This document shows positions 1 to 64,000 of a DNA stretch of 64,000 nt, one piece after another. Location: contig OZ237744.1 of NCBI GenBank assembly GCA_965178125.1, positions 558,001 through 622,000 of the forward strand, written 5' to 3'. The notes under the pieces were generated by a model. It was not told where the DNA came from, searched no databases, and was given only the letters and a program-made list of their open reading frames with translations. The stretch is from Bilabrum cf. latius. Its lineage: Eukaryota. The position numbers and the translations under genes are program-made. How positions within the stretch are numbered: the first letter of the stretch is position 1; each line of letters starts with the position of its first letter.

Positions 1-51
1 CGCGACACTACATGAAATGCAGGCGTGCCTCACTTCAATACATCCAGGACT

Positions 52-2223
52 TCAGGACATCCAGGACGGCCTCGTCCCAACGCCGAGCATCCGCTGCCGG
101 CTGGCTTGCAGGTTCGCCCTGACTGCATCGGCCCTCGTCATTTCGCTGCCCCCGGCAACACCAATGCCAGCCATACCTTTCTTCCCATCGCTTGATCTTG
201 CTAGATCCGATAGCCCTCCAGAACCTCTTGGACCACTGCCCCTGCCTGACACGCCCCCATCCCCATGCACGCCCCTGCCTGACACGCCCCCATCCCCATG
301 CACGCCCCTGCCTGACACGCCCCCATCCCCATGCACGCCCCTGCCTGACACGCCCCCATCCCCATACACGCCCCTGCCTGACTCGCCCCCATCCCCATGC
401 ACGCCCCTGCCTGACACGCCCCCATCCCCATGCACGCCCCTGCCTGACACGCCCCCATCCCCATGCACGCCCCTGCCTGACACGCCCCCATCCCCATGCA
501 CGCCCCTGCCTGACCCGCCCCCATCCCCATGCACGCCCCTGCCTGACACGCCCCCATCCCCATGCACGCCCCTGCCTGACACGCCCCCATCCCCATGCAC
601 GCCCCTGCCTGACCCGCCCCCATCCCCATACACAGCCCTGCCTGACACGCCCCCATCCCCATACACAGCCCTGCCTGACACGCCCCCATCCCCATACACA
701 GCCCTGCCTGACCCACGGCTCCAACCATCTGCACCTCGACCTCGTCCCACGGTCGCCCTCTTTGGTGACGTCACTGCGACAGGCCTCATGCTTCCCTCAA
801 GAGCATAGGCATGGCGTGCAGGCGACCTCAGGGTCACGGCGCTACGATCCGCACCACTGGCGATACCTCGCCCCTCCTTGGCACTAGTACCAGTTGAGGC
901 CGCTGCTGCCCTAGACGTTGAGCGGGTACCGGACCTGGGAGCAGCGCGAGACCCTGAAGCCGCAGCAGTGAGACTTAAGGCGGGTGTCTAAAGCTCTACG
1001 TGTGTGCTGCTATCAGGGGCGAGGCGCTGCCCCGCCTCGTCCATGGCATCCCACGCGCAGCTCCTGTCTCTTCCGTACTCTACCATCTCCCGAAACCACG
1101 CGCGCTCCCGCAGGGCAAGCCCCAGCTCCTCCGATGTGGCATCCCCAACCGCAACTCGGGCGTCGATAGCATCCCCAAACCGGTCGCTTGCAAGTGAATC
1201 TGTTCCGCCAGAGAGACGCGGCCCAGCACCCCTGCCCCCACCGGCCCTGGCAGCTCGCGTTGAATCCGCAACCGCAGGCCTCTCGCCCTCAACAACCCCT
1301 TTGATCCACGATCCGAGGGCATGGCGCGCCATGTCGCACGCAGAAATGGGATCAAACATGCCTTGAGTCCCTCCCATGGAGCCGCCAGCCGCAGCCCCCA
1401 TCCGGCCCCTTGCACGGCTGCCTCCACCATCGCTGCGACTAGCGTCAGCTGGCGACAACGACATCACCTTGCGCATGCACAAGGGGCACAGGTGCAAGGA
1501 AGCTGGTAATTCCAGTGAAGCATCAACAGGACCGCTGCCAGGCGCAGCCATTGATAGCAGACAGTCTCTGCACTCTGTGCACTGGCCCAGACCCGCTATC
1601 TCGGCGACAAGCAGTCTGGCCACCAGGTGAAATAAGTGCAATAAACGGTGCCCGTACCCCTCGCCTTCCGATTTGCCCTTACTTGCATGAGGAAAGAATC
1701 CTTTCAAGTGAGCCAAAATGATGGTTGGATCTTTCGGTCGCCCCGGTGAAACTACAGCTACGCTGTGCGTGCTTGTGCTGAACGCACTCTGACCACGAAA
1801 CGGAATGCCAGACAGCACCAGCACAGCGTCACATGTTGCCAGATCAATTGATCGCCCAATAGCATCAATAAGAGGCCAGAATCCGCGAGAAACCCCGAAT
1901 CGCTTCCCGTCTTGCTGCTTTGAGGCTGCGTCGCATGATTGTAGCTTCGCTGCGATCCCAATGCTGCCAATCAGACGCTACATTGTCCGGACCGGCTCCA
2001 ACATACTATCAAAAGAACATGATTCTCCTTCGTACAGCACTGGGACAATCGTAATCGCTGGCTATCTGGCCCCAGCCACTCGAGACGCAAAGCTTGCAAA
2101 TGTGCGATCTCGCGGCACTTGCAAAGGGCAGTGGAAGAAGCTGTGGTCCTCAGCTGGAAACAAGTATCGTTTGGCAGACTTATTAAACGGAAGAGGGCCT
2201 AATGCACTTTTGTAAGACGCCAT
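52..2223 (-). CDS. Archaemetzincin-like protein (degenerate Zn-binding motif) with C-terminal Gly-rich tandem repeat
   Basis: ORFs 2062..2271, 988..1824 and 52..837 share one frame, joined by TAG at 2062, 1978 and 988. ATG at 2223, TGA at 52. 'GLGQC-TECRDCLL...LHLCPLCMRKV' resembles the archaemetzincin Cys pattern, but HExxH is absent. Confidence 0.55.
238..713. repeat. 33-bp tandem repeat, ~14 copies plus a partial copy
   Basis: Unit ~CCCCTGCCTGACACGCCCCCATCCCCATGCACG with few substitutions. It encodes GRGVHGDGGVS in the minus-strand gene frame. Confidence 0.95.
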
Positions 2224-2333
2224 GATTGTGCAGTTGCCGTTGGCGAGGGATCCGATATCGCTTGGAAACACACATTACATTGAGTATCTGGTCGCGCGCT
2301 CGCTTCCAGCGGCTCCAATCAAACGATTGAATC

Positions 2334-5300
2334 ATGTGCTCACTGAGATTGCTTGCTGCGTGCCTTAATTCAGCAGACAGTGCATCAAGTAGCTGCCTGC
2401 AGGTGCAGAGAAAGGCTGCAAGTGGCGATTCGATCCCGAGTCATTCTACGGTTCTTCGGTTGGGCATGCCGCAGCAGACCCATAGCCGCGTTGAGCTCCG
2501 ACAACATCAGGCTTCATTCGATGCAGACATGAGAGTCGATTCTGATGGCTATGAGTCATTGCAACACGAAATAGCAGGCGCAGTCTCAGCCGTAGCCTCT
2601 GGCTTGGAAGACCACGCTTCGGTGGTGCTGCTAGGCGCGTCGTCCTCCGGCAAATCGGCTTGGCTGCTCGGCAAGAAAAGAAAATCGTTGCTTTATTCAA
2701 TTATTCGAAGTATCCTAGAGCAGTTTGGCGAAGTATCGGTCAGAGCAGCTGGATTGGTCGGCAAGCGGATACTGGACTTTAGCGATAGCCAAGACGCTTG
2801 CCAAGCGCGCATTCGATCGGATGCAGCACGCGAACGCCTCAGCAGAGATGGCAAAGTGAATATAAAGCGAGTGGTTAGAATTGTTGACCTTCCATCTGAA
2901 GCAACGAAAAAGGAGCTGGATGCATCCCGCTCCAAACGGCTCGCGTCAATTCCGACGGGCAGCGGAAGCAATCACGTGTCCACAGCCGGGGTACGAACGG
3001 AGATCACTGGCCTGCAGCGAGTTAAAATATATCGAGAAGAGTAGATTGACTTGTGGGTTTCCTTCTTGAGAAGGAATCTCCGGAGCCTGCAGCTCGACGC
3101 GCGCCAGGTGGGACCGCTGGGGCGAGGCGGGACTCCAGGTGGGATTCACCTCAGCATTTTTATTGACGTGCCTGGCGGGGGATGCATACGGATTTTAAAG
3201 GTGTCGGGTGCCTTGCAACTTCAGGAACACGACAATCGAGCAGGATTCAGTGAGGCAGCCACGAGAGCTAGTGCGGTCGCCAGACGCAAGAGGGCAGGGC
3301 AGACGAATCAAGCGAATCTTGCCATAAGCAATGTGCTTGGCTGGCTAGCCCTTGATTCGCTTCGGTCTAGTGGGCTGACCGGCGCATATGGCACTATAGC
3401 TTCCCCAAAGGCGGGATCAGCTCGATCACCCGCGTGGGGCGGATCCCGTGTTCCCGCTCCAGAGATTGTTCGCAGGCGCATTTCCGCGCTGAGGACATCT
3501 CCGCGGCGTCGAACAGATGACCGGAGCCGCGCAGATTCTGGCAAAGTGACCATCTCGGCAAACCATGCAGAGCAGCGAAGCGACAGTGCTAGGGCGAGGG
3601 CGGCAGGTACCGCCAGCACCGAGGCCAGGAGCATCGAGCCTGGAGACCTCAGCATGTCTGAAGCAGCAGGTCCTCTGGTGCCGTTCCGAGACCATCCTGT
3701 TACTCGGTTGCTGCGTCAGGCTCTGCTGGAAGTTGGGCAGACTCTCATCGTGACGTTCCTGAAGAGCGATCCTGCATGCATGGAGGACACTGCGGTGCAC
3801 CTGGCAAACGCGAGGAAGCTCAGGGTGGTGCAGCGCTCTCGCCCGCCGTACAGGACTGCATCCATTGAAAGCGTTGCCGCGGTTGCTGCTTCGATGAAGA
3901 GGATCACAGCGGGCAGTAGCATCTCTTCGACAGGCCGTGCCCTGCTGCAGCACAGCTCAGCCGCTGCGGTCACCAAAGGAGAGCCAGAACCTTCGGGGAT
4001 CGTGGACAAACGGTACACTGTGGACGATGGATTTACCGAGGCAGACGGGTCTGAAGGAGCAGTGCAGGTGAAAGGCGCCACCGCCGGCTCACCGACTCGA
4101 CAGCCGAGTGCCCTGCGAGTCCTGGCGCATTCGATGGGTGCAGCGGCGGACGGCGTGTCCAAGATCGGTCAAAAGATAGAGCTGATGGCCGACAAGGTCC
4201 ATTTAGTCGACTAGGATGCATCAAAGCTGATTGACACCCTCGGAAACATGGCCGAGCTCTCGCAAGACAGCGCAAGCCCCCCTCGAACCGGCTCGGATGA
4301 CGCGGGCGAGGATGGAGAAGATGGCGCCAAGGAGGGTCCAGATAGAGCGTCCGAAGTGCCTCTCAATGCGATGCCTAGACTCATTGCAGAAGCCCTTCGT
4401 TTGGCTTCCAAGATACGGAAGGACGCTGGCGCGGCTGGCAGCCAGGTGCGAGCTGCGGCCAGTGCGGTGCAACAGACCGCATCTGACATGAAGGCGTTTG
4501 GGGACGCAATCGCGGTGCAGCCCTCTCCGAGCGGATCTCCGCAGCGATTGGGAGCAAATGGTCACGCAAAGGAAACCGAGTCGAGGTTCGGCCTGCAGGT
4601 GGTGCCTTCGCCGCGGCGAGCGGCGACTGTCAGCGATGGGTTCAGCAGTCACGGTGGTCGAAGTGATAAGGGTGGTGACCCGGCACCCACAGAACAGCAA
4701 GGCGCTGCCATCACAATGACTATCAAGACGAGGTAGGAACAGCCAGCAAGTTTTACGGCGGGTAGAGGGTTGGACAGAGCGCCCAACTCGAAGCAGTAGA
4801 CACTGCCTCAGCCGCTGCCTGCCTTCGAGATCCATCGGAATGCACTGTCTGCTTCCAGGACCCGCACGCCAGGGCGATCTGCACGAAATCCAGACGCAGG
4901 CTCTTCAACACCTTTGTGCTATCCAATCAGCGGAAAGAGAGAGAAAGCGGGTCACCACGCGAGTTGGGGCGGCGTGCCAGCCTCTCTTGACGAGGTGGCG
5001 TCGAGCAGCACCATGCGCAGCCCTGTGGCGGCGACACCGAAGGATCGCCACCGCCGCCGCCTGCTTGTTTCTTCTGCCAAGGCTGCCTTGGATGCAGCGA
5101 ATGGAGGAGAGCATCGCGGCGGACGTGCTGGGGATGGGCCCGTTCGAACAAGCGGCGACACTCCACTCAATGACACGATGCACTCGGTGCTGCCATCGGA
5201 TGCACCCCCCAGCAGTGCGGAGGAAAGACTCGGACTTTCGTCTAATGAAATCAATGCTGCGGGTGGCGCTGGTCTGGTGGGTGGCACACGTTCTGTGCAG

Positions 5301-5627
5301 CATGCAGGTCCCGGTGATGGCGACCATCACGGCGACGGTGGCGGAAGTGCAGACAGTGATAGCCTCGAGGAGCTCGACTTGCCCAGAGGCGGGCAGAAGA
5401 AGAGAGGAGCCGCAGAAAGTGAGGAAAACAGAGGCGGCAGTAGCGATTAGAGCGACGCAGACTCCCCATCCATTGACGCATCGCCGGAGGGACCCGCCCG
5501 TGCAGCTTCAGGCGATCGCAGCTTACACGGAGACGATGGGCTGGAACGCAGCCTAGTTGGGACCGGAATGTCCGCTCGCAAAGGCGCGGGGCGCCGCACA
5601 ATGGCTGAGCTCTTCGAGTTCGCGTGA
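2334..5627 (+). CDS. Divergent kinesin motor-like protein with long low-complexity tail
   Basis: ORFs 2334..3044, 3051..4214, 4248..4736 and 4914..5450 are in one frame, joined by TAG at 3042, 4212, 4734, 4797 and 5448. TGA at 5625. P-loop 'LLGASSSGKS', kinesin-like 'VPFRDHPVTRLLRQAL' and 'TLIVTFL...EDTAVHLANARK'. Confidence 0.7.
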
Positions 5628-5630
5628 AAT

Positions 5631-5653
5631 AAATACAGAAATACAGAAATACA
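5631..5653. repeat. Short (AAATACAG)n repeat, ~3 copies, at the 3' side of the retroelement
   Basis: AAATACAGAAATACAGAAATACA lies immediately after the kinesin-like TGA and reads as a (TGTATTTC)n-type repeat on the element strand. Confidence 0.6.
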
Positions 5654-5861
5654 TTGTTGGGTAAAGATTCCACAAGCACCCAGATGCACCGTTGCCCCCG
5701 AAGGAGTTCGAGTGATCACCTGAATCCAGAGGAGTCCTCAAACAAGGACTACAAGACCCCCGACCCTTTCAGGCCAAAGGCCCCCCAATCTCAGCCTACA
5801 CCGCCGAGTCCCCTTTATTCGCCATCAATGTGGTCCCCCACAAGCCCTCAGCCTGATGCCT

Positions 5862-8800
5862 TCACAGGGAGAAAGCATACAGGTGCGGAGCATGTGCCCG
5901 GCACAAAGCGCGGTCCAGTCCCACATCAGGGTCCCCTGCCGGGACCCACCATTTCCTCCTCCATGACCGTCTCTGCGTCTCACGATCCTTCAGAGAGGCT
6001 AGCATGCACGCGCTCATGCCTTTGGCCCATTGCCTCTCTATGTCCCTTAGCAAGCCGTGGGGCTTAAACATCCGTCGCTGTAGCCGAGCGTTCGCATTGG
6101 TTGCCGCTATCAGCTCTTGCGTGGCCGTGGCGGCAAGAGCAGCCGCCGCATCGCCTCGCATCCACTGCCTGCACGTCAGCTACTCCTGCTAGCGCAGCTG
6201 GTTCCTGATCACCTGCACCACTCGGTTGGCCAGCTCCTTGACAGCTGTCCGTTCCGATGACCGTGCAATCGTACGCTCTATCCGAGTGAGTGCGTCTTCG
6301 ACGATTGGCTTGGCCCTGCTGGTGCGCTCCAGCTTCTCGTCCCAAGGGTCCTGAGCGAGAGCTGTCTTCGCCCATGCTTTCCGGAGAGAGGCAGGGGACC
6401 TCCCTCTATTCTGATCCGCATCATCGGGTTGCCACGGTCTCGTTCCGGCATGATGGTCATGCTCGGCCCGCTCCATCTGCTCTACCGCGGTGCCCATCAC
6501 TTGAAGGTTGGGCGTGCCCTGTTGCGGGTATTGTCCAGCTCGGATGCGCAGAATTCGTCTTCCTTGGTGGCCGTATTCCTGCACCACCGCTGCTGTTGGC
6601 ATGGCTCCTGGTCCGAAGGCATACCGTCCCTTCGTTGCGTACCGGTTAAGCATGACCACTCCGAGCGCAGCTCTCTCCCGGTCCCAATCCGACAGTGCCG
6701 GATCGTGCGAGCATCCCAGGCTCAGGCTTGTGAACGATCGGTCAGCAGCTCCGGATTTGGATTTCCTCCACTTTGTGACTTTTTTTGCAGTCTCCTGGCA
6801 TCCCAGCCAGTCCTTCGCGTCATCGATCCGGTGGGTCCACCCTGCCATCTTGATCCTGAATCCCAGTGCCAGCGCGGCCCCGAGTGGGCCTGTCTGTACT
6901 GGTGGTCCCTGCAGGAATCGGCCCTGGTGGATGAACCTGGCCGCAACATCAAGGCCCTTCTTCGAGGGACACTCGATCAGGTCCAGCAGGCCCATAGCAA
7001 CACGCCCTGCTGCCGATGCCGTCAGCAGCTCAGTGTCCATCGCAAGGTTTGGCACGTATCGGCCGCCCATGGTGAAGGGCCTTACCTGTGTCGATCCGCT
7101 GACAATCATCCAGCGCGTATCTAGCAGGAATTTGTCCAGCATCTTGAGGACTTCCAGGTTCAGTTCCATCCCGTAGAAAACTTGGGAACCATATCCTAAT
7201 CCTGACAAGGTGTCCCATCCTGTTGCACATGCCGCTGCCTCTGCTCCGTAGAATGCACTCGTGATTGCTCCTGCATGGAGCAGCTGGGCGTGCAGGGAGA
7301 CCGCCCAGTTGCCGTTCACCGCCGCTCGTGTGATGTCCCTGGCCGCCCGGTACGCCATCGCAATCCTCCTGCGTACGTGGGGTGCCATATCAATTACCCA
7401 GATGTCTCTCGCCTGCGTCAGCCCAGCTACTTCATCTGGGCTGATCCGTACTGGTTGGGTCGAAATGAGTAGACCGAGGTACAGGTAGGATGAGGCAAGT
7501 GGGATGGTCCACTCCCCATCCGTCTCTCCCGCGTCCGCTGCTCTGCATGCGACGCCCTCTGGCATGTCCCCAGGAATTGAGTCCCGAGCGTAGCCAAAGG
7601 CCATGATCGCTGTCTTGGTTCCCTGGCCCGATGCTGTCAGGGGCTTGATTCCCAGCTACATGCCCGCAAGTGCAAACAGGCTCTTGACTAGCTTCATGAC
7701 CGCCACTGCTTCGTTCCAGTTCGACGTCAGTGCCACGTAGTCGTCTGCGTACCCGACTTGTCCACATTCAACGTATCGTCCGGTGTCGGTCACGATCCTT
7801 TGATGGTGCCCGTGCTGGAGCCTCTCTTTCCGCAGCGTTTCCAGGAGAACCCCCATCAGTACCAGGAAGATGGTGGGAGACAGAATCTCGCCCTAGGGGG
7901 TGCCCGCCGTCTTCTGCACTCTGGTAGAGACCCTCCTGGTGAGTGGGTCTCGAACGCGGATGGCCACCTGCATGCGGGCCATGAGAAAGCGGACCGTCTG
8001 GCGTCCCCATCCTTGCTCCGTCATGATGGCCTCGATGATGTTCCACTTGCAACTGTCAAATGCTCCTTTGATGTCAAAGAATACCAGAAAACCTCCAGCA
8101 CCCCTTCGTTGGGTAATCCATTCCATCACCGCTGAGTAGGCCTGCTGGCAGTTCTTGCCGATGCGAAATCCGGCCTAATCCTGGCCGAAGAGTCCGTGGT
8201 TTTCGCAGTACCACATGACCTTCTGGTTTGCGATGGTGCTTACGACCTTCGAGAGAGCCGAGGTCCAGCATATTGGCCTGAATTCGTCGACTCCTGTGAC
8301 TCCTGTGCCCTGCTTGCGCTTGGAGACCGGCCGCATGAACCCCTCCTGAAAGGCCTCAGGCTGAATCCCCGAGAAGAGTGTGAGATTATAAATGGCCCTG
8401 AGGAGGTCCAACAGAGCGTCACTTCGCCGCAGACACCCGTCCTCCTCAGAGCATGGCTAGCATTTGGTCAGCAATTCCGCCCTGATCCCATCAGGTCCCA
8501 CAGCTTTGTTGTGCTTGAGCTTGTCCAGTGCTTGATCCACCTCTGCGTTCGACCTGCAGAATTGGTTGAGCGGTGTCGCTGCCCTGGGCATGTGCGGCGC
8601 AATCCTGGCCATAAATCCGCCCACATCCGCACTTCCATTCCCACCTGCGTGAGAGAGCTGCTGTGCGTGTGCCTCTAGGATATCCTCGACGGCCGTAAGC
8701 ACCTCTCCGCCTAGGTTCGTGATTGGTTCCAGTCCTGGTGCAGCTCGTTGCCTTCTAGAGATTGCATCAGCGATCTATCGGTGGGCTTCCCTCGGACTTG

Positions 8801-11800
8801 CTGTTCCCAGCATGTTCCGCAGTGCGTGGCCCGTCCTGCGTGCCCCTCGCTCGGTGGTCTCGAAAACAGCCCGTCGATCATGGTCCAGGTTGGCAAGGAG
8901 CATCGTCCAGTACTCCTGTCCCTCATTGGCCTACTGGTTCACCTCTGTGCTCCCCCAGAGTGTTGCCTGCATCCGTCCATCTAGCCCCCGCTGTCGCCCT
9001 TCGAGGCGCAGGCTGGCTCGGCGATGTGCAGCCAAGCATGTTCTGGCCTCTGAAAGAGCTTGTTCCGTGGTTGGTCCCGCGATAAGGGCCTTGAGGCTGG
9101 CATGGGCTTTTCCCCACGTTTCAGCCCATCTCGTCCGTGCCGCCCAGGTCCTGCGGTGGCGCTTGCGTGACGCTTCTACGTGCCCGGCCTGGCCGGTGTT
9201 TGCCATTTGTCGGCCTGTAACAGTCTCGGCTGCTGCCGTGAAACATCCTTGCAGAAGCAGTTTGACGGAGGACACGGCCTGCGTAACCGCTTGCCCTGCA
9301 GCCTCTCGGTCAGCCGAGGTTCCCGTCGAGCTTTTGAGGTCGCGAATTGCGTCGAGCACACAATGAGTGATGTCGCGGACTGCACTTGTAGCCTACCCGA
9401 ATTCCTTGACGTAATAGTCCCAAACCAGGCGTTCTTGCTGCACATGCATGTCGGACACCCGTGAGTACGCTGCCCTGAAGGGGGCGTCATCGTCCTGCTC
9501 CGTTGTTGCTGGGACTGCAGTTGCTCGCGTTGCCGGGTCCTCCACTTCTGGGACTGTGACCAGCAGGTCTGCAATCACCCCCGTGTGGTCTGAGTATGTG
9601 CCTGGCTCTTGAGCCACTTCACTGGACACTAGCTGCAGCTTCGCAGAAGTGGAGATGCAGATGGCATCCAGTGTGTTGCCTCCTCTGTGCGTAGGCCCGC
9701 CCCCTGCAGGTGCTCGGTACATGTCGATCATGCCCATGTCGTTCTCCAGATACCAGTCCATCTGACCAGCTCCCTCTTGGTCCCGGGCCTACGTCGGGTT
9801 GAAGTCACCGGTAACCACAAGTCGGTCCCTGGTGAAATTGCCTGCCGGTCCTTGACTCCGTCGCTGTCCAAGGGTCAGCTGGGGATCGACCACGAAAGCT
9901 TTGCCCAATACTGAGCCCCTTGTCTCTGCCCCGAGGGCAGCCCCTTGCGGTGGGTTGTAGCAGGCTATCACCGTCAGCATGCGTCGGTCGTGGTGCAGGA
10001 CGTCACATACGAGGCAGTCCGGCGCATCCAGGTCATCATCTCCCATGTCTGCCCACCGTCTCAGTACAAGGCCTGAATCTCGTTTGACGGCGACGCATAC
10101 CCCGTGTGGGGCTCCGTTTCCTGCCCTCGTCTCCATCGCGTACAGGTCCGGGACGTCAGTGACGTAGCGTCCTCTAGCATCCTGTGTCTCCGTGCCAACA
10201 AACACATCGGGCATCTTGGTCTCCGTAAGGGCAACCTCCATCGCTTCGAGGTTCCCTTTGCGTCCCAGATTCTTGGTTGCAATCCTGACGTACTTGGGCG
10301 GGGTCGTGTCCATGATCCTGATCTGATCCCAGCCCCCGCGAGTACCTTGGACGCCTCGTGGCTGATGTGCCGTGCTTGTCCCGGGGGCGACTAACCACAC
10401 AGATTCTCGGTCCCCCACTACCGCATTGCGGTTGTTGATCCAGGGGAAGCACTCCGGTATCCAGGTCCTGTCGGTCCTCTGCTCATCCGTAAGCATCACC
10501 CGGAGAGCTCCAAGCAGTTCCGCCCCGGTCACTCCGTCCTCCCATTGGTCTCCTGGGCGGACTGATAGGACCATGACCGGTTCCTCGTTCAGTTCCCCTC
10601 TCGTTGACAGCGTACGCACAACTCTGGCATCCGCATCTCCTTCCTCCTCCCGTTGCTCAGGTCGCAGCACCAGGCAGGCGTGCCTCCGGGACCCGTGTCC
10701 ACCCGGCGGATTGATTCCTGTAGGGATGAAGACCTCACAGTGGGTGCGGGAGATGGCAATATTCATCGTGCCCTGGATCGCTTGGTCATCGGTGGCGTCC
10801 GAGTTGAGTCGCTCACACCAGTTGGCAAGGCTGGTCCCCTCTTTGTCGGCTGGGTGGAGTCGCACTGAACCCCCTCGCTGCTGTGCCAGGGCCATCACTG
10901 ACAGTGTGAGTCCTCGCAGGCTAAGCCCGTGGATTCCTTCCCCTTCCTCGCCAAAATAGGTGCGGAGTGTGTGCATGATGGTGGAGCTGGGGTCTAGGCC
11001 AGCTAGAACGGCGAGGGGGAGCTACGCGCATCCCTGCCAGCCTAAGTGCTCTGGCGGCCCGAAGAGGTTACCCGTGCCTACCACGAGTGGTTCAAATGCA
11101 TCGTACGGAGTAGTCAGAAGCGCAGTTCCTCCGCCGCCGGGACTCCAGAGGCACTCGGCCACACTGTGTGGGATCGACGTCAGGGTTTCCTGGAGGGACT
11201 TGCTTCCGGACGAAAATGAAAAACCGTGTAGCCCCGAGTCCATTCTCATACTCAGCGGTAGGTCGGCTAGTCGTACTGCGGAGTAGTGCCCTCCTGCAAC
11301 CCTGACGCATCCTCTCGCCCCGATTGATCCCATCGTTTCAGTCGAACTGGGCAGGTGGCGATGTAGCGAGAAGTTCTCTCCTTGGATTGCGATGCTCATG
11401 ATGGCCGTCCTCGTGATCTCTGCTGCGAGCGTGACGGAGAGCGAGCAAGGTAGCTCTCCCACCGAGACTCCGTCTGCAGTGTAGGTAGCCACCGCCTGTT
11501 GGATATACCAGGCTACTTGGGCCTTGAAGGGGTCGCTAGTGCGGCGCTGAGCTGCGGCTACCAGCGCCGCTGCTTCTTCTCTTGCGTGAGCCCCTGCATC
11601 GAAGTCTCTCGTGGCCATGTCCGACCTCCTCGCATACACCGACACTGACAGAGCTGCCACTACAGGAAGGGCAAGACAAAACCTAATCAGGGCTCGCTTA
11701 TTGCCTCCAGAGATAGCCATGAGCCTGTTCCCGTGCGTCTCTGCATTCTCACCGACCTGCCTCCAGATGCGAGTTCCCGCCGGCACTCGCTCAGCGACGA

Positions 11801-13964
11801 GTTCATCCGTTGTATTCATATTCATACGGACTCGTAGCAGGGCAGTAATCCACTCGTTCACCGTGTCTGGGAAAACCAGGTGGTCCTCCATGATCCAGAT
11901 GGCCTCCGCAAGGCATTCTTTGGAGATCTCGGTCTCCTAGAAAGAGGTCCGGGTGATCTCCTGTGGGAGGCACAGGCGGGCGTACAGTCCTTGCATGCGT
12001 GCCATGGCCTTAAAGAACTCCGAGTCCACGTGGATCCCCAGTGCCTGGAGTGAATCTATCAGGCAGTATCCGTTGGCTTGTCTTGTGCGCTGCGGGATCT
12101 CCGTCATGTGGATAGAGGCTGCGTTCCCTTTTCCGACTGGTTGCCCCTGCTTGAATCGGTTGAGCCTCGCACTGTCGACTCCCCAGGTGCCCTCTATATC
12201 ACCAGCCCTCTTGTCCATGTTGTTAGGCGAGAGGATGTGGAAGTCGACCTGTGTTGCCCGCGTTAGGGCGAGTCCTTGCGTCGCTGCTGGTGCCCCTGGC
12301 GGTAGTGCTGCAGTCTGTTGCGGTGGTTCCGTCGTCTACTACCGAGTTTCTGCAGGCTGCATCGCAGGTCCACCTCCGATCATGTTAGTGAACCGTCCGA
12401 GCAATGTCTGAGGAACCATGCCTCGACCTGGTTGTTCCGGAGCAGTCACTGTTGCTCCCGGGGGTGTGTCAATGGCAGCCGCAGCCGGTAGTTGCTGTTG
12501 CATTGGGGCACGCTGGTGATCAGTCTGGCCCGTCTATGTAGTCTAGGTCATGGCAGTGCCCCGCCCGCGGCCCCTGCCTCGTCCTCCCCAGTGGCCACGG
12601 CCCCAGCCCCGTCCACGACCTCTGCCTCGGCCTCGTCTTCCTGATGCCGAGGTGCTGCTGGTGTCAGCGCCCTTGTTTCCCTTGAACGTCACTCCGTCGT
12701 GTTTGGGTTTCGGCTTGCTCCGCTTGCACGACTGGAACGACTGCAGAAAGAGTCTCGTTGCCTCCCGGAGGTCATCGCTTACGAGCCACCAATAGGCGCG
12801 CTGGGTGAATGAATGCAACCTAGTCATCGCAGCAGAGATCACAAGGACCCCCACTAGTGTGAGAAGGACCTCCGTGGGGATGCTTCTCAGAATGTCCACC
12901 CAGCCCCCTGCGTGCGGCTGTGGGTCAGCCGTACTAGCCGCCTCCACAGTGGGTAGCATGTACCACATGAGCGCGAGGGCTCCAATCCTGCTCCGGTTTC
13001 TCAGTGCAGGCGTCATAACGAAAATCCAGGTGACTGGTATCACTGGTGATCTATACAAGTCCAAGGGCCATTCCCTCGGGTCAAGATACTGACTCAACTT
13101 TGGGCACGTCCCAACGGTGCAGAGGATGGCGAGTCCCATCATCAGAAGGGATAGGGCGGTAGTTACAAGGGGCAGCCCGTAGTCCCCTTGTTTCAGTCCT
13201 CTGTGTTGGTGTTGGGTCCGCTTTTGGTCACCAAGTGCTTTGCAAGCACTCACTCGCAGTCGTCTGAGTTCCTGCATGTAGCGTCTCGTTGCATTCTCCT
13301 ACTAGCGCCTGGCCCTCCTGGAGGTCAAATGCTGTGGGAAGCGCCTGCTCTTCGGTCCTCTCACAACGTGGGTCCACATAAACATGCCTCTCCTGCCCCT
13401 GTGCAGTGCCGGGCCGTAGGTGTAGCCGGGTGCTATCACTCCGTGGCCTCGAAGATGGCGGTTTCGTGGCATCTCGAAGAAGTACAGCTTATTGCCCAGC
13501 CTGTTCACACGTGAGTTCCGCACGTCCCGCTCAAATGTCAGACTCTGATATTCCTCAAAGTCGATAGATAGCAGGCGGGCTCCCATCCCGCCTTTGTTGT
13601 CAGCATTGTGGCAGACCACATATGGGGAGGTGATCGTCCCGTGCCACTCCTCCACTGCAGAGCCAATCAATAGCCTGCCGTCCCATTGCCTATCAGGACA
13701 GATGCAGTAGGGCTTGGGGTCATGAGGGCTAGCAGTGCTGCATGCATCCTCGTGGTCGTGTTCGTGATGGAAGGTCCCCAGAGGACCAACGGTCGTCTTG
13801 TGCAACTCCTCCGCCGCAGGGCCGCGCGTGAGTTGTTCTTGATGTAAGGTGTGTTTTCGACGCGCCGGCAACAATCCGATAATCACGGTTGTCTTCTGCT
13901 CCCGCAAAAGCTATAACACCGAGGGGGTTATTCTTCTGTTACACTGACTAGCGTAATTTGACAT
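5862..13964 (-). CDS. Retrotransposon single-ORF polyprotein (~2,700 aa): hydrophobic/RG-rich N-terminus, possible cysteine protease, APE endonuclease, reverse transcriptase
   Basis: All minus-strand fragments from 13302..13907 to 5862..6161 are in one frame, separated only by TAG (19 counted), ending at TGA 5862. Candidate ATG at 13964. APE motifs: 'IATKN', 'VFVGTET', 'ACYNPP', 'TGDFN', 'TLDAI', 'SDH'. RT motifs: 'KAVGPDGI', 'FRPI', '[TAG]AGFR', 'FDIKGAFDS', 'GTP[TAG]GEILSP', 'YADDY', 'YLYLG'. Confidence 0.88.
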
Positions 13965-13975
13965 TGTGAAACAAT

Positions 13976-16636
13976 ATGAAGGGGTTAATGTTCTGGGTGC
14001 TCGCAGCCCATCTGTTGACGCAAGGCGCTCTGTGTGTCGATGTCTCAATTGACGCGGATACCCCAGTTGTGTTGCCAGCCAACGCATCCACTGGGCTCTT
14101 GGCTACGTTTCGTGATTTTCAACTCGATTGGTACGAATCCTTTGGACATGCACCTACCGTCTATCATGATATGCCGACAACAGACTAGGAAGATCCAAGT
14201 GCAACTGCAGTCGTTGTGCTGGGCTTCCCAGACCTGCTCCCCGCCCTGTTCAAGCAAGTTGATCTGAACGCATCTTGCATCGGTCCTAATGCTGAGGCAG
14301 AGAGCCACTGTATTCAGACTCTCTCAAGGTCAGGTGGCGGAGACAGGACTGGCTTCGACCTGGTCGTGGTTGCTGGCGCCGACTCCCGCGGTGCGCAGTT
14401 CGCGGCCTACAGTTTCTCGGAGAAGTTGCTTGGGGTGAATCCCTGGAAGTGGTTCGCTGACCAACGCCCCGTCACGCGCGAGAAGATTGTGCTTCCCGCT
14501 GACGGAGCCCCGGGCGGAGTCTTTTTCTTCCCGCCGTTCCTGTTCAAGCACAGGGCAGGGTTTCCGAACGACGAGGATCTCTTTGGAAATAGCCAGCCGA
14601 GTCCCATGGGTGATACTGTATGGTCCGATACCACGTACGACAGGTACTACGAGACCCTCCTGCGGCAGAAGATGAACGGCGTGCTAGTGGGCACGAACCC
14701 GGCGCCCGACGAGCGATCGATCGCTCTCGCCTCCCGTAGAGGCCTCTTCATTCACCACCACCACTACAACTTGCTGGGAAGCTACGTGTATCGCTGGCCT
14801 TTAGGTAAAGAGGGGTGGAACTGGCGCACGGACACGCAGGCCATGAGCTTCATGTACGAGGCATCGGTTGCGGCACAGGCGGACATGGATGTGATCTGGT
14901 CCATTGGCCTCAGGGGACTCAATGACTACGCGTACCCTTGCAATGGAGACGTAGAGTGCGCGACGCAGATCAACGAGGCGATGTCGAACCAGACAAAGTG
15001 GATCGACGCGGCGCAGCCAGGGCGAGCAAAGAAGGTCACCTACCTGTGGAGCGAGGGCATCAAGTACCTGTCCAAAGGGCTGCTGAATATACCAGAGGGA
15101 ACGGACGTTATCTTTGGGGATCAGGGTGCTGGGTTCATTCACGGCGACGGCAATCTGACGCAGTATGCCTCGGGGCTCTACTACCACACGGCCATGTACG
15201 ATGGCCACGCCAACCAGCTCACGGAGATGATCCCAGTCTCGCGAATCATCTCCCAGATCTACCAGATCTTCGTGGCCCTCGCAAAAAAGTATTCCGTCTT
15301 CGTTCTCAACACGTCGGACATGCGTCCAGCCAGCATGACCACAGATGCAGCGGTCCGTTTGACAAGAAACCCGGACGAGTTCTTCGGGTCTCTGGCAGCT
15401 CTGGCTCGCACCAAGCTGCAAGAGTACCGCGAGAGAGAGAGGGTAGACTCGTCGGGTACCGTGCCCAGGGATATCGTCGCGGCGCGATAGTTCCTGGCTG
15501 GGATGGCGAGAGGCAAGACCGACGTGCCTGGTGCCGTTGGCTCGGCCTGGATGGACGTCGATCCCAACGCGACTGCTCTGCTGTTCTATGAACAGTGGGC
15601 GCGTGATCAGTACGGTCTGGGGACTGATCAGGCAGCAGCAGCCATGGCTGGCCAGGCATGGCAGGACTACTTCCGTATTCCGTACATATTTGGTGGAGAG
15701 AGCGACAACGCACTCTCCGACGACGCGCAGCACCTCTCCACCCAAGCTGCCAAGGAGATCGCGGACACGGGTGCAGTCTCGGCGCGCAGCGTCAGCGAGG
15801 CCAAAGACGCGCTTGCCATGTGCGACAACGACACGATGACTGCGCTCAACGGCCTCTTGGACACGGCCAAGACAATCCTGGGCAAGGTGCCCGAGGCTCG
15901 CCAGCAGTTCGCCCACTTCCACATGCTCGTTGGGTTCCTGCACCAGCAGCTGGGATGTACCGCTCTCACAAATGTTGCAAAGGCCATTCAAGCTGCCAAT
16001 CAGAGCGATTTTACGACCGCCAAAGCGCTCGCTTAGGCATCGGTGGATGCGTACAACACCCTGTTGCAGGCAAGGCAGCAGGCCGAGTACGGCATCTGGA
16101 GGCACATGTACTTCGGAGACCACCTCAGCAACTTTGAAAAATCGCGCCGGTCTGCTAGACAGCTAGTTGTGGCAACTGCTGCTGCCGGGAAGAGCCCAAC
16201 GTTGCCCAGCATCACGATCCCGCAGTGGTACGCGTTCGAGCAATACCAGGAGGCCTTCCTGGACAACTTCCCCCTGCAGCAGCCGAACGCCACGTGGCGC
16301 ATGAAGGACTTCGTGAGGATTCATTGCAACGCGCCAGATTATGATTCCGGGTCTTGCGTGAACACTCCGGACGGGGGCCACTTCCGCGGCGGGAGTGGCG
16401 ACACGACCATTACCATGTACTACGGCACCCCGGGCGGTTCTCAGACTCCCGGGGTGTCGATCCGGTACACGACCGACGGTAGCACGCCTGCCAACACGAG
16501 CAAGGAGTACACCACCCCTCTGGATCTGAAGGACATCGTGCCGTCGGGGTCCACATCCGTGCATGTGCGAGCGAAGCTCGACACCAATGGCACGATGTCT
16601 GTGACCGAGGCCTCCACAACCTGGTCGATGTGGTGA
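13976..16636 (+). CDS. Secreted glycoside hydrolase family 115-like protein (~886 aa) with C-terminal Fn3-associated/CHB_HEX_C-like domain
   Basis: Four ORFs in one frame, joined by TAG at 14186, 15488 and 16034. TGA at 16634. N-terminal signal-like peptide. GH115-like motifs 'VAGADSRGAQFAAYSFSEKLLGVNPWKWFAD', 'KHRAGFPNDED' and 'IGLRG'; C-terminal 'IRYTTDGSTP'. Confidence 0.8.
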
Positions 16637-16831
16637 CCCGCGGGGACGGGATCCAGAGCCAACCTCCCAGCGCCTGCTTGTTCTGCTTGCTGTGCTTGAA
16701 ACTATGAGCTTTTGTTCGATAGTCTTGGTGCATTGCAAGCTTGTGCAACACTGATCGTCCAGCACTAGCAAGCATTTTCGTTTGCGACAACGAAGTGCTG
16801 GCGCAGGCTACTGTACCGCCGCGTGCGGATG

Positions 16832-17672
16832 TTACCCAGAGGAATCATCGCACATGGTTTCAAACCCAGAGCCTGCCCTGCCCCACGCAGGACACAGCAT
16901 CGGCGACGTCAGCACAGCACCCACTACGCCAGCCACTGCAAAGCCCATCCCGGCACCAACAATGACGTCTCCGATCCAATGGCAACCGAAATACACTCGA
17001 CCAATACCAACGATAGGAGCAAGCAAAATCACCCACCATTGTCCTGAGTACCACCCGGCTGTGAGGAGCAAAGCTGAGGCCATCGCCGTATCGCCCGATG
17101 GGAAAGCTTTCGTCATCCGCTCCAAGCTTCTCAGATCGAGCCATCTGTGGGCAGTGGATCCAATCCTTGGTCGTTCACGGCCAGCGATATGCTTCCATAT
17201 CCCGGTGACAATTGCACAGGATATCACGACGCAGGCTATCCAAACTCGCTAGCCGTTGTTCGCAAGCACAAGGAGCAAAACAAGAACAACTGCGACGCCA
17301 TACCACGAAAATGCCATTGTTGGGAGTAGCAGCATTGCCTCGACTGCCTTGATGTCAACCCTGCGTGGTGAAATGTGAAAATATCAGATGCGTGGAGGGA
17401 CTGCAGCAGACTCCGTCTGCACTGTCGCCTTACGCGCCTTCCACCGAAGCTTACCGGTGCACAGCTTGGCTGGCTTGGATGTCTTGCGACAGTAACTATC
17501 CAGTGCATGTGCTCGGATCCTATGCCCAGCCGTCTGGAGTCTCGGTTTGGTTGCAAAGCAGTTGCGACTCGTGGGCGGCACCGGATCGAACGACGCCAGA
17601 CCTTCCTGCCGCGGCACCAGTCCGCTTATATGGGATTTCTATTTCCTCATTGACTATTCGGGGTGCTGCCAT
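16832..17672 (-). CDS. PAP2-family lipid phosphatase-like membrane protein (intron 17361..17454)
   Basis: Motifs C1 'KHIAGRERP', C2 'FPSGDT' and C3 'GRVYFGCHWIGDV'. A 94-nt GTAAGC...CAG intron joins the two frames in correct phase. TAG at 17520, 17496 and 17249. Ends at TAA 16832. Confidence 0.8.
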
Positions 17673-17773
17673 ATCGCTTGAATGCGGGGTGTTCGCTTGC
17701 ATGCGAGGAATTTGCATTGCCTTGCAGTTGCTATGGAACAAGTGCTGATCAGATTGCGGCCAAATTCACGGCA

Positions 17774-20700
17774 ATGGACAAGTATGCTGGAAATGTCGCT
17801 GGCGGAAGATCAATCAGTGGCGACGACCTGGCTTCTGCCGTGCATGCGGCCCAATGTGATGAAACTCTGCTTCTTAGCGACGGCAGGGCGCTGGTTGCAC
17901 GGCTTCGATCGTCCGACGGGGACCTAGCTTGGGTGCCGCTGGACGACAGAGATACCAAGAAGGCACTAAATTAGGCAGTAGGTTGCTCGCAGATGGGAAG
18001 CATGCTTCTGGACAGGCCCAGAGTGCAAGCCTACAGCAGAGCCATCGTTGCTGCAGTTGCGGACTTTAGGTCCAGGAATCACAGGGCACCAGTGGTGCTA
18101 GACATTGGAGCAGGCACTGGTTTGTTGTCGATGATCGCTGCGAGAGCTGGAGCCGCGCGTGTCTATGCCCTCGAGATGTACAAGCCACTCGCACAGCTGG
18201 CCGCTCGGATCACGACGAAGTACACAGGAAGCGCGGCTACAAACGCATTTGGTGAACCGGTCTGTGACATTCACGTAATTGGTAAAGACAGCTCTCGGGT
18301 GTCTGTTGGTGCGAGCACAGGGTCTGCAGGTTCGTCGTCTGGGGAAGGGACCGCCGTGGAACCCCCCGACATGGCAACCAGAGCAGACCTGTGCGTCAAC
18401 GAGATCTATGATTCTGCGCTGCTGGGCGAAGGGGTCATTCCCGCGCTGCGGGACGCGTACTCGCGCCTGCTCGCACCCAACGCGGTGGTTGTACCAAGAG
18501 GTGCAAGGGTGCTGGCTCAGCTCGTGTGCGCGCCGGTGGCCGATGGGCTGGCCGGCCGCGCCTGGGGACGAGACGGAGACGTTGCTTGCAGCGCAGAAAA
18601 TGGTCCGGCTAGCACAGGCCCCTCCAGTGGGTCGGCGACGCCCGATGACGTGGAGCTATCGACAGTGCCCCCCATCCCGCTGCATGCTGACCGGCTCCTG
18701 CCTTCGCTGCACCCAGCCGGGGCCCCATTTCACCTGCACCATTTTCGGTTCGATGCGGTGGCCTTCGCGGAAGATCCAAGCTGCGAATCGCAGGACACTG
18801 CTGCGGCCCCGCGGCAGCCATCTGCTTCCTCTTCCGAGTGTGTATCGGGCCGTTCCCGTTCCTCGGGTGCACTGCCTTAGCTCCCGAGCGACTGCCTCGG
18901 CGTGCCATCCGCCTCCTCCGTTCGCATCTTCAGGCAGAGAGTGCAGGCAGAGGCACCAGCGCCTCGATCATCAACTGGTACGAGCGGTGCTTCCTCACGG
19001 AGGTGCAATGCCTCCCTCTTGTGGTGGGAGCTTGATCTGTGGGATGGCGTGACGTACAGCACGTGCCCCAGGGTGCCGTGGCTGCCACAGGCTGAAGCGG
19101 AAGCTCCTGCAGCGGCGGGCGCAGCGGCAGCCAAAGCCGGACGTACTGATATTAGTGCCCCGTTTTGGGACGAAGCAGTCGTGTCAGCTCCGGTCGCTTC
19201 GCTGGGAGCATGTGCTGGACCGTGCACAGAGGGAGTCCGCCGCATCCTGCCTCCCGAGGCGGAGTGGTAGGACCACTGGACGCAGTGCCTCGTTCCATTC
19301 GATGCTGAGCTGGAGGATGGAGATGCTCTCATTGCAGTGGTGCGAGGCGAGCTAAACTTCCGAATGGCGGCTCGAAATGTTGCGAGCACCAAAGCCGCCG
19401 CCGGAGCGAGTGCCGCAGTCGAGGGCAGTTCAGGCACTGCCAGTGAGAGTCACCCCAGCAAGAGAGCCAGAGTCGAGGACGGCGGAGCGGAGAAACTATC
19501 GCGCGGTCTCATTGAAGCGTTGTCTGGTTCATCCAGCACCGACTCGCCGCAGCTCTCGACGCACTCTCCGTGGCGACTGCGGGAGCTTCGGTCAGCATCG
19601 CGCCAGGCCAGCATCCGCTCAGCACTTTCCTAGCTTAAGCGTCGCATCGAGTCTAGTGCTGACGGTGATCCCCGACCAATTTTTTTGCTTGATGTTGCTG
19701 ACGGCTGCGAAGCATCTCGGCTTGCCTGTTGCCCTTCTTCAGCGACAGTGCAGGCGACTTGTTCGCCTGGGACTTCCGACGCGGACAAATACAGCTAGAG
19801 CGATGTCGACGATTGCCTCGTACTGTGCTGTGAAGGACATCCCACCATGGCGAGGGACTCCTCGCTTTCTTGCGAGGCAAGCGGTCTGTCCGCCAGGGTC
19901 AGCGTGCTGGCTGCAGATGCTGGCGTTGTGGCCGGTATTCCCGGTGCCGGCCTCGCTGGCCTATGGGCAGACGCGGGCTTGCTCGGAGGAGCCGAGCGCA
20001 GAAACGCCGTTGGCGGGGTCCTTGCGCTTCCTACTGCAGTGCAGCTTACTGGAAGGCCGCTGTGGGCAGCAGCAAGTGCGCTCTTCCGAAGGGTTTGCGT
20101 GGAGCCCGTACTTCGAAGGAACCCCGGCATTCCGCGTCCACCCGCGACACATACAACCACGGCACCGACCCTGCCAGCGGCTGGGTTTCTCATGGCAAGT
20201 GTGGTCGAGCTGCAGGACTTGTGGAAGAATCATGCATCCGTGTCGGAGTGCGACGGCTTCGATCACTCTGAGCTGGTAGACGCGTCTGAAGGCTGGGAGT
20301 CGAGAGAGTTCGGCTACCCTCTCTTCATGTACCATCACAAGTACCTCGCCCCGCCGCAATGCGTTGCGGTCCTGGATTTTGTAAACCCCACCGCCTCCAG
20401 CGCGATCTCAGGACCGGAGCCACGGGGTGCTGCAGCTGCATAGGGTGAGTCCAAGGATGTGGCCGACGGCGCTGCAACCGGTGCGGGTGCCGGAGAGTAG
20501 ACACTGGCCCACGTTGCTCCAAGCACAGAGGAGGCACTGTTCGACCATGCCGCCGTGCTTGAGGTGATCGCGGGCAATATGGCCTCTAGGCACGTCCTTG
20601 CCTTCGAAACCAGCGGGACTGCGCATGCACTTGTGGCATGGGTCGACTATGCCCTGACAGAGCAAGCGGCTGAGCAGCTCAAGCGAGCCGCGCTACAACG

Positions 20701-20989
20701 CGCCGCCCATGCCAAAGAATTAGCGTACGACGCAAAGGCCAGAGAGCTTGCTAACGAGATGATCCATGGGGGCCCTTTCCTGCCTGGAGGCGAACCGAAC
20801 GGCATGAGGCAGTCCATGCGGTTCCTGCACCCGTATCGGGTTGTTGCTGCTGCCAGCAAATCTGCCGCGAGGGATTCTTCAAGTAGGGAAAACGATGACT
20901 CGTCGGTACCGACGGGTGTCACCATGGACGTGTCGTTGGATGTTGATGCGGGCAATGGACTCACTGTCACTCAAGCAGGGTGGGCGTGA
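17774..20989 (+). CDS. PRMT7: Protein arginine methyltransferase, PRMT7-like (tandem methyltransferase modules)
   Basis: 'MLLDRPRVQAY', 'VLDIGAGTGLLSMIAARAGA', 'NEIYDSALLGEG', 'WWELDL...YSTCP', 'W[TAG]DHWTQ', and a second degenerate module ('ECDGFDHS', 'HALVAWVDY'). Seven in-frame TAGs; TGA at 20987. Confidence 0.8.
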
Positions 20990-21076
20990 CATCCGCGCTG
21001 TGCTTGAATCCTACACTAGGTCTACCATTAATTACTTGTCGCAATGAATCAATCAAATACGTTCACTGTGTCACAT

Positions 21077-22798
21077 TCAATTGGTTGCAACAAGCTGCAG
21101 CGCTGCCTCAAGATCGACTGGCCTGGACTCGATGTCTGACTTGGTCGGCTTGAGCCGATTCAGCCGATCCAGTGCCATGCTGATCTATGTTGACACAACG
21201 GCAAATCGCTGCGCCTCTAGCGCCGCGCTTGCATCTCCGGCCAATTCCAGCTCCCACCACGGCGCGGTGCGCTGCGTCTTTTCAACACTCCCGCGCGTCT
21301 TGGCCGCGATCTTGGGGCGCCTGTGCCTGCTGCCATGCTTCGAGCTGGTGTAGGGGTGCGACTCGAGGAGAGCCACCACGCCGAGCACTCTTCCTTGGGT
21401 GTCGCGCACCGGCCGCAGCAGGATAGCGACGCCCTCCTCCTACAGGGGGTGTTCCTTCCCGTGGAGTCGACTGCAGGCTGCCTCGACGAGTACCGGGTGC
21501 ACCCACCCTGGTGCTGGGTCATCCTGCAGCGCGGACTGGACCCTGGCTGCACCTTCATTGGCCGATGCAGGCACGTAAGTGCCACCATCGTTTCCGCCAA
21601 TGATGAGCCGCATCTGCCTCGTGTGGCCATCTCCTGCTGTTCGGAGCGCAAGGTCATTCAGCTCGGCAAAGGAGCTGACGACTGGCGGCTGGACCCCCGT
21701 TGCAGCCGTCACCTGGTCGCTGGCCCCAGTCTCCTCTTGCTCTCGCATCTGGGCCGATAGGGCCTACACCGTTGTTGCTACTGGAAGATCCCCCGAATCG
21801 TCAAAGTCGAGAGTGTGTGCGAACCCCACTTCGCCGAGAAGCACCCTGGTTGCCGGCCTCCGCTCCAGCGGCTCGACCTCTGTGGATGAGGCGGGCGCCC
21901 CGCCCGTGTCACCATCCACGAGAGGTTTCTGTGCCTTAATGGTGTGGCCTGGGCGAACTCCAATTATATGTCCATTCGAGTCGCGCTCGGCGATCAGTTG
22001 CTTGTCCGTGTGGTGCATGGTGAACAGCTACCTGTGCTTGGATCGTGTGTCTACCACAAGCAGCGCAGCATCGTCCGCCCCTAGCATCCCAGAGGCTTGC
22101 CGCAGATCTCCACAGTAGCGCTATGTACGATTGCGAAGCTGCTGCACCAATGAATCAGATATGGGCACAAGCCCGATGGATCTCTTGAAGCTGTCAACGT
22201 GCTGCTGAACCTCATCCGGAAATCGCAGCAAGAGGGGGAACATGCCAAGCAGGCAGCCTATTGCAATGCCCACAAGCCTACCAAAATTAAGGGCATACTA
22301 AAAAGGTTTCTGGTTTCGCTGATCTTCAGTAATCTTTGGCATGGGGGTCTTGACATTCCTCTCGATCACTCCCTCGCTCGCTGTCCCGACCACATCGCTG
22401 ATTAGATTCCCCAAGCCGGCAGCTGCCAGGGTTGACAGGCCAAACTTCAAGCCAAGAGCTTCATCGATCTGATCACCCGCAAGAATCATGATGGCATTGT
22501 CCATAAAGCCGAATGCAATGCTTGGAAGCAGAGTGGACACTCCCACCAAAGCCAGGTCGCGCGATGACAATGCCGAAACTGACTTAGCTGGGGATGTTGA
22601 ACACATTCTTCGGCTTTCTCGCGAGGCTCTGCTCAACCCCAGCACGTGAACGCTGCATCCAAGCGAGCCTCGTCTGTGCCCGGCATGCATCTAACCGGCT
22701 CCTATATCGTGGCAGGCAATCCGGCATACGTGTCTAATGGTAGTATACCGTAAACTGGCTGATGACTACCGCCGGTAATGCATTGCATATCGCAGCAT
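21077..22798 (-). CDS. TMEM65-like membrane protein with C-terminal extension (possible GAF-like region)
   Basis: 'PSIAFGFMDNAIMILAGDQID...LSTLAAAGLGNLISDVVG...GIAIGCLLGMFPL' is TMEM65-like. The frame continues through 8 TAGs to TGA at 21077. Arg/Ser-rich N-terminus follows ATG 22798. Confidence 0.75.
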
Positions 22799-23063
22799 AC
22801 GCCTGATTCTGCAACTAGGCGAATCCGGATTCAAGTTGGGTCGCCGAAAAGTGCTCGCAACAACTGCTGCGGTGCTCGCTCGCCGGAATCTGCTGGATAC
22901 TACACCAACAAGCCGCTCTGGTCAAGGGGAGATGAGCTTTGTATTAAGCAAACATTTCGATTTTTGCAGAGATAAGACGAAATTAGGGTGGGGTTTCCGG
23001 CGCCGACTCAAAACCCAACGCCTTGCAGCCACGTCTGTCATTCGGTTATATCTTGCTGCCGTC

Positions 23064-26000
23064 ATGGTTAGCCTGTCGTCTGCCAGCCATATTGGAGTGG
23101 ACGAGCTCAATGCAATGGCTCAGGCTTTATATAACCCCGTAAGTGGTGATCATCAGTGTGCTGCTTGCTCATGGATCGATGTCCAGCTACGTGCGGCAGT
23201 TGCTGCCCTCATCACCCCCCCTTCTCAGCATACGAACCGCAACCCGGAGGCGTACAGCGGGTTACACCGTACTTTGTGTGCACCGTATGTGCATGTTTGC
23301 TCGGTGCAACCAACAGCGCCGAGCTGTCCCCCGCTTTGTGCCGTGCAAGGGATTTACAAGCCTGTAGCACAAAGCTCCGCCGGTGCCCAAGCCCCGCGGG
23401 TAAATATCGTTGATGTCGGCGGGCGTCTGGAGTTAGAAACTGATCTTAGGTCTAAAACTTTGCTCGGGATCGGACTGCAAGCGCTGTTTGCCATTGCAGA
23501 GGAGAATCGCGGGTGAGTGAAAGGGATAGGTTCAATTGGATGCAAGGATGTGTTAAGATATAATCTTGCTTGCACCAACTTTGAGCAGATACTATATTGA
23601 CTGGCGCAGGTACTTGAGCCTTTCAAATGCGCAACACAGCCGGCTGGCCCGGGCGTACCTGCAAGTTTGGAAGGGTACGCTGATTCCAGCAAAGACCGCT
23701 GCTGAGCGAGTGCTCAGCGCGCTTGGTGGCATGGCCGATACATCTTACTCTAGGGACTAGAAGAACGGTCAGAAGCCGACCCCGGAAGAGCTGCTGTCAG
23801 ATGCCAACGAAGTGAGCGGATGGAGTGAAGCCCTGTGCCTTCCCGTGTTGACTTCGGCTGTCACCGATCTCGTCTGATGTTTGCCAAATATTTGCTCAAC
23901 TCCCGCCTACTCCTCTTCGCAGCTTATGAGATTGACTAGATCGGTAATGGTGAAGCGGAACGAACTCACGCCACCATGGGTCGTGCACGTAGTCCGCATG
24001 ATCGTGGAGGCGGCAGCCGGCGTCCCAATCGGCTCTCTGCACGCTTACGTCACAAAAGCAAAGACGCAATCAAGAGACCGTCGTCCCCCAGTTGTTGTGA
24101 GGCACATTGGAGAGTCCCCGCCGCGACAGGGGGATCCCTCAAGCAACTCCAAGGGCAGCGCCGGGAAGCACGTTGGTGCTGCGAGCAGGAGGTAGGCACG
24201 GGAATGGAATGGCAGGTATCAGCACCCGAATCCAAGAAAAGATGAAAGCACATAGCCGCCGCACTCTTCAGGTCGCATTGTCGAGAGTGCTGCGTACTCT
24301 GGTGGGATGGATGGAGGTATCAAGGACGCGGGGTGGGAAGATGATGCTGGTGGTGAGCAGGTGGCAGCGCCCGCTGACGGCGGTCGCGATGCGGTGACCA
24401 TTCGAGTGGGGGAGGAATCTGAATGGAAGGTTCAGCCCGAGGGCCGGTACGCCAATAGCAGGCGAAAACAGTCCGGTGCGAATCAGGGTGAGAATGGAAA
24501 AGGCCCAATACGCCGCAAGAATCCCAAGCACGTTGTGGAGGACGGCCCTGCCCCCCATGAGCCACGAGGAGGTGGAGAGCCCAAGCACGAGCAGCGGGCG
24601 AGACCTCGCAGATAGAGGCCTCCAGCCAGCGACGAAGGAAAGAGTGCTGAGAAGAGAAAAGCGGTGGCTGAGGATCGGCAACGGTTGCAGGAGGCAATGG
24701 ATGCGAAGAAGCAATCCATTCAGGATGAGGCCGACAGCCCCCTGCGTGAGCCAGTGGATGCAACAGCCTCGTCGGATGCGGTCATGCAGCGCGCCCTCGA
24801 CACCCACGACGCTGCCCGCGTTGCCGCGGCCGAGATAGCAAAGGTAAAGGAAGCCAAGGAGAGATTAGAACGTGCTACGATGACCGAGCAGTTCATGGAC
24901 CCCACGCTTCTCTTGTCCGTATTCCTTGGATGTGCCGTGGCTAGCGTGGCGTCGTACTTGCTATACCTATCTCTGATTCCTACGAAGAAGCCCACCGTGG
25001 CCACTTTTGCTCATGGAGCAGAGAGTAGCGATGCAGTGGAAAGGAGTATGTCTGCCCAGTAGCGGAAGATCTACGAGAAGGCCGTTGAGTCACAAGTAAT
25101 CGACAAATCGAATTTGGAAGGTAGTCCACTTGCCCCGACTGGTGCTGAAGCCGACGCGGCTGTGGCTAAATGGAATGATGAAGCTAGGCAAGATGCAATC
25201 TAGCTTGCTGTGAAGCACGGCGATCGATAGAGCGGGTGTCCCTTCCTTTCAGGCGAGGTAGGTATCGATAAGATTGAAACTGCCGCTGCCGTTGACTCGG
25301 ACGAAAGTGATGGACTAGGCCTTGTGTCACGCCCCGTCACCACTGCGGACGAACCGCCAGTGCCCAAGCGTAGATCTTTGAATCAAGGAGCCGAAGCAGG
25401 GTCTGCTGACGCTGCTAGCATAAGTCCACCGTGTGGCAGCCCGGCATCGGAGGATACTTCTGCCCCGAAGCAGCAGCAGACAGCTGTCGCCCCTAGCTCG
25501 GCCTCCACTGGTTCTAGAAAGGAGAGGCCCGACTCTGAGAGGAATGCATCGCCTACTGGTGTGTCTAGCAAGAGAAAACGTGGCAAGCGAGGTGGCCGGA
25601 AAGGCAGGGTCAGCGGCGGTGACACCGAGCCCAGGTTTGTACCACCGACCAGTAAGGGGTCTGGCGCAGCAGCTGGTACGAGTCAGGGTGACACCGAGCC
25701 CAGGCTTGTACCACCGACCAGTAAGGGGTCTGGCGCAGCAGCTGGTTCGAGCCAGGGTCCCCAAGATCGGCAAACTGAAGGCGCAAATGCCAGACGACAG
25801 GGAGACGCGAAAGAAGTTTCCAAGCTATCAGCAGATGCCAAGCCGGCGCAGCACGGTTAGGCAAGCGAGGCTCCACGAGCGGCCAAGGCAGGCAAGGCAC
25901 CAGGGGCGGCCAGGTCAAGCGAGGCTCCACGAGCTGCAAAGGCAAGCGAGGCTCCACGAGCGGCCAAGGCAGGCAAGGCACCAGGGGCGGCCAGGTCAAG

Positions 26001-27903
26001 CGAGGCTCCACGAGCTGCAAAGGCAAGCGAGGCTCCACGAGCTGCAAAGGCAAGCGAGGCTCCACGAGCGGCCAAGGCAGGCAAGGATCCACGGGCTGCC
26101 AGGTCAAGCGAGGCTCCACAAGCTGTTGTGGACGGAAGAATCGATAAGCGAACAGCTGAGAAGCAACAAGATATAGTCCGTCCGACGAGATTACCAGCTG
26201 TAGAGACGGGCGGGGCCAACGCCCGCCGGGCTGGTGCTGTAGAACCAAACGGAAGCTAGCCAGGGAGGAGGGCAGCCAACGATGATAAGCTCCGTGTGAA
26301 GCAAGCAGAAAAGGATGCTGGTGCACCGTAGAAGCCGAGATCATAGTTGTAGGGTAAGAAAGACACGCAGTCATCCCAGGGCAAAGCCAGCAAAACCGGT
26401 AGGCAGGCCAGCGGCAAGCGAGTTCCCATCTCGCTAGGTGTCCGCAAGGACCGGGTGGATGGCAGAGAGTATGAGGCCAAGCTTCTTGCTCAGCTTTCTG
26501 CATCCTCCAAATTGCCTGACGGCCCCAGACGCCGGGTGCGCCAGGCGCGAAAGAGAGAGTCTTCGTCTTCACCTACTGATGGTCCTCTGATGGTGTCTGG
26601 GAGATAGGCGGAGCCTTCTGCGGCTTCTACGATGGATTTTGTTTTTGCTAGAGGCAGCAACGCCTCCTCGCCCAGGCAGGGAGGATCCGGTGGGGCAAAT
26701 GGCGCTGCATCACCTGCAAGCACTTCTTCGTCTCCCAACGCACGGGACGAAGGTCCTGCATTTGCAGCGGCAAATACCCGTGGTAGCCTTCCTGGTCATC
26801 CCCAGGAGCCCGGTCACGACCGTATCATTGTAAAGAATGGCTACGTGTATGAGTTGCGAAGCGACGGTGATTATGGAGAAGGTTACTACGTGGTTGGTCC
26901 GGCTGCTGCATTGCCTGCTGTGGCGCAGGCAGAGATGCCTCAAGTGGACACGAGTAGCGGGACTGCGACTGCAGAGCAATTGCCAGAGCTGGACAATGAG
27001 GCAGACAACGTCGGCGTCAGTGACGGCGCTTCATCTGCTATTGCCAGCGTGGTTGGAATCGGTGCCGGAGTCCGCGCGTCGTCAGCAGTGTCACCTTCGA
27101 GCCAGTCGACAGGGGACGGCAGCGTGGACGGCCGCGCCTCGTCGGCTGCAGGCCACTCGCAGACTAGCGGCCTCGGTCGGACGGCGAGATCATCTAGCGT
27201 GGTCACAGCAGGCTCTGCTGTCGCCGGACTCCAAGAGACCCCAACCATTCCAGCTGATGCGCGTGGGATTTCTCCAGACCAGCTCGCCTCGCTTCCACAG
27301 CATATTCAATCCGCATCGGTCCTCTCCAGCGGAGCCCACGTCCAGGTTGCTGGAACCGGCATGATGCCGGGCGGGGCGTTGCCGGGCGGCGCCCCTCCGG
27401 GACTGCCCACAATGGGACACGTCCCGCATGTTGCCATGCAGCAACTGCCATTTGCTAGCCCCGGTATGGTTGTGCCTGGTGGACTGCCTCTGCCCCCGCA
27501 AGCAATGCCTGTCGGTATGCCAGCTGGCGTCATGCCAACGTTCGGAATGGCCGGGTACCCAGTCGCCCCAGCTATTGGTGGTGGTTTCATGCCGCAATCT
27601 GCCCAAATGACCCAGCAGGTCGCCCCGTAGCAAGTCGCCCCGGTTGCGATGGGCCACGAGCAGCTCGGCCTCATCCGCCAGCAGGTGGAGTACTACTTTT
27701 CGGATGAAAACTTGGCCAAGGACGAGTTCCTGCGCTTGAAAATGGGCCCGGATGGATTTGTTCCGATCGACTTGGTGTGCAGCTTTAGAAAGATGGCCAA
27801 GCTCGGTGCCACGGCTGGCGCTGTGATCCAGGCTTTGCACACGTCGAGCAAGGTGCAGGTGGGAAGGACTGCGACTGGCTTAGGACTCGGAAGGCGCGGC
27901 TGA
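23064..27903 (+). CDS. Large low-complexity protein with one predicted TM segment and a C-terminal La motif (multi-exon 5' end)
   Basis: Phase-consistent introns at 23513..23609 and 23812..23922, and possibly 23139..23228. From 23923 a single frame with only TAG interruptions runs to TGA 27901. La motif 'IRQQVEYYFSDENLAKDEFLRLKMGPDGFVPIDLVCSFRKM'. Confidence 0.7.
25618..25755 (+). repeat. 69-bp tandem duplication (coding)
   Basis: Two near-identical copies encoding GDTEPR(F/L)VPPTSKGSGAAAG(T/S)SQ. Confidence 0.9.
25862..26118 (+). repeat. Compound coding tandem repeat (SEAPRAAKA / GKAPGAARS units)
   Basis: Repeated CAAGCGAGGCTCCACGAGC-containing 27-bp units, interspersed with GGCAAGGCACCAGGGGCGGCCAGGT units. 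Confidence 0.9.
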
Positions 27904-27984
27904 GCTCGCCCGTCCCTATTGTTGAATTTTGTACAAGTGTTGTATCTTGTTTCTCGGCTGTTTCACAAGGTTGCAGTGCTAACT

Positions 27985-30732
27985 TCAACCTGGCTGACCA
28001 CCACCTGTATCCCGTGGATCGCTGCGAACACCAACCCATGCGGACCGCAGCATGTTCCTCATAAACTCGCACCCGAATCGCAGGGTCATTACCCTTGCGC
28101 TGTATGCGTCGCACTAACCAGACAGATGCCAGGCAGCAGGGCTCCCGGTGCTTGGCAGACTTTTTGCTTCTCTCAAGCTTGCACTGGCTGCACGGCCCAG
28201 CTTGAGCACTGCTTCCAGCGAGTCGTAGGAGCACGCGGAAGACGCTAGGGACGCGCTGCCATCACCGAGACCACCTGAAGCGAGACTTCCGACTTCGCCC
28301 AGCTGGAGCAGCATGTCTGAGTGTGCCCCTTCCAAGACCTGCCGGGCGAGGTGGTACGTCGCAGGTACATCCGGTACGGCCTGGGCTCGCCTCATCAGCC
28401 CGACCGCCATTGCATCCAAGACACCCCCTCCCGGCACCAGATAGCCGTCTCTGAGTGCACAAGCTAATCTCGCTAGTCCTCGACTCACACGCTCTTGAAG
28501 AAGATGCGATCCTCCGGTGGAGGGGTGGCGCAGGATGATCTGGATGGGAGCTGATCCTCCGGCCGAAGCCACGTCGACGGGCCCGATGGCCACCAGCCAC
28601 GGCTGATTCGACGCCGTGTCTGCTTCTCGAGCTGCGACATCACGCCTTCTTGCCTCACGAACAGCGGCCCGAAGTTCACCATCAGACCGGAGGAGGACGC
28701 CACCAGATCCAGCGGGTTTGTTCGCTTCCTCTTCTGCGATTCCAGCTCTCACCATCGCTTGCTTTGTTCTCCACGCGCCTCTATATGCATCCGAGGTGCC
28801 GCTTGGAAGTTTTGCGGCATTCGCCCCCGAGGACTGCGACAGTTTCGTTACCCTGCCACCAGAAGCTCGCTCCAGCTCGGCCCAGTCCACGCCGTGACCC
28901 GCACTCGCTGAAGCGAGGGGCTTGCCCGACCTCCGAAGCGCTTTAGCTGCAGCACTCAGCACGCGGCTACCTACCCCCGAATCAGGAGGCGCCACTGCTT
29001 TGCCTCCAAGAGCAGTATCTCCCGCGGTGAACCCGCCGGTTGCCACCTCGACTACCACCTCGGGAGCATGGCGCACCAGCCCTGACCTGCCACCCCTGAC
29101 ACCGCCGACGGGTCCAGCCTACAGGTGGTACCACTTGCAGGCAAGCAGCTCTGCCGTGCTGGCAGGAAAAGGACCACTGAGACCTACGGCCGTGGCAAGA
29201 GCTGCAAACTCACGGGATCCTACGTCTGGCAGCACTAGGATCCCTCGAGCAGAGCACTGCTCCATCGCCGCCGCAGCTGCTGGCCCAGAGCACACGACGA
29301 AGGATATGCCCCGCCCGTGCAGCTCGCCGCCAATATCCACGAAATTATATGTACTCTCAGACTCTGTGTCGTCCTCAGTTTTGCGACCAGCTGCAATCGA
29401 TGCGGCAGCTCGAGCAGTGCCAACAGCGTCGCCATCAGTACAAGCAGCATGGTCCGAGTCAGGAAGCTCTCCACAACTAGATTCCGGTGCTGCATTGCTA
29501 TGCATTCCTTTGCACTAGAGTGAAGTTACCCGCCTGGCAGGCACTGTGCTAGGGCCCGTGTCCCTGACGCGCACCACAGCATCAGCTGCCAGGCTCTCGG
29601 CAAGCGGGGACACGTGCTACGAGGTACAATCCAAGTGGCCATCGACTAAGGCGACCCGTCCTCGTCGAGACATGACGTCTCGGCTAAAACTATGAAGCCA
29701 GCGAGGACGGCACTTGTGTGATACTCCGGAACCAATCTCGCCCGTGGCTTTGTTCCTGTTCCATTCCGACACACACGCACTCACCCAAGGCAGCTCCACC
29801 GGGTGCACGAAACCGGCCCAGCCCTCAAACACGCAGCTGCGCTCGGACCGCCCGCTCGTCCTCAGCGTGCGAATCCTGGGCAAGATCGTAGAGTGTGCGC
29901 TCTTCATCAGCTGCTTCAATACAATTCCCGCGGGCCCGGGGTGCGCCTGTGGCCCCAGCCGCGAGAGAGAGCGACTCAAACCAGGGGCTCGCGACCGCTG
30001 CACCGCGCCCTCCAGCGCCAACGTGAAAGCTCTTGCGACAACGCGTGATACGCACGATTCTGGTCCCAGAGACGCCTCCCGTGCCCTGCCTTGCGCGTGG
30101 TTGCTTCTGCAGAGAAGGCACGAGAGCCGCGACAACAGACCGGCCACGGACGGTTTCGGTCCGGCTAGGGCGGAGAGAGAGGATGTCGCCGAGAAGCGCT
30201 GCCACTCTGAAACAATGGCATCAGTGAGTGTCTCGAAATGCACGGTGGCTTCCGCGGCGGTGTTGGCACCGTGTGCGCTTGCTAGCTGGCTCCAGCGGGC
30301 CAGCAGGAACCCAGTGTAGGTCAAGGCAGTCGTGAGCCCACATCCACAACTCTTCTCGGCCCCTTCAATGATATTGCGCAGTATAACTTCGACTCGGAAA
30401 TGCTGAGCAACCTCTTCCGAAGTACGGCATCTGCTCCGCAGCACTGACAGTCGTCCCAGTACTGCGGTTGATGCCGATGCACTCAGTACCGTCCCATTCC
30501 GCTCATCATCAGGGTCCGTGCAATCCCCAGGAGCATCTGCGAGGAACCGATTTATTGCAGTCGCGCATGCGATATGCAAAACCTTACGGGGCAATCTTGT
30601 AGCGGCGAACCGTGATCCAGGCTTACCGTGCACGATTTTGCAAGCGTCTGGGCTTCCGAAGAGTGTAGATACAGTCTACGTCGCAAGACTACATAGTTCA
30701 ATAAACTGCTTTTGGACTGTTGCACCACTCAT
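27985..30732 (-). CDS. Divergent group II chaperonin-like protein (BBS6/BBS10/BBS12 type)
   Basis: One frame with TAG at 30676, 29617, 29515, 29119 and 28114. ATG 30732, TGA 27985. 'STLFGSPDACKIV', degenerate ATP motif 'GCGLTT', 'IILRHP...LVPGGG', and C-terminal 'DAYSARVMTL'. Confidence 0.6.
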
Positions 30733-30753
30733 TTAGCTGGGCATGTGCCGAGT

Positions 30754-32106
30754 ATGCCACTAAACAAAGCTTGGTTCCGCAATGCACGGAAGGGCAACTG
30801 CGGCCCAACAGAACTGAAGGCCAGCATGGCTACCCCACTTGCGATAGCAACGGCAGCGGCTAGGAACAGTAAATCATTGAGCGTGAAACGTTTGCTGTCA
30901 AAGCCGTCAATCATTACCTTGGGGGGATTGAACGCGTCAACTCACCAGTTTGCTCCTATTCATCTGGCCCTGTGGCGCTCTGGTCGCTTCGGCGTGTTTC
31001 CAGTACACTACGACGGATTTAATTATGGGATCGATGAGAACGGTGCAGCTTTGGCGAAGCTTATAGAGCGTAGGCTGGAGCGGCACGGCGACGAGCCACA
31101 CTGTCGCGAATCACGGCTGCATTTTGTCACACATTCGTACGGTGCGCTGGTACTACGGTCAGCTATGCGCTAGATAGGATGGGATGGAAAGGGCTGCAGA
31201 GTTGTGATGATTGCTCCGTGTAACCGGGGATCCGTGCTCGCAAGACGACTGTGCGATTGGAACTGCGGATCGCTGCTGCTTGGTTCTTTGGCTGCCAAGG
31301 AGCTCGGGTAGAACAACGAGGCATATTTTGATGAAATTGGCGACATGCCCAAGCTTGCAAAAGTGCGCGTGATTGCGGGCACCGGGGGCTTCGGGAACCC
31401 GCTTCTTCCGCGGGGCTCGAGCCACGACGGGCGTGTGCTTGTCTCGGAAACTAAGCTGCGCACGCCGCACGACCACTTTAGGGTGCGATCGACGCACGGT
31501 TTCATGATGTATCACCCCCGTGTAGTCCGCATGACCAAGGACTTCATCCACGGCACCGATCGTGGCCTGGCAGCTTGGTCCAGCAGATCAAGGGAAGACG
31601 AAGACTACCTCTCCTCAACCTCGAGCCCCCGTCGCCGGACTGGGGAGGATCATGATGACAGCGATGAAGACGAGGACTCGGGGGGGCCGGGAGCAGCGGT
31701 GGCAGCTGTTGCTGAAGCTGTGCGAATGGGCGCCGGGTCCGGCGAGGAGCTCAAGGTCGACGAGCGAGACAGGGAGCAGGCGGAGAGGGTGCGGGAGCGG
31801 AGGAGGAGGAGGAGGAGTGCGAGGGGGCGAGACCTTCGCGCGATGCAGGCGGAGGGATCAAAACATGGTTCGGAGTTAGAGTGCGATGCTGCTCTGTCAA
31901 GAAGCTGCCGCGCGGGAGTAATTGCTGGCTCAGAGGGAAAACAGTGTGGCCTGGAGTCTCCCGCCAGCGGCGTGCCGATTCCGATGGTGCTCTAGTAGGC
32001 AGCAGAGCACGGCCGGCGGGAGCCTTGCATGGTACCCTGCCGCGCTCTGCTGCCTGGTATGCAAGCTTGGCGCGCGGAGCACATGCCACCAGAGGCGTTT
32101 GTATGA
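30754..32106 (+). CDS. Alpha/beta hydrolase (lipase/PGAP1-like)
   Basis: Nucleophile elbow 'HFVTHSYGALVLR', 'VVMIAPCNRGS', 'HDGRV', 'STHGFM'. TAG at 31171, 31309, 31993 and 31996; TGA at 32104. Confidence 0.8.
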
Positions 32107-32825
32107 GAGTGAGGCGTGCTCGATGGGCAATACTCGCAGCTCAGCTTGTGCTCAGTCAACGAGGGAAACTGAATGAGACATATCGAGGCCTGTACGGAGA
32201 TGCCTGCCGGCTGCCTCTCGGTCCATAGTTGCGACGTATCGGTTCGATTTGGGCAGCCTCTGTTGCGACGGTGATGGGCTCTTGCGGGTGGATAGATGGG
32301 TGGTTCCCGAGGAAGCTCGCTGCGACCGTGCTGGAATGGTAGCTGCCAGCAGTGCCATCGTGCGAGCACTTCAACTTGGCGAACGCTCGCTAACAGAGCT
32401 CGGTTCAGCGTGTCGAGCCTTGGGAGAGGATGGTGTGGTGCTGCTCTCTTGGAGGGAACACTAGCGCCGCGCGAAATTGTTTGGGCAGAGTCGTTTTGGT
32501 TTCCCAGCAACTTCTGGGAAACGGACAACAGCGCCAACGGTTGGAAATTGGTTTGGCGAGAGTCAGGCTCAGGGGCGGTGCATGTCTTACAACAGATGCC
32601 ACACAGTAGCCATTGTATGTAATCGTCCGACTAGCAAATATGCATGGCATGAAACTTGCCATGCACCCTCCTGTGCGTGGTGTTTACTTTGCGCGTCTTT
32701 CCGTGATACTTCCTGCGGAACCTGTGCGCGGCGCCTTCGCTCGCCAAATGGATGACAACTCACTCATTATTCCATCAACTTCGGGACGGAGCTTGTGTAG
32801 CTTGCCCGGATTTTGCAGGAATAGG

Positions 32826-35800
32826 ATGCAGTTTTTCCGCTAGCTCTTCTTGCTGCTATGTAAGATTGCTTGAACCGCAGTATTAGCCAATATGCTGTAG
32901 CCCCAAACGGATCCCTTATTGTGCCTCTATGAACCTAGTATACTCCGCAGGGAAGAACTTCCTCCTGAAGATACGATCGCCAATCTCGTTGTGCTGCGAG
33001 TTAGGCTTACCTCTCGGACTCATTGGTATATTTGCTCTTCTGTGAGAAGCGTTTCTGTAATAAATCCCCGCATCTTGCGGAATCTCTGCTACATCACGCG
33101 CCCTTAGAACCTCGCTTCGATCATGCCAAACTTCTATAATTTGCAGTTATTTTGCTTTTGAAGTAACCGAGTTCAAGGTTAGATTGCCTAGCCGCGGCAG
33201 ACATCTCTACGGGACGGTGCACTCGTGTTTCGCCGCAATTTTGCTTGGCGGCGTTCATCCCGATTACTGGCCTGACGCCTTGTCACCCTCCCGCCGCAGA
33301 CCTAGCAATACTTGAGCGATGAGCAAAGCGTGGAGCCGTTCTGTAAGAATTCGAAAATGGTGTGCGCCACGATGATTGATCACGTCGTCTACCAGTGGTT
33401 GCCCGAGCCACCACCCTAATGCTTGCAGCTGCCGTTTCCGTCGCGCCTGCATGCATCAATACTCTTTATACTAACTAACGATCACTTGTACTGTTGCAGT
33501 CGTGCTGCCGAGGCGGATGCAGCTGTACGATTGGAGAATCGGTCTGGTGGCCTCGGGGGGACAGTCGACCGTTGATCTGAGAGACAATTTCGTGACGTGG
33601 GTGAGGGGTATTATCAATTCGCTATGAGTTGCGCATGGATGCTAATGGGCATGAACCTATTCATTCTAGAAGGCCCGCCCCACACAAACACGTCACAGCG
33701 TGATAGCGTGTGTTCTTGCGCCGTTGACCGGCCCGCAAAAAGCGCGTGTTGGCGTTCATTCGTTCATATTATGAAAGATGCATATTTCGTATCGTATTCC
33801 TCTATCGCAGATGTCGACGGCGCACCCAGCGTTCAACGGAACCGAGGCTGGCTTCCTGACAGAGCCGTTCCGGAACCTCAACGTCCCGGCCTTCGCTGAC
33901 GTGATTCGCACGTTTGACTCAGGCAGGGAGTTCGATAACTACGTGAAGAACAACGAGTATGCGTCTCGCGGCGACCGCCCCCGCGTGTGGGCTGCCATCG
34001 ACTTCGAATCCTTCGACGCAAACTCTGGAGCAGTGCGCTACAAGCTGCGATTTAACATCACCGACATGCAGGACACCTTCGAGACGCTGGACCCGGTGCA
34101 GCGGGAGCCGTTCATTGAGTCTCAGAATAACTTCATCCAGGTGATTCCCGAGGAGAACGACTACGAGGACGTGCCCGAAGCCCACCTCGAGACCCCCGCA
34201 GACAGAGAGGCCATCAGGAGGCCCATGCCGAGTGCCTCTACACTACAGAGGGAAGTGGACCGGTTCCTCATCCAGAGGCGGCTGGATCCCACCGTCTTGC
34301 CGAACATCAACGTGGAGACCGTGAACGAGATCGTCGGGTCTGCCTTCTTCCAGCTCGGCTTCAACTTCACCGAGATCGGGAACGAGCTGGCCGCGCTCGA
34401 GCGCAACAACTTGAGTGACACGGTGCTCGGCGGCCTGGCATTCAACAGCTTCGCCAGCGAGCAGTACCAGCCTCAGTCGGTGTCTGTGATGCCGTTCCCT
34501 ATCTCCGAGTTCGACCAAAACGACTTCTACGGCGTGGTATCGGACCTGCTTCCGTTCTTCTTCATCCTCACGCTCGTGTACCCCATCTCCCAGCTCATCC
34601 GAGGGCTCGTCCTGGAGAAGGAAACGAGGATTCGGGAAGGCATGCAGATGATGGGATTGGGAGAAGGCCCCCTCATCGTGTCGTGGATCCTGACGTACGT
34701 CCTCATCTTCATGCTGCTGGCCATCCTAATCGCTGCCATCACCTCAAACAACATGTTCAAGGAATCGAGCTTCGGCCCCATTTTCTTCCTCTTCTGGATC
34801 CTGGGAATCGCTTCGACCGCGTTCGGGTACTTTGTCAGCGTCTTCTTCAACGGCGCGAGGACGGCCTCCTTCGTTGGTGTGCTCCTTTTCATCGGCATCT
34901 ACTTCCCCTACACCTCCGTGAGCGGGCCCCAGCACGACCTGCCAGCCAAGCGGGCTGCCTCTCTGTGTGCCCCCACCGCCTTCTCCCTCAGCCTCAACCA
35001 GGCCGTACTGTTTGAGCAGCAGGGCCTGGGCGTGGCCTACGACAACTCTGACCTGGAGCTGCAGAACTGGCAGTACGGAATCGGACTCTGGATGATGGTG
35101 ATCGACACGCTCCTCTACCTGTTCCTGGGGTGGTACTTCGACAACGTGCTGCCTTCTTGGTTCCGCCAGTACGGCGTCCCCCGGCCGTTCTACTTCCTGT
35201 GCACTGGCGAGTACTGGGGCGAGGTGTTCGGGGCCGAGGCCGAGATCCACGAGGACGGGGCGCACTCGGACGACAAGAGCCCTTCCATGCGCGTGACGCC
35301 CTCCGGAAAGGTGCGGGATGGCAGGTCCTCCGTGGCCTCCGTGTCAAGCCAGCCCACCAACCCCAACGACGACCCCGCCAAGTACCCCAACATCACCGAC
35401 TACCACCTGGTGCAGCCGCTGCAGATGGAGCAGCGCGAGTCACTGGCTCATAACAAGGGCATCAAGATCAGGGGACTGCGCAAGCAGTTCGGCGACAAGG
35501 TGGCCGTGCATGGCCTCAACTTCGAGCTCATGGAGAACCAGGTCAACTGCCTGCTGGGCCACAACGGTGCGGGTAAGACCACGACCATCGGCATGCTGAC
35601 TGGCCTCATCTCGCCCTCCGCGGGTACTGCCAAGATCTACGGCTACGACATCCGCACCCAGATGTCCGAGATCCGCAAGATTCTCGGCGTATGCCCCCAA
35701 CACGACGTGCTGTGGCCCGAGCTCACCGTGAGTGAGCACTTGAACCTGTACGCGGGCTTCAAGGGGGTCCCCTCGGACAAGGTGAACGAAGAGGTGCAGA

Positions 35801-38800
35801 AGGCAATCAGGGACGTCGGTCTCACCGAGAAGGAGCACCAGCAGACGCAGACCCTGTCCGGAGGACAGAAGAGGAAGCTGTCCGTGGCCATCGCATTCAT
35901 CGGAGACTCCCGTCTTGTGCTGCTGGACGAGCCCACGAGCGGTGTGGACGCGTACAGCCGGCGGTCGATGTGGGACATCATCAAGCAGCGCCGGTCGGGG
36001 TGCACCATCCTGCTGACCACGCACTTCATGGACGAGGCTGACAAGCTGGGCGACCGTGTGACGATTGCGGCTCACGGCAAGATCCAGTGCAGTGGCACCC
36101 CGCTGTTTCTCAAGAGTAAGTACGGCGTGGGCTACCAGTTGAGCATCGTGAAGAAGACATCCCGCGACGGCGACCGTGACTGTGACGTCCGAGCCGTGAC
36201 GCGGCTCGTGCGTGGCCACGTCGAGGGCGCTGACATCGCCAGCAACGTGGGCACCGAGCTTATCTACCGCCTGCCTCTGGGCCAGGCCGCCAATTTCGCC
36301 GCCATGTTTGCCGCGCTGGACGAGGACATGCAGAAGGACACCGCCAAGCAGCAGCTGAACATCACTTCCTATGGCGTGAGCGTGACTACCATGGAGGAGG
36401 TCTTCCTCAGGGTGGCCCACGGCGAGGCCCGCGACGAAGTTCTCGGCTCGGCGCAAAAGGCCGCCTCTTCACGCAAAGTGGGACAGAAGCCCACTGGTGG
36501 GGGTGCTGCCGGCGCGGCAACGGATGCCGGTGAGGTGGAGATGACTGACATGGACGGCAAGGCCACTCCCGCCAAGGAGCCGGCCGGCGATCCCGAGGAG
36601 GGCGGCCTCAGGGCGCAGCCCCTGACCATCGACGCGGTGAGGGAGCGTGCCCGCCGCGATGCGGACAACCTATGCGTGCGCCACTTTATGGCCCTGCTGA
36701 CCAAGCGTGCCTGCTACATCAGGAGGGACTTCCTGGCCTTCTGCTTCCAGCTGCTCATCCCGACCATCGTCGTCATCTTCGCCCTGCTGCTCCTGCGCAG
36801 CGGAACACCCACGGAGTTCCCGGAGGTCGTGCTCGACACGGCGGGCGTGCAGTCGCGCAACCTCGACACGCACGTCCCCATCCTTTCCTACTACTCGACC
36901 AACCCGGCCGCCAACGGCTCAAATCCAGTCATCGTGGATCGCATCGCTGAGATCACCGACTCGAATCTGGTTCTAAACATGTTCGGATCCGACAGCGCCG
37001 AGCTCCCCACCACGGGCCCGCTGATCGACCAGCTCGAGTAGGATCTGGAGGACGAGGCTAACTCCGAGTCGGGCGCGTTCACGCCGTTCAGGCGCCAGCT
37101 GCAGGGCGGACAGGCGCTGCCCCAGCCCGCGTATGACTACGCCCGTCTCTCGTAGTACCTGATCAACAACAGGGAGGCCCGTGAGTCGGCTCAGATGGGC
37201 GCGTTTGCGTTCAAGTCCAAGCTCTTCAACAACATCCAGGACGGCGGTGCCACTGCTGCATCGTACACTGTGCTGCACAACACGACCTACTACTTTGGCG
37301 CCGGTCTGTGGCCAAACATCATGAACAGCGCGTTGTATCGAGAGGCAAGGCAGTCACGTAGCGAAGCCGTCGACGAGTCGACGCACATCACGATGGCCAT
37401 CCACCCGCTGCCGTTTACCGCCCAGCAGGAGCTGTTTGTCGGGTCGTTCATTTCGCTGTTTGCGGCTCTTGCGATTCTGGTCGCGTTCTCGTTCATCCCT
37501 GCTTCCTATGCTGTGTTCATCGTGAGAGAGAGGGAGGTGAGCGCCAAGCATCAGTAGCTCATCTCCGGCGTGAGCATCTGGGCCTACTGGTTCTCGACCT
37601 TCGTGTTCGACTTCGCAACTTACCTGGTCCCCTGCTTCCTGACCATTGCGGTGATTGCCGCGTACAACATTGATGTGTTCATCGACACGGCTGACCAGAG
37701 GCTCGCGGGACTTTTCCTCATCTTTCTCGCATACGGCCTGTCCGTCGCTGCCTTCACATACTGCCTGACGTACCTGTTCAAGTCGTACACCGGCGCCCTC
37801 GTGTCCGTGCTGGCCCTCAACATCTTCGCCGTGCTGCTGATGATCGCTTCTTTCGTGATGGACAAGATCAAGTCTACGTGCAGGGAGGACCGCGTCCTGC
37901 GGTACATATACCGGCTTATTCCCGGCTACGCTCTCGGCAATGGTCTTCTGAACCTAAGCTTTCTGGACTCGCTCGCCCTCCTCGACCGCATCTGCGACGC
38001 GCAGCACAACCCCGACACCGATTTTGGCCAGCTGGAGGACTACAAGGCGCTGGACTGGAACGCGCTGGGAGCCAACATCTGGATGATGCTGATTGAGGCT
38101 GTGGTCTACTTTTGTATCGCCGTTGGTATCGACTACATCCAGGCCAACCCGGCCCTTCTCCGTATCTGCAGTATTGAGAGCACCGTGGCCCCCCCGCCGG
38201 CCAAGCACGTCGACCAGGACGTGCGCGCTGAAGCGCAGCGCGTACAGCCGATGGAGGGCAAGGGCAGCGATGACATTTTGATCGTCAAGGACATCCGCAA
38301 GTGCTACCCGGGCGGCAAGCAGGCGGTCAAGGGTGTGAGCTTCGGCGTGCCTGTGGGCAATGTCTTCGCCCTTCTGGGCATCAACGGAGCTGGCAAGAGC
38401 AGCACCTTCAAGATGCTCTCCGGCGACACCGTACCCACGGACGGCAGTGCCATGGTGGCCGGATACGACGTGGTGGAGCAGCAGATGGACGTACGGAGGC
38501 TGCTGGGCTACTGCCCCCAGTTCGATGCCCTGCTGGACCTACTCACCGTCCGCGAGCACCTTGAGCTGTACGGCCGCATCAAGAGCGTGCCCGAGGATCA
38601 GCTGGAAGACCTTGTCCAGCAAAAGATGCGGCAGATGGACATCGTTGAGTACGAGAACGTGCAGTCGTACCAGCTTTCTGGCGGCAACAAAAGGAAGCTG
38701 TCCGTCGCGATCGCGCTGATCGGCGACCCGCCGCTGATCCTACTGGACGAGTGCACGACTGGCGTGGACCCTGTCGCGCGCCGAAAGCTGTGGACGGTCA

Positions 38801-39666
38801 TTCAGGACATCACGGACAAGCAGCGGATTTGCAGCATTGTCATCTGCACGCATTCCATGGAGGAGGCGGAATCACTGTCTAACAACCTCACGATCATGGT
38901 CAGCGGCAGGCTCAAGTGCCTCGGCAGCACGCAGCACATTAAGAATCGTTTCGGCAAAGCCTACATGGCAGAGATCCGAATGGCAGATGTTCCTGACGAT
39001 AAGGTGGTCGAGCTCGCGCAGAGCCTGCTTAATGTTGGCGCTGACGTGCTGGACTCCCACCGGGTGTCGCGGGCTGAGATCAACCGGCTGTGCCAGACGA
39101 CGAACCGGAACGACAGGGTAGCTGCCATCGCACCAGGCCAAGCTGGCTGGGCCATCAACGCAGCGCTGATGAACGCTGAGCACTCTGCACCCCCTGCCAT
39201 GCGTGCTTCTGCCGGCATCTCGGCTCGCAAGTTCCTGCAGTGGTGGGCTGAGATGGACCAGGCCGAGGCCATGCAGGCCTACATCTGCAACGAGGCGTTC
39301 CCGGCCAGGAACGCAGTGCCCGGGTCTGAGGGGGTGACACGTGTGGTAGAGAGGCACGGTCAGATGTTCCGGTTCAAGATCCCGTTCCAGCGGGACACGA
39401 CCCTGGGTCAGATGTTCTCCACGCTGGAGGACTGCAAGGAGCGGCTCAACATGGAGGAGTACTCGCTGTCCCAGACCTCTCTCGAGCAGATCTTCAACCA
39501 ATTCGCCGCCGAGCAGGAGGAAGAGACGACCCTTGCTCCTGGCATGATCTCTGCCAACCAGTCCTCTTAGCAGCAACAGGCACAAGGCGGTGCTGCCTCG
39601 GTGGCAGTGTCGCCCAACCCAGCGCAGAGGGGCGTGACCGACCAGGGCAGCGGGAAGTTGGTCTGA
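32826..39666 (+). CDS. ABCA: ABC transporter subfamily A, full-size (two TMD + two NBD); several 5' introns
   Basis: Exon 1 'MQFFR[TAG]LFLLL', intron 32860..32950, then 'WKNFLLKIRSP...ELGLP'. Main exon from ~33811 with 'LGHNGAGKTT', 'LSGGQKRKLS', 'LDEPTSG', 'LGINGAGKSS' and 'LSGGNKRKLS'. TAG at 37039, 37153, 37555 and 39568; TGA at 39664. Exons between ~33026 and 33810 are unresolved. Confidence 0.95.
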
Positions 39667-39884
39667 CCTGGTCCAGGGTTTTGATTGATGTGTCTGACTG
39701 AGCATGGTTAACTCGTGCGATGTAAACACCGCCCAGTCCCACGCACGTGTATACCACCTTGGCATTGCGAACAACCAGCCGCCAGCACGACGGTCATCAT
39801 CATGTGCATCGAACCTTCGTCGCACATTTGAATTTTCCGAAGTTCCAGCTCAACATTTCTCCCCACCAGCCGGCCCAACAGATC

Positions 39885-41193
39885 ATGTTCATCGAAAAAG
39901 ATCTTCGCAAAGTGCAAGAAATTCTAGAGGATCCGTCTGATGACCGCAAGAAGCTGAAGCTTGGGCGCCGTGAAGCTCAGTTCAATGGAACTATTGAGGT
40001 CCTTACTGATGCAAGGTTTCACGATTCGCTAGGCAACTGCGAATACTTAAGTTTGTACAATAATAAGCTCCATACTATTCGCGGAATCGATGCCTTTCAA
40101 TTTTCGCCGCTCGAGTCCCTAAATCTGGGTAGAAATGAACTGAAGACGCTATCATCAGGATTGGGCAAGTTGGGCCATACCTTGCAGAGCCTGTGGGTAG
40201 AAGACAACTAGGTCAAGGGATTCCCTAAAGTGAGTTTTTAAAGATTCCGCCGAAGTGGATGGGATCCTCTTCCCATATCGAGTATACTCTGGCAGTAGCA
40301 TTTGAGCTTCGCAGGTGATTCTCTCGCTGAAACACTTGAGAGTCCTTCGGATGTGTAACAATCCCCAGATAGGCGGTATTCCTGATGGCATCCGAGCCCT
40401 TCCTCACCTGGAGGAAGTCGCATTCGAAGGTTGTGGAATTTCATCGATACCTGACGGGCTCTTGACACTGGGAAAGCTAAGACTGCTGATGCTCCGCAGG
40501 AACTAGATCAAGGATTTGCCCGAGCAAATCGGCAAGCTCGGATCAATACAGCGGCTTCATTTAAATGATAACTAGCTGCAGAAGCTCCCGGCCTCGATCG
40601 GGGACATGTCGAAGCTCGAAGTGCTGCTCCTCAACACGAACGAGCTGGACGAGCTGCCTGCTTCAATGGCTCGCCTGAGAAACCTTAAGACTCTCACTTT
40701 GAGCCACAATCAGATCAAGTCCGTGCCACCTGTCCTGCTGTCGCTGTGGCGCCCATCTTTGCCCGCCGGCCTGCGAGAAGCTGCAGAGGCCGTGACCATT
40801 GCTCTGTCGCAGTCGCAGTCGCCAGGGTCTCCAGGCCGGGGGCCTGCTGGAAAGCCCTCTGGCTCCGCAGCGATGGTAGGCGACGGGTCCGATGAGACCC
40901 CGGTGAAGGCAGGCCGTGAGTTTGCTGCAGGCCCAGCATCGGGGGCAGGCGCGGGTGGTGACGAGGGCGTCGATGATGGGGACAGCTTCGGTGCAGCGGA
41001 GGTGGCCGGCGAGACTATGTCCTTCGACCTCGATTTTACCGGGAATCCCGTTTGGAAGGACCCTGGTTCGCTGTTCACGCTCTCGTAGTACAGCACGCCC
41101 CTTGCGATGGAGTGGTCTAGGAAGAGGGCAGAGGCGGAGGAGGCGGCGAAGGCTGCCAAGCAGCGAGCCAGCAAGAAGGCGAGGGTGGGCTGA
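39885..41193 (+). CDS. Leucine-rich repeat protein (intron 40230..40314)
   Basis: Repeated LxLxxNxL/I..LP units. An 85-nt GTGAGT...GCAG intron restores the frame. TAG at 40209, 40504, 40573 and 41086; TGA at 41191. Confidence 0.85.
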
Positions 41194-41323
41194 ACCGAGT
41201 TCGAGATTGTTTGCCTTACCGCAGCATGATATTGACTAGATTAGAACAATCACTGTGCCTTTGAGTGCCATATTGCAGTTTGTCACCCAGAGGAACAGGG
41301 AGATCCACAGCAATGAATAGCCA

Positions 41324-44300
41324 TCAAAGCAGCAGCCACGCTGTCGACAGCACCGCATGCAGGCCGCCAGATTCGGCAAGGGATGGGTGGTGCGATTCTT
41401 TCGTCTCTGCATGATCGGAGGAAGTCCCCCCTTTCGGAATTTTGACCGAGCTGACCCCGAGGTCCTTGAATCCGAAGCCGCTCGTGCCGTACTGCTTGTC
41501 CTAGCTTGCCACCTGCAGCAGCATACATGATCCCGGCTCGAGCGTGTCTTCCGTCGCGGCGACCGCACGCGTGGAGGGCCTTCCCGCTCCCTTGGCCGAG
41601 CCACCAGTAGCACGAGCAGCAGTTCCAGACCTGCCACGACGGGCCCTGCCAGCCGACGGGCCGGATGTAGAGGCACGGTGCCCACGGCTGAACCACACAT
41701 TCTGTCCGCTATATTGGCCTACTGCCACCTTCAAGGAAGTGCGCTCGCTGGCGTTGACGAGTGCAACAACGCACATGGAGTCGTTCGTGAGCTGGTACAC
41801 CCCGGAAAGCGAGTCGCCTGTGCCGGTCGGCACCACCATCCGCACCCCGTGCAAGACACACCGCTGGATCATAGCACCTGCCACCACAGCCACGGGGACC
41901 TGCACAGGCGCAAGCCGGACAGGAGAGCTGCTGAGGCATTGCACCGTGAAAGGAGCGCCGCGTGGGTGCGCAGACTTCTCATCATCGCTGGCATACTTAG
42001 CCCGTGTCAGCTGTCCAAAGCCAAGAGGCAAGATCACCGTAGACGCGCCTTTGTCCTCGCGTGCAGTCTCCTCGTACTGGAGCAACACACTGTCATGAGT
42101 TTCCCTCCGTGCGTGGGCCAGCAGAGTTTGATACCCACATCTAAACTCTGGCTCAGCGGCTGCGGCAGAACCTGTGGCTCTGCCGGACACAGTCTATGGG
42201 AGCTCAAGGAGTGCCAGTCCGATATCCGTCATCGAATTTAGTTTCACCAGAGCCGATGGCTTGGGTTTTGCGGCGCCTGCAGTCCTTACCGCACTTGTAT
42301 GAGAGGGATGACTCGGGTGGGCTCCAGCGGTTCTATGAGTCGGTCTGCTAGATCCAGCCCCTGACGATGCACCCGTCTGCCTTGAGGACCTTGGGAGGAC
42401 GTGGCCATGACCCGTGGCTGCCGTTCGTTGCGAAGCTCGTGCCGTGTGCGAAGATGTGCGAGAAGCGCTGGATCGGCTGACTCGACCACGGCTCGCGGTG
42501 TGTGACTAGGCAGCTTCTCCCGGATCTGCGCCACCCATGGCTCCGTACAGGTCTGCAATGCCGCTCAATGCACCACCAGCGCTTGAGAGCCCACCTGACG
42601 TGAGTCGGCTGCCGCCGCGACCTGCCCTGGTCCGCGTGCTTCCAGCCTTCCTGGTGCGCCCAGTTCTACGAGCGGACGGCGACCCTGAGTGCAGCGGTGT
42701 CCTCTACCTTGACTCGGCATGAGAGGAGCCAGGCGATGCCACAGCGGCTGCAGCAATCTTCCGCCCCGCAGTAGCAGCGGCACCAGAAGTGGCACCACTT
42801 GCAGGGCTAGGGGGCGAACCCGCCCCTGTCCCGAAGCGCAGGCCCTGCGGCTCCTCCTCTGTCACTACCTTTGAATCATCGAAACGAACGGCAGGGGATC
42901 CCTCAATGTGTTCGTTCCACCAATGCATGAGGCGATCGGTGGGCTGCTGAATAGCAATCGTCATTTGCAATGAACTGCCGGGGCTGGCTGCCTCGACGCG
43001 GAAGGCTGGCCAATGCGTTGCGTCCTGGCTGTATGGGAGGTGCGCGGTCCGTCTTGCGTGCCACCAACCCTCGCGGTTTACCGCTAGCTCAACGACCCCA
43101 AAATACTTGCAGAAATCGCCAATGGACATGATGAAAGTGCCGTCTCCTTTGCGTCTCGCCCCCCGCACTAGAGCCGTGCGCCTTCCCCGTGAGCCTGCTC
43201 GGTGCTCGGTTGCAGCATCTACAGTGGAAGAAGCACTGCCCGCACCCCCAGGTGCAGATGAAGCTGCAGAGGCTGCGCCTGAGTCAGGGTACATGATTTC
43301 TTTGTCTGCCGGTTCCCAGCCCTTCCAATTCCTCGAGTACCTGCCAGTCCACCCGCCGTGACCCCACGGGTTTCGCAGGCGAACGAGCCGCACCCCCTTG
43401 TGCTCCAGAAGCGACAGTATGCTGTAAGCGTGGCGAATGCTCAGCCCGGCCGCTTCCGCCTCGCCTTGGATCCTCTTGAGCTCGGCACCTGATACCGCCA
43501 CCGTGTTCACGTCCACGCCGCACGAGGCGCCCATGATGTAACCCTCTCTGCGGTAGTGCAGCAGCCGCGCCCACACCTTGTTCACAATTGCGTCGCTCGG
43601 CGGGCCAGCAGCGCTCACTGGTGGGATTGGTGCCCCTTTCTTGACTCTGAGCGATGGTGGGAGAACGGTGCCGCCAGGTGCAGAGGCGCGGCGCAGCATC
43701 TCGGCTGCAGTGTGCATCGCCCGGGCGTGCTTGAGCTCCTCATTGGTTGCGCACACCGCGATGTGAAACTGCGTGGCTGGTGCACCGGTGAGAAGGCGGA
43801 ATCCCTCGGTGATGTGCCCCCCTTCGATGCTCGTGTAAGACCCGGCCACCTTGGCGCAAGCCTTCTCCACCAAAGGAACCCAAAGCTGCCTGCCTGGACC
43901 CCGCGTGAAGGCCATACGGCCAAATTCTGCATCGCATGGAATTCTGTCATCGATTGGCACTACGCACCACACTCCACCAACGCATAGACGGATCTGGTAG
44001 GCTCCCGCAGGTTGCACCTCAGCGGTCCTGACCACGTTCTTGAGCAGGTGCGGTCGCTCAGCCACTGCCGCCAGAGCAGACTGCAGCCAGCACGCACCCA
44101 GCGCCCTCTATATCACCGATGACGCGCCAGCTGGTTGCCCAGCGGAAAGAACCTGGTACTCGCTGTCGAAGCTGCCTGCGTCGTCCTGAATGGTTTCTGG
44201 TCGCCTCCAAGACACGGCGACCGTTTTATTGGTTTTAGTTCCACCCTTCACAATAACCATAACTACAGATGAATGATTTGCACCCAAGGAGTCTGAAGTG

Positions 44301-44455
44301 GCCGGGAAATCAGGATCCTCGAAAGAACTCGACTTGGAATTAGCATCGTGTAGCCACGTCTCAGCGGCTTCTTCCGCTGCTAGGGTTGTTGTATGGCCTG
44401 ACCGGGAAGCATCCGACCACTACTTTACCATTTCCGCTGGTTTGAGTCCATCCAT
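41324..44455 (-). CDS. Calpain-family cysteine protease (CysPc; SOL/calpain-15-like)
   Basis: 'FEDPDFPA', 'WRRP', 'VI[TAG]RALGACWLQSAL' (catalytic Cys), 'LWVPLVEKACAK', 'HAYSIL' (His), 'LRNPWG' (Asn). One frame with 6 TAGs; TGA at 41324. Confidence 0.88.
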
Positions 44456-44595
44456 CCCCGAAACACTTGATTTCAGTTGCGTTCTTAGCTGCGTTAGCCC
44501 ATTGCGTTGGATCCTTCAAAGGGTTCGCTCCGAACTCGAGCGAACCCACAGCGTTGCCGTCAACTTGCCGATTAGACTATCAAAATATCCTTGCT

Positions 44596-47055
44596 ATGTT
44601 GAGGAAACGCGCGCTAGTAGTTGGGGCTGGTGCATGTGGAATGCAGTTTGCCCAAACTTTGGCCGCAGTAGGCCTTGATACGGTGCTTGTTGATAGAATG
44701 GCAAAGCCAGGCGGTATATGGCAGCCAGCCCGGCAGCATGAGAGCGCCCCTGGAGTTACGTTTAGCACCCTTCGGAGCAACCTACCGATGCAAGGAATGT
44801 GTCTTCGACCAATACAACATGCACCGTCTATCCAGCAGCTACAATCCTTTCCGTCAAGTTAGCAACTGAGTTCGTATCTCTTGCAGTTCAGCCATAATAT
44901 GCAAGATATACCCTTTTGGATGGGGGCAACTGTGTCTTCAATTGTTCGCAACTATGAGAGTGATACTACCAGCGCTGCCAGGCGCTGGACTGCAACGGTA
45001 TCGTCGCCAAGCTCGGCAGTTCCAGTAGCAGTCGATGCCATTTCGGTAGGACCGGATACTTGGAGCCTTGGGGCTGATTTCGTTGCTTTTTGTGGGGGAC
45101 ATTACTCTCAAGAAGATGCAGAGTGGCCTAAAATCCCCGGATTATCAGAACTGCGATCCTCGGTAGCAGGCACAGTCATCCACTCGTGCAGTTATGATGG
45201 CCCAGGCCAGCTCGAAGGCCGGCGAGTCCTGGTGATCGGTGGCGGTTCTAGCGGAACTGACATTGCTAGAGATGCCGCTGCAGTTGGCAGGTGCTTCTGG
45301 GCGAAGAAAAGGAGCTGGAGCGGTTCATCAGGAGTAGCTGACCTCGGCAAACTGCAAGAGGTTGCTCCCGTGGTTGCTGTGCGAAAAAAAGCAGCGGCAG
45401 CAAGTCAAACGGATTCATCTGCTGGGCCACCCACCGGGTCCGCATCTTCGGGAGCTGACTCTACCGTGGTGGCAGAACTCGCCAACGGTGTCTCGATTGA
45501 AGTCGACATCGTCGTGGTGTGCACTGGTTATGCGCTTGCGGCGCCACCCATCTTCATTCCTACGCCCTCCGCGGGTACGGGTCTTAATCCAGCTTTGCCC
45601 GGTGGGGCAACAGGAAGCAAGGCAGAATCTAGTCATCATATCAGCTCATGTAAGGCCAGTAAAGGTATGCCAGAGGGCTATAGACAAGCCATATGTAGCA
45701 CGGCAAGCCCTGCAAGCGCTTTCGCGAAGTGCTTGGAGCCTCTGGTTTTGCACCTCCTTTACAGAGATGATCCTACTGTGTGTGTGGCGGGACTTCCACT
45801 CAATGTCATGCCGTGGCCACTGTTCAGGGATTAGGCAGATTTTGTTGCAACTTTTTGGTCCTCAATGGACAACAAGATGGTCTGGAGCCCCGCTGCCGGC
45901 GACTTGTCGTGGATGCGCGACGAGGTGGATCTCGCGGCGGCGAGGTCACTCATCGGGCTTAAGACCAGCGCTAAGCCGGACGAAAAGGATCCGCTACTGC
46001 TCAAGAAGCCGTGGCATTTCCTTGGTCCAGCCTAGTTTCATTATAGAATGCTGTTGCAGCGTTTGAGTGCTGCGATTAGCAACCCCACGGGGACTGCACT
46101 GCCTAGTCCTGCGCCCGAGTCTGTAGCTGGGCAATCAGCTGGAGTCGATCCCACCAAACTATGGATAGAGTACGGTACTCTGTACTTGTAGGCGTGCCGC
46201 GGAGCCGTTAAATCGGTATCAAGTGGGGATAAGGCAAGCGACACAAGATTCGCTGCTGCTAGTGGTGCTGGTGACCACTCACTCGGGGCAGCTGTTGTGA
46301 GCACTCCCGCTCCTTCTCTTCCTCGTTCAATTTTTGGCCCACCGACCCTTGCTGGGGCTGCGGCACATTTAAAACGGCTCAAATTTGCCATAGATTCAGA
46401 GGGTAAAGCAAGCGATACGGCGACGCTGCCTGTAGTAGCAGACGCGAGTGTGCTAGAGTCAGCAGTAACTGTCAAGCAAGCTGTTCCACCAGAAATCCCA
46501 GCCGATTTGATGATTCTCAGTGGATTCTGTCCCAAAGGACGAGCAACACAGACTGATAACTGTGTCTTGTATGCCCCAGGCCGTGACCAGGCTCAAGGAG
46601 ACGAATTAACATCCTCGTCGGGCTCAACCGATGATGTTGCCCTGCCTGGGATTCCGGTCGGTTTGTGCGTCCGTGACACCCCACTCGACCATAACAGGAG
46701 TGCAATACGTCGCATAGAAATGGACCGACTGGTGTATAAACTGTGTGGGGCAGCTAGGAATGCCGGTGAGGCGTATCGTGCGGCTCAATTCATGCATGTG
46801 ATCAGGGCAAACATGTCGGACAAGGCGAGCGGTGGGACCGCAGCCGGTGAGCCCGGCGCTTGTGCAGCCAAGGAAGATGCATCTAAGGCTGCCGCAACAG
46901 GGGGTATCAAACAACAAGTTGAAGGTGGGCGTGATCGTGTAGAGTGTGCAGCGCTAGGGGTGTTTCCCGGCAGTAGCGGCACCCGCCCAGAGTTGGTCGT
47001 CGTTGCTCCCGTAGCAGTGATTGATGCCATTGAGAGAGTCATGACTAGCTGGTGA
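44596..47055 (+). CDS. Flavin-containing monooxygenase-like protein with C-terminal extension
   Basis: FAD motif 'VVGAGACG', 'PGGIW', 'LRSNLP', FMO signature 'VIHSCSY', NADP motif 'VIGGGSSGTDI', 'CTGY'. TAG at 44860, 45832, 46033 and 46189; TGA at 47053. Confidence 0.85.
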
Positions 47056-47169
47056 AGCTACACATGAAATCAACACAGGGCTCGTGTTACTAAGAGCAAG
47101 GTCAGCACGCTCCAACCAACCATTTAATCTTGAGTCACGAAAAGCAAATCCCATATGGTGGAGCATGCG

Positions 47170-50100
47170 TCACAAAGGCTTGCCTGCGACAAGCGATACG
47201 AACTCCATTAGAGCTCCAGCCTAGTCCTTTTCCGACATCCCCGATTGAAATGCTCTTTGTACCATCGGTAAGGCCGCCTCTACCATTGCCTGCATGCTGG
47301 GCTGCTGCTCTTTGCCGCTTAGTCCTGACTGCGTACTCGCCGGCCGGTGGGATGTGCTGCGCCCATCCGAAGCTGCGAGCACGTGCCTTACTTCGCGCTC
47401 CATTGCCTCGGCTGCATTTCCTGCAATTAGTGACCTCGCGCGGATCCGGTCTCTGCGAGATCTCGTTTTCGATTCAACCCACTGCTGTGCTACAACAGTC
47501 GTCGAGTCGTCACTCTACCCGTTCCCGTCGTGCAGTAGCGTAAGCGCCCTCCTAGCCTTAAGCAACACCGACAAATTACCCCAATTAGCCTATGCTCTGG
47601 ACCTTGAAGCGTTGGAGCGCCGTCGCAACAGCCTTCCGACCTGGCGAATCAGTCGACTGTGCTGCAAAGAGCCTAATGGAGCCTGTTCTCCGAGCAGGCC
47701 AAGCACTGGGGCTGTAGTCGTGATCGAAGCGCTATTCGGATCCACAAACGGGCGCACTACTATAGGCGCTGATGCAGCGTCCTCTGGACCATCGTACGGG
47801 GGCTTTCCAAGCACTGCTGCTTGATACCCGGCAGCCCTGGCTCGATCAGATAAAGTGGAGCTTGGCCGTGCCCCCTCTCGTTGCCTTGAAGGTGACAAGC
47901 GAGTACGACGTCGCGATGGCGAAGGGTGCCCCGCGGCTGACCCGTCGGTCCTGCGCGCAGTCGTAGTTGATGGCGATAAAGCTCGGCCGCGCACAGGACT
48001 ACGGCTGTTAGCGTGTTGAGAACCTCGTCGAAGAGAGCGCGATGGGCTGCCCTTGATCCTAAATGAGGACGGTTCCAGCGGTGCTGCATTCGCTGGAGCT
48101 CCTGGAGTCCGGCCGGCTTCAAGCTGCTCAAGCAGCAGGGCGCATCGGTCTTGCAGCATTTCTTTCTCAACTCGAACCCGCCGATACTCTGCTGCGATGG
48201 ATTGCTGCTGTGCCTGCATTGCCCTGAGCTCCACAACAAGCTCCCTGTTTGCAACATGCAGCGATTGAATTGCCGAATCGGCTGCGTTCTGCTTGGCTGC
48301 CAGCGTCACTGCTAGCACTCCAGACGCCGGTTCATTTTCACTAACTAGGCTCGCTCGCATCGGTGAGCTCGGGGGCTGCTGTGACAGCATTTGATCCTGT
48401 TGCGATCCACGGGCTACCTTTGACAAGGCCCGGAGAGAGTCGCTCTGTCGGATACCTTGCCGAGCAGAGCTGCCACGAAGCTCCAGAAGTACTTCACTTG
48501 GTTTGCTAGCATCGAATACCTTGCGGCTTCCACTTGTGGTGCTCTTCGATCGGTTTGTTGCGGTGGACGATTCTTGCGGTACTGTACCACCTGCGTCAGC
48601 AGCTGCGAGGCGTTCCTTCGCCCTTGGGTCAAGAAGTAGCTCGGCTTGCGACAAATGCGCCATCTTCAAGCGCCGTTGTCGCTGGGGTCCCGGCTTCAAA
48701 CGCAATGAGCCACGTGGTTGTGGCACCGTGGGAGGCCGCGGAAAATACTCTGAGCTCGAGGCGTCTACAGCAGCGATACCGCCTTGCCGCGATGATGCAC
48801 CGCGCGGAGGCTATGCAGACTCTTCGACGAGTCTTCCAGCTGTTGACTTGGCAAGGTCACTCTGCCTAGTGGATGACCCGTGCCTTACCTATGCCGTGGT
48901 CTGAGGCCTAGCAGGTAGACCAATGCGGTCACCAACAACGGTGCCCACCGACACTGCCGCTGCTGTGTCAGGTCTCTCAAACTGCACAGATGGCAGACCA
49001 GAGCTGCCTCGACCTCTGAGGTTTGGAGTCTGTCTGGTTCCGAACGGAGAGGGCTGCCGCGCGGCTGCGCTGCGGATCGCCGTGGAGAGTCTGCGGTCAA
49101 GCACGGACTCTACTTGCTCGAGATCCTCATTTATGACAACTCCGCCACCGTCATGTACCCCTCGTGATGCGAGTTCCGCACCGCCGTACGTGGGTGGAGG
49201 CATCAGTACTGCATTCGCAATCCTGTCCAAGAGCACCAGTTGGCGCTATGCCAGGTCATCAGGCAGCTACAATATGACTGCTTTGGCAAGCTCAATTACG
49301 CCCGATGAGCCACGCTGCAGGGCATCCAGCAGCATGTCAGCTGCCATGGATCGACCAATCCTGGCTGCTTCGTGCTAGCTAGCCTCGCGTTCTGGTGCAT
49401 ACCTCGTGTTCACGCCTACGTCCCTCACCATTGGCCTTGTCCCGTGGCTGGAGTTGCGAAGTAGTGCTCCTGGCGCACGGATACTGCTTGAAGAGGACAG
49501 CAGGCTCCGCCGGTTGGCCAGCCGCTCTGCAGCACGAAGCCGCCTAGCAGCCACTTCATCAGCGCTTGCCTGGCCACCTTGAAACTCACTATGTTTGCTG
49601 GTTTCATCAATTTCGGCCAAAATATCCCTGGGTTCGCCAAATACCACGGACTGCTGCGTGTGATCCAGTCCTGTTCCCCGGCTCCAAGGCTAGGCCAAGT
49701 TGCCTTGCTCGTCTGGTTTTGCAACGCTTAGGGACAGCGCAGATCCTTGCGCGACGTGGGCAGCGGCAAGTGCAGTTGACACCTGCAGCGACAGAGCTCG
49801 GGTTCCCCTGGACACAGCGCGCGACAGGGAACTAGATGCTCCTGATGAGGACCCTGGTGATCCTCCGGCCGGCCCTTGTGGCACCTCTGGGATCCGCCCA
49901 AAGGCCGGGCCATCCACAATTTCAGCCGATTCTCGAAATATCCCGCGACTTCCTCGGGAAGAACGTCTGGTATCAGGCCGGCTGGGCGGTGGTGCATAAG
50001 ATATGGCGTCACCTACTGCGCTGTCTCTGTCGCTGTGTGTGCGAGCCCTCGGTGGCTTCTACGCGGGGCTTTTGATGCTGCTCTAAGCAAGCGGCGCAGA

Positions 50101-53100
50101 GGCACCCGATTTCCTGGCGCCTGCATCCACAATACCAAGTGATGTTGCACCACCTTTAAACGTTGGAGTCCAGTCTTCATGGCTTGTAGTAGATGGATCC
50201 GGTCGTTCCTAAGGTGTGGCGACCGCAGCAGTACCGAGAGCCCCGGTGGGACTATCAGGGTCCAAGAAGTTATCTCGTTCTTCCACCGCGGTCACGTGAA
50301 CACCATCAGTCTGCACAGGCACCTACACATTACTCGTGTTGCTACCAAGCTCGTCACCTGCGGTCCGACCCGTGCTTTTGGAACCAGGCGGCGACCAGTC
50401 TTCGCCCCGCTGTCGGGGACGGGCACTTGCAACCTCCCTGCCTTGCATACTATTGCGGTTGCCAGATCGCGACCCAACAAAGGTTCGGGCAAGGGCAGAC
50501 TAGGCCCGATATGTGTCAGTACCGACGGATGCGGCAATGGCTTTTGCTGCGTCGCTTTCTGCCGAAGCGGCCAGCAGCATTGCCAGTTCGGTTTTTCGCT
50601 CATATTGACGAGCGACTCGCCTCACAGCAGATTTCACCCTCGAGCCTATTGCAGTTCTAGCTCTAACCTGCACAGCTACACGCCGAGCTTCCTCCTTGAA
50701 TTGACCGCGCCGTGAAGCCGCCTCCAGCTGGCGCTGCCATCGGCGAGCAGTGGTCAGCACGCCACGAGAATCAGCATCTGCATTGCCGTCACCGCTCTCA
50801 GTTGGCCCGGTATCCGAATTGAACCAGTCTAGGGCCTACTGCTTGGACTCTGCCTCCAACAATCTTGCATTAATGGCTGCACGTCTCTCGCGTTCCTCAC
50901 AAAGCTACTGCTCTGTCTACGACAGCTGCTAGGAAAGATGTGCGACACGGGCAATGGCGGTACTTTCCACGCCGACCAGCTTCTCCAGCGCTCTATGAGC
51001 TGCTGCACGTTGTGCTGCTTGCTTGTCTTCGCTAGAAGGATCAACCGACGACCCATCGGACGCAGCATCAATTCCTATCGCCGAAGAATCCGGAGAACCT
51101 TTGCCGGATTTCGCAGCGCTCTCGTCCTCGTGCACGCCTGCACCGCCAGCATCAGAGGCGCTGTCCGAAGTGATTGCTCGTTCAAGCTCCAGAGCTTGCC
51201 CTTCGGCCATCTTGCGAACATGTCGAGCAAATCGACCAAACGTGTTGTCGAGCTGCATCCGCTCAAACGCGACCTCCTTGTCCGCCTCTTCTCTGGCAGC
51301 TGCGATCGCACTGCTCGCCTTGGCTTGCTCCTCTGCTAGTCTAGCCTCAAGGTGCTAGATGGAGTCCATTGCTTTTCCAAGCTGGTGCTGCAGCCCGCGC
51401 ACGACTACTTCCGGAGCTTCAATGCCCCCTATGGTTGGAAGCTCTGGCATCGAAGCCAAACCGTCTGCCGCGGGGATCGACGACATCGAAGACCCTTGTC
51501 CCTCGCGGTCCATGGTGCTGAAGCTTCCCTTCCTCGCTTTGCGATCACTACGAGGTGACTAAGAACGATGCTTGCTCCCCCTCGGCGACTTAGCCTTACC
51601 TTTCTTTCTAGATCCAGAGACAGGGCGGCTCCTTGCGAGCCGAGTTCCAACCACCCTGCTGGACGGTCGCACACCACTGGCTGACCTGCTGGAATCCTGC
51701 GATACCAGCGACTCCGCCGAAGGTGCCGGGTTCAGTAACTAAGGGGCTGATGGAACGCCAGTCAAGAACGTTGCTCCCTCCCCTTGATGGTTCACTTGCT
51801 CATTGGACGCGGTAGCCCCTAGAACCGCTACGCTGGCCGTGGTGCTCTCGGGGCAGTCCACCGTCCACCCTTTCGGGTGCTGCTCCGCCTCCGCGGCATT
51901 CTCAAACAGGTCATGAGAGCTGGCTGCCCTGCCAAACCCAAACGAACTGCTACTTGCAGCTACGACCGACCGTCGACGAGCCTTTTCCATCATGCGCTCA
52001 GTAACTCTGTGCACCACATCGTGCACGCTGCTCCTTCGGCTCGAACTCGTGCCCCTGGCCGCCCCAAAGCCAGCAAAGGACTCGCCATCCTTAGGGTCCT
52101 TGGATAATGACAGGCCCGTAGCGCGCAGAATCTACTCCAAGCTCGCTCGTCGGCTGCGGTACTCGTCGAGCAGCTCTGTGACTCGCTCCCTGCTGGGCAG
52201 TCGCGCCTCCAGGAACGACTGCAACGAATCTTCAACTTTGCGAGCCTCGTCGTCACGTTCTTTGAGCTGAGAGGCAAACTCATCCCGTTGTGCCTTCAAT
52301 CGCTCCTAGAGACCTTCTATCTGCGAAGAAAGCTGCATGATGCGACCGGATGCCCTTGCGTCGGCGTGGGCCTGTTGGGCATCGCTAATTCGCCGCAGCC
52401 GGTCCTTGAGCATTGCGGCCTCTGCCTCTGCCTTCTCTGCTCTCTCATGAGACTGCAAAGCCCGCTAGACCTAATCGTTCCACTCCGCCCGACTAATCAT
52501 GTTGTTTTGGTCCAACAGCTGCTTTTCCACCCTACCGGCGCGTGCGTCTGCTGAAGCAAGTGCGCGCCTAAGCTCTGCGTTGGCCTCCTCAGCCTGGTGC
52601 AGCTCAACCTGAACCGTCTCTGTCGAGTGCACCTGCTTAGAGAGAAGCTGCTTGCACTGTGTCAGCTTGCTTCCGAGGTCTCTAGCCCGTGCCGACAGCC
52701 TGTCGACCATCCCCGCGGAGGCCTTCATGGTGTCGCGCACGCGCTGCAGTTCCTCCCGAAGAGCAAGGCCGCGCCTTCCCTCGCTAGCCATGGCCTCCAG
52801 CTCAAAGAGAGCGTCCACACATTCCCCAAACAGCGATCGCAGCTGCTTTGCTGCGTCCTCCTTTGATGCCTTGGACTCCTGGACTAGCTCGTCCAGCTGC
52901 TTGCGCCTGGCATCGAAGCGCGCCACCGCAGAAGAGCTAGCCAAGGCGTCGACGCTCGTGGCAGTTGACCCCTTCGCGGATATTGCATCGTCCGCCTCTC
53001 TGTGACTAGCAAGGTTGCGCACCGTTGCTTCAAGTGCGCTCCGCTGGGCCGCGGCCCTGCCCCTGTGTTCAGCAAGCAGGCCGAGCACCTCTTTCCTAGA

Positions 53101-54045
53101 AGTCTCCAGCTGTGCCCGAGCGATAGCATGTCGCTTCTTGTCATCAGCAGCTCCCGTGAGCGTGGACGACCGCGGCCCTTCTTCGTTCCCGTGCGCGCCG
53201 TCGGATGCACTGTCGACCGGTACGATGCTAGAGCCTACGATGCCCCTGCCTACGCCATGGTCCCTGACGTACATCGAGGAGCCGAACGTTCCTTGCACGC
53301 TACTCTTCGAGGCGGCTGCGCCTATATTGATGCCTAGGGCGCCGTGCTCGCGTTCGATCGCGGTGTCAACGGCTCTGGCTGACTCCCTGTACCGCTCCAT
53401 CGCCAGGTCTGCCTCCTCTTGTAGACGCGCTGTCCGCGTTCGCAACAGCTCCTACTCTTGCTATACTCTCTGGCGGTGGGCAGTTTGTGCCCGCACGCGC
53501 TCGTCCAAATCGTCAAACTTTCTGGCGACCGAATTCGCCAGAGTCGATTCTTTTCCAATGAAGCTATCCCCGCCAATGATGATCGAGCTGGACATGTGGG
53601 ACCGTCTCGTTTCCATCATGCCTAGGCTATCAACGCTCTCTCGTTTCGACAGGACTGCATCGTCGCTATCGGAATCCGCATTGGCCGAGGCTCGAGGAGT
53701 GGACTACGTGGTGTGCGGTCTCTGTCTTGACGGAGATGGCTGGCTGCGGCGCAAACCTCCTGGCCGACTCGACCTTGAAGCCATGAACTTCTTTCTTACG
53801 CTCTTTGGAACCTTCTTGCGTATACCCTTTGGATTATTTGACACACTGGCCTGATATTGTTTCCTCATCCTCGGCAGTCTAGATTCAGAGGCCTCAGAGG
53901 TCATTGATTTCTGCGGAGTAGAGCCGGCCTTGCTTCTTGCAGCAGCCATGGCCGCCTCCCTTCTTGCTTTCTGCGGTTCTAGGGCATGATCGACCATATA
54001 TGAAGGGATGCCATAGTTTAGAAGTTTCTGCTTTGCCTGTCTCAT
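47170..54045 (-). CDS. Large (~2,290 aa) coiled-coil/low-complexity protein of unknown function
   Basis: Ten ORF-track fragments from 53704..54057 to 47221..47403 share one frame. The junctions I checked contain only TAG. ATG 54045, TGA 47170. E/Q/R/A/L-rich heptad-like stretches. Confidence 0.7.
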
Positions 54046-54176
54046 TGATTCATGCACAATTCCTTAAAGTGAGTTGCGTCCGTTGGATGGTCGCAACGAA
54101 CGTTCCAGTGAACGGCGGTCGCACGTGCTGCGCAGCACGCCACACGACATCTATAAATAGCCCCATGGCGGGCAGC

Positions 54177-56855
54177 TTACTTCTTCGATTTCCCTTTCCT
54201 TCCGCCCCCCTTCCCCTTCTTTCCTCCAAGCGCGCCGCCCACGGCCTTCTCTTGAACAACAGCCTTGCCCTCCTTCGACTCTGCCTCGGCCACTGCAGAT
54301 GCTTCAGCTTCCGCCCCGCCGGATGCGGCCCCCGACTGCACTACGGCCTGCACGGAGGCAGGGGCGTCACCTTTTCCGCTCATGAAGTCTCCCATCGCCG
54401 CCTCGGGAAGCCCCAGAGGAAGACTTGCCTCCACTCGGAAGTTGGGGTCGCGGGAACGGGCCGCCCGAATGGCCGCTACAAGTCCAGCGTCTGTGACGAG
54501 TGGGAGATGTGCAGCGCCCAGGAAAGAGACCTGCTTGCAGCCCTTTGCCACCGTCATGAGTCCTTCGTCTGTCACCTGCGGGCAGCCAGCGATGACCAGC
54601 TGAACCAGCCGACCGCTGCTCGGACCCCTCGTGATCTGCTCCAAGCCGGCGTTGGTGAGTCCAGCCAGGCCCGGGATATGCAAGCTGTGCAGACGGGTGC
54701 AGTGGCGCACGATCCAGCCGACGGCAGCGTCACCGTAAGGAACAGTCTCTGGCCTGCTCCTCTTCTTGCCCCCCTTGCCTCCCTTCTTCTTGCTGGGCTG
54801 CTGCGCTGTGGCGGGTTTGCCGTTGCTCTTGGGCGCACCGCCCTTGCCAGCGCCACCCTTCTTCTTCCCGCCCTCCTGACCGCCCGCCTTCGGGCCGTTG
54901 GTAGACGCCCCGCCAGAGCCAGAGGCGGCGGCCTTCTTCTTGCCTCCCCCCCTCCGCCTCCTTCCCCGCCGTTTGGTGGCAGCAGCCGCGTCCGCTCCGC
55001 CAGCCAGTAGCTCGTCCGCCCCATGGGTCGGCATCACCCCAAGCTCGCTGCGGGCAGCAGACGGCGGGGCGTCGATGGCGCGGGCGACACGGTACTCCAC
55101 CTGCTGGTGGTTCCTGAGAGTGGTCACGCCTGCGATCAGGACCTCGAGCCTAGTGCAGCCCCTCGCCAGCACCTCGAACCCCTCGTCCGTCAACCCCTCG
55201 CAGCCCGAGACGTCCAGGCGGGTAAGGTTCTGGGAATAGGTCGCCAGCACACCGAGGGCAGCCGACGTGATAGAGCACCCTTGCAGGGACAGGTCCAGCA
55301 TGGACCGACCGGTGCCGAGCATCACGCTGCCAACGCCATCGTTGGTCACAGAGGGATTGCCCGCAAGAGACAAGCGGATGAGTCGGGGCGAGCGGTAGGC
55401 GAGCGTGCACAGCGACTCGTCGCTGATGCCGGTATACGACAGGTCCAGCGCACGCAGGCCGCGCAGCCGAACGAACATCGCGCCCAGAGCGAGGTGCGCG
55501 AAGCCGCGCAGCGGCCCGTGGCTGATATCCAGCGAGGTTAGGTTCGGGCATCCCTGCGAGATGGCTGCGAGAGACGCGTCAGAGAGCGCGCCGCACTGGC
55601 GGAACTGCAGTGACGTCAGCGAAGTACACTGGGGCTGCACCTCCTCCACCACGTTCTCCACTCTGATCCCCTCACACTGGAGCTGCCTCAAGTGCGGGCA
55701 GTCCGACAGCAGCGCAGCCACGCCGTCACCCGTCACGGAGGGACAGTACTGCACGGCAATCGACTCGAGATCCTCGCAGCACTCTGCGATCTCCTCCAGG
55801 CCCTCGTCGGTGATGCCCAGAGCGTAGGACACGTCTAAGCGGTGGAGGTACTCGAGGTGCTGAGCGATCTGGGTGAGGGAGTCGTCGGTCAGCCTGGGAC
55901 AGCGACTGAGCACCAAGATCCTCATGTCCCGGCAGGACCGCGAGAGCTCCTGCACCCCGGCATCTGAAATCCGCACGCACCCGTCTGCGTTGAGCATACG
56001 CAGCCGAGGGCAGCTCCGTCCGATCAGGGCCACGGCCTCGTCGCCCAGGTTGCAACCGCCCACGTCCAGGGCGAGCAGGTCTCTACAGCTCTGCACCAGG
56101 GCGTCGATGCCCCGGTGCGTGACGAGTGGGGACGAGACCTTGACGTAGGAGAGGAACGAGTGGGACGCGCCGAGCGCCTCGAGCCCCGCATCGGTGATCT
56201 GGCACCTGCTCGCGTCTAGCCTGGTCAGATGAGGACAGGCGGATAGTGCACTGAGCCCTCGATCCGTGACTCGCGGTGCAGACCGATCAGAGACACTCGC
56301 TCGCACAACCGGCGGCCCCGGTTGATCGGCTCCTGACGGAGCGGTTGAAGATCCTGCCGAAGGCAATCCAATGGAGCTGGTGTCCGCGACTGCACGCTTC
56401 ACCAGCTGCAGGGCATCGCCCATTTCAGCGCGTTCAGTGTCACCTTCGGCAGATGCTGCTTCGCTTGCACTCCCAGATCCTACCGTCTCGACAGCCTTGA
56501 CCGCGCTTCCGGCCGGGACAGCGATCGTAGGCGGGTGGTGCGAATGCTGCTCTTGCACGAATTCGTCCGCGATGAGAACTTCTAAGTTGGGGCATTTGCC
56601 ACCGATAGAGGCGATGGCATCGTCCGAAACGAAACAGCCGCGAGTGCTAATGTCGTGGATGTGTCGGCCATGGGCTGACACAACCCAGTCCAAAAGTTTC
56701 GGGACCTTCCTCGGAGGCGCTGCCCCCATCGAACCAAAATCAACTGCTCTCCAGTTCCTGTCGTCATCCAAGGCATCGCGCCAACCTTTCGATACCAGCC
56801 GCAGCTGCACTCTTTCGCAGAGCGGGAAGAACTAGAACACGCTTGACATTGCCAT
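54177..56855 (-). CDS. F-box/LRR-repeat (FBXL-like) protein
   Basis: F-box-like 'VF[TAG]FFPLCERVQLRLVSKGWR' followed by many cysteine-containing LRRs ('ITDxGLxxL...CxxL'). Ends at TAA 54177. 5' end uncertain. Confidence 0.9.
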
Positions 56856-57050
56856 GGCGTTTTACCCTTTGAAACACCAAAAATTGCGTTGTTTTAGATC
56901 GAATCCAGGATACAGCTGCCAAAAATTCTTGGCAAACGTTTGATCGGGGCCGATATTTCTTGCAAAGGAGCGCATGGAGGCCAGGCTGTTCTTTTGTAAG
57001 GCGCACTTTCAAATCAATCGAAACAGCAAGTTTAGCACTGTATTGATAGC

Positions 57051-59114
57051 ATGCGGTGCGCCAGAAGAACAAGGGAGCTGCTATAGTCGTATTCTAGGTT
57101 TTTACTCCAAGGTAGCGGCAGGTCACTTCGTTATGCATCTTTGTCACTTCGACAACAGTTACTTCAGTACCCCAGGCGGAGCCCGAAGTCCTCGCATGCA
57201 TTTTCTTCCCGTGTGCACGGAATAGGCATATCTACCCATGCATTGGGCAAACTAAGTATAAGATAGTTTGTATCAAGTACTGCTCTGGCTGCATCCAATG
57301 TTTAGAATCCGACAGAAAAGGCACGCCGTCTGGCTGCTGCTAAGCCTTCGCTGCCCAAGAAGTTAGGTATTCGCCGGAGGAAGATTGGAAGAATACACCC
57401 CCCGACACGACCTGCTGAAGAGGTGTCTGAGGATGCAGCTAGAATGGCGAAATGGGTACAGGAATCAGGTGGAAGCAAGAAGAGTTCCGTGTCAACGGTT
57501 GCTCTTGCTTTGGCCGGCAACTCAGTGATAACAGTGCTGAAATTTATCGTGTGGATCCGCACCGGCTCCAGTGCAATGTTCGCTGAAGCAATTCATACGC
57601 TCATGGATTCTGTTAACCAGAGCGTGCTCCTGCTGGGGCTCCGACATTCGTCGGCTGCACCGGACTCCAGGCATCCGTACGGATACGGCAGGGCAGCTTT
57701 CTTCTGGGGACTAGTCAGCGCCTTAGGGACATTTTGGTGCGGCGCGGGAGTAACGACAGTGCATGGGCTCATGCAGCTGGCGAACGTGGTGCGAGGCGAG
57801 CCAACGGAAGTGCTGGTGAACTGGGAATCTTGGGCTGTTCTAGCTGCATCCCTCGCAATTGATGGGGCTGTGCTCGTGCAAGCGACCCAGACTCTTTTTA
57901 GGAGAGCAGAAGCCGAGGATCCAGGAGCTGCTGCTGTGATTCAGGAGGCGGTGCAGGAGGTTTTGGCACAAGGCAAGCAGCAGCAGCAGCAGAGCCAGCA
58001 GCAGTAGCATTCATCTGGGTCTGACGGGTAGGAGCAGGCAGCATCGACCGATAGCACCCGATCAGTGCAAGCCGTGTAGCCTAGTTTATCAAGCGGACAA
58101 GGTGGAATGCCTGCGCTACCGCATGCCAGGCGCTGGCCGCTGGGACCGAGGCTACTGGAGGGGCTGTCCCAAGGCTGGATGCATGAGGACGTGGCAAACA
58201 GCGGCGCATCGTGGCCTGTGCGCACGAAGGCATAGATCCTCCGAACATGGATGCGATTTAAGCTTTTATACAGGCACCTGATGACGACAAATGATCCGTT
58301 TGTGGTGGCTGTGTTCCTGGAGGACTCGGCTGCGTGCCTGGGTGTCATCCTTGCCGCTGGCGGGATCGCACTGACACACATCACCGCGAACCCAGTCTTC
58401 GACGCGCTTGCTTCCATTTGTATCGGGGGCCTTCTCGGGGGTGTGGCTGTGCGCATGGTCAAAATGAATCAAACATTCTTATTGGGCCAGTCAGTGGATG
58501 CCGAGACAGAGCATGACATCCGTGACATGATCGATGCATGGCCTTCGATAGAGCATGTGGGCGAAGTGCAGACGCAGTGGCTGGGACCGAAGGCCTTTTC
58601 GTTCAAGGCAGAAGTGGATTTTGACGGGACGTGGCTCGCAGCCAAGCTGCATTCTGAGTACCAGAACCATTTCTTGCAGTCCAAGGACCTTGCTGCGGAT
58701 CTGCCAGTCCTGCTATCGTACTACGCCGAGGATGTGACCCGTGTCGTTGAGCGAGAGCTCAAGGACGTGGAAGATACTATTCGATCCAGGTATCCACATG
58801 CTGCCTTCATCGAACTGGAACCGGATAGCACGGAGAGCGACAGGCACATGGTGCAGGACATGGGGGACGAGCGCAAGAGGGCAACGGAGCGCAGATTCAT
58901 CATGCGGGCCTTCACCGATGTGCTTGCGCAACGACGAGCACGGAAACCGGACGACCCGAACGTCGACGCCGAGCAGCAAGTGCTGAAGGAGTGGTTCGCT
59001 AAGGCACAGCACGGGAAGGAAGATTTCCCTAGTGATAATCGCAACGCGTCGGGGGGCTAGGCTGGGGCAGACGAGAAGAGTATGGACTTGATCAAGCGCG
59101 GGGGAGTGGAGTAA
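57051..59114 (+). CDS. SLC30A9: Cation diffusion facilitator, ZnT9/SLC30A9-like, with probable mitochondrial presequence
   Basis: 'SAMFAEAIHTLMDSVNQ', 'HPYGYG', 'VFLEDSAA', 'LLGQS', 'FKAEVDFDG'. One frame from ATG 57051 with 8 TAGs; ends at TAA 59112. Confidence 0.85.
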
Positions 59115-59248
59115 TGGTCTGGTGCGCTGATATGGACGCATATGTCCGGTACAGCCATTGTAGCCATTGTTCAGAAAAAATAAACATATGAGTAGCGATA
59201 GCAAGATTTTTTTTTTATAAAAAAGGCGATAAAACAGCAAAAGTAGTT

Positions 59249-62200
59249 TCACTGTGGAGTCCCGCGCGAGTCGTCTCGCTCAACTATTCCAGGAAGTCGG
59301 ACAACCTGCGGCAGTGTTCGGCCTTGCTACTCGGGGCTCTGGATCGATCCTGGCAAGGCAGCTGGTCTACCCCGACCCCGACCGTCGCTCCCACCAGGTT
59401 GTAATCCAAACCGACCTCGTCCACGTCCGCGAACTCCCTGCCCACCATTCAATCGAGCTGCAGCCAAGAGCTGCCGACCTCTGCCGGCCTGCACGAGGGT
59501 CCTCGGGCCGGATCGCGGGAGCTCCCTGCGAGCCGATCGCTCGTCTGCATCGCGAGCTGGGTTGGAGGTGTCGAAATGCAAAGAATCAAGACGTTCTGTG
59601 GCATCCCTTACGTACAACGGCGTTGATTGTAGTCGGCCAGCAGCTCCTCTTGCGGCTGAGGCTGCCACACCATCTCTGCCGAGTTGAACTCCATCCGCCT
59701 AGGGTCGCCGGGCGGCACCAATGCCTGCTTCCACAGCTAGGACCGGGTTGGAGGTGAAGGGCTCCCTTGCAATCGCGGACGTGCGCCGGAAAACGCCAGG
59801 AGACTGTCCCGCCCTACTAGAGGCCGAGCTGGAAGAGTTCTTGGACTGGGAGCTGCTCCAATGACGCAAAAGCGTGCCAGACCCCCCAGCTGCGCCTGGT
59901 GTCTGCATCGAGGCTGCCCCCGAATCAGAACTCCCTCGCTGGGTCGATTCCTATTCAGATCGCAGCCGAATTCCCACGCTTGATCGACGAGGGTCAGCAA
60001 CCTCTGACGATGCCGCTGAGCTTGGTGATCCACGGGCTCCTCGTAGCTATCCAGCACCAGCACTTCGCCCTCTCCCTCGTCCAACAGATAGAACAGCCCG
60101 CCTCGCCCCAAAGGCAAGGTGTTCATTGTTCCTAGTAACCACAGACTTGTCCCCAGTCGAGCTGGCTGCTCTGTTGCTCGACCCAGATGCAACTGAAAGT
60201 CTCGATGCCTTTGGCAGCTAGTGTGGGGTCTTGGAGCTTTCCTGCGCTCTTTCCTACCTGGATCCAGCTGAGACTTGAGCCACAAGGTTCCTTGACGAGC
60301 CTCTATGTGCGGCGAGAGCCTTCTGCACAATTGACGACACGTTACGGTGCTTCAGCTCCTTTCTGCCAGGCTTCTGTTGATCCTCATCTCCTGGGCGCAC
60401 AAACCCCAAGCCTGGGTTCGCAATCCGGAGCGGATTGTCTCCCTCAAAGTTCAGCATGGCGTTCTGGGAACTCTTCGATAGCGATGGCTTTCGCTCCAGC
60501 GACTTAAGCCTGACTCGTACGGCTTTTGTCCGCACCCTAGGTACCGAATTCGACGACTTGCGCGGGAACGCATCACCTTCCTCTGCATCAGATTTAGACG
60601 ATTCTGGGCCCCACATGGGATTCTCCAACTTCTTCATGTCGCCACCTACGCCTGCAGCTGACAGTCCCCTGGTGTTTGAGGCATGCGCTATCTTCTGGGC
60701 GCGTTCATTCGAATCGCCGGCAATCGCACGCCCAATTTCACCGCGATATACTACCAATACCACAACAATGGCGACCAGCGCGACAGCTCCAATGACTATT
60801 CCCGCGATTGCAGCCGGGCTGAGCTTGCCGTCTGGTGTACCATCTGTAGTGGGAACCGGTCCAGGACCTGCAACGTTAAGTAGTGTGGGACGCCGAATCG
60901 CGAGGAATGCTCCAGGCGAGCACACGAAGGGCAGCCGAATTGCGTCGATGCGCTCGTAGTCCGCAGGCCACCATCCAGTCTCGTTGAACGGTGAAGTCTC
61001 ATTATCAACCGCATCCACAACGGGCGTATCTGGCTCAGTTCCGTTTCCGGTGCCATTGTCTCCACCACGCCACCAAGGGGCGAGCCTGGGGCGGTGATCC
61101 TCATCCTCAGAGCCATCCACGGATACCATGACTTTTCGGCTCTGAGCAATTATTCCCAGCGTCCCACTCGTGGTGACCGCACCGTCCTTGTCTTCGACCG
61201 AAGCCTGAAGCAGAACTATGGAAGCTCGCGCGGCATCGCCCCAAGCTAGGCCTCCCCACGCAGACGGTGCGTCCTGCGCCGGCATAATGTCCACGATAGC
61301 GGCCTGGCCTGTCCACTCCCTGGATGATGACTGACCCCAACCCTGCGACGCACCATCACTGCTTGGCCAGACTGGCCGCACCGTGCCTGTCTCGGCCAAT
61401 GCGTTAATTCTCTCAAGCTCATCCGAGGTAATGCCTCCCATAAGCGCCGCTTGGTGAGACGCTAGCCCGATAGCAGCATCTTGGAACGTGGCAAGCTGCG
61501 TGGAAAACTCCGTGACAGATGGATCAGACTCGTGGGTACCAGCAATGTAGCCGGCAGACTTGGGCTTTGAAGAGAACACAGAGATGGCAGGGAATCCCTC
61601 CTCCCATCCAGAAGAGGAAGCATCGTCAGCGTTGAAGCCCCGCCGCCCGAGTGGCGCAGATTCTAAGTGTACAGACACGGCAGGACGCGCAGGCCACTCA
61701 AGCAGTCTATCTGTAGCAGTATCAGGGGCCACTCTAGCACCCAAACCAGGTTCTACAGCATTGAATTCATGCTCTGCCTACGACATGATGCTGGCATTCT
61801 ACGAAGCATCTACGGGCTGGACAGTGCGCCCAAAGTCTTCCAAGTTGTCCGCACTATCCACGGCAAGTGCATGGAGCTCTGCCACCATCGAACGGACCAT
61901 GGGAGCATCATACCATGGAGTGACTTGCTGTTGCCCATCAAGCAGCAATCGTGCTGCTGCCTCAGCCATGCGATCATACGATGGACCAGCCAGTTGTTGC
62001 GCCAGTCGTGCACGGACAAACTTCGCTGCGTCTGCGGCACATTGCACAAGCTGCTGGATAGCCTCTACGGATCCCATCTTCCCGCTGTCGTACGACGAGG
62101 CATGTCTGTCAAGAAGAACGGGTGAATGCCGTGTCATCTGGCTTGCTGGAGCCATAGATCCCGCCAGCTGGATAGACTTGAGGATTGCAACGCCAGCAGA

Positions 62201-64000
62201 TCCTTCGTTCGGATGGAGCATGACCTCTTGGATGAGCTGAACGGGGCCGTGGTCAGCGCCCGGCCATGGGAGGTTCGACACAGACACGCACTGCGGCAAT
62301 GTTAGGCCAGCCTGGGCCAAGCCGACCCAGTTCACAGTGCGTCGAATTGATACAGCTGTTGCTACAGCAAAGGACGCACCAGTCAGCACACGCACATTAC
62401 TAACACGTCCGCGGACCAGGCCACCAACCGCATAGCCATCTGGATCGATCGATCTCGACAGATCCACTGCCACTGACAAGGCTTCATGCGAAGCAAAAGG
62501 CTAAACAGAGTCTTTCCAAGCAGTCCTTTCTTCCACTGTTGCATTTGATGGAGCCATTCTCTATAGAAGCTCATACCCTGATGCGGCTTGCACATCTGCG
62601 GCGCGCAGCCAACTCGAGCCTGCAGCCGGAATTGGCGATGAGATCGTCACCCCCGGAAGTTGCAGGGGATCCTCCATCCCACCCGATTGCTCCAGCTGTA
62701 GCTTCTGTAGCCAATTGCTTCTGCTCGAAATAGTCCAACTCGACACGATGCAGGTGGGCGGGCGATGCCGGCGCACTGACACCACAGCCTCATCGACTGC
62801 TGTCTCGCCAGCAGCCGCTCGGCCAAACAGCTCTTCCGACAGCACTTGCTGCATCCTTACGCGCATCGTGTAGGTGACACCGTACACCATACCAGTGAGG
62901 CTCGTGGAGACTTCGTCGACGCTTTCAATGGTTGCTGCTTGAAGTGCGTCAGCGCTGCTCTGCGACGTCTCGCCAGCCTCCGGGAACGCCCTAGTCACCT
63001 CCCAAGCCGTGTTCAGCATGTCTAACGGGACGAGAGCGATGCTTCCAGCGGCGCTAATTGACACTTCCGCACTGGTTGACACGGGATGCGCCACCCTGGC
63101 TTTCGCGGCGAGCGGGTCACCCACGTGCACAGATGCTGCCCGCTCAAGGCCATCGATGTCGCGAGCAACAAGACGCATCCTCAGTGCGAAGGGTTTGGCG
63201 GCCTGTGAAGAGCTCGCAGGCTTGTTCCCAGGGACGTATGCCTCCACAAAGGCCGCTGCAGCACCCATCGACTTCGATGGAATCGCATCGCCGTCTGAGG
63301 AGATCGGCGGCACAGGCCCAGGGCAGCCACGGATGCTTTGTCCCGGCTCAGGTCCGGTCTCACCGGCATGCAGAAGAGCCTCCACCCGTTCAGGTCTCAG
63401 CGGAATGCATGGCAGTTGCGAGTCGTCAGGGGAAATGAAAAGTGGCATGATCTCAAAATCTTGGACGGACTGTCCCTGAAGGTCCCACTCCCACCAAACG
63501 GCCTCGATGTCGGAATCAGGGTCAATGGTGCTGGACCCATCCAAGACGTACGCTCGCACTGCTCCACGAGAGTTTCGAACAAGTTCGGGCGATTCCATGG
63601 ATCTTTCTTGCTCTCTTCCAATCATAGCAGGTACACTAGATTGGAGAGCATCAAGATGCGCGGCAAACGCAGGCGGTACGGTGGCATTGGCGCACGTCAT
63701 ATTGGCTGGCACCAGCCCGCTCTGTGTTGAAACACCTTGGCAAAGGTACAGCCATTCACTCATGCCGTCCAAGGACCGGTCTTCAGTGCCAATCCTTGCG
63801 TGGAAGCCAGACGTGCCAGTGCTGTCTCCAGTCTCAGGAATCATTGGATCTGCTTCCACAACAATCTATCCGGATGAAGGGTCGATTTCGAACATTCCAC
63901 GGGGATAAACGGACCTGCTGGCTGAAGGCACAGGGGGCCATGCAATCCGCACAGACACAAACTTGTCATCAAAGCTACCCAACTCGTCATACACCCTCCC
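59249..64000 (-). CDS. Large type I membrane protein with PKD/Ig-like extracellular repeats (5' part beyond the window)
   Basis: One frame open to the window edge with only TAG interruptions; TGA at 59249. 'LDGSSTIDPDSDIEAVWWEW', 'VDLSRSIDPDG', TM segment 'AAIAGIVIGAVALVAIVVVLVVYR', then an S/R/G-rich cytoplasmic tail. Confidence 0.7.

What the first reader, a model, noticed from the sequence alone, without database searches (positions are those of the whole stretch)
1..64000. Non-standard nuclear genetic code: TAG is read as glutamine
Seen: all 18 reading frames contain in-frame TAG (more than 100 by my hand count), and the broken ORFs resume in the same frame without frameshifts. TAG sits at positions where these families normally have Gln: RT 'D[TAG]AGFR' (8175) and 'GTP[TAG]GEILSP' (7893); calpain 'VI[TAG]RALGACW' (44108); ABCA 'FFR[TAG]L' (32841) and 'KHQ[TAG]LISGVS' (37555); FMO 'PLFRD[TAG]A' (45832); LRR 'N[TAG]I/L'. 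Established: QxGFR and PQG are conserved non-LTR RT motifs, and QGxLGDCW is the calpain active-site motif. Inference: genome-wide reassignment of UAG to Gln. The sequence does not look ciliate-like (GC-rich, ~90-nt introns), so this may be an independent and possibly unreported reassignment. I cannot identify the taxon.
Basis: partly seen in the sequence, partly recalled or inferred. Interest (0 to 1): 0.97.

Follow-up and report, generated by a model that had tools for sequence, protein, structure and literature searches.

The report
UAG read as glutamine, non-ciliate protist
This stretch of a GC-rich protist nuclear genome uses the stop codon TAG as an ordinary glutamine codon while still ending genes at TGA and TAA, a rare genetic-code variant seen here outside the few lineages known to have it.

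Summary
Read with TAG as sense, the window holds 17 gene models. The 16 long ORFs carry 133 in-frame TAGs and end in TGA (14) or TAA (2). In 15 of them the coding frame has no TAA or TGA in 18,875 codons.

Three runs give spliced transcript contigs with GT..AG joints that the DNA run lacks. They carry the TAGs unchanged: 30 of 31 TAGs in the laid region in run X5. This excludes assembly error, pseudogenes and majority RNA editing.

TAG means glutamine. It falls on near-invariant Gln columns in ABCA (118/120), reverse transcriptase (151/155 and 149/152), the calpain active-site motif and FMO. In a syntenic metagenome relative (50-62% identity) that also has in-frame TAGs, TAG pairs with CAG/CAA at 8 of 14 aligned sites. 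There Gln beats the next residue by 18 log-likelihood units.

TAA looks like a stop, so the code is of the NCBI table 15 type. This kind is known from Iotanema, Protocruzia and some phyllopharyngean ciliates.

This organism is GC-rich and probably aerobic, and its nearest named homologues are stramenopiles. It is therefore likely an independent origin. The taxon, the tRNA-Gln(CUA) and eRF1 could not be examined. Five literature searches found no report.

The parts
5862..14249 (-). Non-LTR retrotransposon ORF of 2795 codons (endonuclease-like 'GDFN' region plus RVT_1). It has 21 in-frame TAGs and ends in TGA.
8175..8177 (-). TAG in the RT motif 'FGQD[TAG]AGFR'.
   Evidence: The column is Q in 151 of 155 aligned homologue stretches (the hits come).
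7893..7895 (-). TAG in the RT motif 'GTP[TAG]GEILSP'.
   Evidence: Q in 149 of 152 aligned stretches. Q in the R2 structure 9nl2. Q in 4 of 4 related fragments at 40-55% identity that span the site.
13970..16636 (+). GH115-family glycoside hydrolase ORF. It has 3 TAGs and ends in TGA. The TAG at 16034 pairs with CAG in the L001 orthologue.
17654..20989 (+). PRMT7-like arginine methyltransferase ORF. It has 7 TAGs and ends in TGA. The TAGs at 17972 and 19268 pair with CAA and CAG in L001. The TAG at 19631 pairs with GAA.
21077..22921 (-). ORF containing a TMEM65 domain. It has 8 TAGs and ends in TGA.
23878..27903 (+). La-domain protein ORF. It has 13 TAGs and ends in TGA.
27613..27642 (+). 15-nt tandem duplication CAGCAGGTCGCCCCG / TAGCAAGTCGCCCCG. 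The copies differ only by CAG>TAG and CAG>CAA.
   Evidence: Read directly. Both differences are synonymous if TAG = Gln.
32825..39666 (+). ABCA lipid-transporter gene. Its exons end or start at 32859/32951, 33041/33147, 33175/33298, 33342/33500 and 33599/33810. The stop TGA is at 39664-39666 and transcript contigs end at 39726.
37555..37557 (+). TAG in ABCA 'KHQ[TAG]LISGVS'.
   Evidence: Q in 118 of 120 homologues, H in 2.
32841..32843 (+). TAG in the ABCA N-terminus 'MQFFR[TAG]LFLLLWKN'.
   Evidence: Of 77 homologues with a residue here: Q 35, H 21, F 10, Y 4, other 7.
39886..41199 (+). Two-exon LRR gene with an intron at 40230-40314. It has 4 TAGs, three of them in 'N[TAG]I/L/V' repeat positions. 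It ends in TGA at 41191-41193.
41324..44515 (-). Calpain-family protease ORF. It has 6 TAGs and ends in TGA. A transcript contig spans 41274-44476.
44108..44110 (-). TAG at the Gln of the calpain active-site motif 'VI[TAG]RALGACW'.
   Evidence: Aligned to Q of 'icQGALGD(C/S)WL' in all 3 calpain-2 alignments shown.
44446..47055 (+). FMO-like monooxygenase ORF. It has 4 TAGs and ends in TGA. The TAG at 45832 is in 'PLFRD[TAG]ADF'.
   Evidence: The TAG at 45832 aligns to Q in 2 of 2 S. pombe FMO alignments.
47170..54063 (-). ORF of 2297 codons with no family match. It has 28 TAGs and ends in TGA. A transcript contig starts at 47108.
54177..56861 (-). F-box/LRR protein ORF. It has 1 TAG and ends in TAA.
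57000..59114 (+). Cation-efflux (CDF) transporter ORF. It has 9 TAGs and ends in TAA.
59249..64000 (-). ORF of 1583 codons with no family match, open at the window end. It has 11 TAGs and ends in TGA.
52..5627 (.). Two further ORFs. 52-2274 (minus strand) has 3 TAGs. 2331-5627 (plus strand) has 5 TAGs and a weak kinesin-motor match. Both end in TGA.
27985..32106 (.). Two further ORFs. 27985-30732 (minus strand) has 5 TAGs. 30616-32106 (plus strand) is hydrolase-like with a weak DUF7379 match and has 5 TAGs. Both end in TGA.

Best explanation
The window is nuclear DNA of a GC-rich, intron-poor protist in which UAG has been reassigned from stop to glutamine. UGA (mainly) and UAA still end translation. 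This is a code of the NCBI table 15 type.

Shown here:
- TAG is a frequent in-frame codon in every gene of the window.
- It is kept in spliced mRNA.
- It stands at conserved Gln positions.
- It interchanges with CAG/CAA between orthologues.
- At least one more distant relative, at 50-62% protein identity and with the same gene order, has the same property.

Inferred, not shown:
- Decoding uses a dedicated tRNA-Gln with anticodon CUA. That anticodon is one base change from the CUG anticodon that reads CAG, and it pairs with UAG but not UAA.
- eRF1 has lost or weakened UAG recognition while keeping UAA and UGA.
- Because C>T changes turn CAG into TAG, TAG has spread to about 15% of Gln codons.
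For: 1. ORF structure. TAG-sense gives ORFs of 2795, 2297 and 1963 codons, against 1088, 884 and 670 under the standard code. There are 133 in-frame TAGs in 19,387 codons of 16 ORFs, which end in TGA (14) or TAA (2). For 15 ORFs the coding frame has TAA 0 and TGA 0 in 18,875 codons.

2. The genes are real: Pfam finds ABCA, calpain, RVT_1, GH115, La, FMO, F-box/LRR, TMEM65 and CDF domains.

3. Transcripts. Runs X5, X6 and X7 show six GT..AG joints that run X1 lacks. No 'other letters' are listed. Listed pieces cover 30, 12 and 17 of the 31 in-frame TAGs in 30500-50400. Transcript contigs end 50-62 nt past the TGA of ABCA, calpain and the 2297-codon ORF.

4. Residue identity:
- ABCA 37555: Q in 118/120.
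- RT: Q in 151/155 and 149/152.
- Calpain: Q in 3/3.
- FMO: Q in 2/2.
- ABCA 32841: Q is the commonest residue, 35/77.
- Log-odds over 8 columns: Q +11.2, next is S at -9.0.

5. Orthologue test. Locus L001 keeps the order GH115 then PRMT7 and has 11 in-frame TAGs, no TAA and no TGA. Across the two genes, 14 TAG sites are aligned to a residue: Q 8, G 2, E 1, T 1, A 1, S 1. Log-likelihood is -27.5 for Q and -45.5 for the next, K.

6. A 15-nt duplication shows CAG CAG against TAG CAA.

7. Fragments P0123 and P0125 come from a relative at about 90% identity and are broken ORFs. P0125 ends exactly before the window TAG at PRMT7 residue 949.
Against: - Some TAG sites align to other residues. These are Leu in the 90%-identical relative at PRMT7 residue 930, Arg in mouse PRMT7 at residue 539 (but CAG in L001), Gly in Choristocarpus at residue 107 (but Q in mouse and CAA in L001), Glu at residue 660, and Ser, Thr and Ala in GH115. 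At the edge of the La repeat array, TAG at 25858 stands where later copies have AAG. All of these lie in variable columns.
- The share of Gln neighbours is 0.055 for TAG and 0.082 for Gln, and is not distinct from Met or Tyr.
- No tRNA gene was found in the window or in L001, and no eRF1 sequence is available, so the mechanism is untested.
- The ORFs were defined as TAA/TGA-free, so the zero TAA count is partly circular.
- Contigs drop rare variants, so partial editing cannot be excluded.
- No peptide evidence is available.
Confidence: 0.9

Rival explanations
1. The code is ambiguous: UAG is Gln inside genes but also ends translation near some 3' ends, as in position-dependent stop/sense codes.
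For: Several ORFs have a TAG 18-44 codons before the TGA or TAA. The ABCA TAG at 39568 lies beyond the last Pfam domain, in a column where 82 of 120 homologues have a gap. Nothing in the window can show that UAG never terminates.
Against: No gene model needs TAG as its terminator. Measured from the TGA, the 3' ends of ABCA, calpain and the 2297-codon ORF lie a uniform 50-62 nt downstream. Measured from the last TAG they would be uneven: 158, 229 and 115 nt.
Confidence: 0.06
2. Both UAG and UAA encode Gln (table 6 type), and UAA is simply rare because the genome is GC-rich.
For: TAA is rare everywhere: 224 TAA trinucleotides in 64 kb. This is the commonest variant nuclear code (abstract of PMC5304391).
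Against: There are 0 in-frame TAA in 18,875 codons against 128 TAG. CAA makes up 1.2% of codons, so A-ending Gln codons are not avoided. Two ORFs end at TAA, with the next gene 130-135 nt away. Adding TAA as sense barely lengthens the ORFs. L001 has no in-frame TAA.
Confidence: 0.03
3. UAG is sense but encodes another residue: Leu as in the rhizarian exLh, Ser as in Scotinosphaera, or Glu or Lys as in some ciliates.
For: Single sites pair with L, E, S, K or R. These variant codes are named in passages of PMC11687900.
Against: Four near-invariant Gln columns. Column log-odds: Q +11.2 against S -9.0, E -10.3 and K -10.5. Orthologue log-likelihood: Q -27.5 against K -45.5.
Confidence: 0.01
4. It is an artefact: assembly or base-calling error (CAG read as TAG), RNA editing of UAG to CAG, or decaying pseudogenes.
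For: None was found.
Against: Four runs from three studies give the same letters with no listed differences. Three of the runs are spliced transcript assemblies. Pseudogenes would also accumulate TGA and TAA, and there are none. An independent metagenome contig of a relative shows the same pattern.
Confidence: 0.005

Closest known systems
Iotanema spirale (Fornicata) nuclear code: UAG = Gln with UAA kept as stop. Seen in the abstract and passages of PMC5304391.
   Same: Only UAG is reassigned, and to glutamine. UAA and UGA remain stops. The expected mechanism is a tRNA-Gln(CUA) plus an altered eRF1.
   Different: I. spirale is an anaerobic endobiont and uses UAA as its main stop. Here 14 of 16 ORFs end in TGA and GC is 0.59. 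The genes include an FMO and a TMEM65 protein. From recall, an FMO needs oxygen and TMEM65 is mitochondrial. The nearest named homologues are stramenopiles. An independent origin is therefore likely.
UAG = Gln in the ciliates Protocruzia tuzeti and two phyllopharyngean lineages. Seen in Discussion passages of PMC11687900. 'Genetic code 15' is named in the abstract of PMC9523058 (listing).
   Same: The codon table is the same: TAG = Q, and TAA and TGA are stops.
   Different: No named ciliate appears among the 120 best ABCA homologues. GC is 0.59. Introns of 85-210 nt lie in a contig of at least 30.5 kb, in an assembly whose longest contig is 212 kb. That ciliate genomes are typically AT-rich is recalled, not tested.
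UAR = Gln codes (NCBI table 6 type): many ciliates, hexamitid diplomonads, some ulvophyte algae, Amoeboaphelidium. The taxon list is partly recalled. Hexamitins are mentioned in the PMC5304391 abstract.
   Same: A stop codon is reassigned to Gln, and TGA is the main stop.
   Different: TAA is not used as sense here: 0 in 18,875 codons, and 2 ORFs end in TAA.
UAG-only reassignments to other residues: rhizarian exLh (Leu) and Scotinosphaera (Ser). Seen in passages of PMC11687900 and PMC5304391.
   Same: UAG is uncoupled from UAA in a non-ciliate nuclear genome.
   Different: The residue here is Gln, not Leu or Ser.

Membership tests
Nuclear code with UAG = Gln and UAA/UGA as stops (NCBI table 15 type) | UAG occurs in frame inside genuine, expressed protein-coding genes. 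| tested here: met
   133 TAGs in 16 ORFs. Pfam domains confirm the genes. In X5, spliced transcript contigs carry 30 of 31 TAGs unchanged.
Nuclear code with UAG = Gln and UAA/UGA as stops (NCBI table 15 type) | UAG positions correspond to glutamine in homologues. | tested here: met
   Q in 118/120, 151/155, 149/152, 3/3 and 2/2. Orthologue pairs give Q at 8/14, with an 18-unit log-likelihood margin.
Nuclear code with UAG = Gln and UAA/UGA as stops (NCBI table 15 type) | UAA is not a sense codon and still terminates. | tested here: met
   0 in-frame TAA in 18,875 codons, and 2 of 16 ORFs end in TAA. The sample is small, the count is partly circular, and no transcript ends were laid for those two genes.
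Nuclear code with UAG = Gln and UAA/UGA as stops (NCBI table 15 type) | UGA terminates. | tested here: met
   14 of 16 ORFs end in TGA. Three transcripts end 50-62 nt beyond it.
Nuclear code with UAG = Gln and UAA/UGA as stops (NCBI table 15 type) | A cognate tRNA-Gln with anticodon CUA is present. | not testable with these tools
   No tRNA gene in the window or in L001. No whole genome is held.
Nuclear code with UAG = Gln and UAA/UGA as stops (NCBI table 15 type) | eRF1 is altered so that UAG is no longer recognised. | not testable with these tools
   There is no eRF1 gene in the window and no genome is available.
UAR = Gln code (NCBI table 6 type) | UAA is also used as a Gln codon. | tested here: not met
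   0 in-frame TAA against 128 TAG. Treating TAA as sense barely changes ORF lengths.
Ambiguous stop/sense codes | The reassigned codon also terminates, depending on context. | tested here: inconclusive
   No gene needs a TAG stop, and 3' end distances fit TGA. Termination at late TAGs cannot be excluded.
UAG = Leu, Ser or Glu variant codes | UAG columns are enriched for that residue. | tested here: not met
   Log-odds are S -9.0 and E -10.3, with L below the top eight. L, S and E are each at most 1 of 14 orthologue partners.

The most novel reading that the evidence does not exclude
A separate, still undescribed origin of the UAG = Gln code (UAA and UGA kept as stops) in a clade of GC-rich, probably aerobic, non-ciliate protists. 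Their nearest named homologues are stramenopiles. The clade spans at least three lineages: the window's organism, a relative at about 90% identity, and a relative at 50-62% identity. If it lies within stramenopiles, it would, as far as I recall, be the first nuclear code change in that group. It would also be a case that arose under GC-rich rather than AT-rich composition.
Probability: 0.5. Interest if true: 0.85.

Novelty: new member of a known kind. Interest (0 to 1): 0.72.

Why it matters
- Nuclear code changes outside ciliates are very rare. Cases in which UAG and UAA have different meanings number only a handful (passages of PMC11687900 and PMC5304391).
- A new lineage with genome and transcriptome data, plus relatives at two depths of divergence, would allow the reassignment to be dated.
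- The predicted tRNA-Gln(CUA) and eRF1 changes could be compared with those proposed for Iotanema.
- It would test whether stop-codon capture can happen in a GC-rich genome where TGA dominates termination.
- Practically, any annotation of this organism or its relatives under the standard code breaks nearly every gene into pieces. The public protein fragments P0123-P0125 and P0135-P0144 show this.

Tried and rejected
- No whole genome is held for the window. A genome-wide Codetta-style scan, a tRNA-Gln(CUA) search, an eRF1 analysis and an 18S placement were therefore impossible.
- ARAGORN found no tRNA in the window or in L001. Rfam found nothing.
- Earlier findings of this scan: nothing by place, by words or by sequence.
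- The look-up of sequencing runs listed no RNA holder on record. The RNA nature of X5-X7 rests on their splice joints.
- The word-index search with the RT region gave only 2 weak hits. The full HMMER search was needed.
- I ran the PRMT7 search with lengths 'shorter'. It missed full-length PRMT7s but exposed the broken ORFs of relatives.
- PDB searches found nothing for ORFs 2331-5627 and 27985-30732. The CDF alignment did not cover any TAG.
- The Gln-neighbour enrichment of TAG was not decisive.
- Taxon. In the ABCA tree the query falls among unnamed proteins plus EukProt 'GECG01' entries. The nearest named sequence is Bicosoecida sp. CB-2014. The best named PRMT7 hit is the brown alga Choristocarpus at 38-41% identity. 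Cluster look-up and a literature search for the transcriptome accession prefixes gave no organism. The taxon remains unresolved.
I dropped that step.
- Literature searches found no report of UAG = Gln in a GC-rich non-ciliate or a stramenopile. The library lacks most subscription journals, and supplements were not read.
- Structure prediction, fold search and complex prediction were not used. They do not bear on the question.
Full report
**Observation**

The window is GC-rich, 0.55-0.62 in 4-kb bins, and clearly eukaryotic.

Under the standard code the longest stop-to-stop ORFs are 1088, 884 and 670 codons. If TAG alone is read as sense they become 2795, 2297 and 1963 codons. Reading TAA or TGA as sense instead gives no comparable gain.

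Sixteen long ORFs read with TAG as sense hold 133 in-frame TAGs in 19,387 codons. Fourteen end in TGA and two in TAA. A seventeenth gene, a two-exon LRR gene, holds four more TAGs. The ABCA 5' exons hold three.

For 15 of the ORFs, the coding frame has 0 TAA, 0 TGA and 128 TAG in 18,875 codons. The other two frames have 60/90 TAA, 305/412 TGA and 170/160 TAG. TAG is thus the only 'stop' tolerated in frame, and it occurs at close to its background frequency.

**The genes are real**

Pfam finds the following:
- an ABCA transporter
- a calpain protease
- a reverse transcriptase
- a GH115 hydrolase
- a La-domain protein
- an FMO-like monooxygenase
- an F-box/LRR protein
- a TMEM65-domain protein
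- a cation-efflux transporter

A PDB search adds a PRMT7-like methyltransferase.

**The TAGs are in the mRNA**

Thirteen public runs hold part of the stretch. I laid four of them on 30500-50400.

Run X1 has flat depth and covers the whole stretch in one piece with no joints, so it is DNA and possibly the source of the window. Runs X5, X6 and X7 come from two other studies. They show six GT..AG joints that skip 85-210 nt: five in the 5' part of ABCA and one in the LRR gene. Their cover is gene-shaped and their depth differs between genes. They are therefore transcript assemblies, although they are not recorded as RNA.

No 'other letters' are listed for any run. The listed pieces cover 30, 12 and 17 of the 31 in-frame TAGs in that region for X5, X6 and X7.

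Transcript contigs end 50-62 nt beyond the TGA of ABCA, calpain and the 2297-codon ORF.

This excludes assembly error, pseudogenes and majority RNA editing. Because contigs drop rare variants, minority editing is not excluded.

**Which amino acid: conserved columns**

- ABCA TAG at 37555: Q in 118 of 120 homologues.
- RT TAGs at 8175-8177 and 7893-7895: Q in 151 of 155 and 149 of 152 aligned stretches from the 150 best HMMER hits.
- Calpain TAG at 44108-44110: the Gln of 'QGxLGDCW' in all 3 alignments shown.
- FMO TAG at 45832: Q in 2 of 2 alignments.
- ABCA N-terminal TAG at 32841: Q is the commonest residue, 35 of 77, then H 21 and F 10.
- Variable columns give mixed residues. ABCA 37153: E 35, T 18, Q 13, S 13. 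ABCA 33303: G 28, Q 24. RT 7658: E 6, K 3, Q 2. RT 8459: G 19, A 15.

It gives Q +11.2. The next are S -9.0, E -10.3 and K -10.5.

**Which amino acid: a relative**

A shorter-length protein search turned up ORF fragments of relatives. P0123 and P0125 lie on one 13.8-kb contig and are about 90% identical to the window's PRMT7. P0124 is 56% identical. P0125 stops exactly before the window's TAG at residue 949. It has Leu at the window's TAG at residue 930.

A metagenome scan then returned locus L001, with GC 0.55. It carries the GH115 orthologue (62% identity) followed by the PRMT7 orthologue (50% identity), in the same order as the window. Both genes are broken under the standard code and continuous with TAG as sense. 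They hold 4 and 7 in-frame TAGs, no TAA and no TGA. The GH115 copy ends in TGA.

Fourteen TAG sites, in either organism, are aligned to a residue in the other. The partner is Gln (CAG or CAA) at 8 of them. The rest are G 2, E 1, T 1, A 1 and S 1. In the same alignments Gln is conserved at 44% of its positions.

Using substitution frequencies taken from those alignments, the log-likelihood is -27.5 for Gln and -45.5 for the next residue, Lys.

Two window TAGs that had paired with non-Gln residues in distant homologues pair with CAA and CAG in L001. These are PRMT7 residue 107 (Gly in Choristocarpus) and residue 539 (Arg in mouse).

**Internal evidence**

In the La gene a 15-nt tandem duplication reads CAG CAG GTC GCC CCG, then TAG CAA GTC GCC CCG. 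Both differences are synonymous if TAG = Gln.

**What TAA and TGA do**

TGA is the main stop. TAA is never in frame and ends two ORFs, whose neighbouring genes lie 130-135 nt away.

CAA is 1.2% of codons and CAG 2.7%. If TAA were Gln in a similar ratio to TAG, roughly 55 in-frame TAAs would be expected. None is seen.

The count is partly circular, because the ORFs were delimited by TAA and TGA. However, treating TAA as sense scarcely lengthens any ORF.

Whether UAG also terminates in some contexts cannot be settled here. The uniform 50-62 nt distance from TGA to the transcript ends argues weakly against it.

**Mechanism**

This part is inferred. Reading UAG but not UAA calls for a tRNA with anticodon CUA. 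Efficient reassignment is thought to need an eRF1 that no longer recognises UAG. This reasoning comes from passages of PMC5304391. Neither could be tested: no tRNA gene lies in the window or in L001, and no genome is held.

TAG makes up about 15% of Gln codons overall. It is rarer in ABCA (4 of 101 in the main exon) than in the ORFs without family matches (28 of 136). That pattern would fit a less favoured codon, but the sample is small.

**Comparison with what is known**

UAG-only reassignments are known in these organisms (Discussion passages of PMC11687900; abstract and passages of PMC5304391):
- an uncultured rhizarian (Leu)
- Iotanema spirale (Gln)
- Scotinosphaera (Ser)
- Protocruzia tuzeti (Gln)
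- phyllopharyngean ciliates (Leu once, Gln twice)
- one oligohymenophorean, where UAG = Glu and UAA = Lys

TAG = Gln is 'genetic code 15' (abstract of PMC9523058, listing). The codon table here is therefore of a known kind.

The organism does not fit the known carriers:
- Iotanema is an anaerobic endobiont that uses UAA as its primary stop.
- This genome is GC-rich and uses TGA.
- It encodes an FMO and a TMEM65 protein. From recall, an FMO needs oxygen and TMEM65 is mitochondrial.
- It has homologues nearest to unnamed protist sequences and, among named ones, to stramenopiles. These are Bicosoecida sp. CB-2014, Paraphysomonas, Tetraparma, oomycetes and Choristocarpus.

This placement is weak. 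The best identities are only 37-41%, and the ABCA tree does not resolve it.

Five literature searches found no report of such a code in a stramenopile or any GC-rich non-ciliate. The library is incomplete and supplements were not read.

**Verdict**

The window's organism reads UAG as glutamine, with confidence about 0.9. It keeps UGA and, very probably, UAA as stops. It shares this with at least one clearly more distant relative.

This is a new member of a known kind of code variant, probably of independent origin. Whether it is already described depends on the identity of the organism, which these tools could not give.

Noticed in passing
window 5862-14249 (-): A 2795-codon uninterrupted ORF of a non-LTR retrotransposon (endonuclease-like region plus RT) with 21 TAGs. 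The element is written in the host's variant code and looks intact. Public fragments 40-86% identical to it (P0135, P0136, P0138, P0141, P0144) are short ORF pieces, probably broken at TAG.
   Followed up: partly
window 13970-20989 and L001 3-5376: The gene order GH115 then PRMT7 is conserved between the window and a metagenome relative that is only 50-62% identical. A GH115 hydrolase with a chitobiase/Fn3-associated C-terminal domain is an unusual eukaryotic gene and may have been acquired from bacteria.
   Followed up: partly
window 32859-33810: All five ABCA introns lie in the first 1 kb or so of the gene. The remaining 5.9 kb is a single exon, a strong 5' bias of introns in an intron-poor genome.
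   Followed up: no
window 238-712: A 33-nt tandem repeat with 14.4 copies at 97% match. It encodes an 11-residue 'GVSGRGVHGDG' repeat in ORF 52-2274 on the minus strand.
   Followed up: no
window 25859-26123: A 27/81-nt repeat array in the La-domain gene, encoding 'SEAPRAAKA' units. The TAG at 25858-25860 sits at the array's edge, where later copies have AAG.
   Followed up: partly
window 31797-31831 and 41133-41160: Contigs of all four runs, the DNA run included, have loose ends here. X5 and X6 show a 9315-nt 'joint' with only 20 letters on the shorter side and non-intron ends (TG..GA). It is probably a short shared low-complexity repeat that confuses assembly, not a real junction.
   Followed up: no
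window 39666-39726, 41265-41324, 47108-47170: 3' untranslated regions are very short, about 50-62 nt. Genes are tightly packed, with convergent and tandem neighbours 115-135 nt apart.
   Followed up: no

What the first reader, a model, noticed from the sequence alone, without database searches (positions are those of the whole stretch)
16832..59114. UAG and UAA are uncoupled: TAA still terminates
Seen: three genes end at TAA after a complete domain (PAP2 16832, F-box/LRR 54177, ZnT9-like 59112), and the other 15 end at TGA. I found no TAA inside any reconstructed coding frame, although CAA and TAG are both common. Established: in most recoded eukaryotic nuclei (ciliate-type table 6) UAA and UAG are reassigned together. 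Separate meanings are rare; the fornicate Iotanema spirale is an example with UAG=Gln. Inference: this organism needs an eRF1 that recognises UAA/UGA but not (or poorly) UAG, plus a dedicated CUA-anticodon tRNA.
Basis: partly seen in the sequence, partly recalled or inferred. Interest (0 to 1): 0.88.

Follow-up and report, generated by a model that had tools for sequence, protein, structure and literature searches.

The report
TAG codes glutamine; TAA still stops
In this compact protist genome the stop codon TAG has become a glutamine codon, while its twin TAA, together with TGA, still ends genes; this split is rare and was known before from only a few unrelated microbes.

Summary
My 18 gene models cover 19,470 codons. 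In frame they carry 133 TAG, 0 TAA and 0 TGA. About 56 TAA would be expected if TAA were used as CAA is relative to CAG. Three genes end at TAA at exactly the stated coordinates and 15 end at TGA.

TAG reads as glutamine. It sits on a Gln that is invariant in 99 of 99 ABCA homologues and on the calpain oxyanion-hole Gln in 9 of 10 homologues.

TAA terminates. Two of the three TAA genes face a converging gene 134-195 nt away. Homologues do not continue past the ends. Transcript-like contigs of the ZnT9-like gene stop before any in-frame TGA. A syntenic relative (metagenome contig L001, 69% protein identity) also has 24 in-frame TAG and 0 TAA, and its ZnT9 orthologue also ends at TAA.

This code (UAG to Gln only) is already described for Iotanema, Protocruzia and some phyllopharyngean ciliates. 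What may be new is the lineage: best protein matches are stramenopiles (Cafeteria, a bicosoecid, oomycetes), and four searches of the held library turned up no such report.

The proposed eRF1 and tRNA(CUA) mechanism could not be tested, because no genome is held.

The parts
16832..16834 (-). TAA stop codon of the PAP2-family gene (CDS 16832-17335, 167 aa, 1 in-frame TAG)
   Evidence: Pfam PAP2 E=1e-15, domain complete at residue 154 of the 183-residue frame. Of 150 homologues, 115 end at or before the query's end and 6 run more than 20 aa further. Three 94-95% identical fragments end at the same residue. Read-through would run 676 codons antisense through the GH115 gene.
54177..54179 (-). TAA stop codon of the F-box/LRR gene (CDS 54177-56855, 892 aa, 1 in-frame TAG)
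   Evidence: Pfam F-box and LRR_6. The coding score falls from +0.48 in the last 44 codons to -0.16 in the 44 codons after TAA. The next gene's ATG lies 131 nt downstream. A transcript-like contig, 54028-56949, runs colinear through the TAA.
59112..59114 (+). TAA stop codon of the ZnT9-like cation-efflux gene (CDS 57051-59114, 687 aa, 8 in-frame TAG)
   Evidence: Pfam Cation_efflux. In A1 most of the 12 aligned homologues end before the query's end; P0003 and P0016 carry longer, unrelated tails. Transcript-like contigs end at 59192 (X5) and 59181 (X6), before the next in-frame TGA at 59685. The orthologue in L001 also ends at TAA.
59181..59183 (+). second in-frame TAA, 23 codons after the ZnT9 stop, in the AT-rich spacer before the converging gene
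37555..37557 (+). in-frame TAG in the ABCA transporter gene (protein position 1260) at an invariant Gln
   Evidence: Aligns to Q of human ABCA1. The column is Q in 99 of 99 aligned homologues.
44108..44110 (-). in-frame TAG in the calpain gene (protein position 116) at the Gln of the Q-G-x-L-G-D-C-W block
   Evidence: Aligns to Q of calpain-2. The column is Q in 9 of 10 homologues; the tenth has its Q one column away.
13976..16636 (+). GH115-family gene ending at TGA and converging on the PAP2 gene (195 nt spacer)
   Evidence: Pfam Glyco_hydro_115 E=2.5e-35; coordinates
59249..64000 (-). large gene of unknown family (11 in-frame TAG) ending at TGA 59249-59251 and converging on the ZnT9-like gene (134 nt spacer)
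   Evidence: its orthologue in L001 also ends at TGA
40230..40314 (+). inferred 85-nt GT..AG intron of the LRR gene (39885-41193), carrying an in-frame TAA
   Evidence: Two LRR-coding frames are joined by GTGAGT...CGCAG. There is no RNA evidence.

Best explanation
The window is nuclear DNA of a compact, GC-rich, intron-poor eukaryote whose best protein matches are stramenopiles. It reads UAG as glutamine and keeps UAA and UGA as terminators. This is the mapping I recall as NCBI table 15.

Shown here:
- TAG is a frequent in-frame codon and makes up about 15% of Gln codons.
- Where TAG falls in a conserved column, that column is Gln.
- TAA never occurs inside a coding frame.
- TAA closes 3 of 18 genes, and TGA closes the other 15.
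- A diverged, syntenic relative shows the same pattern, so the code belongs to a clade and not to one strain.

Inferred, not shown:
- A tRNA-Gln with anticodon CUA decodes UAG. CUA cannot pair with UAA, and the tRNA probably derives from tRNA-Gln(CUG).
- eRF1 has lost or weakened UAG recognition while still reading UAA and UGA, as proposed for Iotanema spirale (T32G in the GTS motif; PMC5304391 passages).

My confidence is about 0.9 for the code and about 0.7 for this mechanism.
For: Counts. Treating TAG as sense raises ORFs of 300 aa or more from 26 (11,205 aa, longest 1,088) to 38 (27,768 aa, longest 2,795). In frame over 19,470 codons there are 133 TAG, 0 TAA and 0 TGA, with CAA/CAG = 221/522, so about 56 TAA would be expected. 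The same coding sequences hold 159 out-of-frame TAA. TAG positions are spread evenly along genes (KS p=0.57).

TAG = Gln.
- The ABCA column is Q in 99 of 99 homologues and in human ABCA1.
- The calpain column is Q in 9 of 10 homologues and in calpain-2.
- L001 carries TAG at Q190, a column invariant in all 13 rows of A1.
- In window-versus-L001 codon alignments, 13 of 34 partners of a TAG are CAG or CAA, against 3.8% Gln codons overall. The next most common are Arg (5) and Ala (4).
- TAG lies inside or beside poly-Q runs in the ZnT9-like and ABCA proteins.

TAA = stop.
- Positions in TGA-delimited frames.
- Converging genes end 195 nt (PAP2/GH115) and 134 nt (ZnT9/gene 18) away.
- PAP2 homologues: 115 of 150 end at or before the query's end. 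Three 94-95% identical fragments end at the same residue.
- Most aligned ZnT9 homologues end earlier than the query.
- The coding score drops after each TAA: +0.21 to -0.23; +0.48 to -0.16; and +0.35 to +0.10 over 22 codons and -0.09 over 189 codons.
- Contigs of runs X5, X6 and X7 break at gene borders and differ in depth between neighbouring genes, while the DNA run X1 runs on. The ZnT9 contigs end at 59192 and 59181, before the next in-frame TGA at 59685.

Relative L001. It has 24 in-frame TAG and 0 TAA in 1,876 codons, where 9.3 TAA would be expected. Its ZnT9 orthologue ends AAA TAA AAA at a different tail position, with further in-frame TAA 8 and 62 codons on. Its gene 18 orthologue ends at TGA.
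Against: - Only three TAA ends in the window and one in L001.
- All three window TAA codons follow a G, giving GTAA, the start of a splice-donor consensus, and the genome does have at least one inferred intron.
- The F-box case alone is not decisive. The next in-frame TGA (54042-54044) lies 44 codons on and still inside the transcript-like contig.
- The 22 codons after the ZnT9 TAA score +0.10, which is not clearly non-coding.
- That X5-X7 are RNA is the tool's guess, and X5 is flagged 'probably DNA'. My reading of them as transcript-like rests only on where the contigs break and on their depths.
- Most TAG partners in the window-L001 alignment lie in poorly aligned stretches. Only 6 are in good context, and 2 of those are Gln.
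- No tRNA, eRF1, proteomic or ribosome-profiling evidence is available.
Confidence: 0.88

Rival explanations
1. Both UAA and UAG are glutamine codons (ciliate or hexamitin type, table 6). TAA is merely rare because the genome is GC-rich, and TGA is the only real stop.
For: TAA is the rarest of the three stop trinucleotides on both strands: 438, against 1,006 TAG and 1,758 TGA. GC3 is 0.63.
Against: - In frame there are 0 TAA where about 56 are expected from the CAA:CAG, AAA:AAG and GAA:GAG ratios of 0.38-0.45.
- L001 has 0 where 9.3 are expected.
- The same genes hold 159 out-of-frame TAA.
- Read-through of the PAP2 and ZnT9 TAA codons would run antisense into the neighbouring genes.
Confidence: 0.03
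2. The three TAA codons are not stops but the first bases of introns (G|GTAA...). The true ends of these genes would lie in downstream exons that close at TGA.
For: All 3 TAA codons follow a G, giving GTAAC, GTAAG and GTAAT. One GT..AG intron is inferred in the LRR gene.
Against: - 7 of the 15 TGA stops also follow a G, and G makes up 33% of third positions.
- The contigs of X5, X6 and X7 run colinear through the F-box and ZnT9 TAA codons, and no joints were reported in 46000-64000.
- Only 131-195 nt remain before the next gene.
- The L001 orthologue ends AAA TAA, with no GT.
- Homologues show no missing C-terminal domain.
- No intron lay in the stretch I laid reads on, so these runs gave no positive control for splicing.
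Confidence: 0.04
3. UAG is ambiguous: sense inside genes and also a terminator near mRNA ends, as in Condylostoma. Some genes would then end at a late TAG and not at the TGA or TAA downstream of it.
For: Several genes carry a TAG within about 20-35 codons of the assigned stop: the ZnT9-like gene, the ABCA gene and the gene at 47170-54045.
Against: - 0 of 18 window frames and 0 of 2 L001 frames need TAG as their end.
- TAG is spread evenly along genes (KS p=0.57).
- The TAG in the ABCA tail is followed by more Gln codons.
- This cannot be excluded without profiling data.
Confidence: 0.04
4. TAG encodes another residue (Leu as in the rhizarian exLh, Ser as in Scotinosphaera, or Glu, Tyr or Lys), or the TAG codons are nonsense mutations in decaying genes.
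For: Most TAG codons fall in unconserved stretches where no residue can be assigned. That holds for all 8 in the ZnT9-like gene and all 3 in the GH115 gene.
Against: - Every TAG that falls in a conserved column falls on Gln.
- Decay would add TAA and TGA as well, yet there are 133 TAG against 0 TAA and 0 TGA in frame.
Confidence: 0.01

Closest known systems
UAG-to-Gln-only nuclear code of the fornicate Iotanema spirale (PMC5304391)
   Same: UAG is read as Gln, and UAA and UGA are kept as stops. The same mechanism is inferred: a tRNA-Gln(CUA) and a change in eRF1.
   Different: The lineage is unrelated: a metamonad there, stramenopile-like best hits here. UAA is described there as the dominant stop (passage), whereas TGA closes 15 of 18 genes here. 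Genomic DNA and a relative's contig are available here, where that paper worked from transcripts (it says the genome had still to be sequenced). The eRF1 of this organism was not seen.
UAG-to-Gln-only codes in ciliates: Protocruzia tuzeti and two phyllopharyngean lineages (PMC11687900, Discussion passage)
   Same: The same codon mapping, arisen independently several times.
   Different: Those are ciliates. Nothing here points to a ciliate: the sequence is GC-rich, and the best hits are Cafeteria, a bicosoecid and oomycetes.
NCBI translation table 15 (recalled from memory, not from a call)
   Same: TAG = Gln, with TAA and TGA as stops. The tool's hand-made code TAG=Q opens all the frames.
   Different: A table is only a mapping and says nothing about lineage or mechanism.
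Coupled UAR-to-Gln codes (table 6: many ciliates, Hexamita, Streblomastix, ulvophytes; PMC11687900 and PMC5304391 passages)
   Same: A stop codon is reassigned to Gln, and TAG sits on Gln columns.
   Different: In those codes TAA is a sense codon as well. Here there is no in-frame TAA where about 56 would be expected, and TAA closes genes.
UAG-only reassignment to other residues: rhizarian exLh (Leu) and Scotinosphaera (Ser) (passage)
   Same: UAG and UAA are uncoupled, and UAA is kept as a stop.
   Different: The residue differs. Here TAG aligns to Gln, not to Leu or Ser.

Membership tests
UAG-to-Gln-only nuclear code (Iotanema type; table 15 mapping) | In-frame UAG is frequent in intact genes and aligns to Gln in conserved columns | tested here: met
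   133 TAG in 19,470 codons. ABCA column Q in 99 of 99 homologues. Calpain column Q in 9 of 10. L001 has TAG at the invariant Q190.
UAG-to-Gln-only nuclear code (Iotanema type; table 15 mapping) | UAA is absent from coding frames and is used as a terminator | tested here: met
   0 in-frame TAA where about 56 are expected. 3 of 18 genes end at TAA, with geometry, homologue ends and contig ends in agreement. L001 has 0 where 9.3 are expected, and its orthologue ends at TAA.
UAG-to-Gln-only nuclear code (Iotanema type; table 15 mapping) | UGA is kept as a terminator | tested here: met
   15 of 18 genes end at TGA. The contig of the gene at 47170-54045 ends 62 nt after its TGA.
UAG-to-Gln-only nuclear code (Iotanema type; table 15 mapping) | A tRNA-Gln with anticodon CUA is present and no tRNA with anticodon UUA | not testable with these tools
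   ARAGORN found 0 tRNA genes in the window. Rfam found 0 matches in the window and L001. No whole genome is held.
UAG-to-Gln-only nuclear code (Iotanema type; table 15 mapping) | eRF1 N-domain altered so that UAG is no longer read (for example T32G in the GTS motif of Iotanema) | not testable with these tools
   eRF1 is not in the window or in L001, and no genome is held. The Iotanema observation is from PMC5304391 passages.
Coupled UAR-to-Gln code (table 6) | In-frame UAA as well as UAG at Gln positions | tested here: not met
   0 in-frame TAA in 19,470 codons of the window and in 1,876 codons of L001.
Ambiguous stop/sense codes (Condylostoma or Blastocrithidia type) | The same codon serves both as a sense codon and as the terminator of genes | tested here: inconclusive
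   No gene needs TAG as its end (0 of 18 in the window, 0 of 2 in L001), and TAA and TGA are never internal. Termination at a late TAG cannot be excluded from DNA alone.
Stramenopiles (lineage assignment) | Phylogenetic placement by marker genes or rRNA | tested here: inconclusive
   Best-hit votes only. ZnT9: oomycetes and Hondaea. ABCA: Bicosoecida sp., oomycetes and Blastocystis, but also hits from an insect, an annelid and a Symbiodinium record. Calpain: Cafeteria roenbergensis at 33% identity. No tree was built, and the window holds no rRNA.

The most novel reading that the evidence does not exclude
This would be the first change of the nuclear genetic code found in a stramenopile. A bicosoecid-like (Bigyra) clade, with at least two well-diverged members (the window organism and the L001 organism, 69% identical in ZnT9 and 39% in a fast-evolving neighbour), reads UAG as Gln and keeps UAA and UGA as stops. 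TAG already makes up 15-28% of Gln codons, so the change is old and fixed. That would add another independent origin of the rare uncoupled UAG/UAA state. Because genomic DNA is in hand, it would be a case where the tRNA(CUA) and eRF1 changes can be read directly.
Probability: 0.45. Interest if true: 0.7.

Novelty: new member of a known kind. Interest (0 to 1): 0.6.

Why it matters
UAA and UAG almost always change meaning together, and cases where they part are few. Such cases are the natural experiments for two questions: how eRF1 tells the third base of a stop codon, and how a single tRNA(CUA) can capture one stop codon.

A further independent case would be useful for three reasons. It lies in a lineage with no reported nuclear code change. 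It has a compact genome that can be assembled. It has a diverged relative sharing the code. Together these would allow a direct comparison of eRF1 N-domains and tRNA-Gln gene families between relatives with the reassigned code and with the standard code.

There is also a practical consequence. Standard gene callers cut this organism's proteins at every TAG. The database already holds its PAP2 gene only as a 94-aa fragment that starts after the TAG. Annotation and phylogenomics of this clade therefore need the right table.

Tried and rejected
- Whole genome: none is held, so there was no genome-wide tally, eRF1 or tRNA set.
- My own slips: one search failed on a frame error and was corrected. 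One search failed because a search term was too long and was replaced. Alignment A2 used the wrong half of the calpain gene and was discarded; it was redone.
- TAG sites with no information: all 8 in the ZnT9-like gene lie in unconserved parts. Of the 3 in GH115, two lie beyond the PDB alignment and one sits in a gapped, unconserved stretch. 3 of the 4 in ABCA lie in gapped columns.
- Sequencing runs: no RNA holder is listed, and every kind label is a guess. All laid runs are contigs, so no poly(A) ends, strand or expression level could be read.
- AATAAA as a general 3' signal: present within 150 nt after only 3 of 18 stops, so dropped.
- The G before each TAA as a splice donor: considered and set aside (see rivals).
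I stopped that step, so the ZnT9 end argument rests on the 12 homologues aligned.
- Literature: four searches found no report of a nuclear UAG reassignment in a stramenopile. A search for two transcriptome accession prefixes seen among the ABCA hits found nothing. Supplements were not seen.
Full report
WHAT THE WINDOW IS

The 64 kb window is 55-62% G+C and is packed with long frames on both strands.

With all three standard stops there are 26 frames of 300 aa or more (11,205 aa in all, longest 1,088). With TAG read as sense there are 38 (27,768 aa, longest 2,795).

Pfam finds eukaryotic families:
- an ABCA transporter
- calpain
- F-box with LRR
- a La-domain protein
- TMEM65
- PAP2
- a cation-efflux (ZnT9-like) protein
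- an FMO-like protein
- a GH115 hydrolase
- a reverse transcriptase inside a 2,741-codon frame

I settled on 18 gene models (coordinates). At least one intron exists, inferred in the LRR gene at 40230-40314 (GTGAGT...CGCAG, 85 nt). The other frames are continuous.

CHECK OF THE OBSERVATION

The remaining 15 models end at TGA and none ends at TAG.

Over 19,470 in-frame codons I count:

| Codon | In-frame count |
|---|---|
| TAG | 133 |
| TAA | 0 |
| TGA | 0 |
| CAA | 221 |
| CAG | 522 |

The A-ending to G-ending ratios for Gln, Lys and Glu are 0.42, 0.38 and 0.45. A TAA used like TAG should therefore appear about 56 times (Poisson probability of zero about 3.5e-25).

TAA is not absent from these genes. 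The other two frames of the same sequences hold 62 and 97 copies.

The argument would be circular if the frames had been cut at TAA, so I repeated it on frames delimited by TGA alone. There the only TAA codons are:
- five within the first 80 codons, all upstream of the ATG I used
- the three terminal ones
- one 23 codons after the ZnT9 stop
- one far beyond the PAP2 stop, antisense to the neighbouring gene

The interiors of the long frames have none. Those interiors are 1,098, 2,795, 888, 1,111, 614, 1,341, 496, 1,963, 1,063, 869 and 1,583 codons.

WHAT TAG MEANS

Most TAG codons lie in unconserved stretches. Those that fall in conserved columns all fall on Gln.
- The TAG at 37555-37557 aligns to the Gln of the A-K-H-L-Q block of human ABCA1. 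That column is Q in 99 of 99 aligned homologues. I aligned 99 of the 120 listed hits, those 1,700-2,300 aa long.
- The TAG at 44108-44110 aligns to the Gln of the Q-G-x-L-G-D-C-W block of calpain-2. It is Q in 9 of 10 homologues, and the tenth has its Q one column away.
- TAG also sits inside or beside poly-Q runs in the ZnT9-like and ABCA proteins.
- TAG positions are evenly spread along genes (KS p=0.57).

TAG makes up about 15% of Gln codons: 133 of 876.

DOES TAA TERMINATE?

PAP2.
- The Pfam domain is complete.
- Of 150 homologues, 115 end at or before the point equivalent to the query's end, 29 run 1-20 aa further and 6 run more than 20 aa further.
- Three database fragments 94-95% identical to it (two from Logan, one from ENA) start just after the gene's TAG and end at the same residue. 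They come from close relatives, strains or alleles whose genes a standard gene caller truncated.
- Reading through the TAA would continue for 676 codons antisense to the GH115 gene, whose own TGA lies 195 nt away.

ZnT9-like gene.
- The query continues 96 residues past the invariant E-L-E-P block.
- Most of the 12 aligned homologues end earlier. Two (P0003 and P0016) have longer, unrelated tails.
- The next in-frame stops are a second TAA at 59181-59183 and a TGA only at 59685-59687. That TGA lies deep inside the converging gene, which ends at 59249.

F-box/LRR gene.
- The protein ends in a Lys/Gly-rich tail.
- The next gene's ATG lies 131 nt on.
- The next in-frame TGA is 44 codons on and overlaps that ATG.
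- This case alone would not be decisive.

Coding score. A codon-usage score drops across each TAA much as it does across the TGA stops:

| Gene | Before TAA | After TAA |
|---|---|---|
| PAP2 | +0.21 | -0.23 |
| F-box/LRR | +0.48 | -0.16 |
| ZnT9-like | +0.35 | +0.10 over 22 codons; -0.09 over 189 codons |

EVIDENCE FROM PUBLIC RUNS (WEAK, BUT IT POINTS THE SAME WAY)

Seven runs from three studies hold half or more of the words of the stretch, and none is on record as RNA. I laid four of them on 46000-64000.

The DNA-like run X1 covers the region with contigs of 30 kb and 79 kb at even depth.

X5, X6 and X7 break at gene borders, and depth differs from gene to gene. In X5 the pieces are:
- 46000-47050
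- 47108-54050
- 54028-56949
- 57049-59192
- 59211 onward

Their depths range from 14 to 37. This is what transcript assemblies look like, but the tool marks the RNA status as a guess and X5 as 'probably DNA'.

On that reading:
- The ZnT9 message ends at about 59181-59192 in two studies, before any in-frame TGA.
- No joints (splices) were reported anywhere in the stretch, including at the two TAA codons.
- No intron lay in the laid stretch, so there was no positive control for splicing.

A RELATIVE WITH THE SAME CODE

A scan of metagenome contigs with the ZnT9-like protein returned one locus, L001 (8,350 nt). It is syntenic:
- the N-terminus of the F-box gene at its left end
- the ZnT9 orthologue (69% identical)
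- the converging large gene (39% identical)

Findings in L001:
- Its two complete or near-complete frames hold 24 TAG, 0 TAA and 0 TGA in 1,876 codons. 9.3 TAA would be expected.
- One of its TAG codons lies on Q190, which is invariant in all 13 rows of alignment A1, where the window has CAG.
- Of 34 aligned partners of a TAG in either species, 13 are CAG or CAA. This count leaves out 5 gaps and 2 shared TAG columns. Arg (5) and Ala (4) come next. Most of these columns are poorly aligned; only 6 are in good context, and 2 of those are Gln.
- The ZnT9 orthologue ends AAA TAA AAA, at a different place in a diverged tail, with further in-frame TAA 8 and 62 codons on.
- The large gene ends at TGA in both species.

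The pattern is therefore a property of a clade. The TAA of the orthologue is not preceded by G.

RIVALS

1. Both UAR codons are sense and TAA is merely rare. The counts reject this.
2. The TAA codons are intron starts (all three read GTAA). This is unlikely, for these reasons:
   - 7 of the 15 TGA stops also follow a G.
   - The contigs are colinear through the TAA codons.
   - Very little room is left before the next gene.
   - The L001 orthologue has no GT before its TAA.
   - Homologue ends show no missing domain.
   
   Spliced reads were not directly testable here.
3. TAG is ambiguous, both sense and stop. No gene needs it, but DNA alone cannot exclude it.
4. TAG means another residue, or the genes are decaying. 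The Gln columns reject the first, and 133 TAG against 0 TAA and 0 TGA in frame rejects the second.

MECHANISM

Not shown here.

By established reasoning, set out in PMC5304391 (passages read), a codon set in which UAG is sense and UAA is stop requires a tRNA with anticodon CUA. That anticodon pairs with UAG but not with UAA. The set also requires an eRF1 that no longer competes at UAG.

For Iotanema that paper reports a T32G change in the GTS motif. For the rhizarian exLh the passages I read say its eRF1 shows no obvious deviation in those conserved elements.

The window and L001 hold no tRNA gene or Rfam match, and no genome is held.

WHAT IS KNOWN, AND NOVELTY

Passages read in PMC11687900 list these cases:
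- UAG-only reassignment to Gln in Iotanema spirale, Protocruzia tuzeti and two phyllopharyngean ciliate lineages
- UAG to Leu in a rhizarian and in ciliates
- UAG to Ser in Scotinosphaera

The code itself is therefore known.

The lineage seems different:
- The best named matches of the ZnT9-like protein are oomycetes and the labyrinthulid Hondaea.
- Among the named ABCA matches are a bicosoecid, oomycetes and Blastocystis. An insect, an annelid and a Symbiodinium record also rank high.
- The best calpain match is Cafeteria roenbergensis at 33% identity.

These are best-hit votes, not a phylogeny.

Four full-text searches found no report of a nuclear UAG reassignment in a stramenopile. The library is incomplete and supplements were closed.

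VERDICT

- The mechanism remains inference.
- I class it as a new member of a known kind. Interest is moderate to high because such uncoupled codes are few and this one comes with genomic DNA and a diverged relative.

Noticed in passing
window 5862-14087 (-): A single 2,741-codon frame holds a reverse-transcriptase domain (Pfam RVT_1, E=3.8e-17) and 21 in-frame TAG, with no TAA or TGA. It looks like an intact LINE-like retroelement written in the host's code.
   Followed up: partly
window 39885-41193 (+), intron 40230-40314: The LRR gene is split into two frames joined by an inferred 85-nt GTGAGT...CGCAG intron that carries an in-frame TAA. It is the only intron I recognised in the window. There is no RNA evidence for it.
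   Followed up: partly
window 13976-16636 (+): A GH115-family glycoside hydrolase with what looks, by eye, like an N-terminal signal peptide (no prediction tool was run) and a C-terminal Fn3-associated/CHB_HEX_C domain. I recall this family as mostly bacterial and fungal. It carries 3 in-frame TAG, so it is written in the host code. Possible old gene transfer.
   Followed up: no
window 46000-64000, runs X1 and X5-X7: Near-identical sequence is held by runs filed under three different coded organism names from three studies. The organism may live in cultures or samples named after something else, or it may be filed under several names.
   Followed up: no
window 56498-56660: The DNA-like run X1 splits here into two contig versions at about half depth that differ at 6 positions within 100 nt. 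This suggests two haplotypes.
   Followed up: no
window 57049-57051 and 54045-54050: Transcript-like contigs of X5 begin 2 nt and 5 nt upstream of the ATG of the ZnT9-like gene and of the gene at 47170-54045. Neighbouring contigs overlap by 23 nt at 54028-54050. This hints at very short leaders and overlapping transcription units, but contig ends are poor evidence.
   Followed up: no
window 52-2223 (-) and 23926-27903 (+): Long tandem peptide repeats lie inside coding frames: about 11-residue G-R-G-V-H-G-D-G-G-V-S units in the first gene and S-E-A-P-R-A-A-K-A units in the La-domain protein (translations).
   Followed up: no
L001 685-2600: The spacer between the F-box and ZnT9 genes is about 1.9 kb in the relative, against 196 nt in the window. 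It holds no Pfam-recognisable frame.
   Followed up: partly
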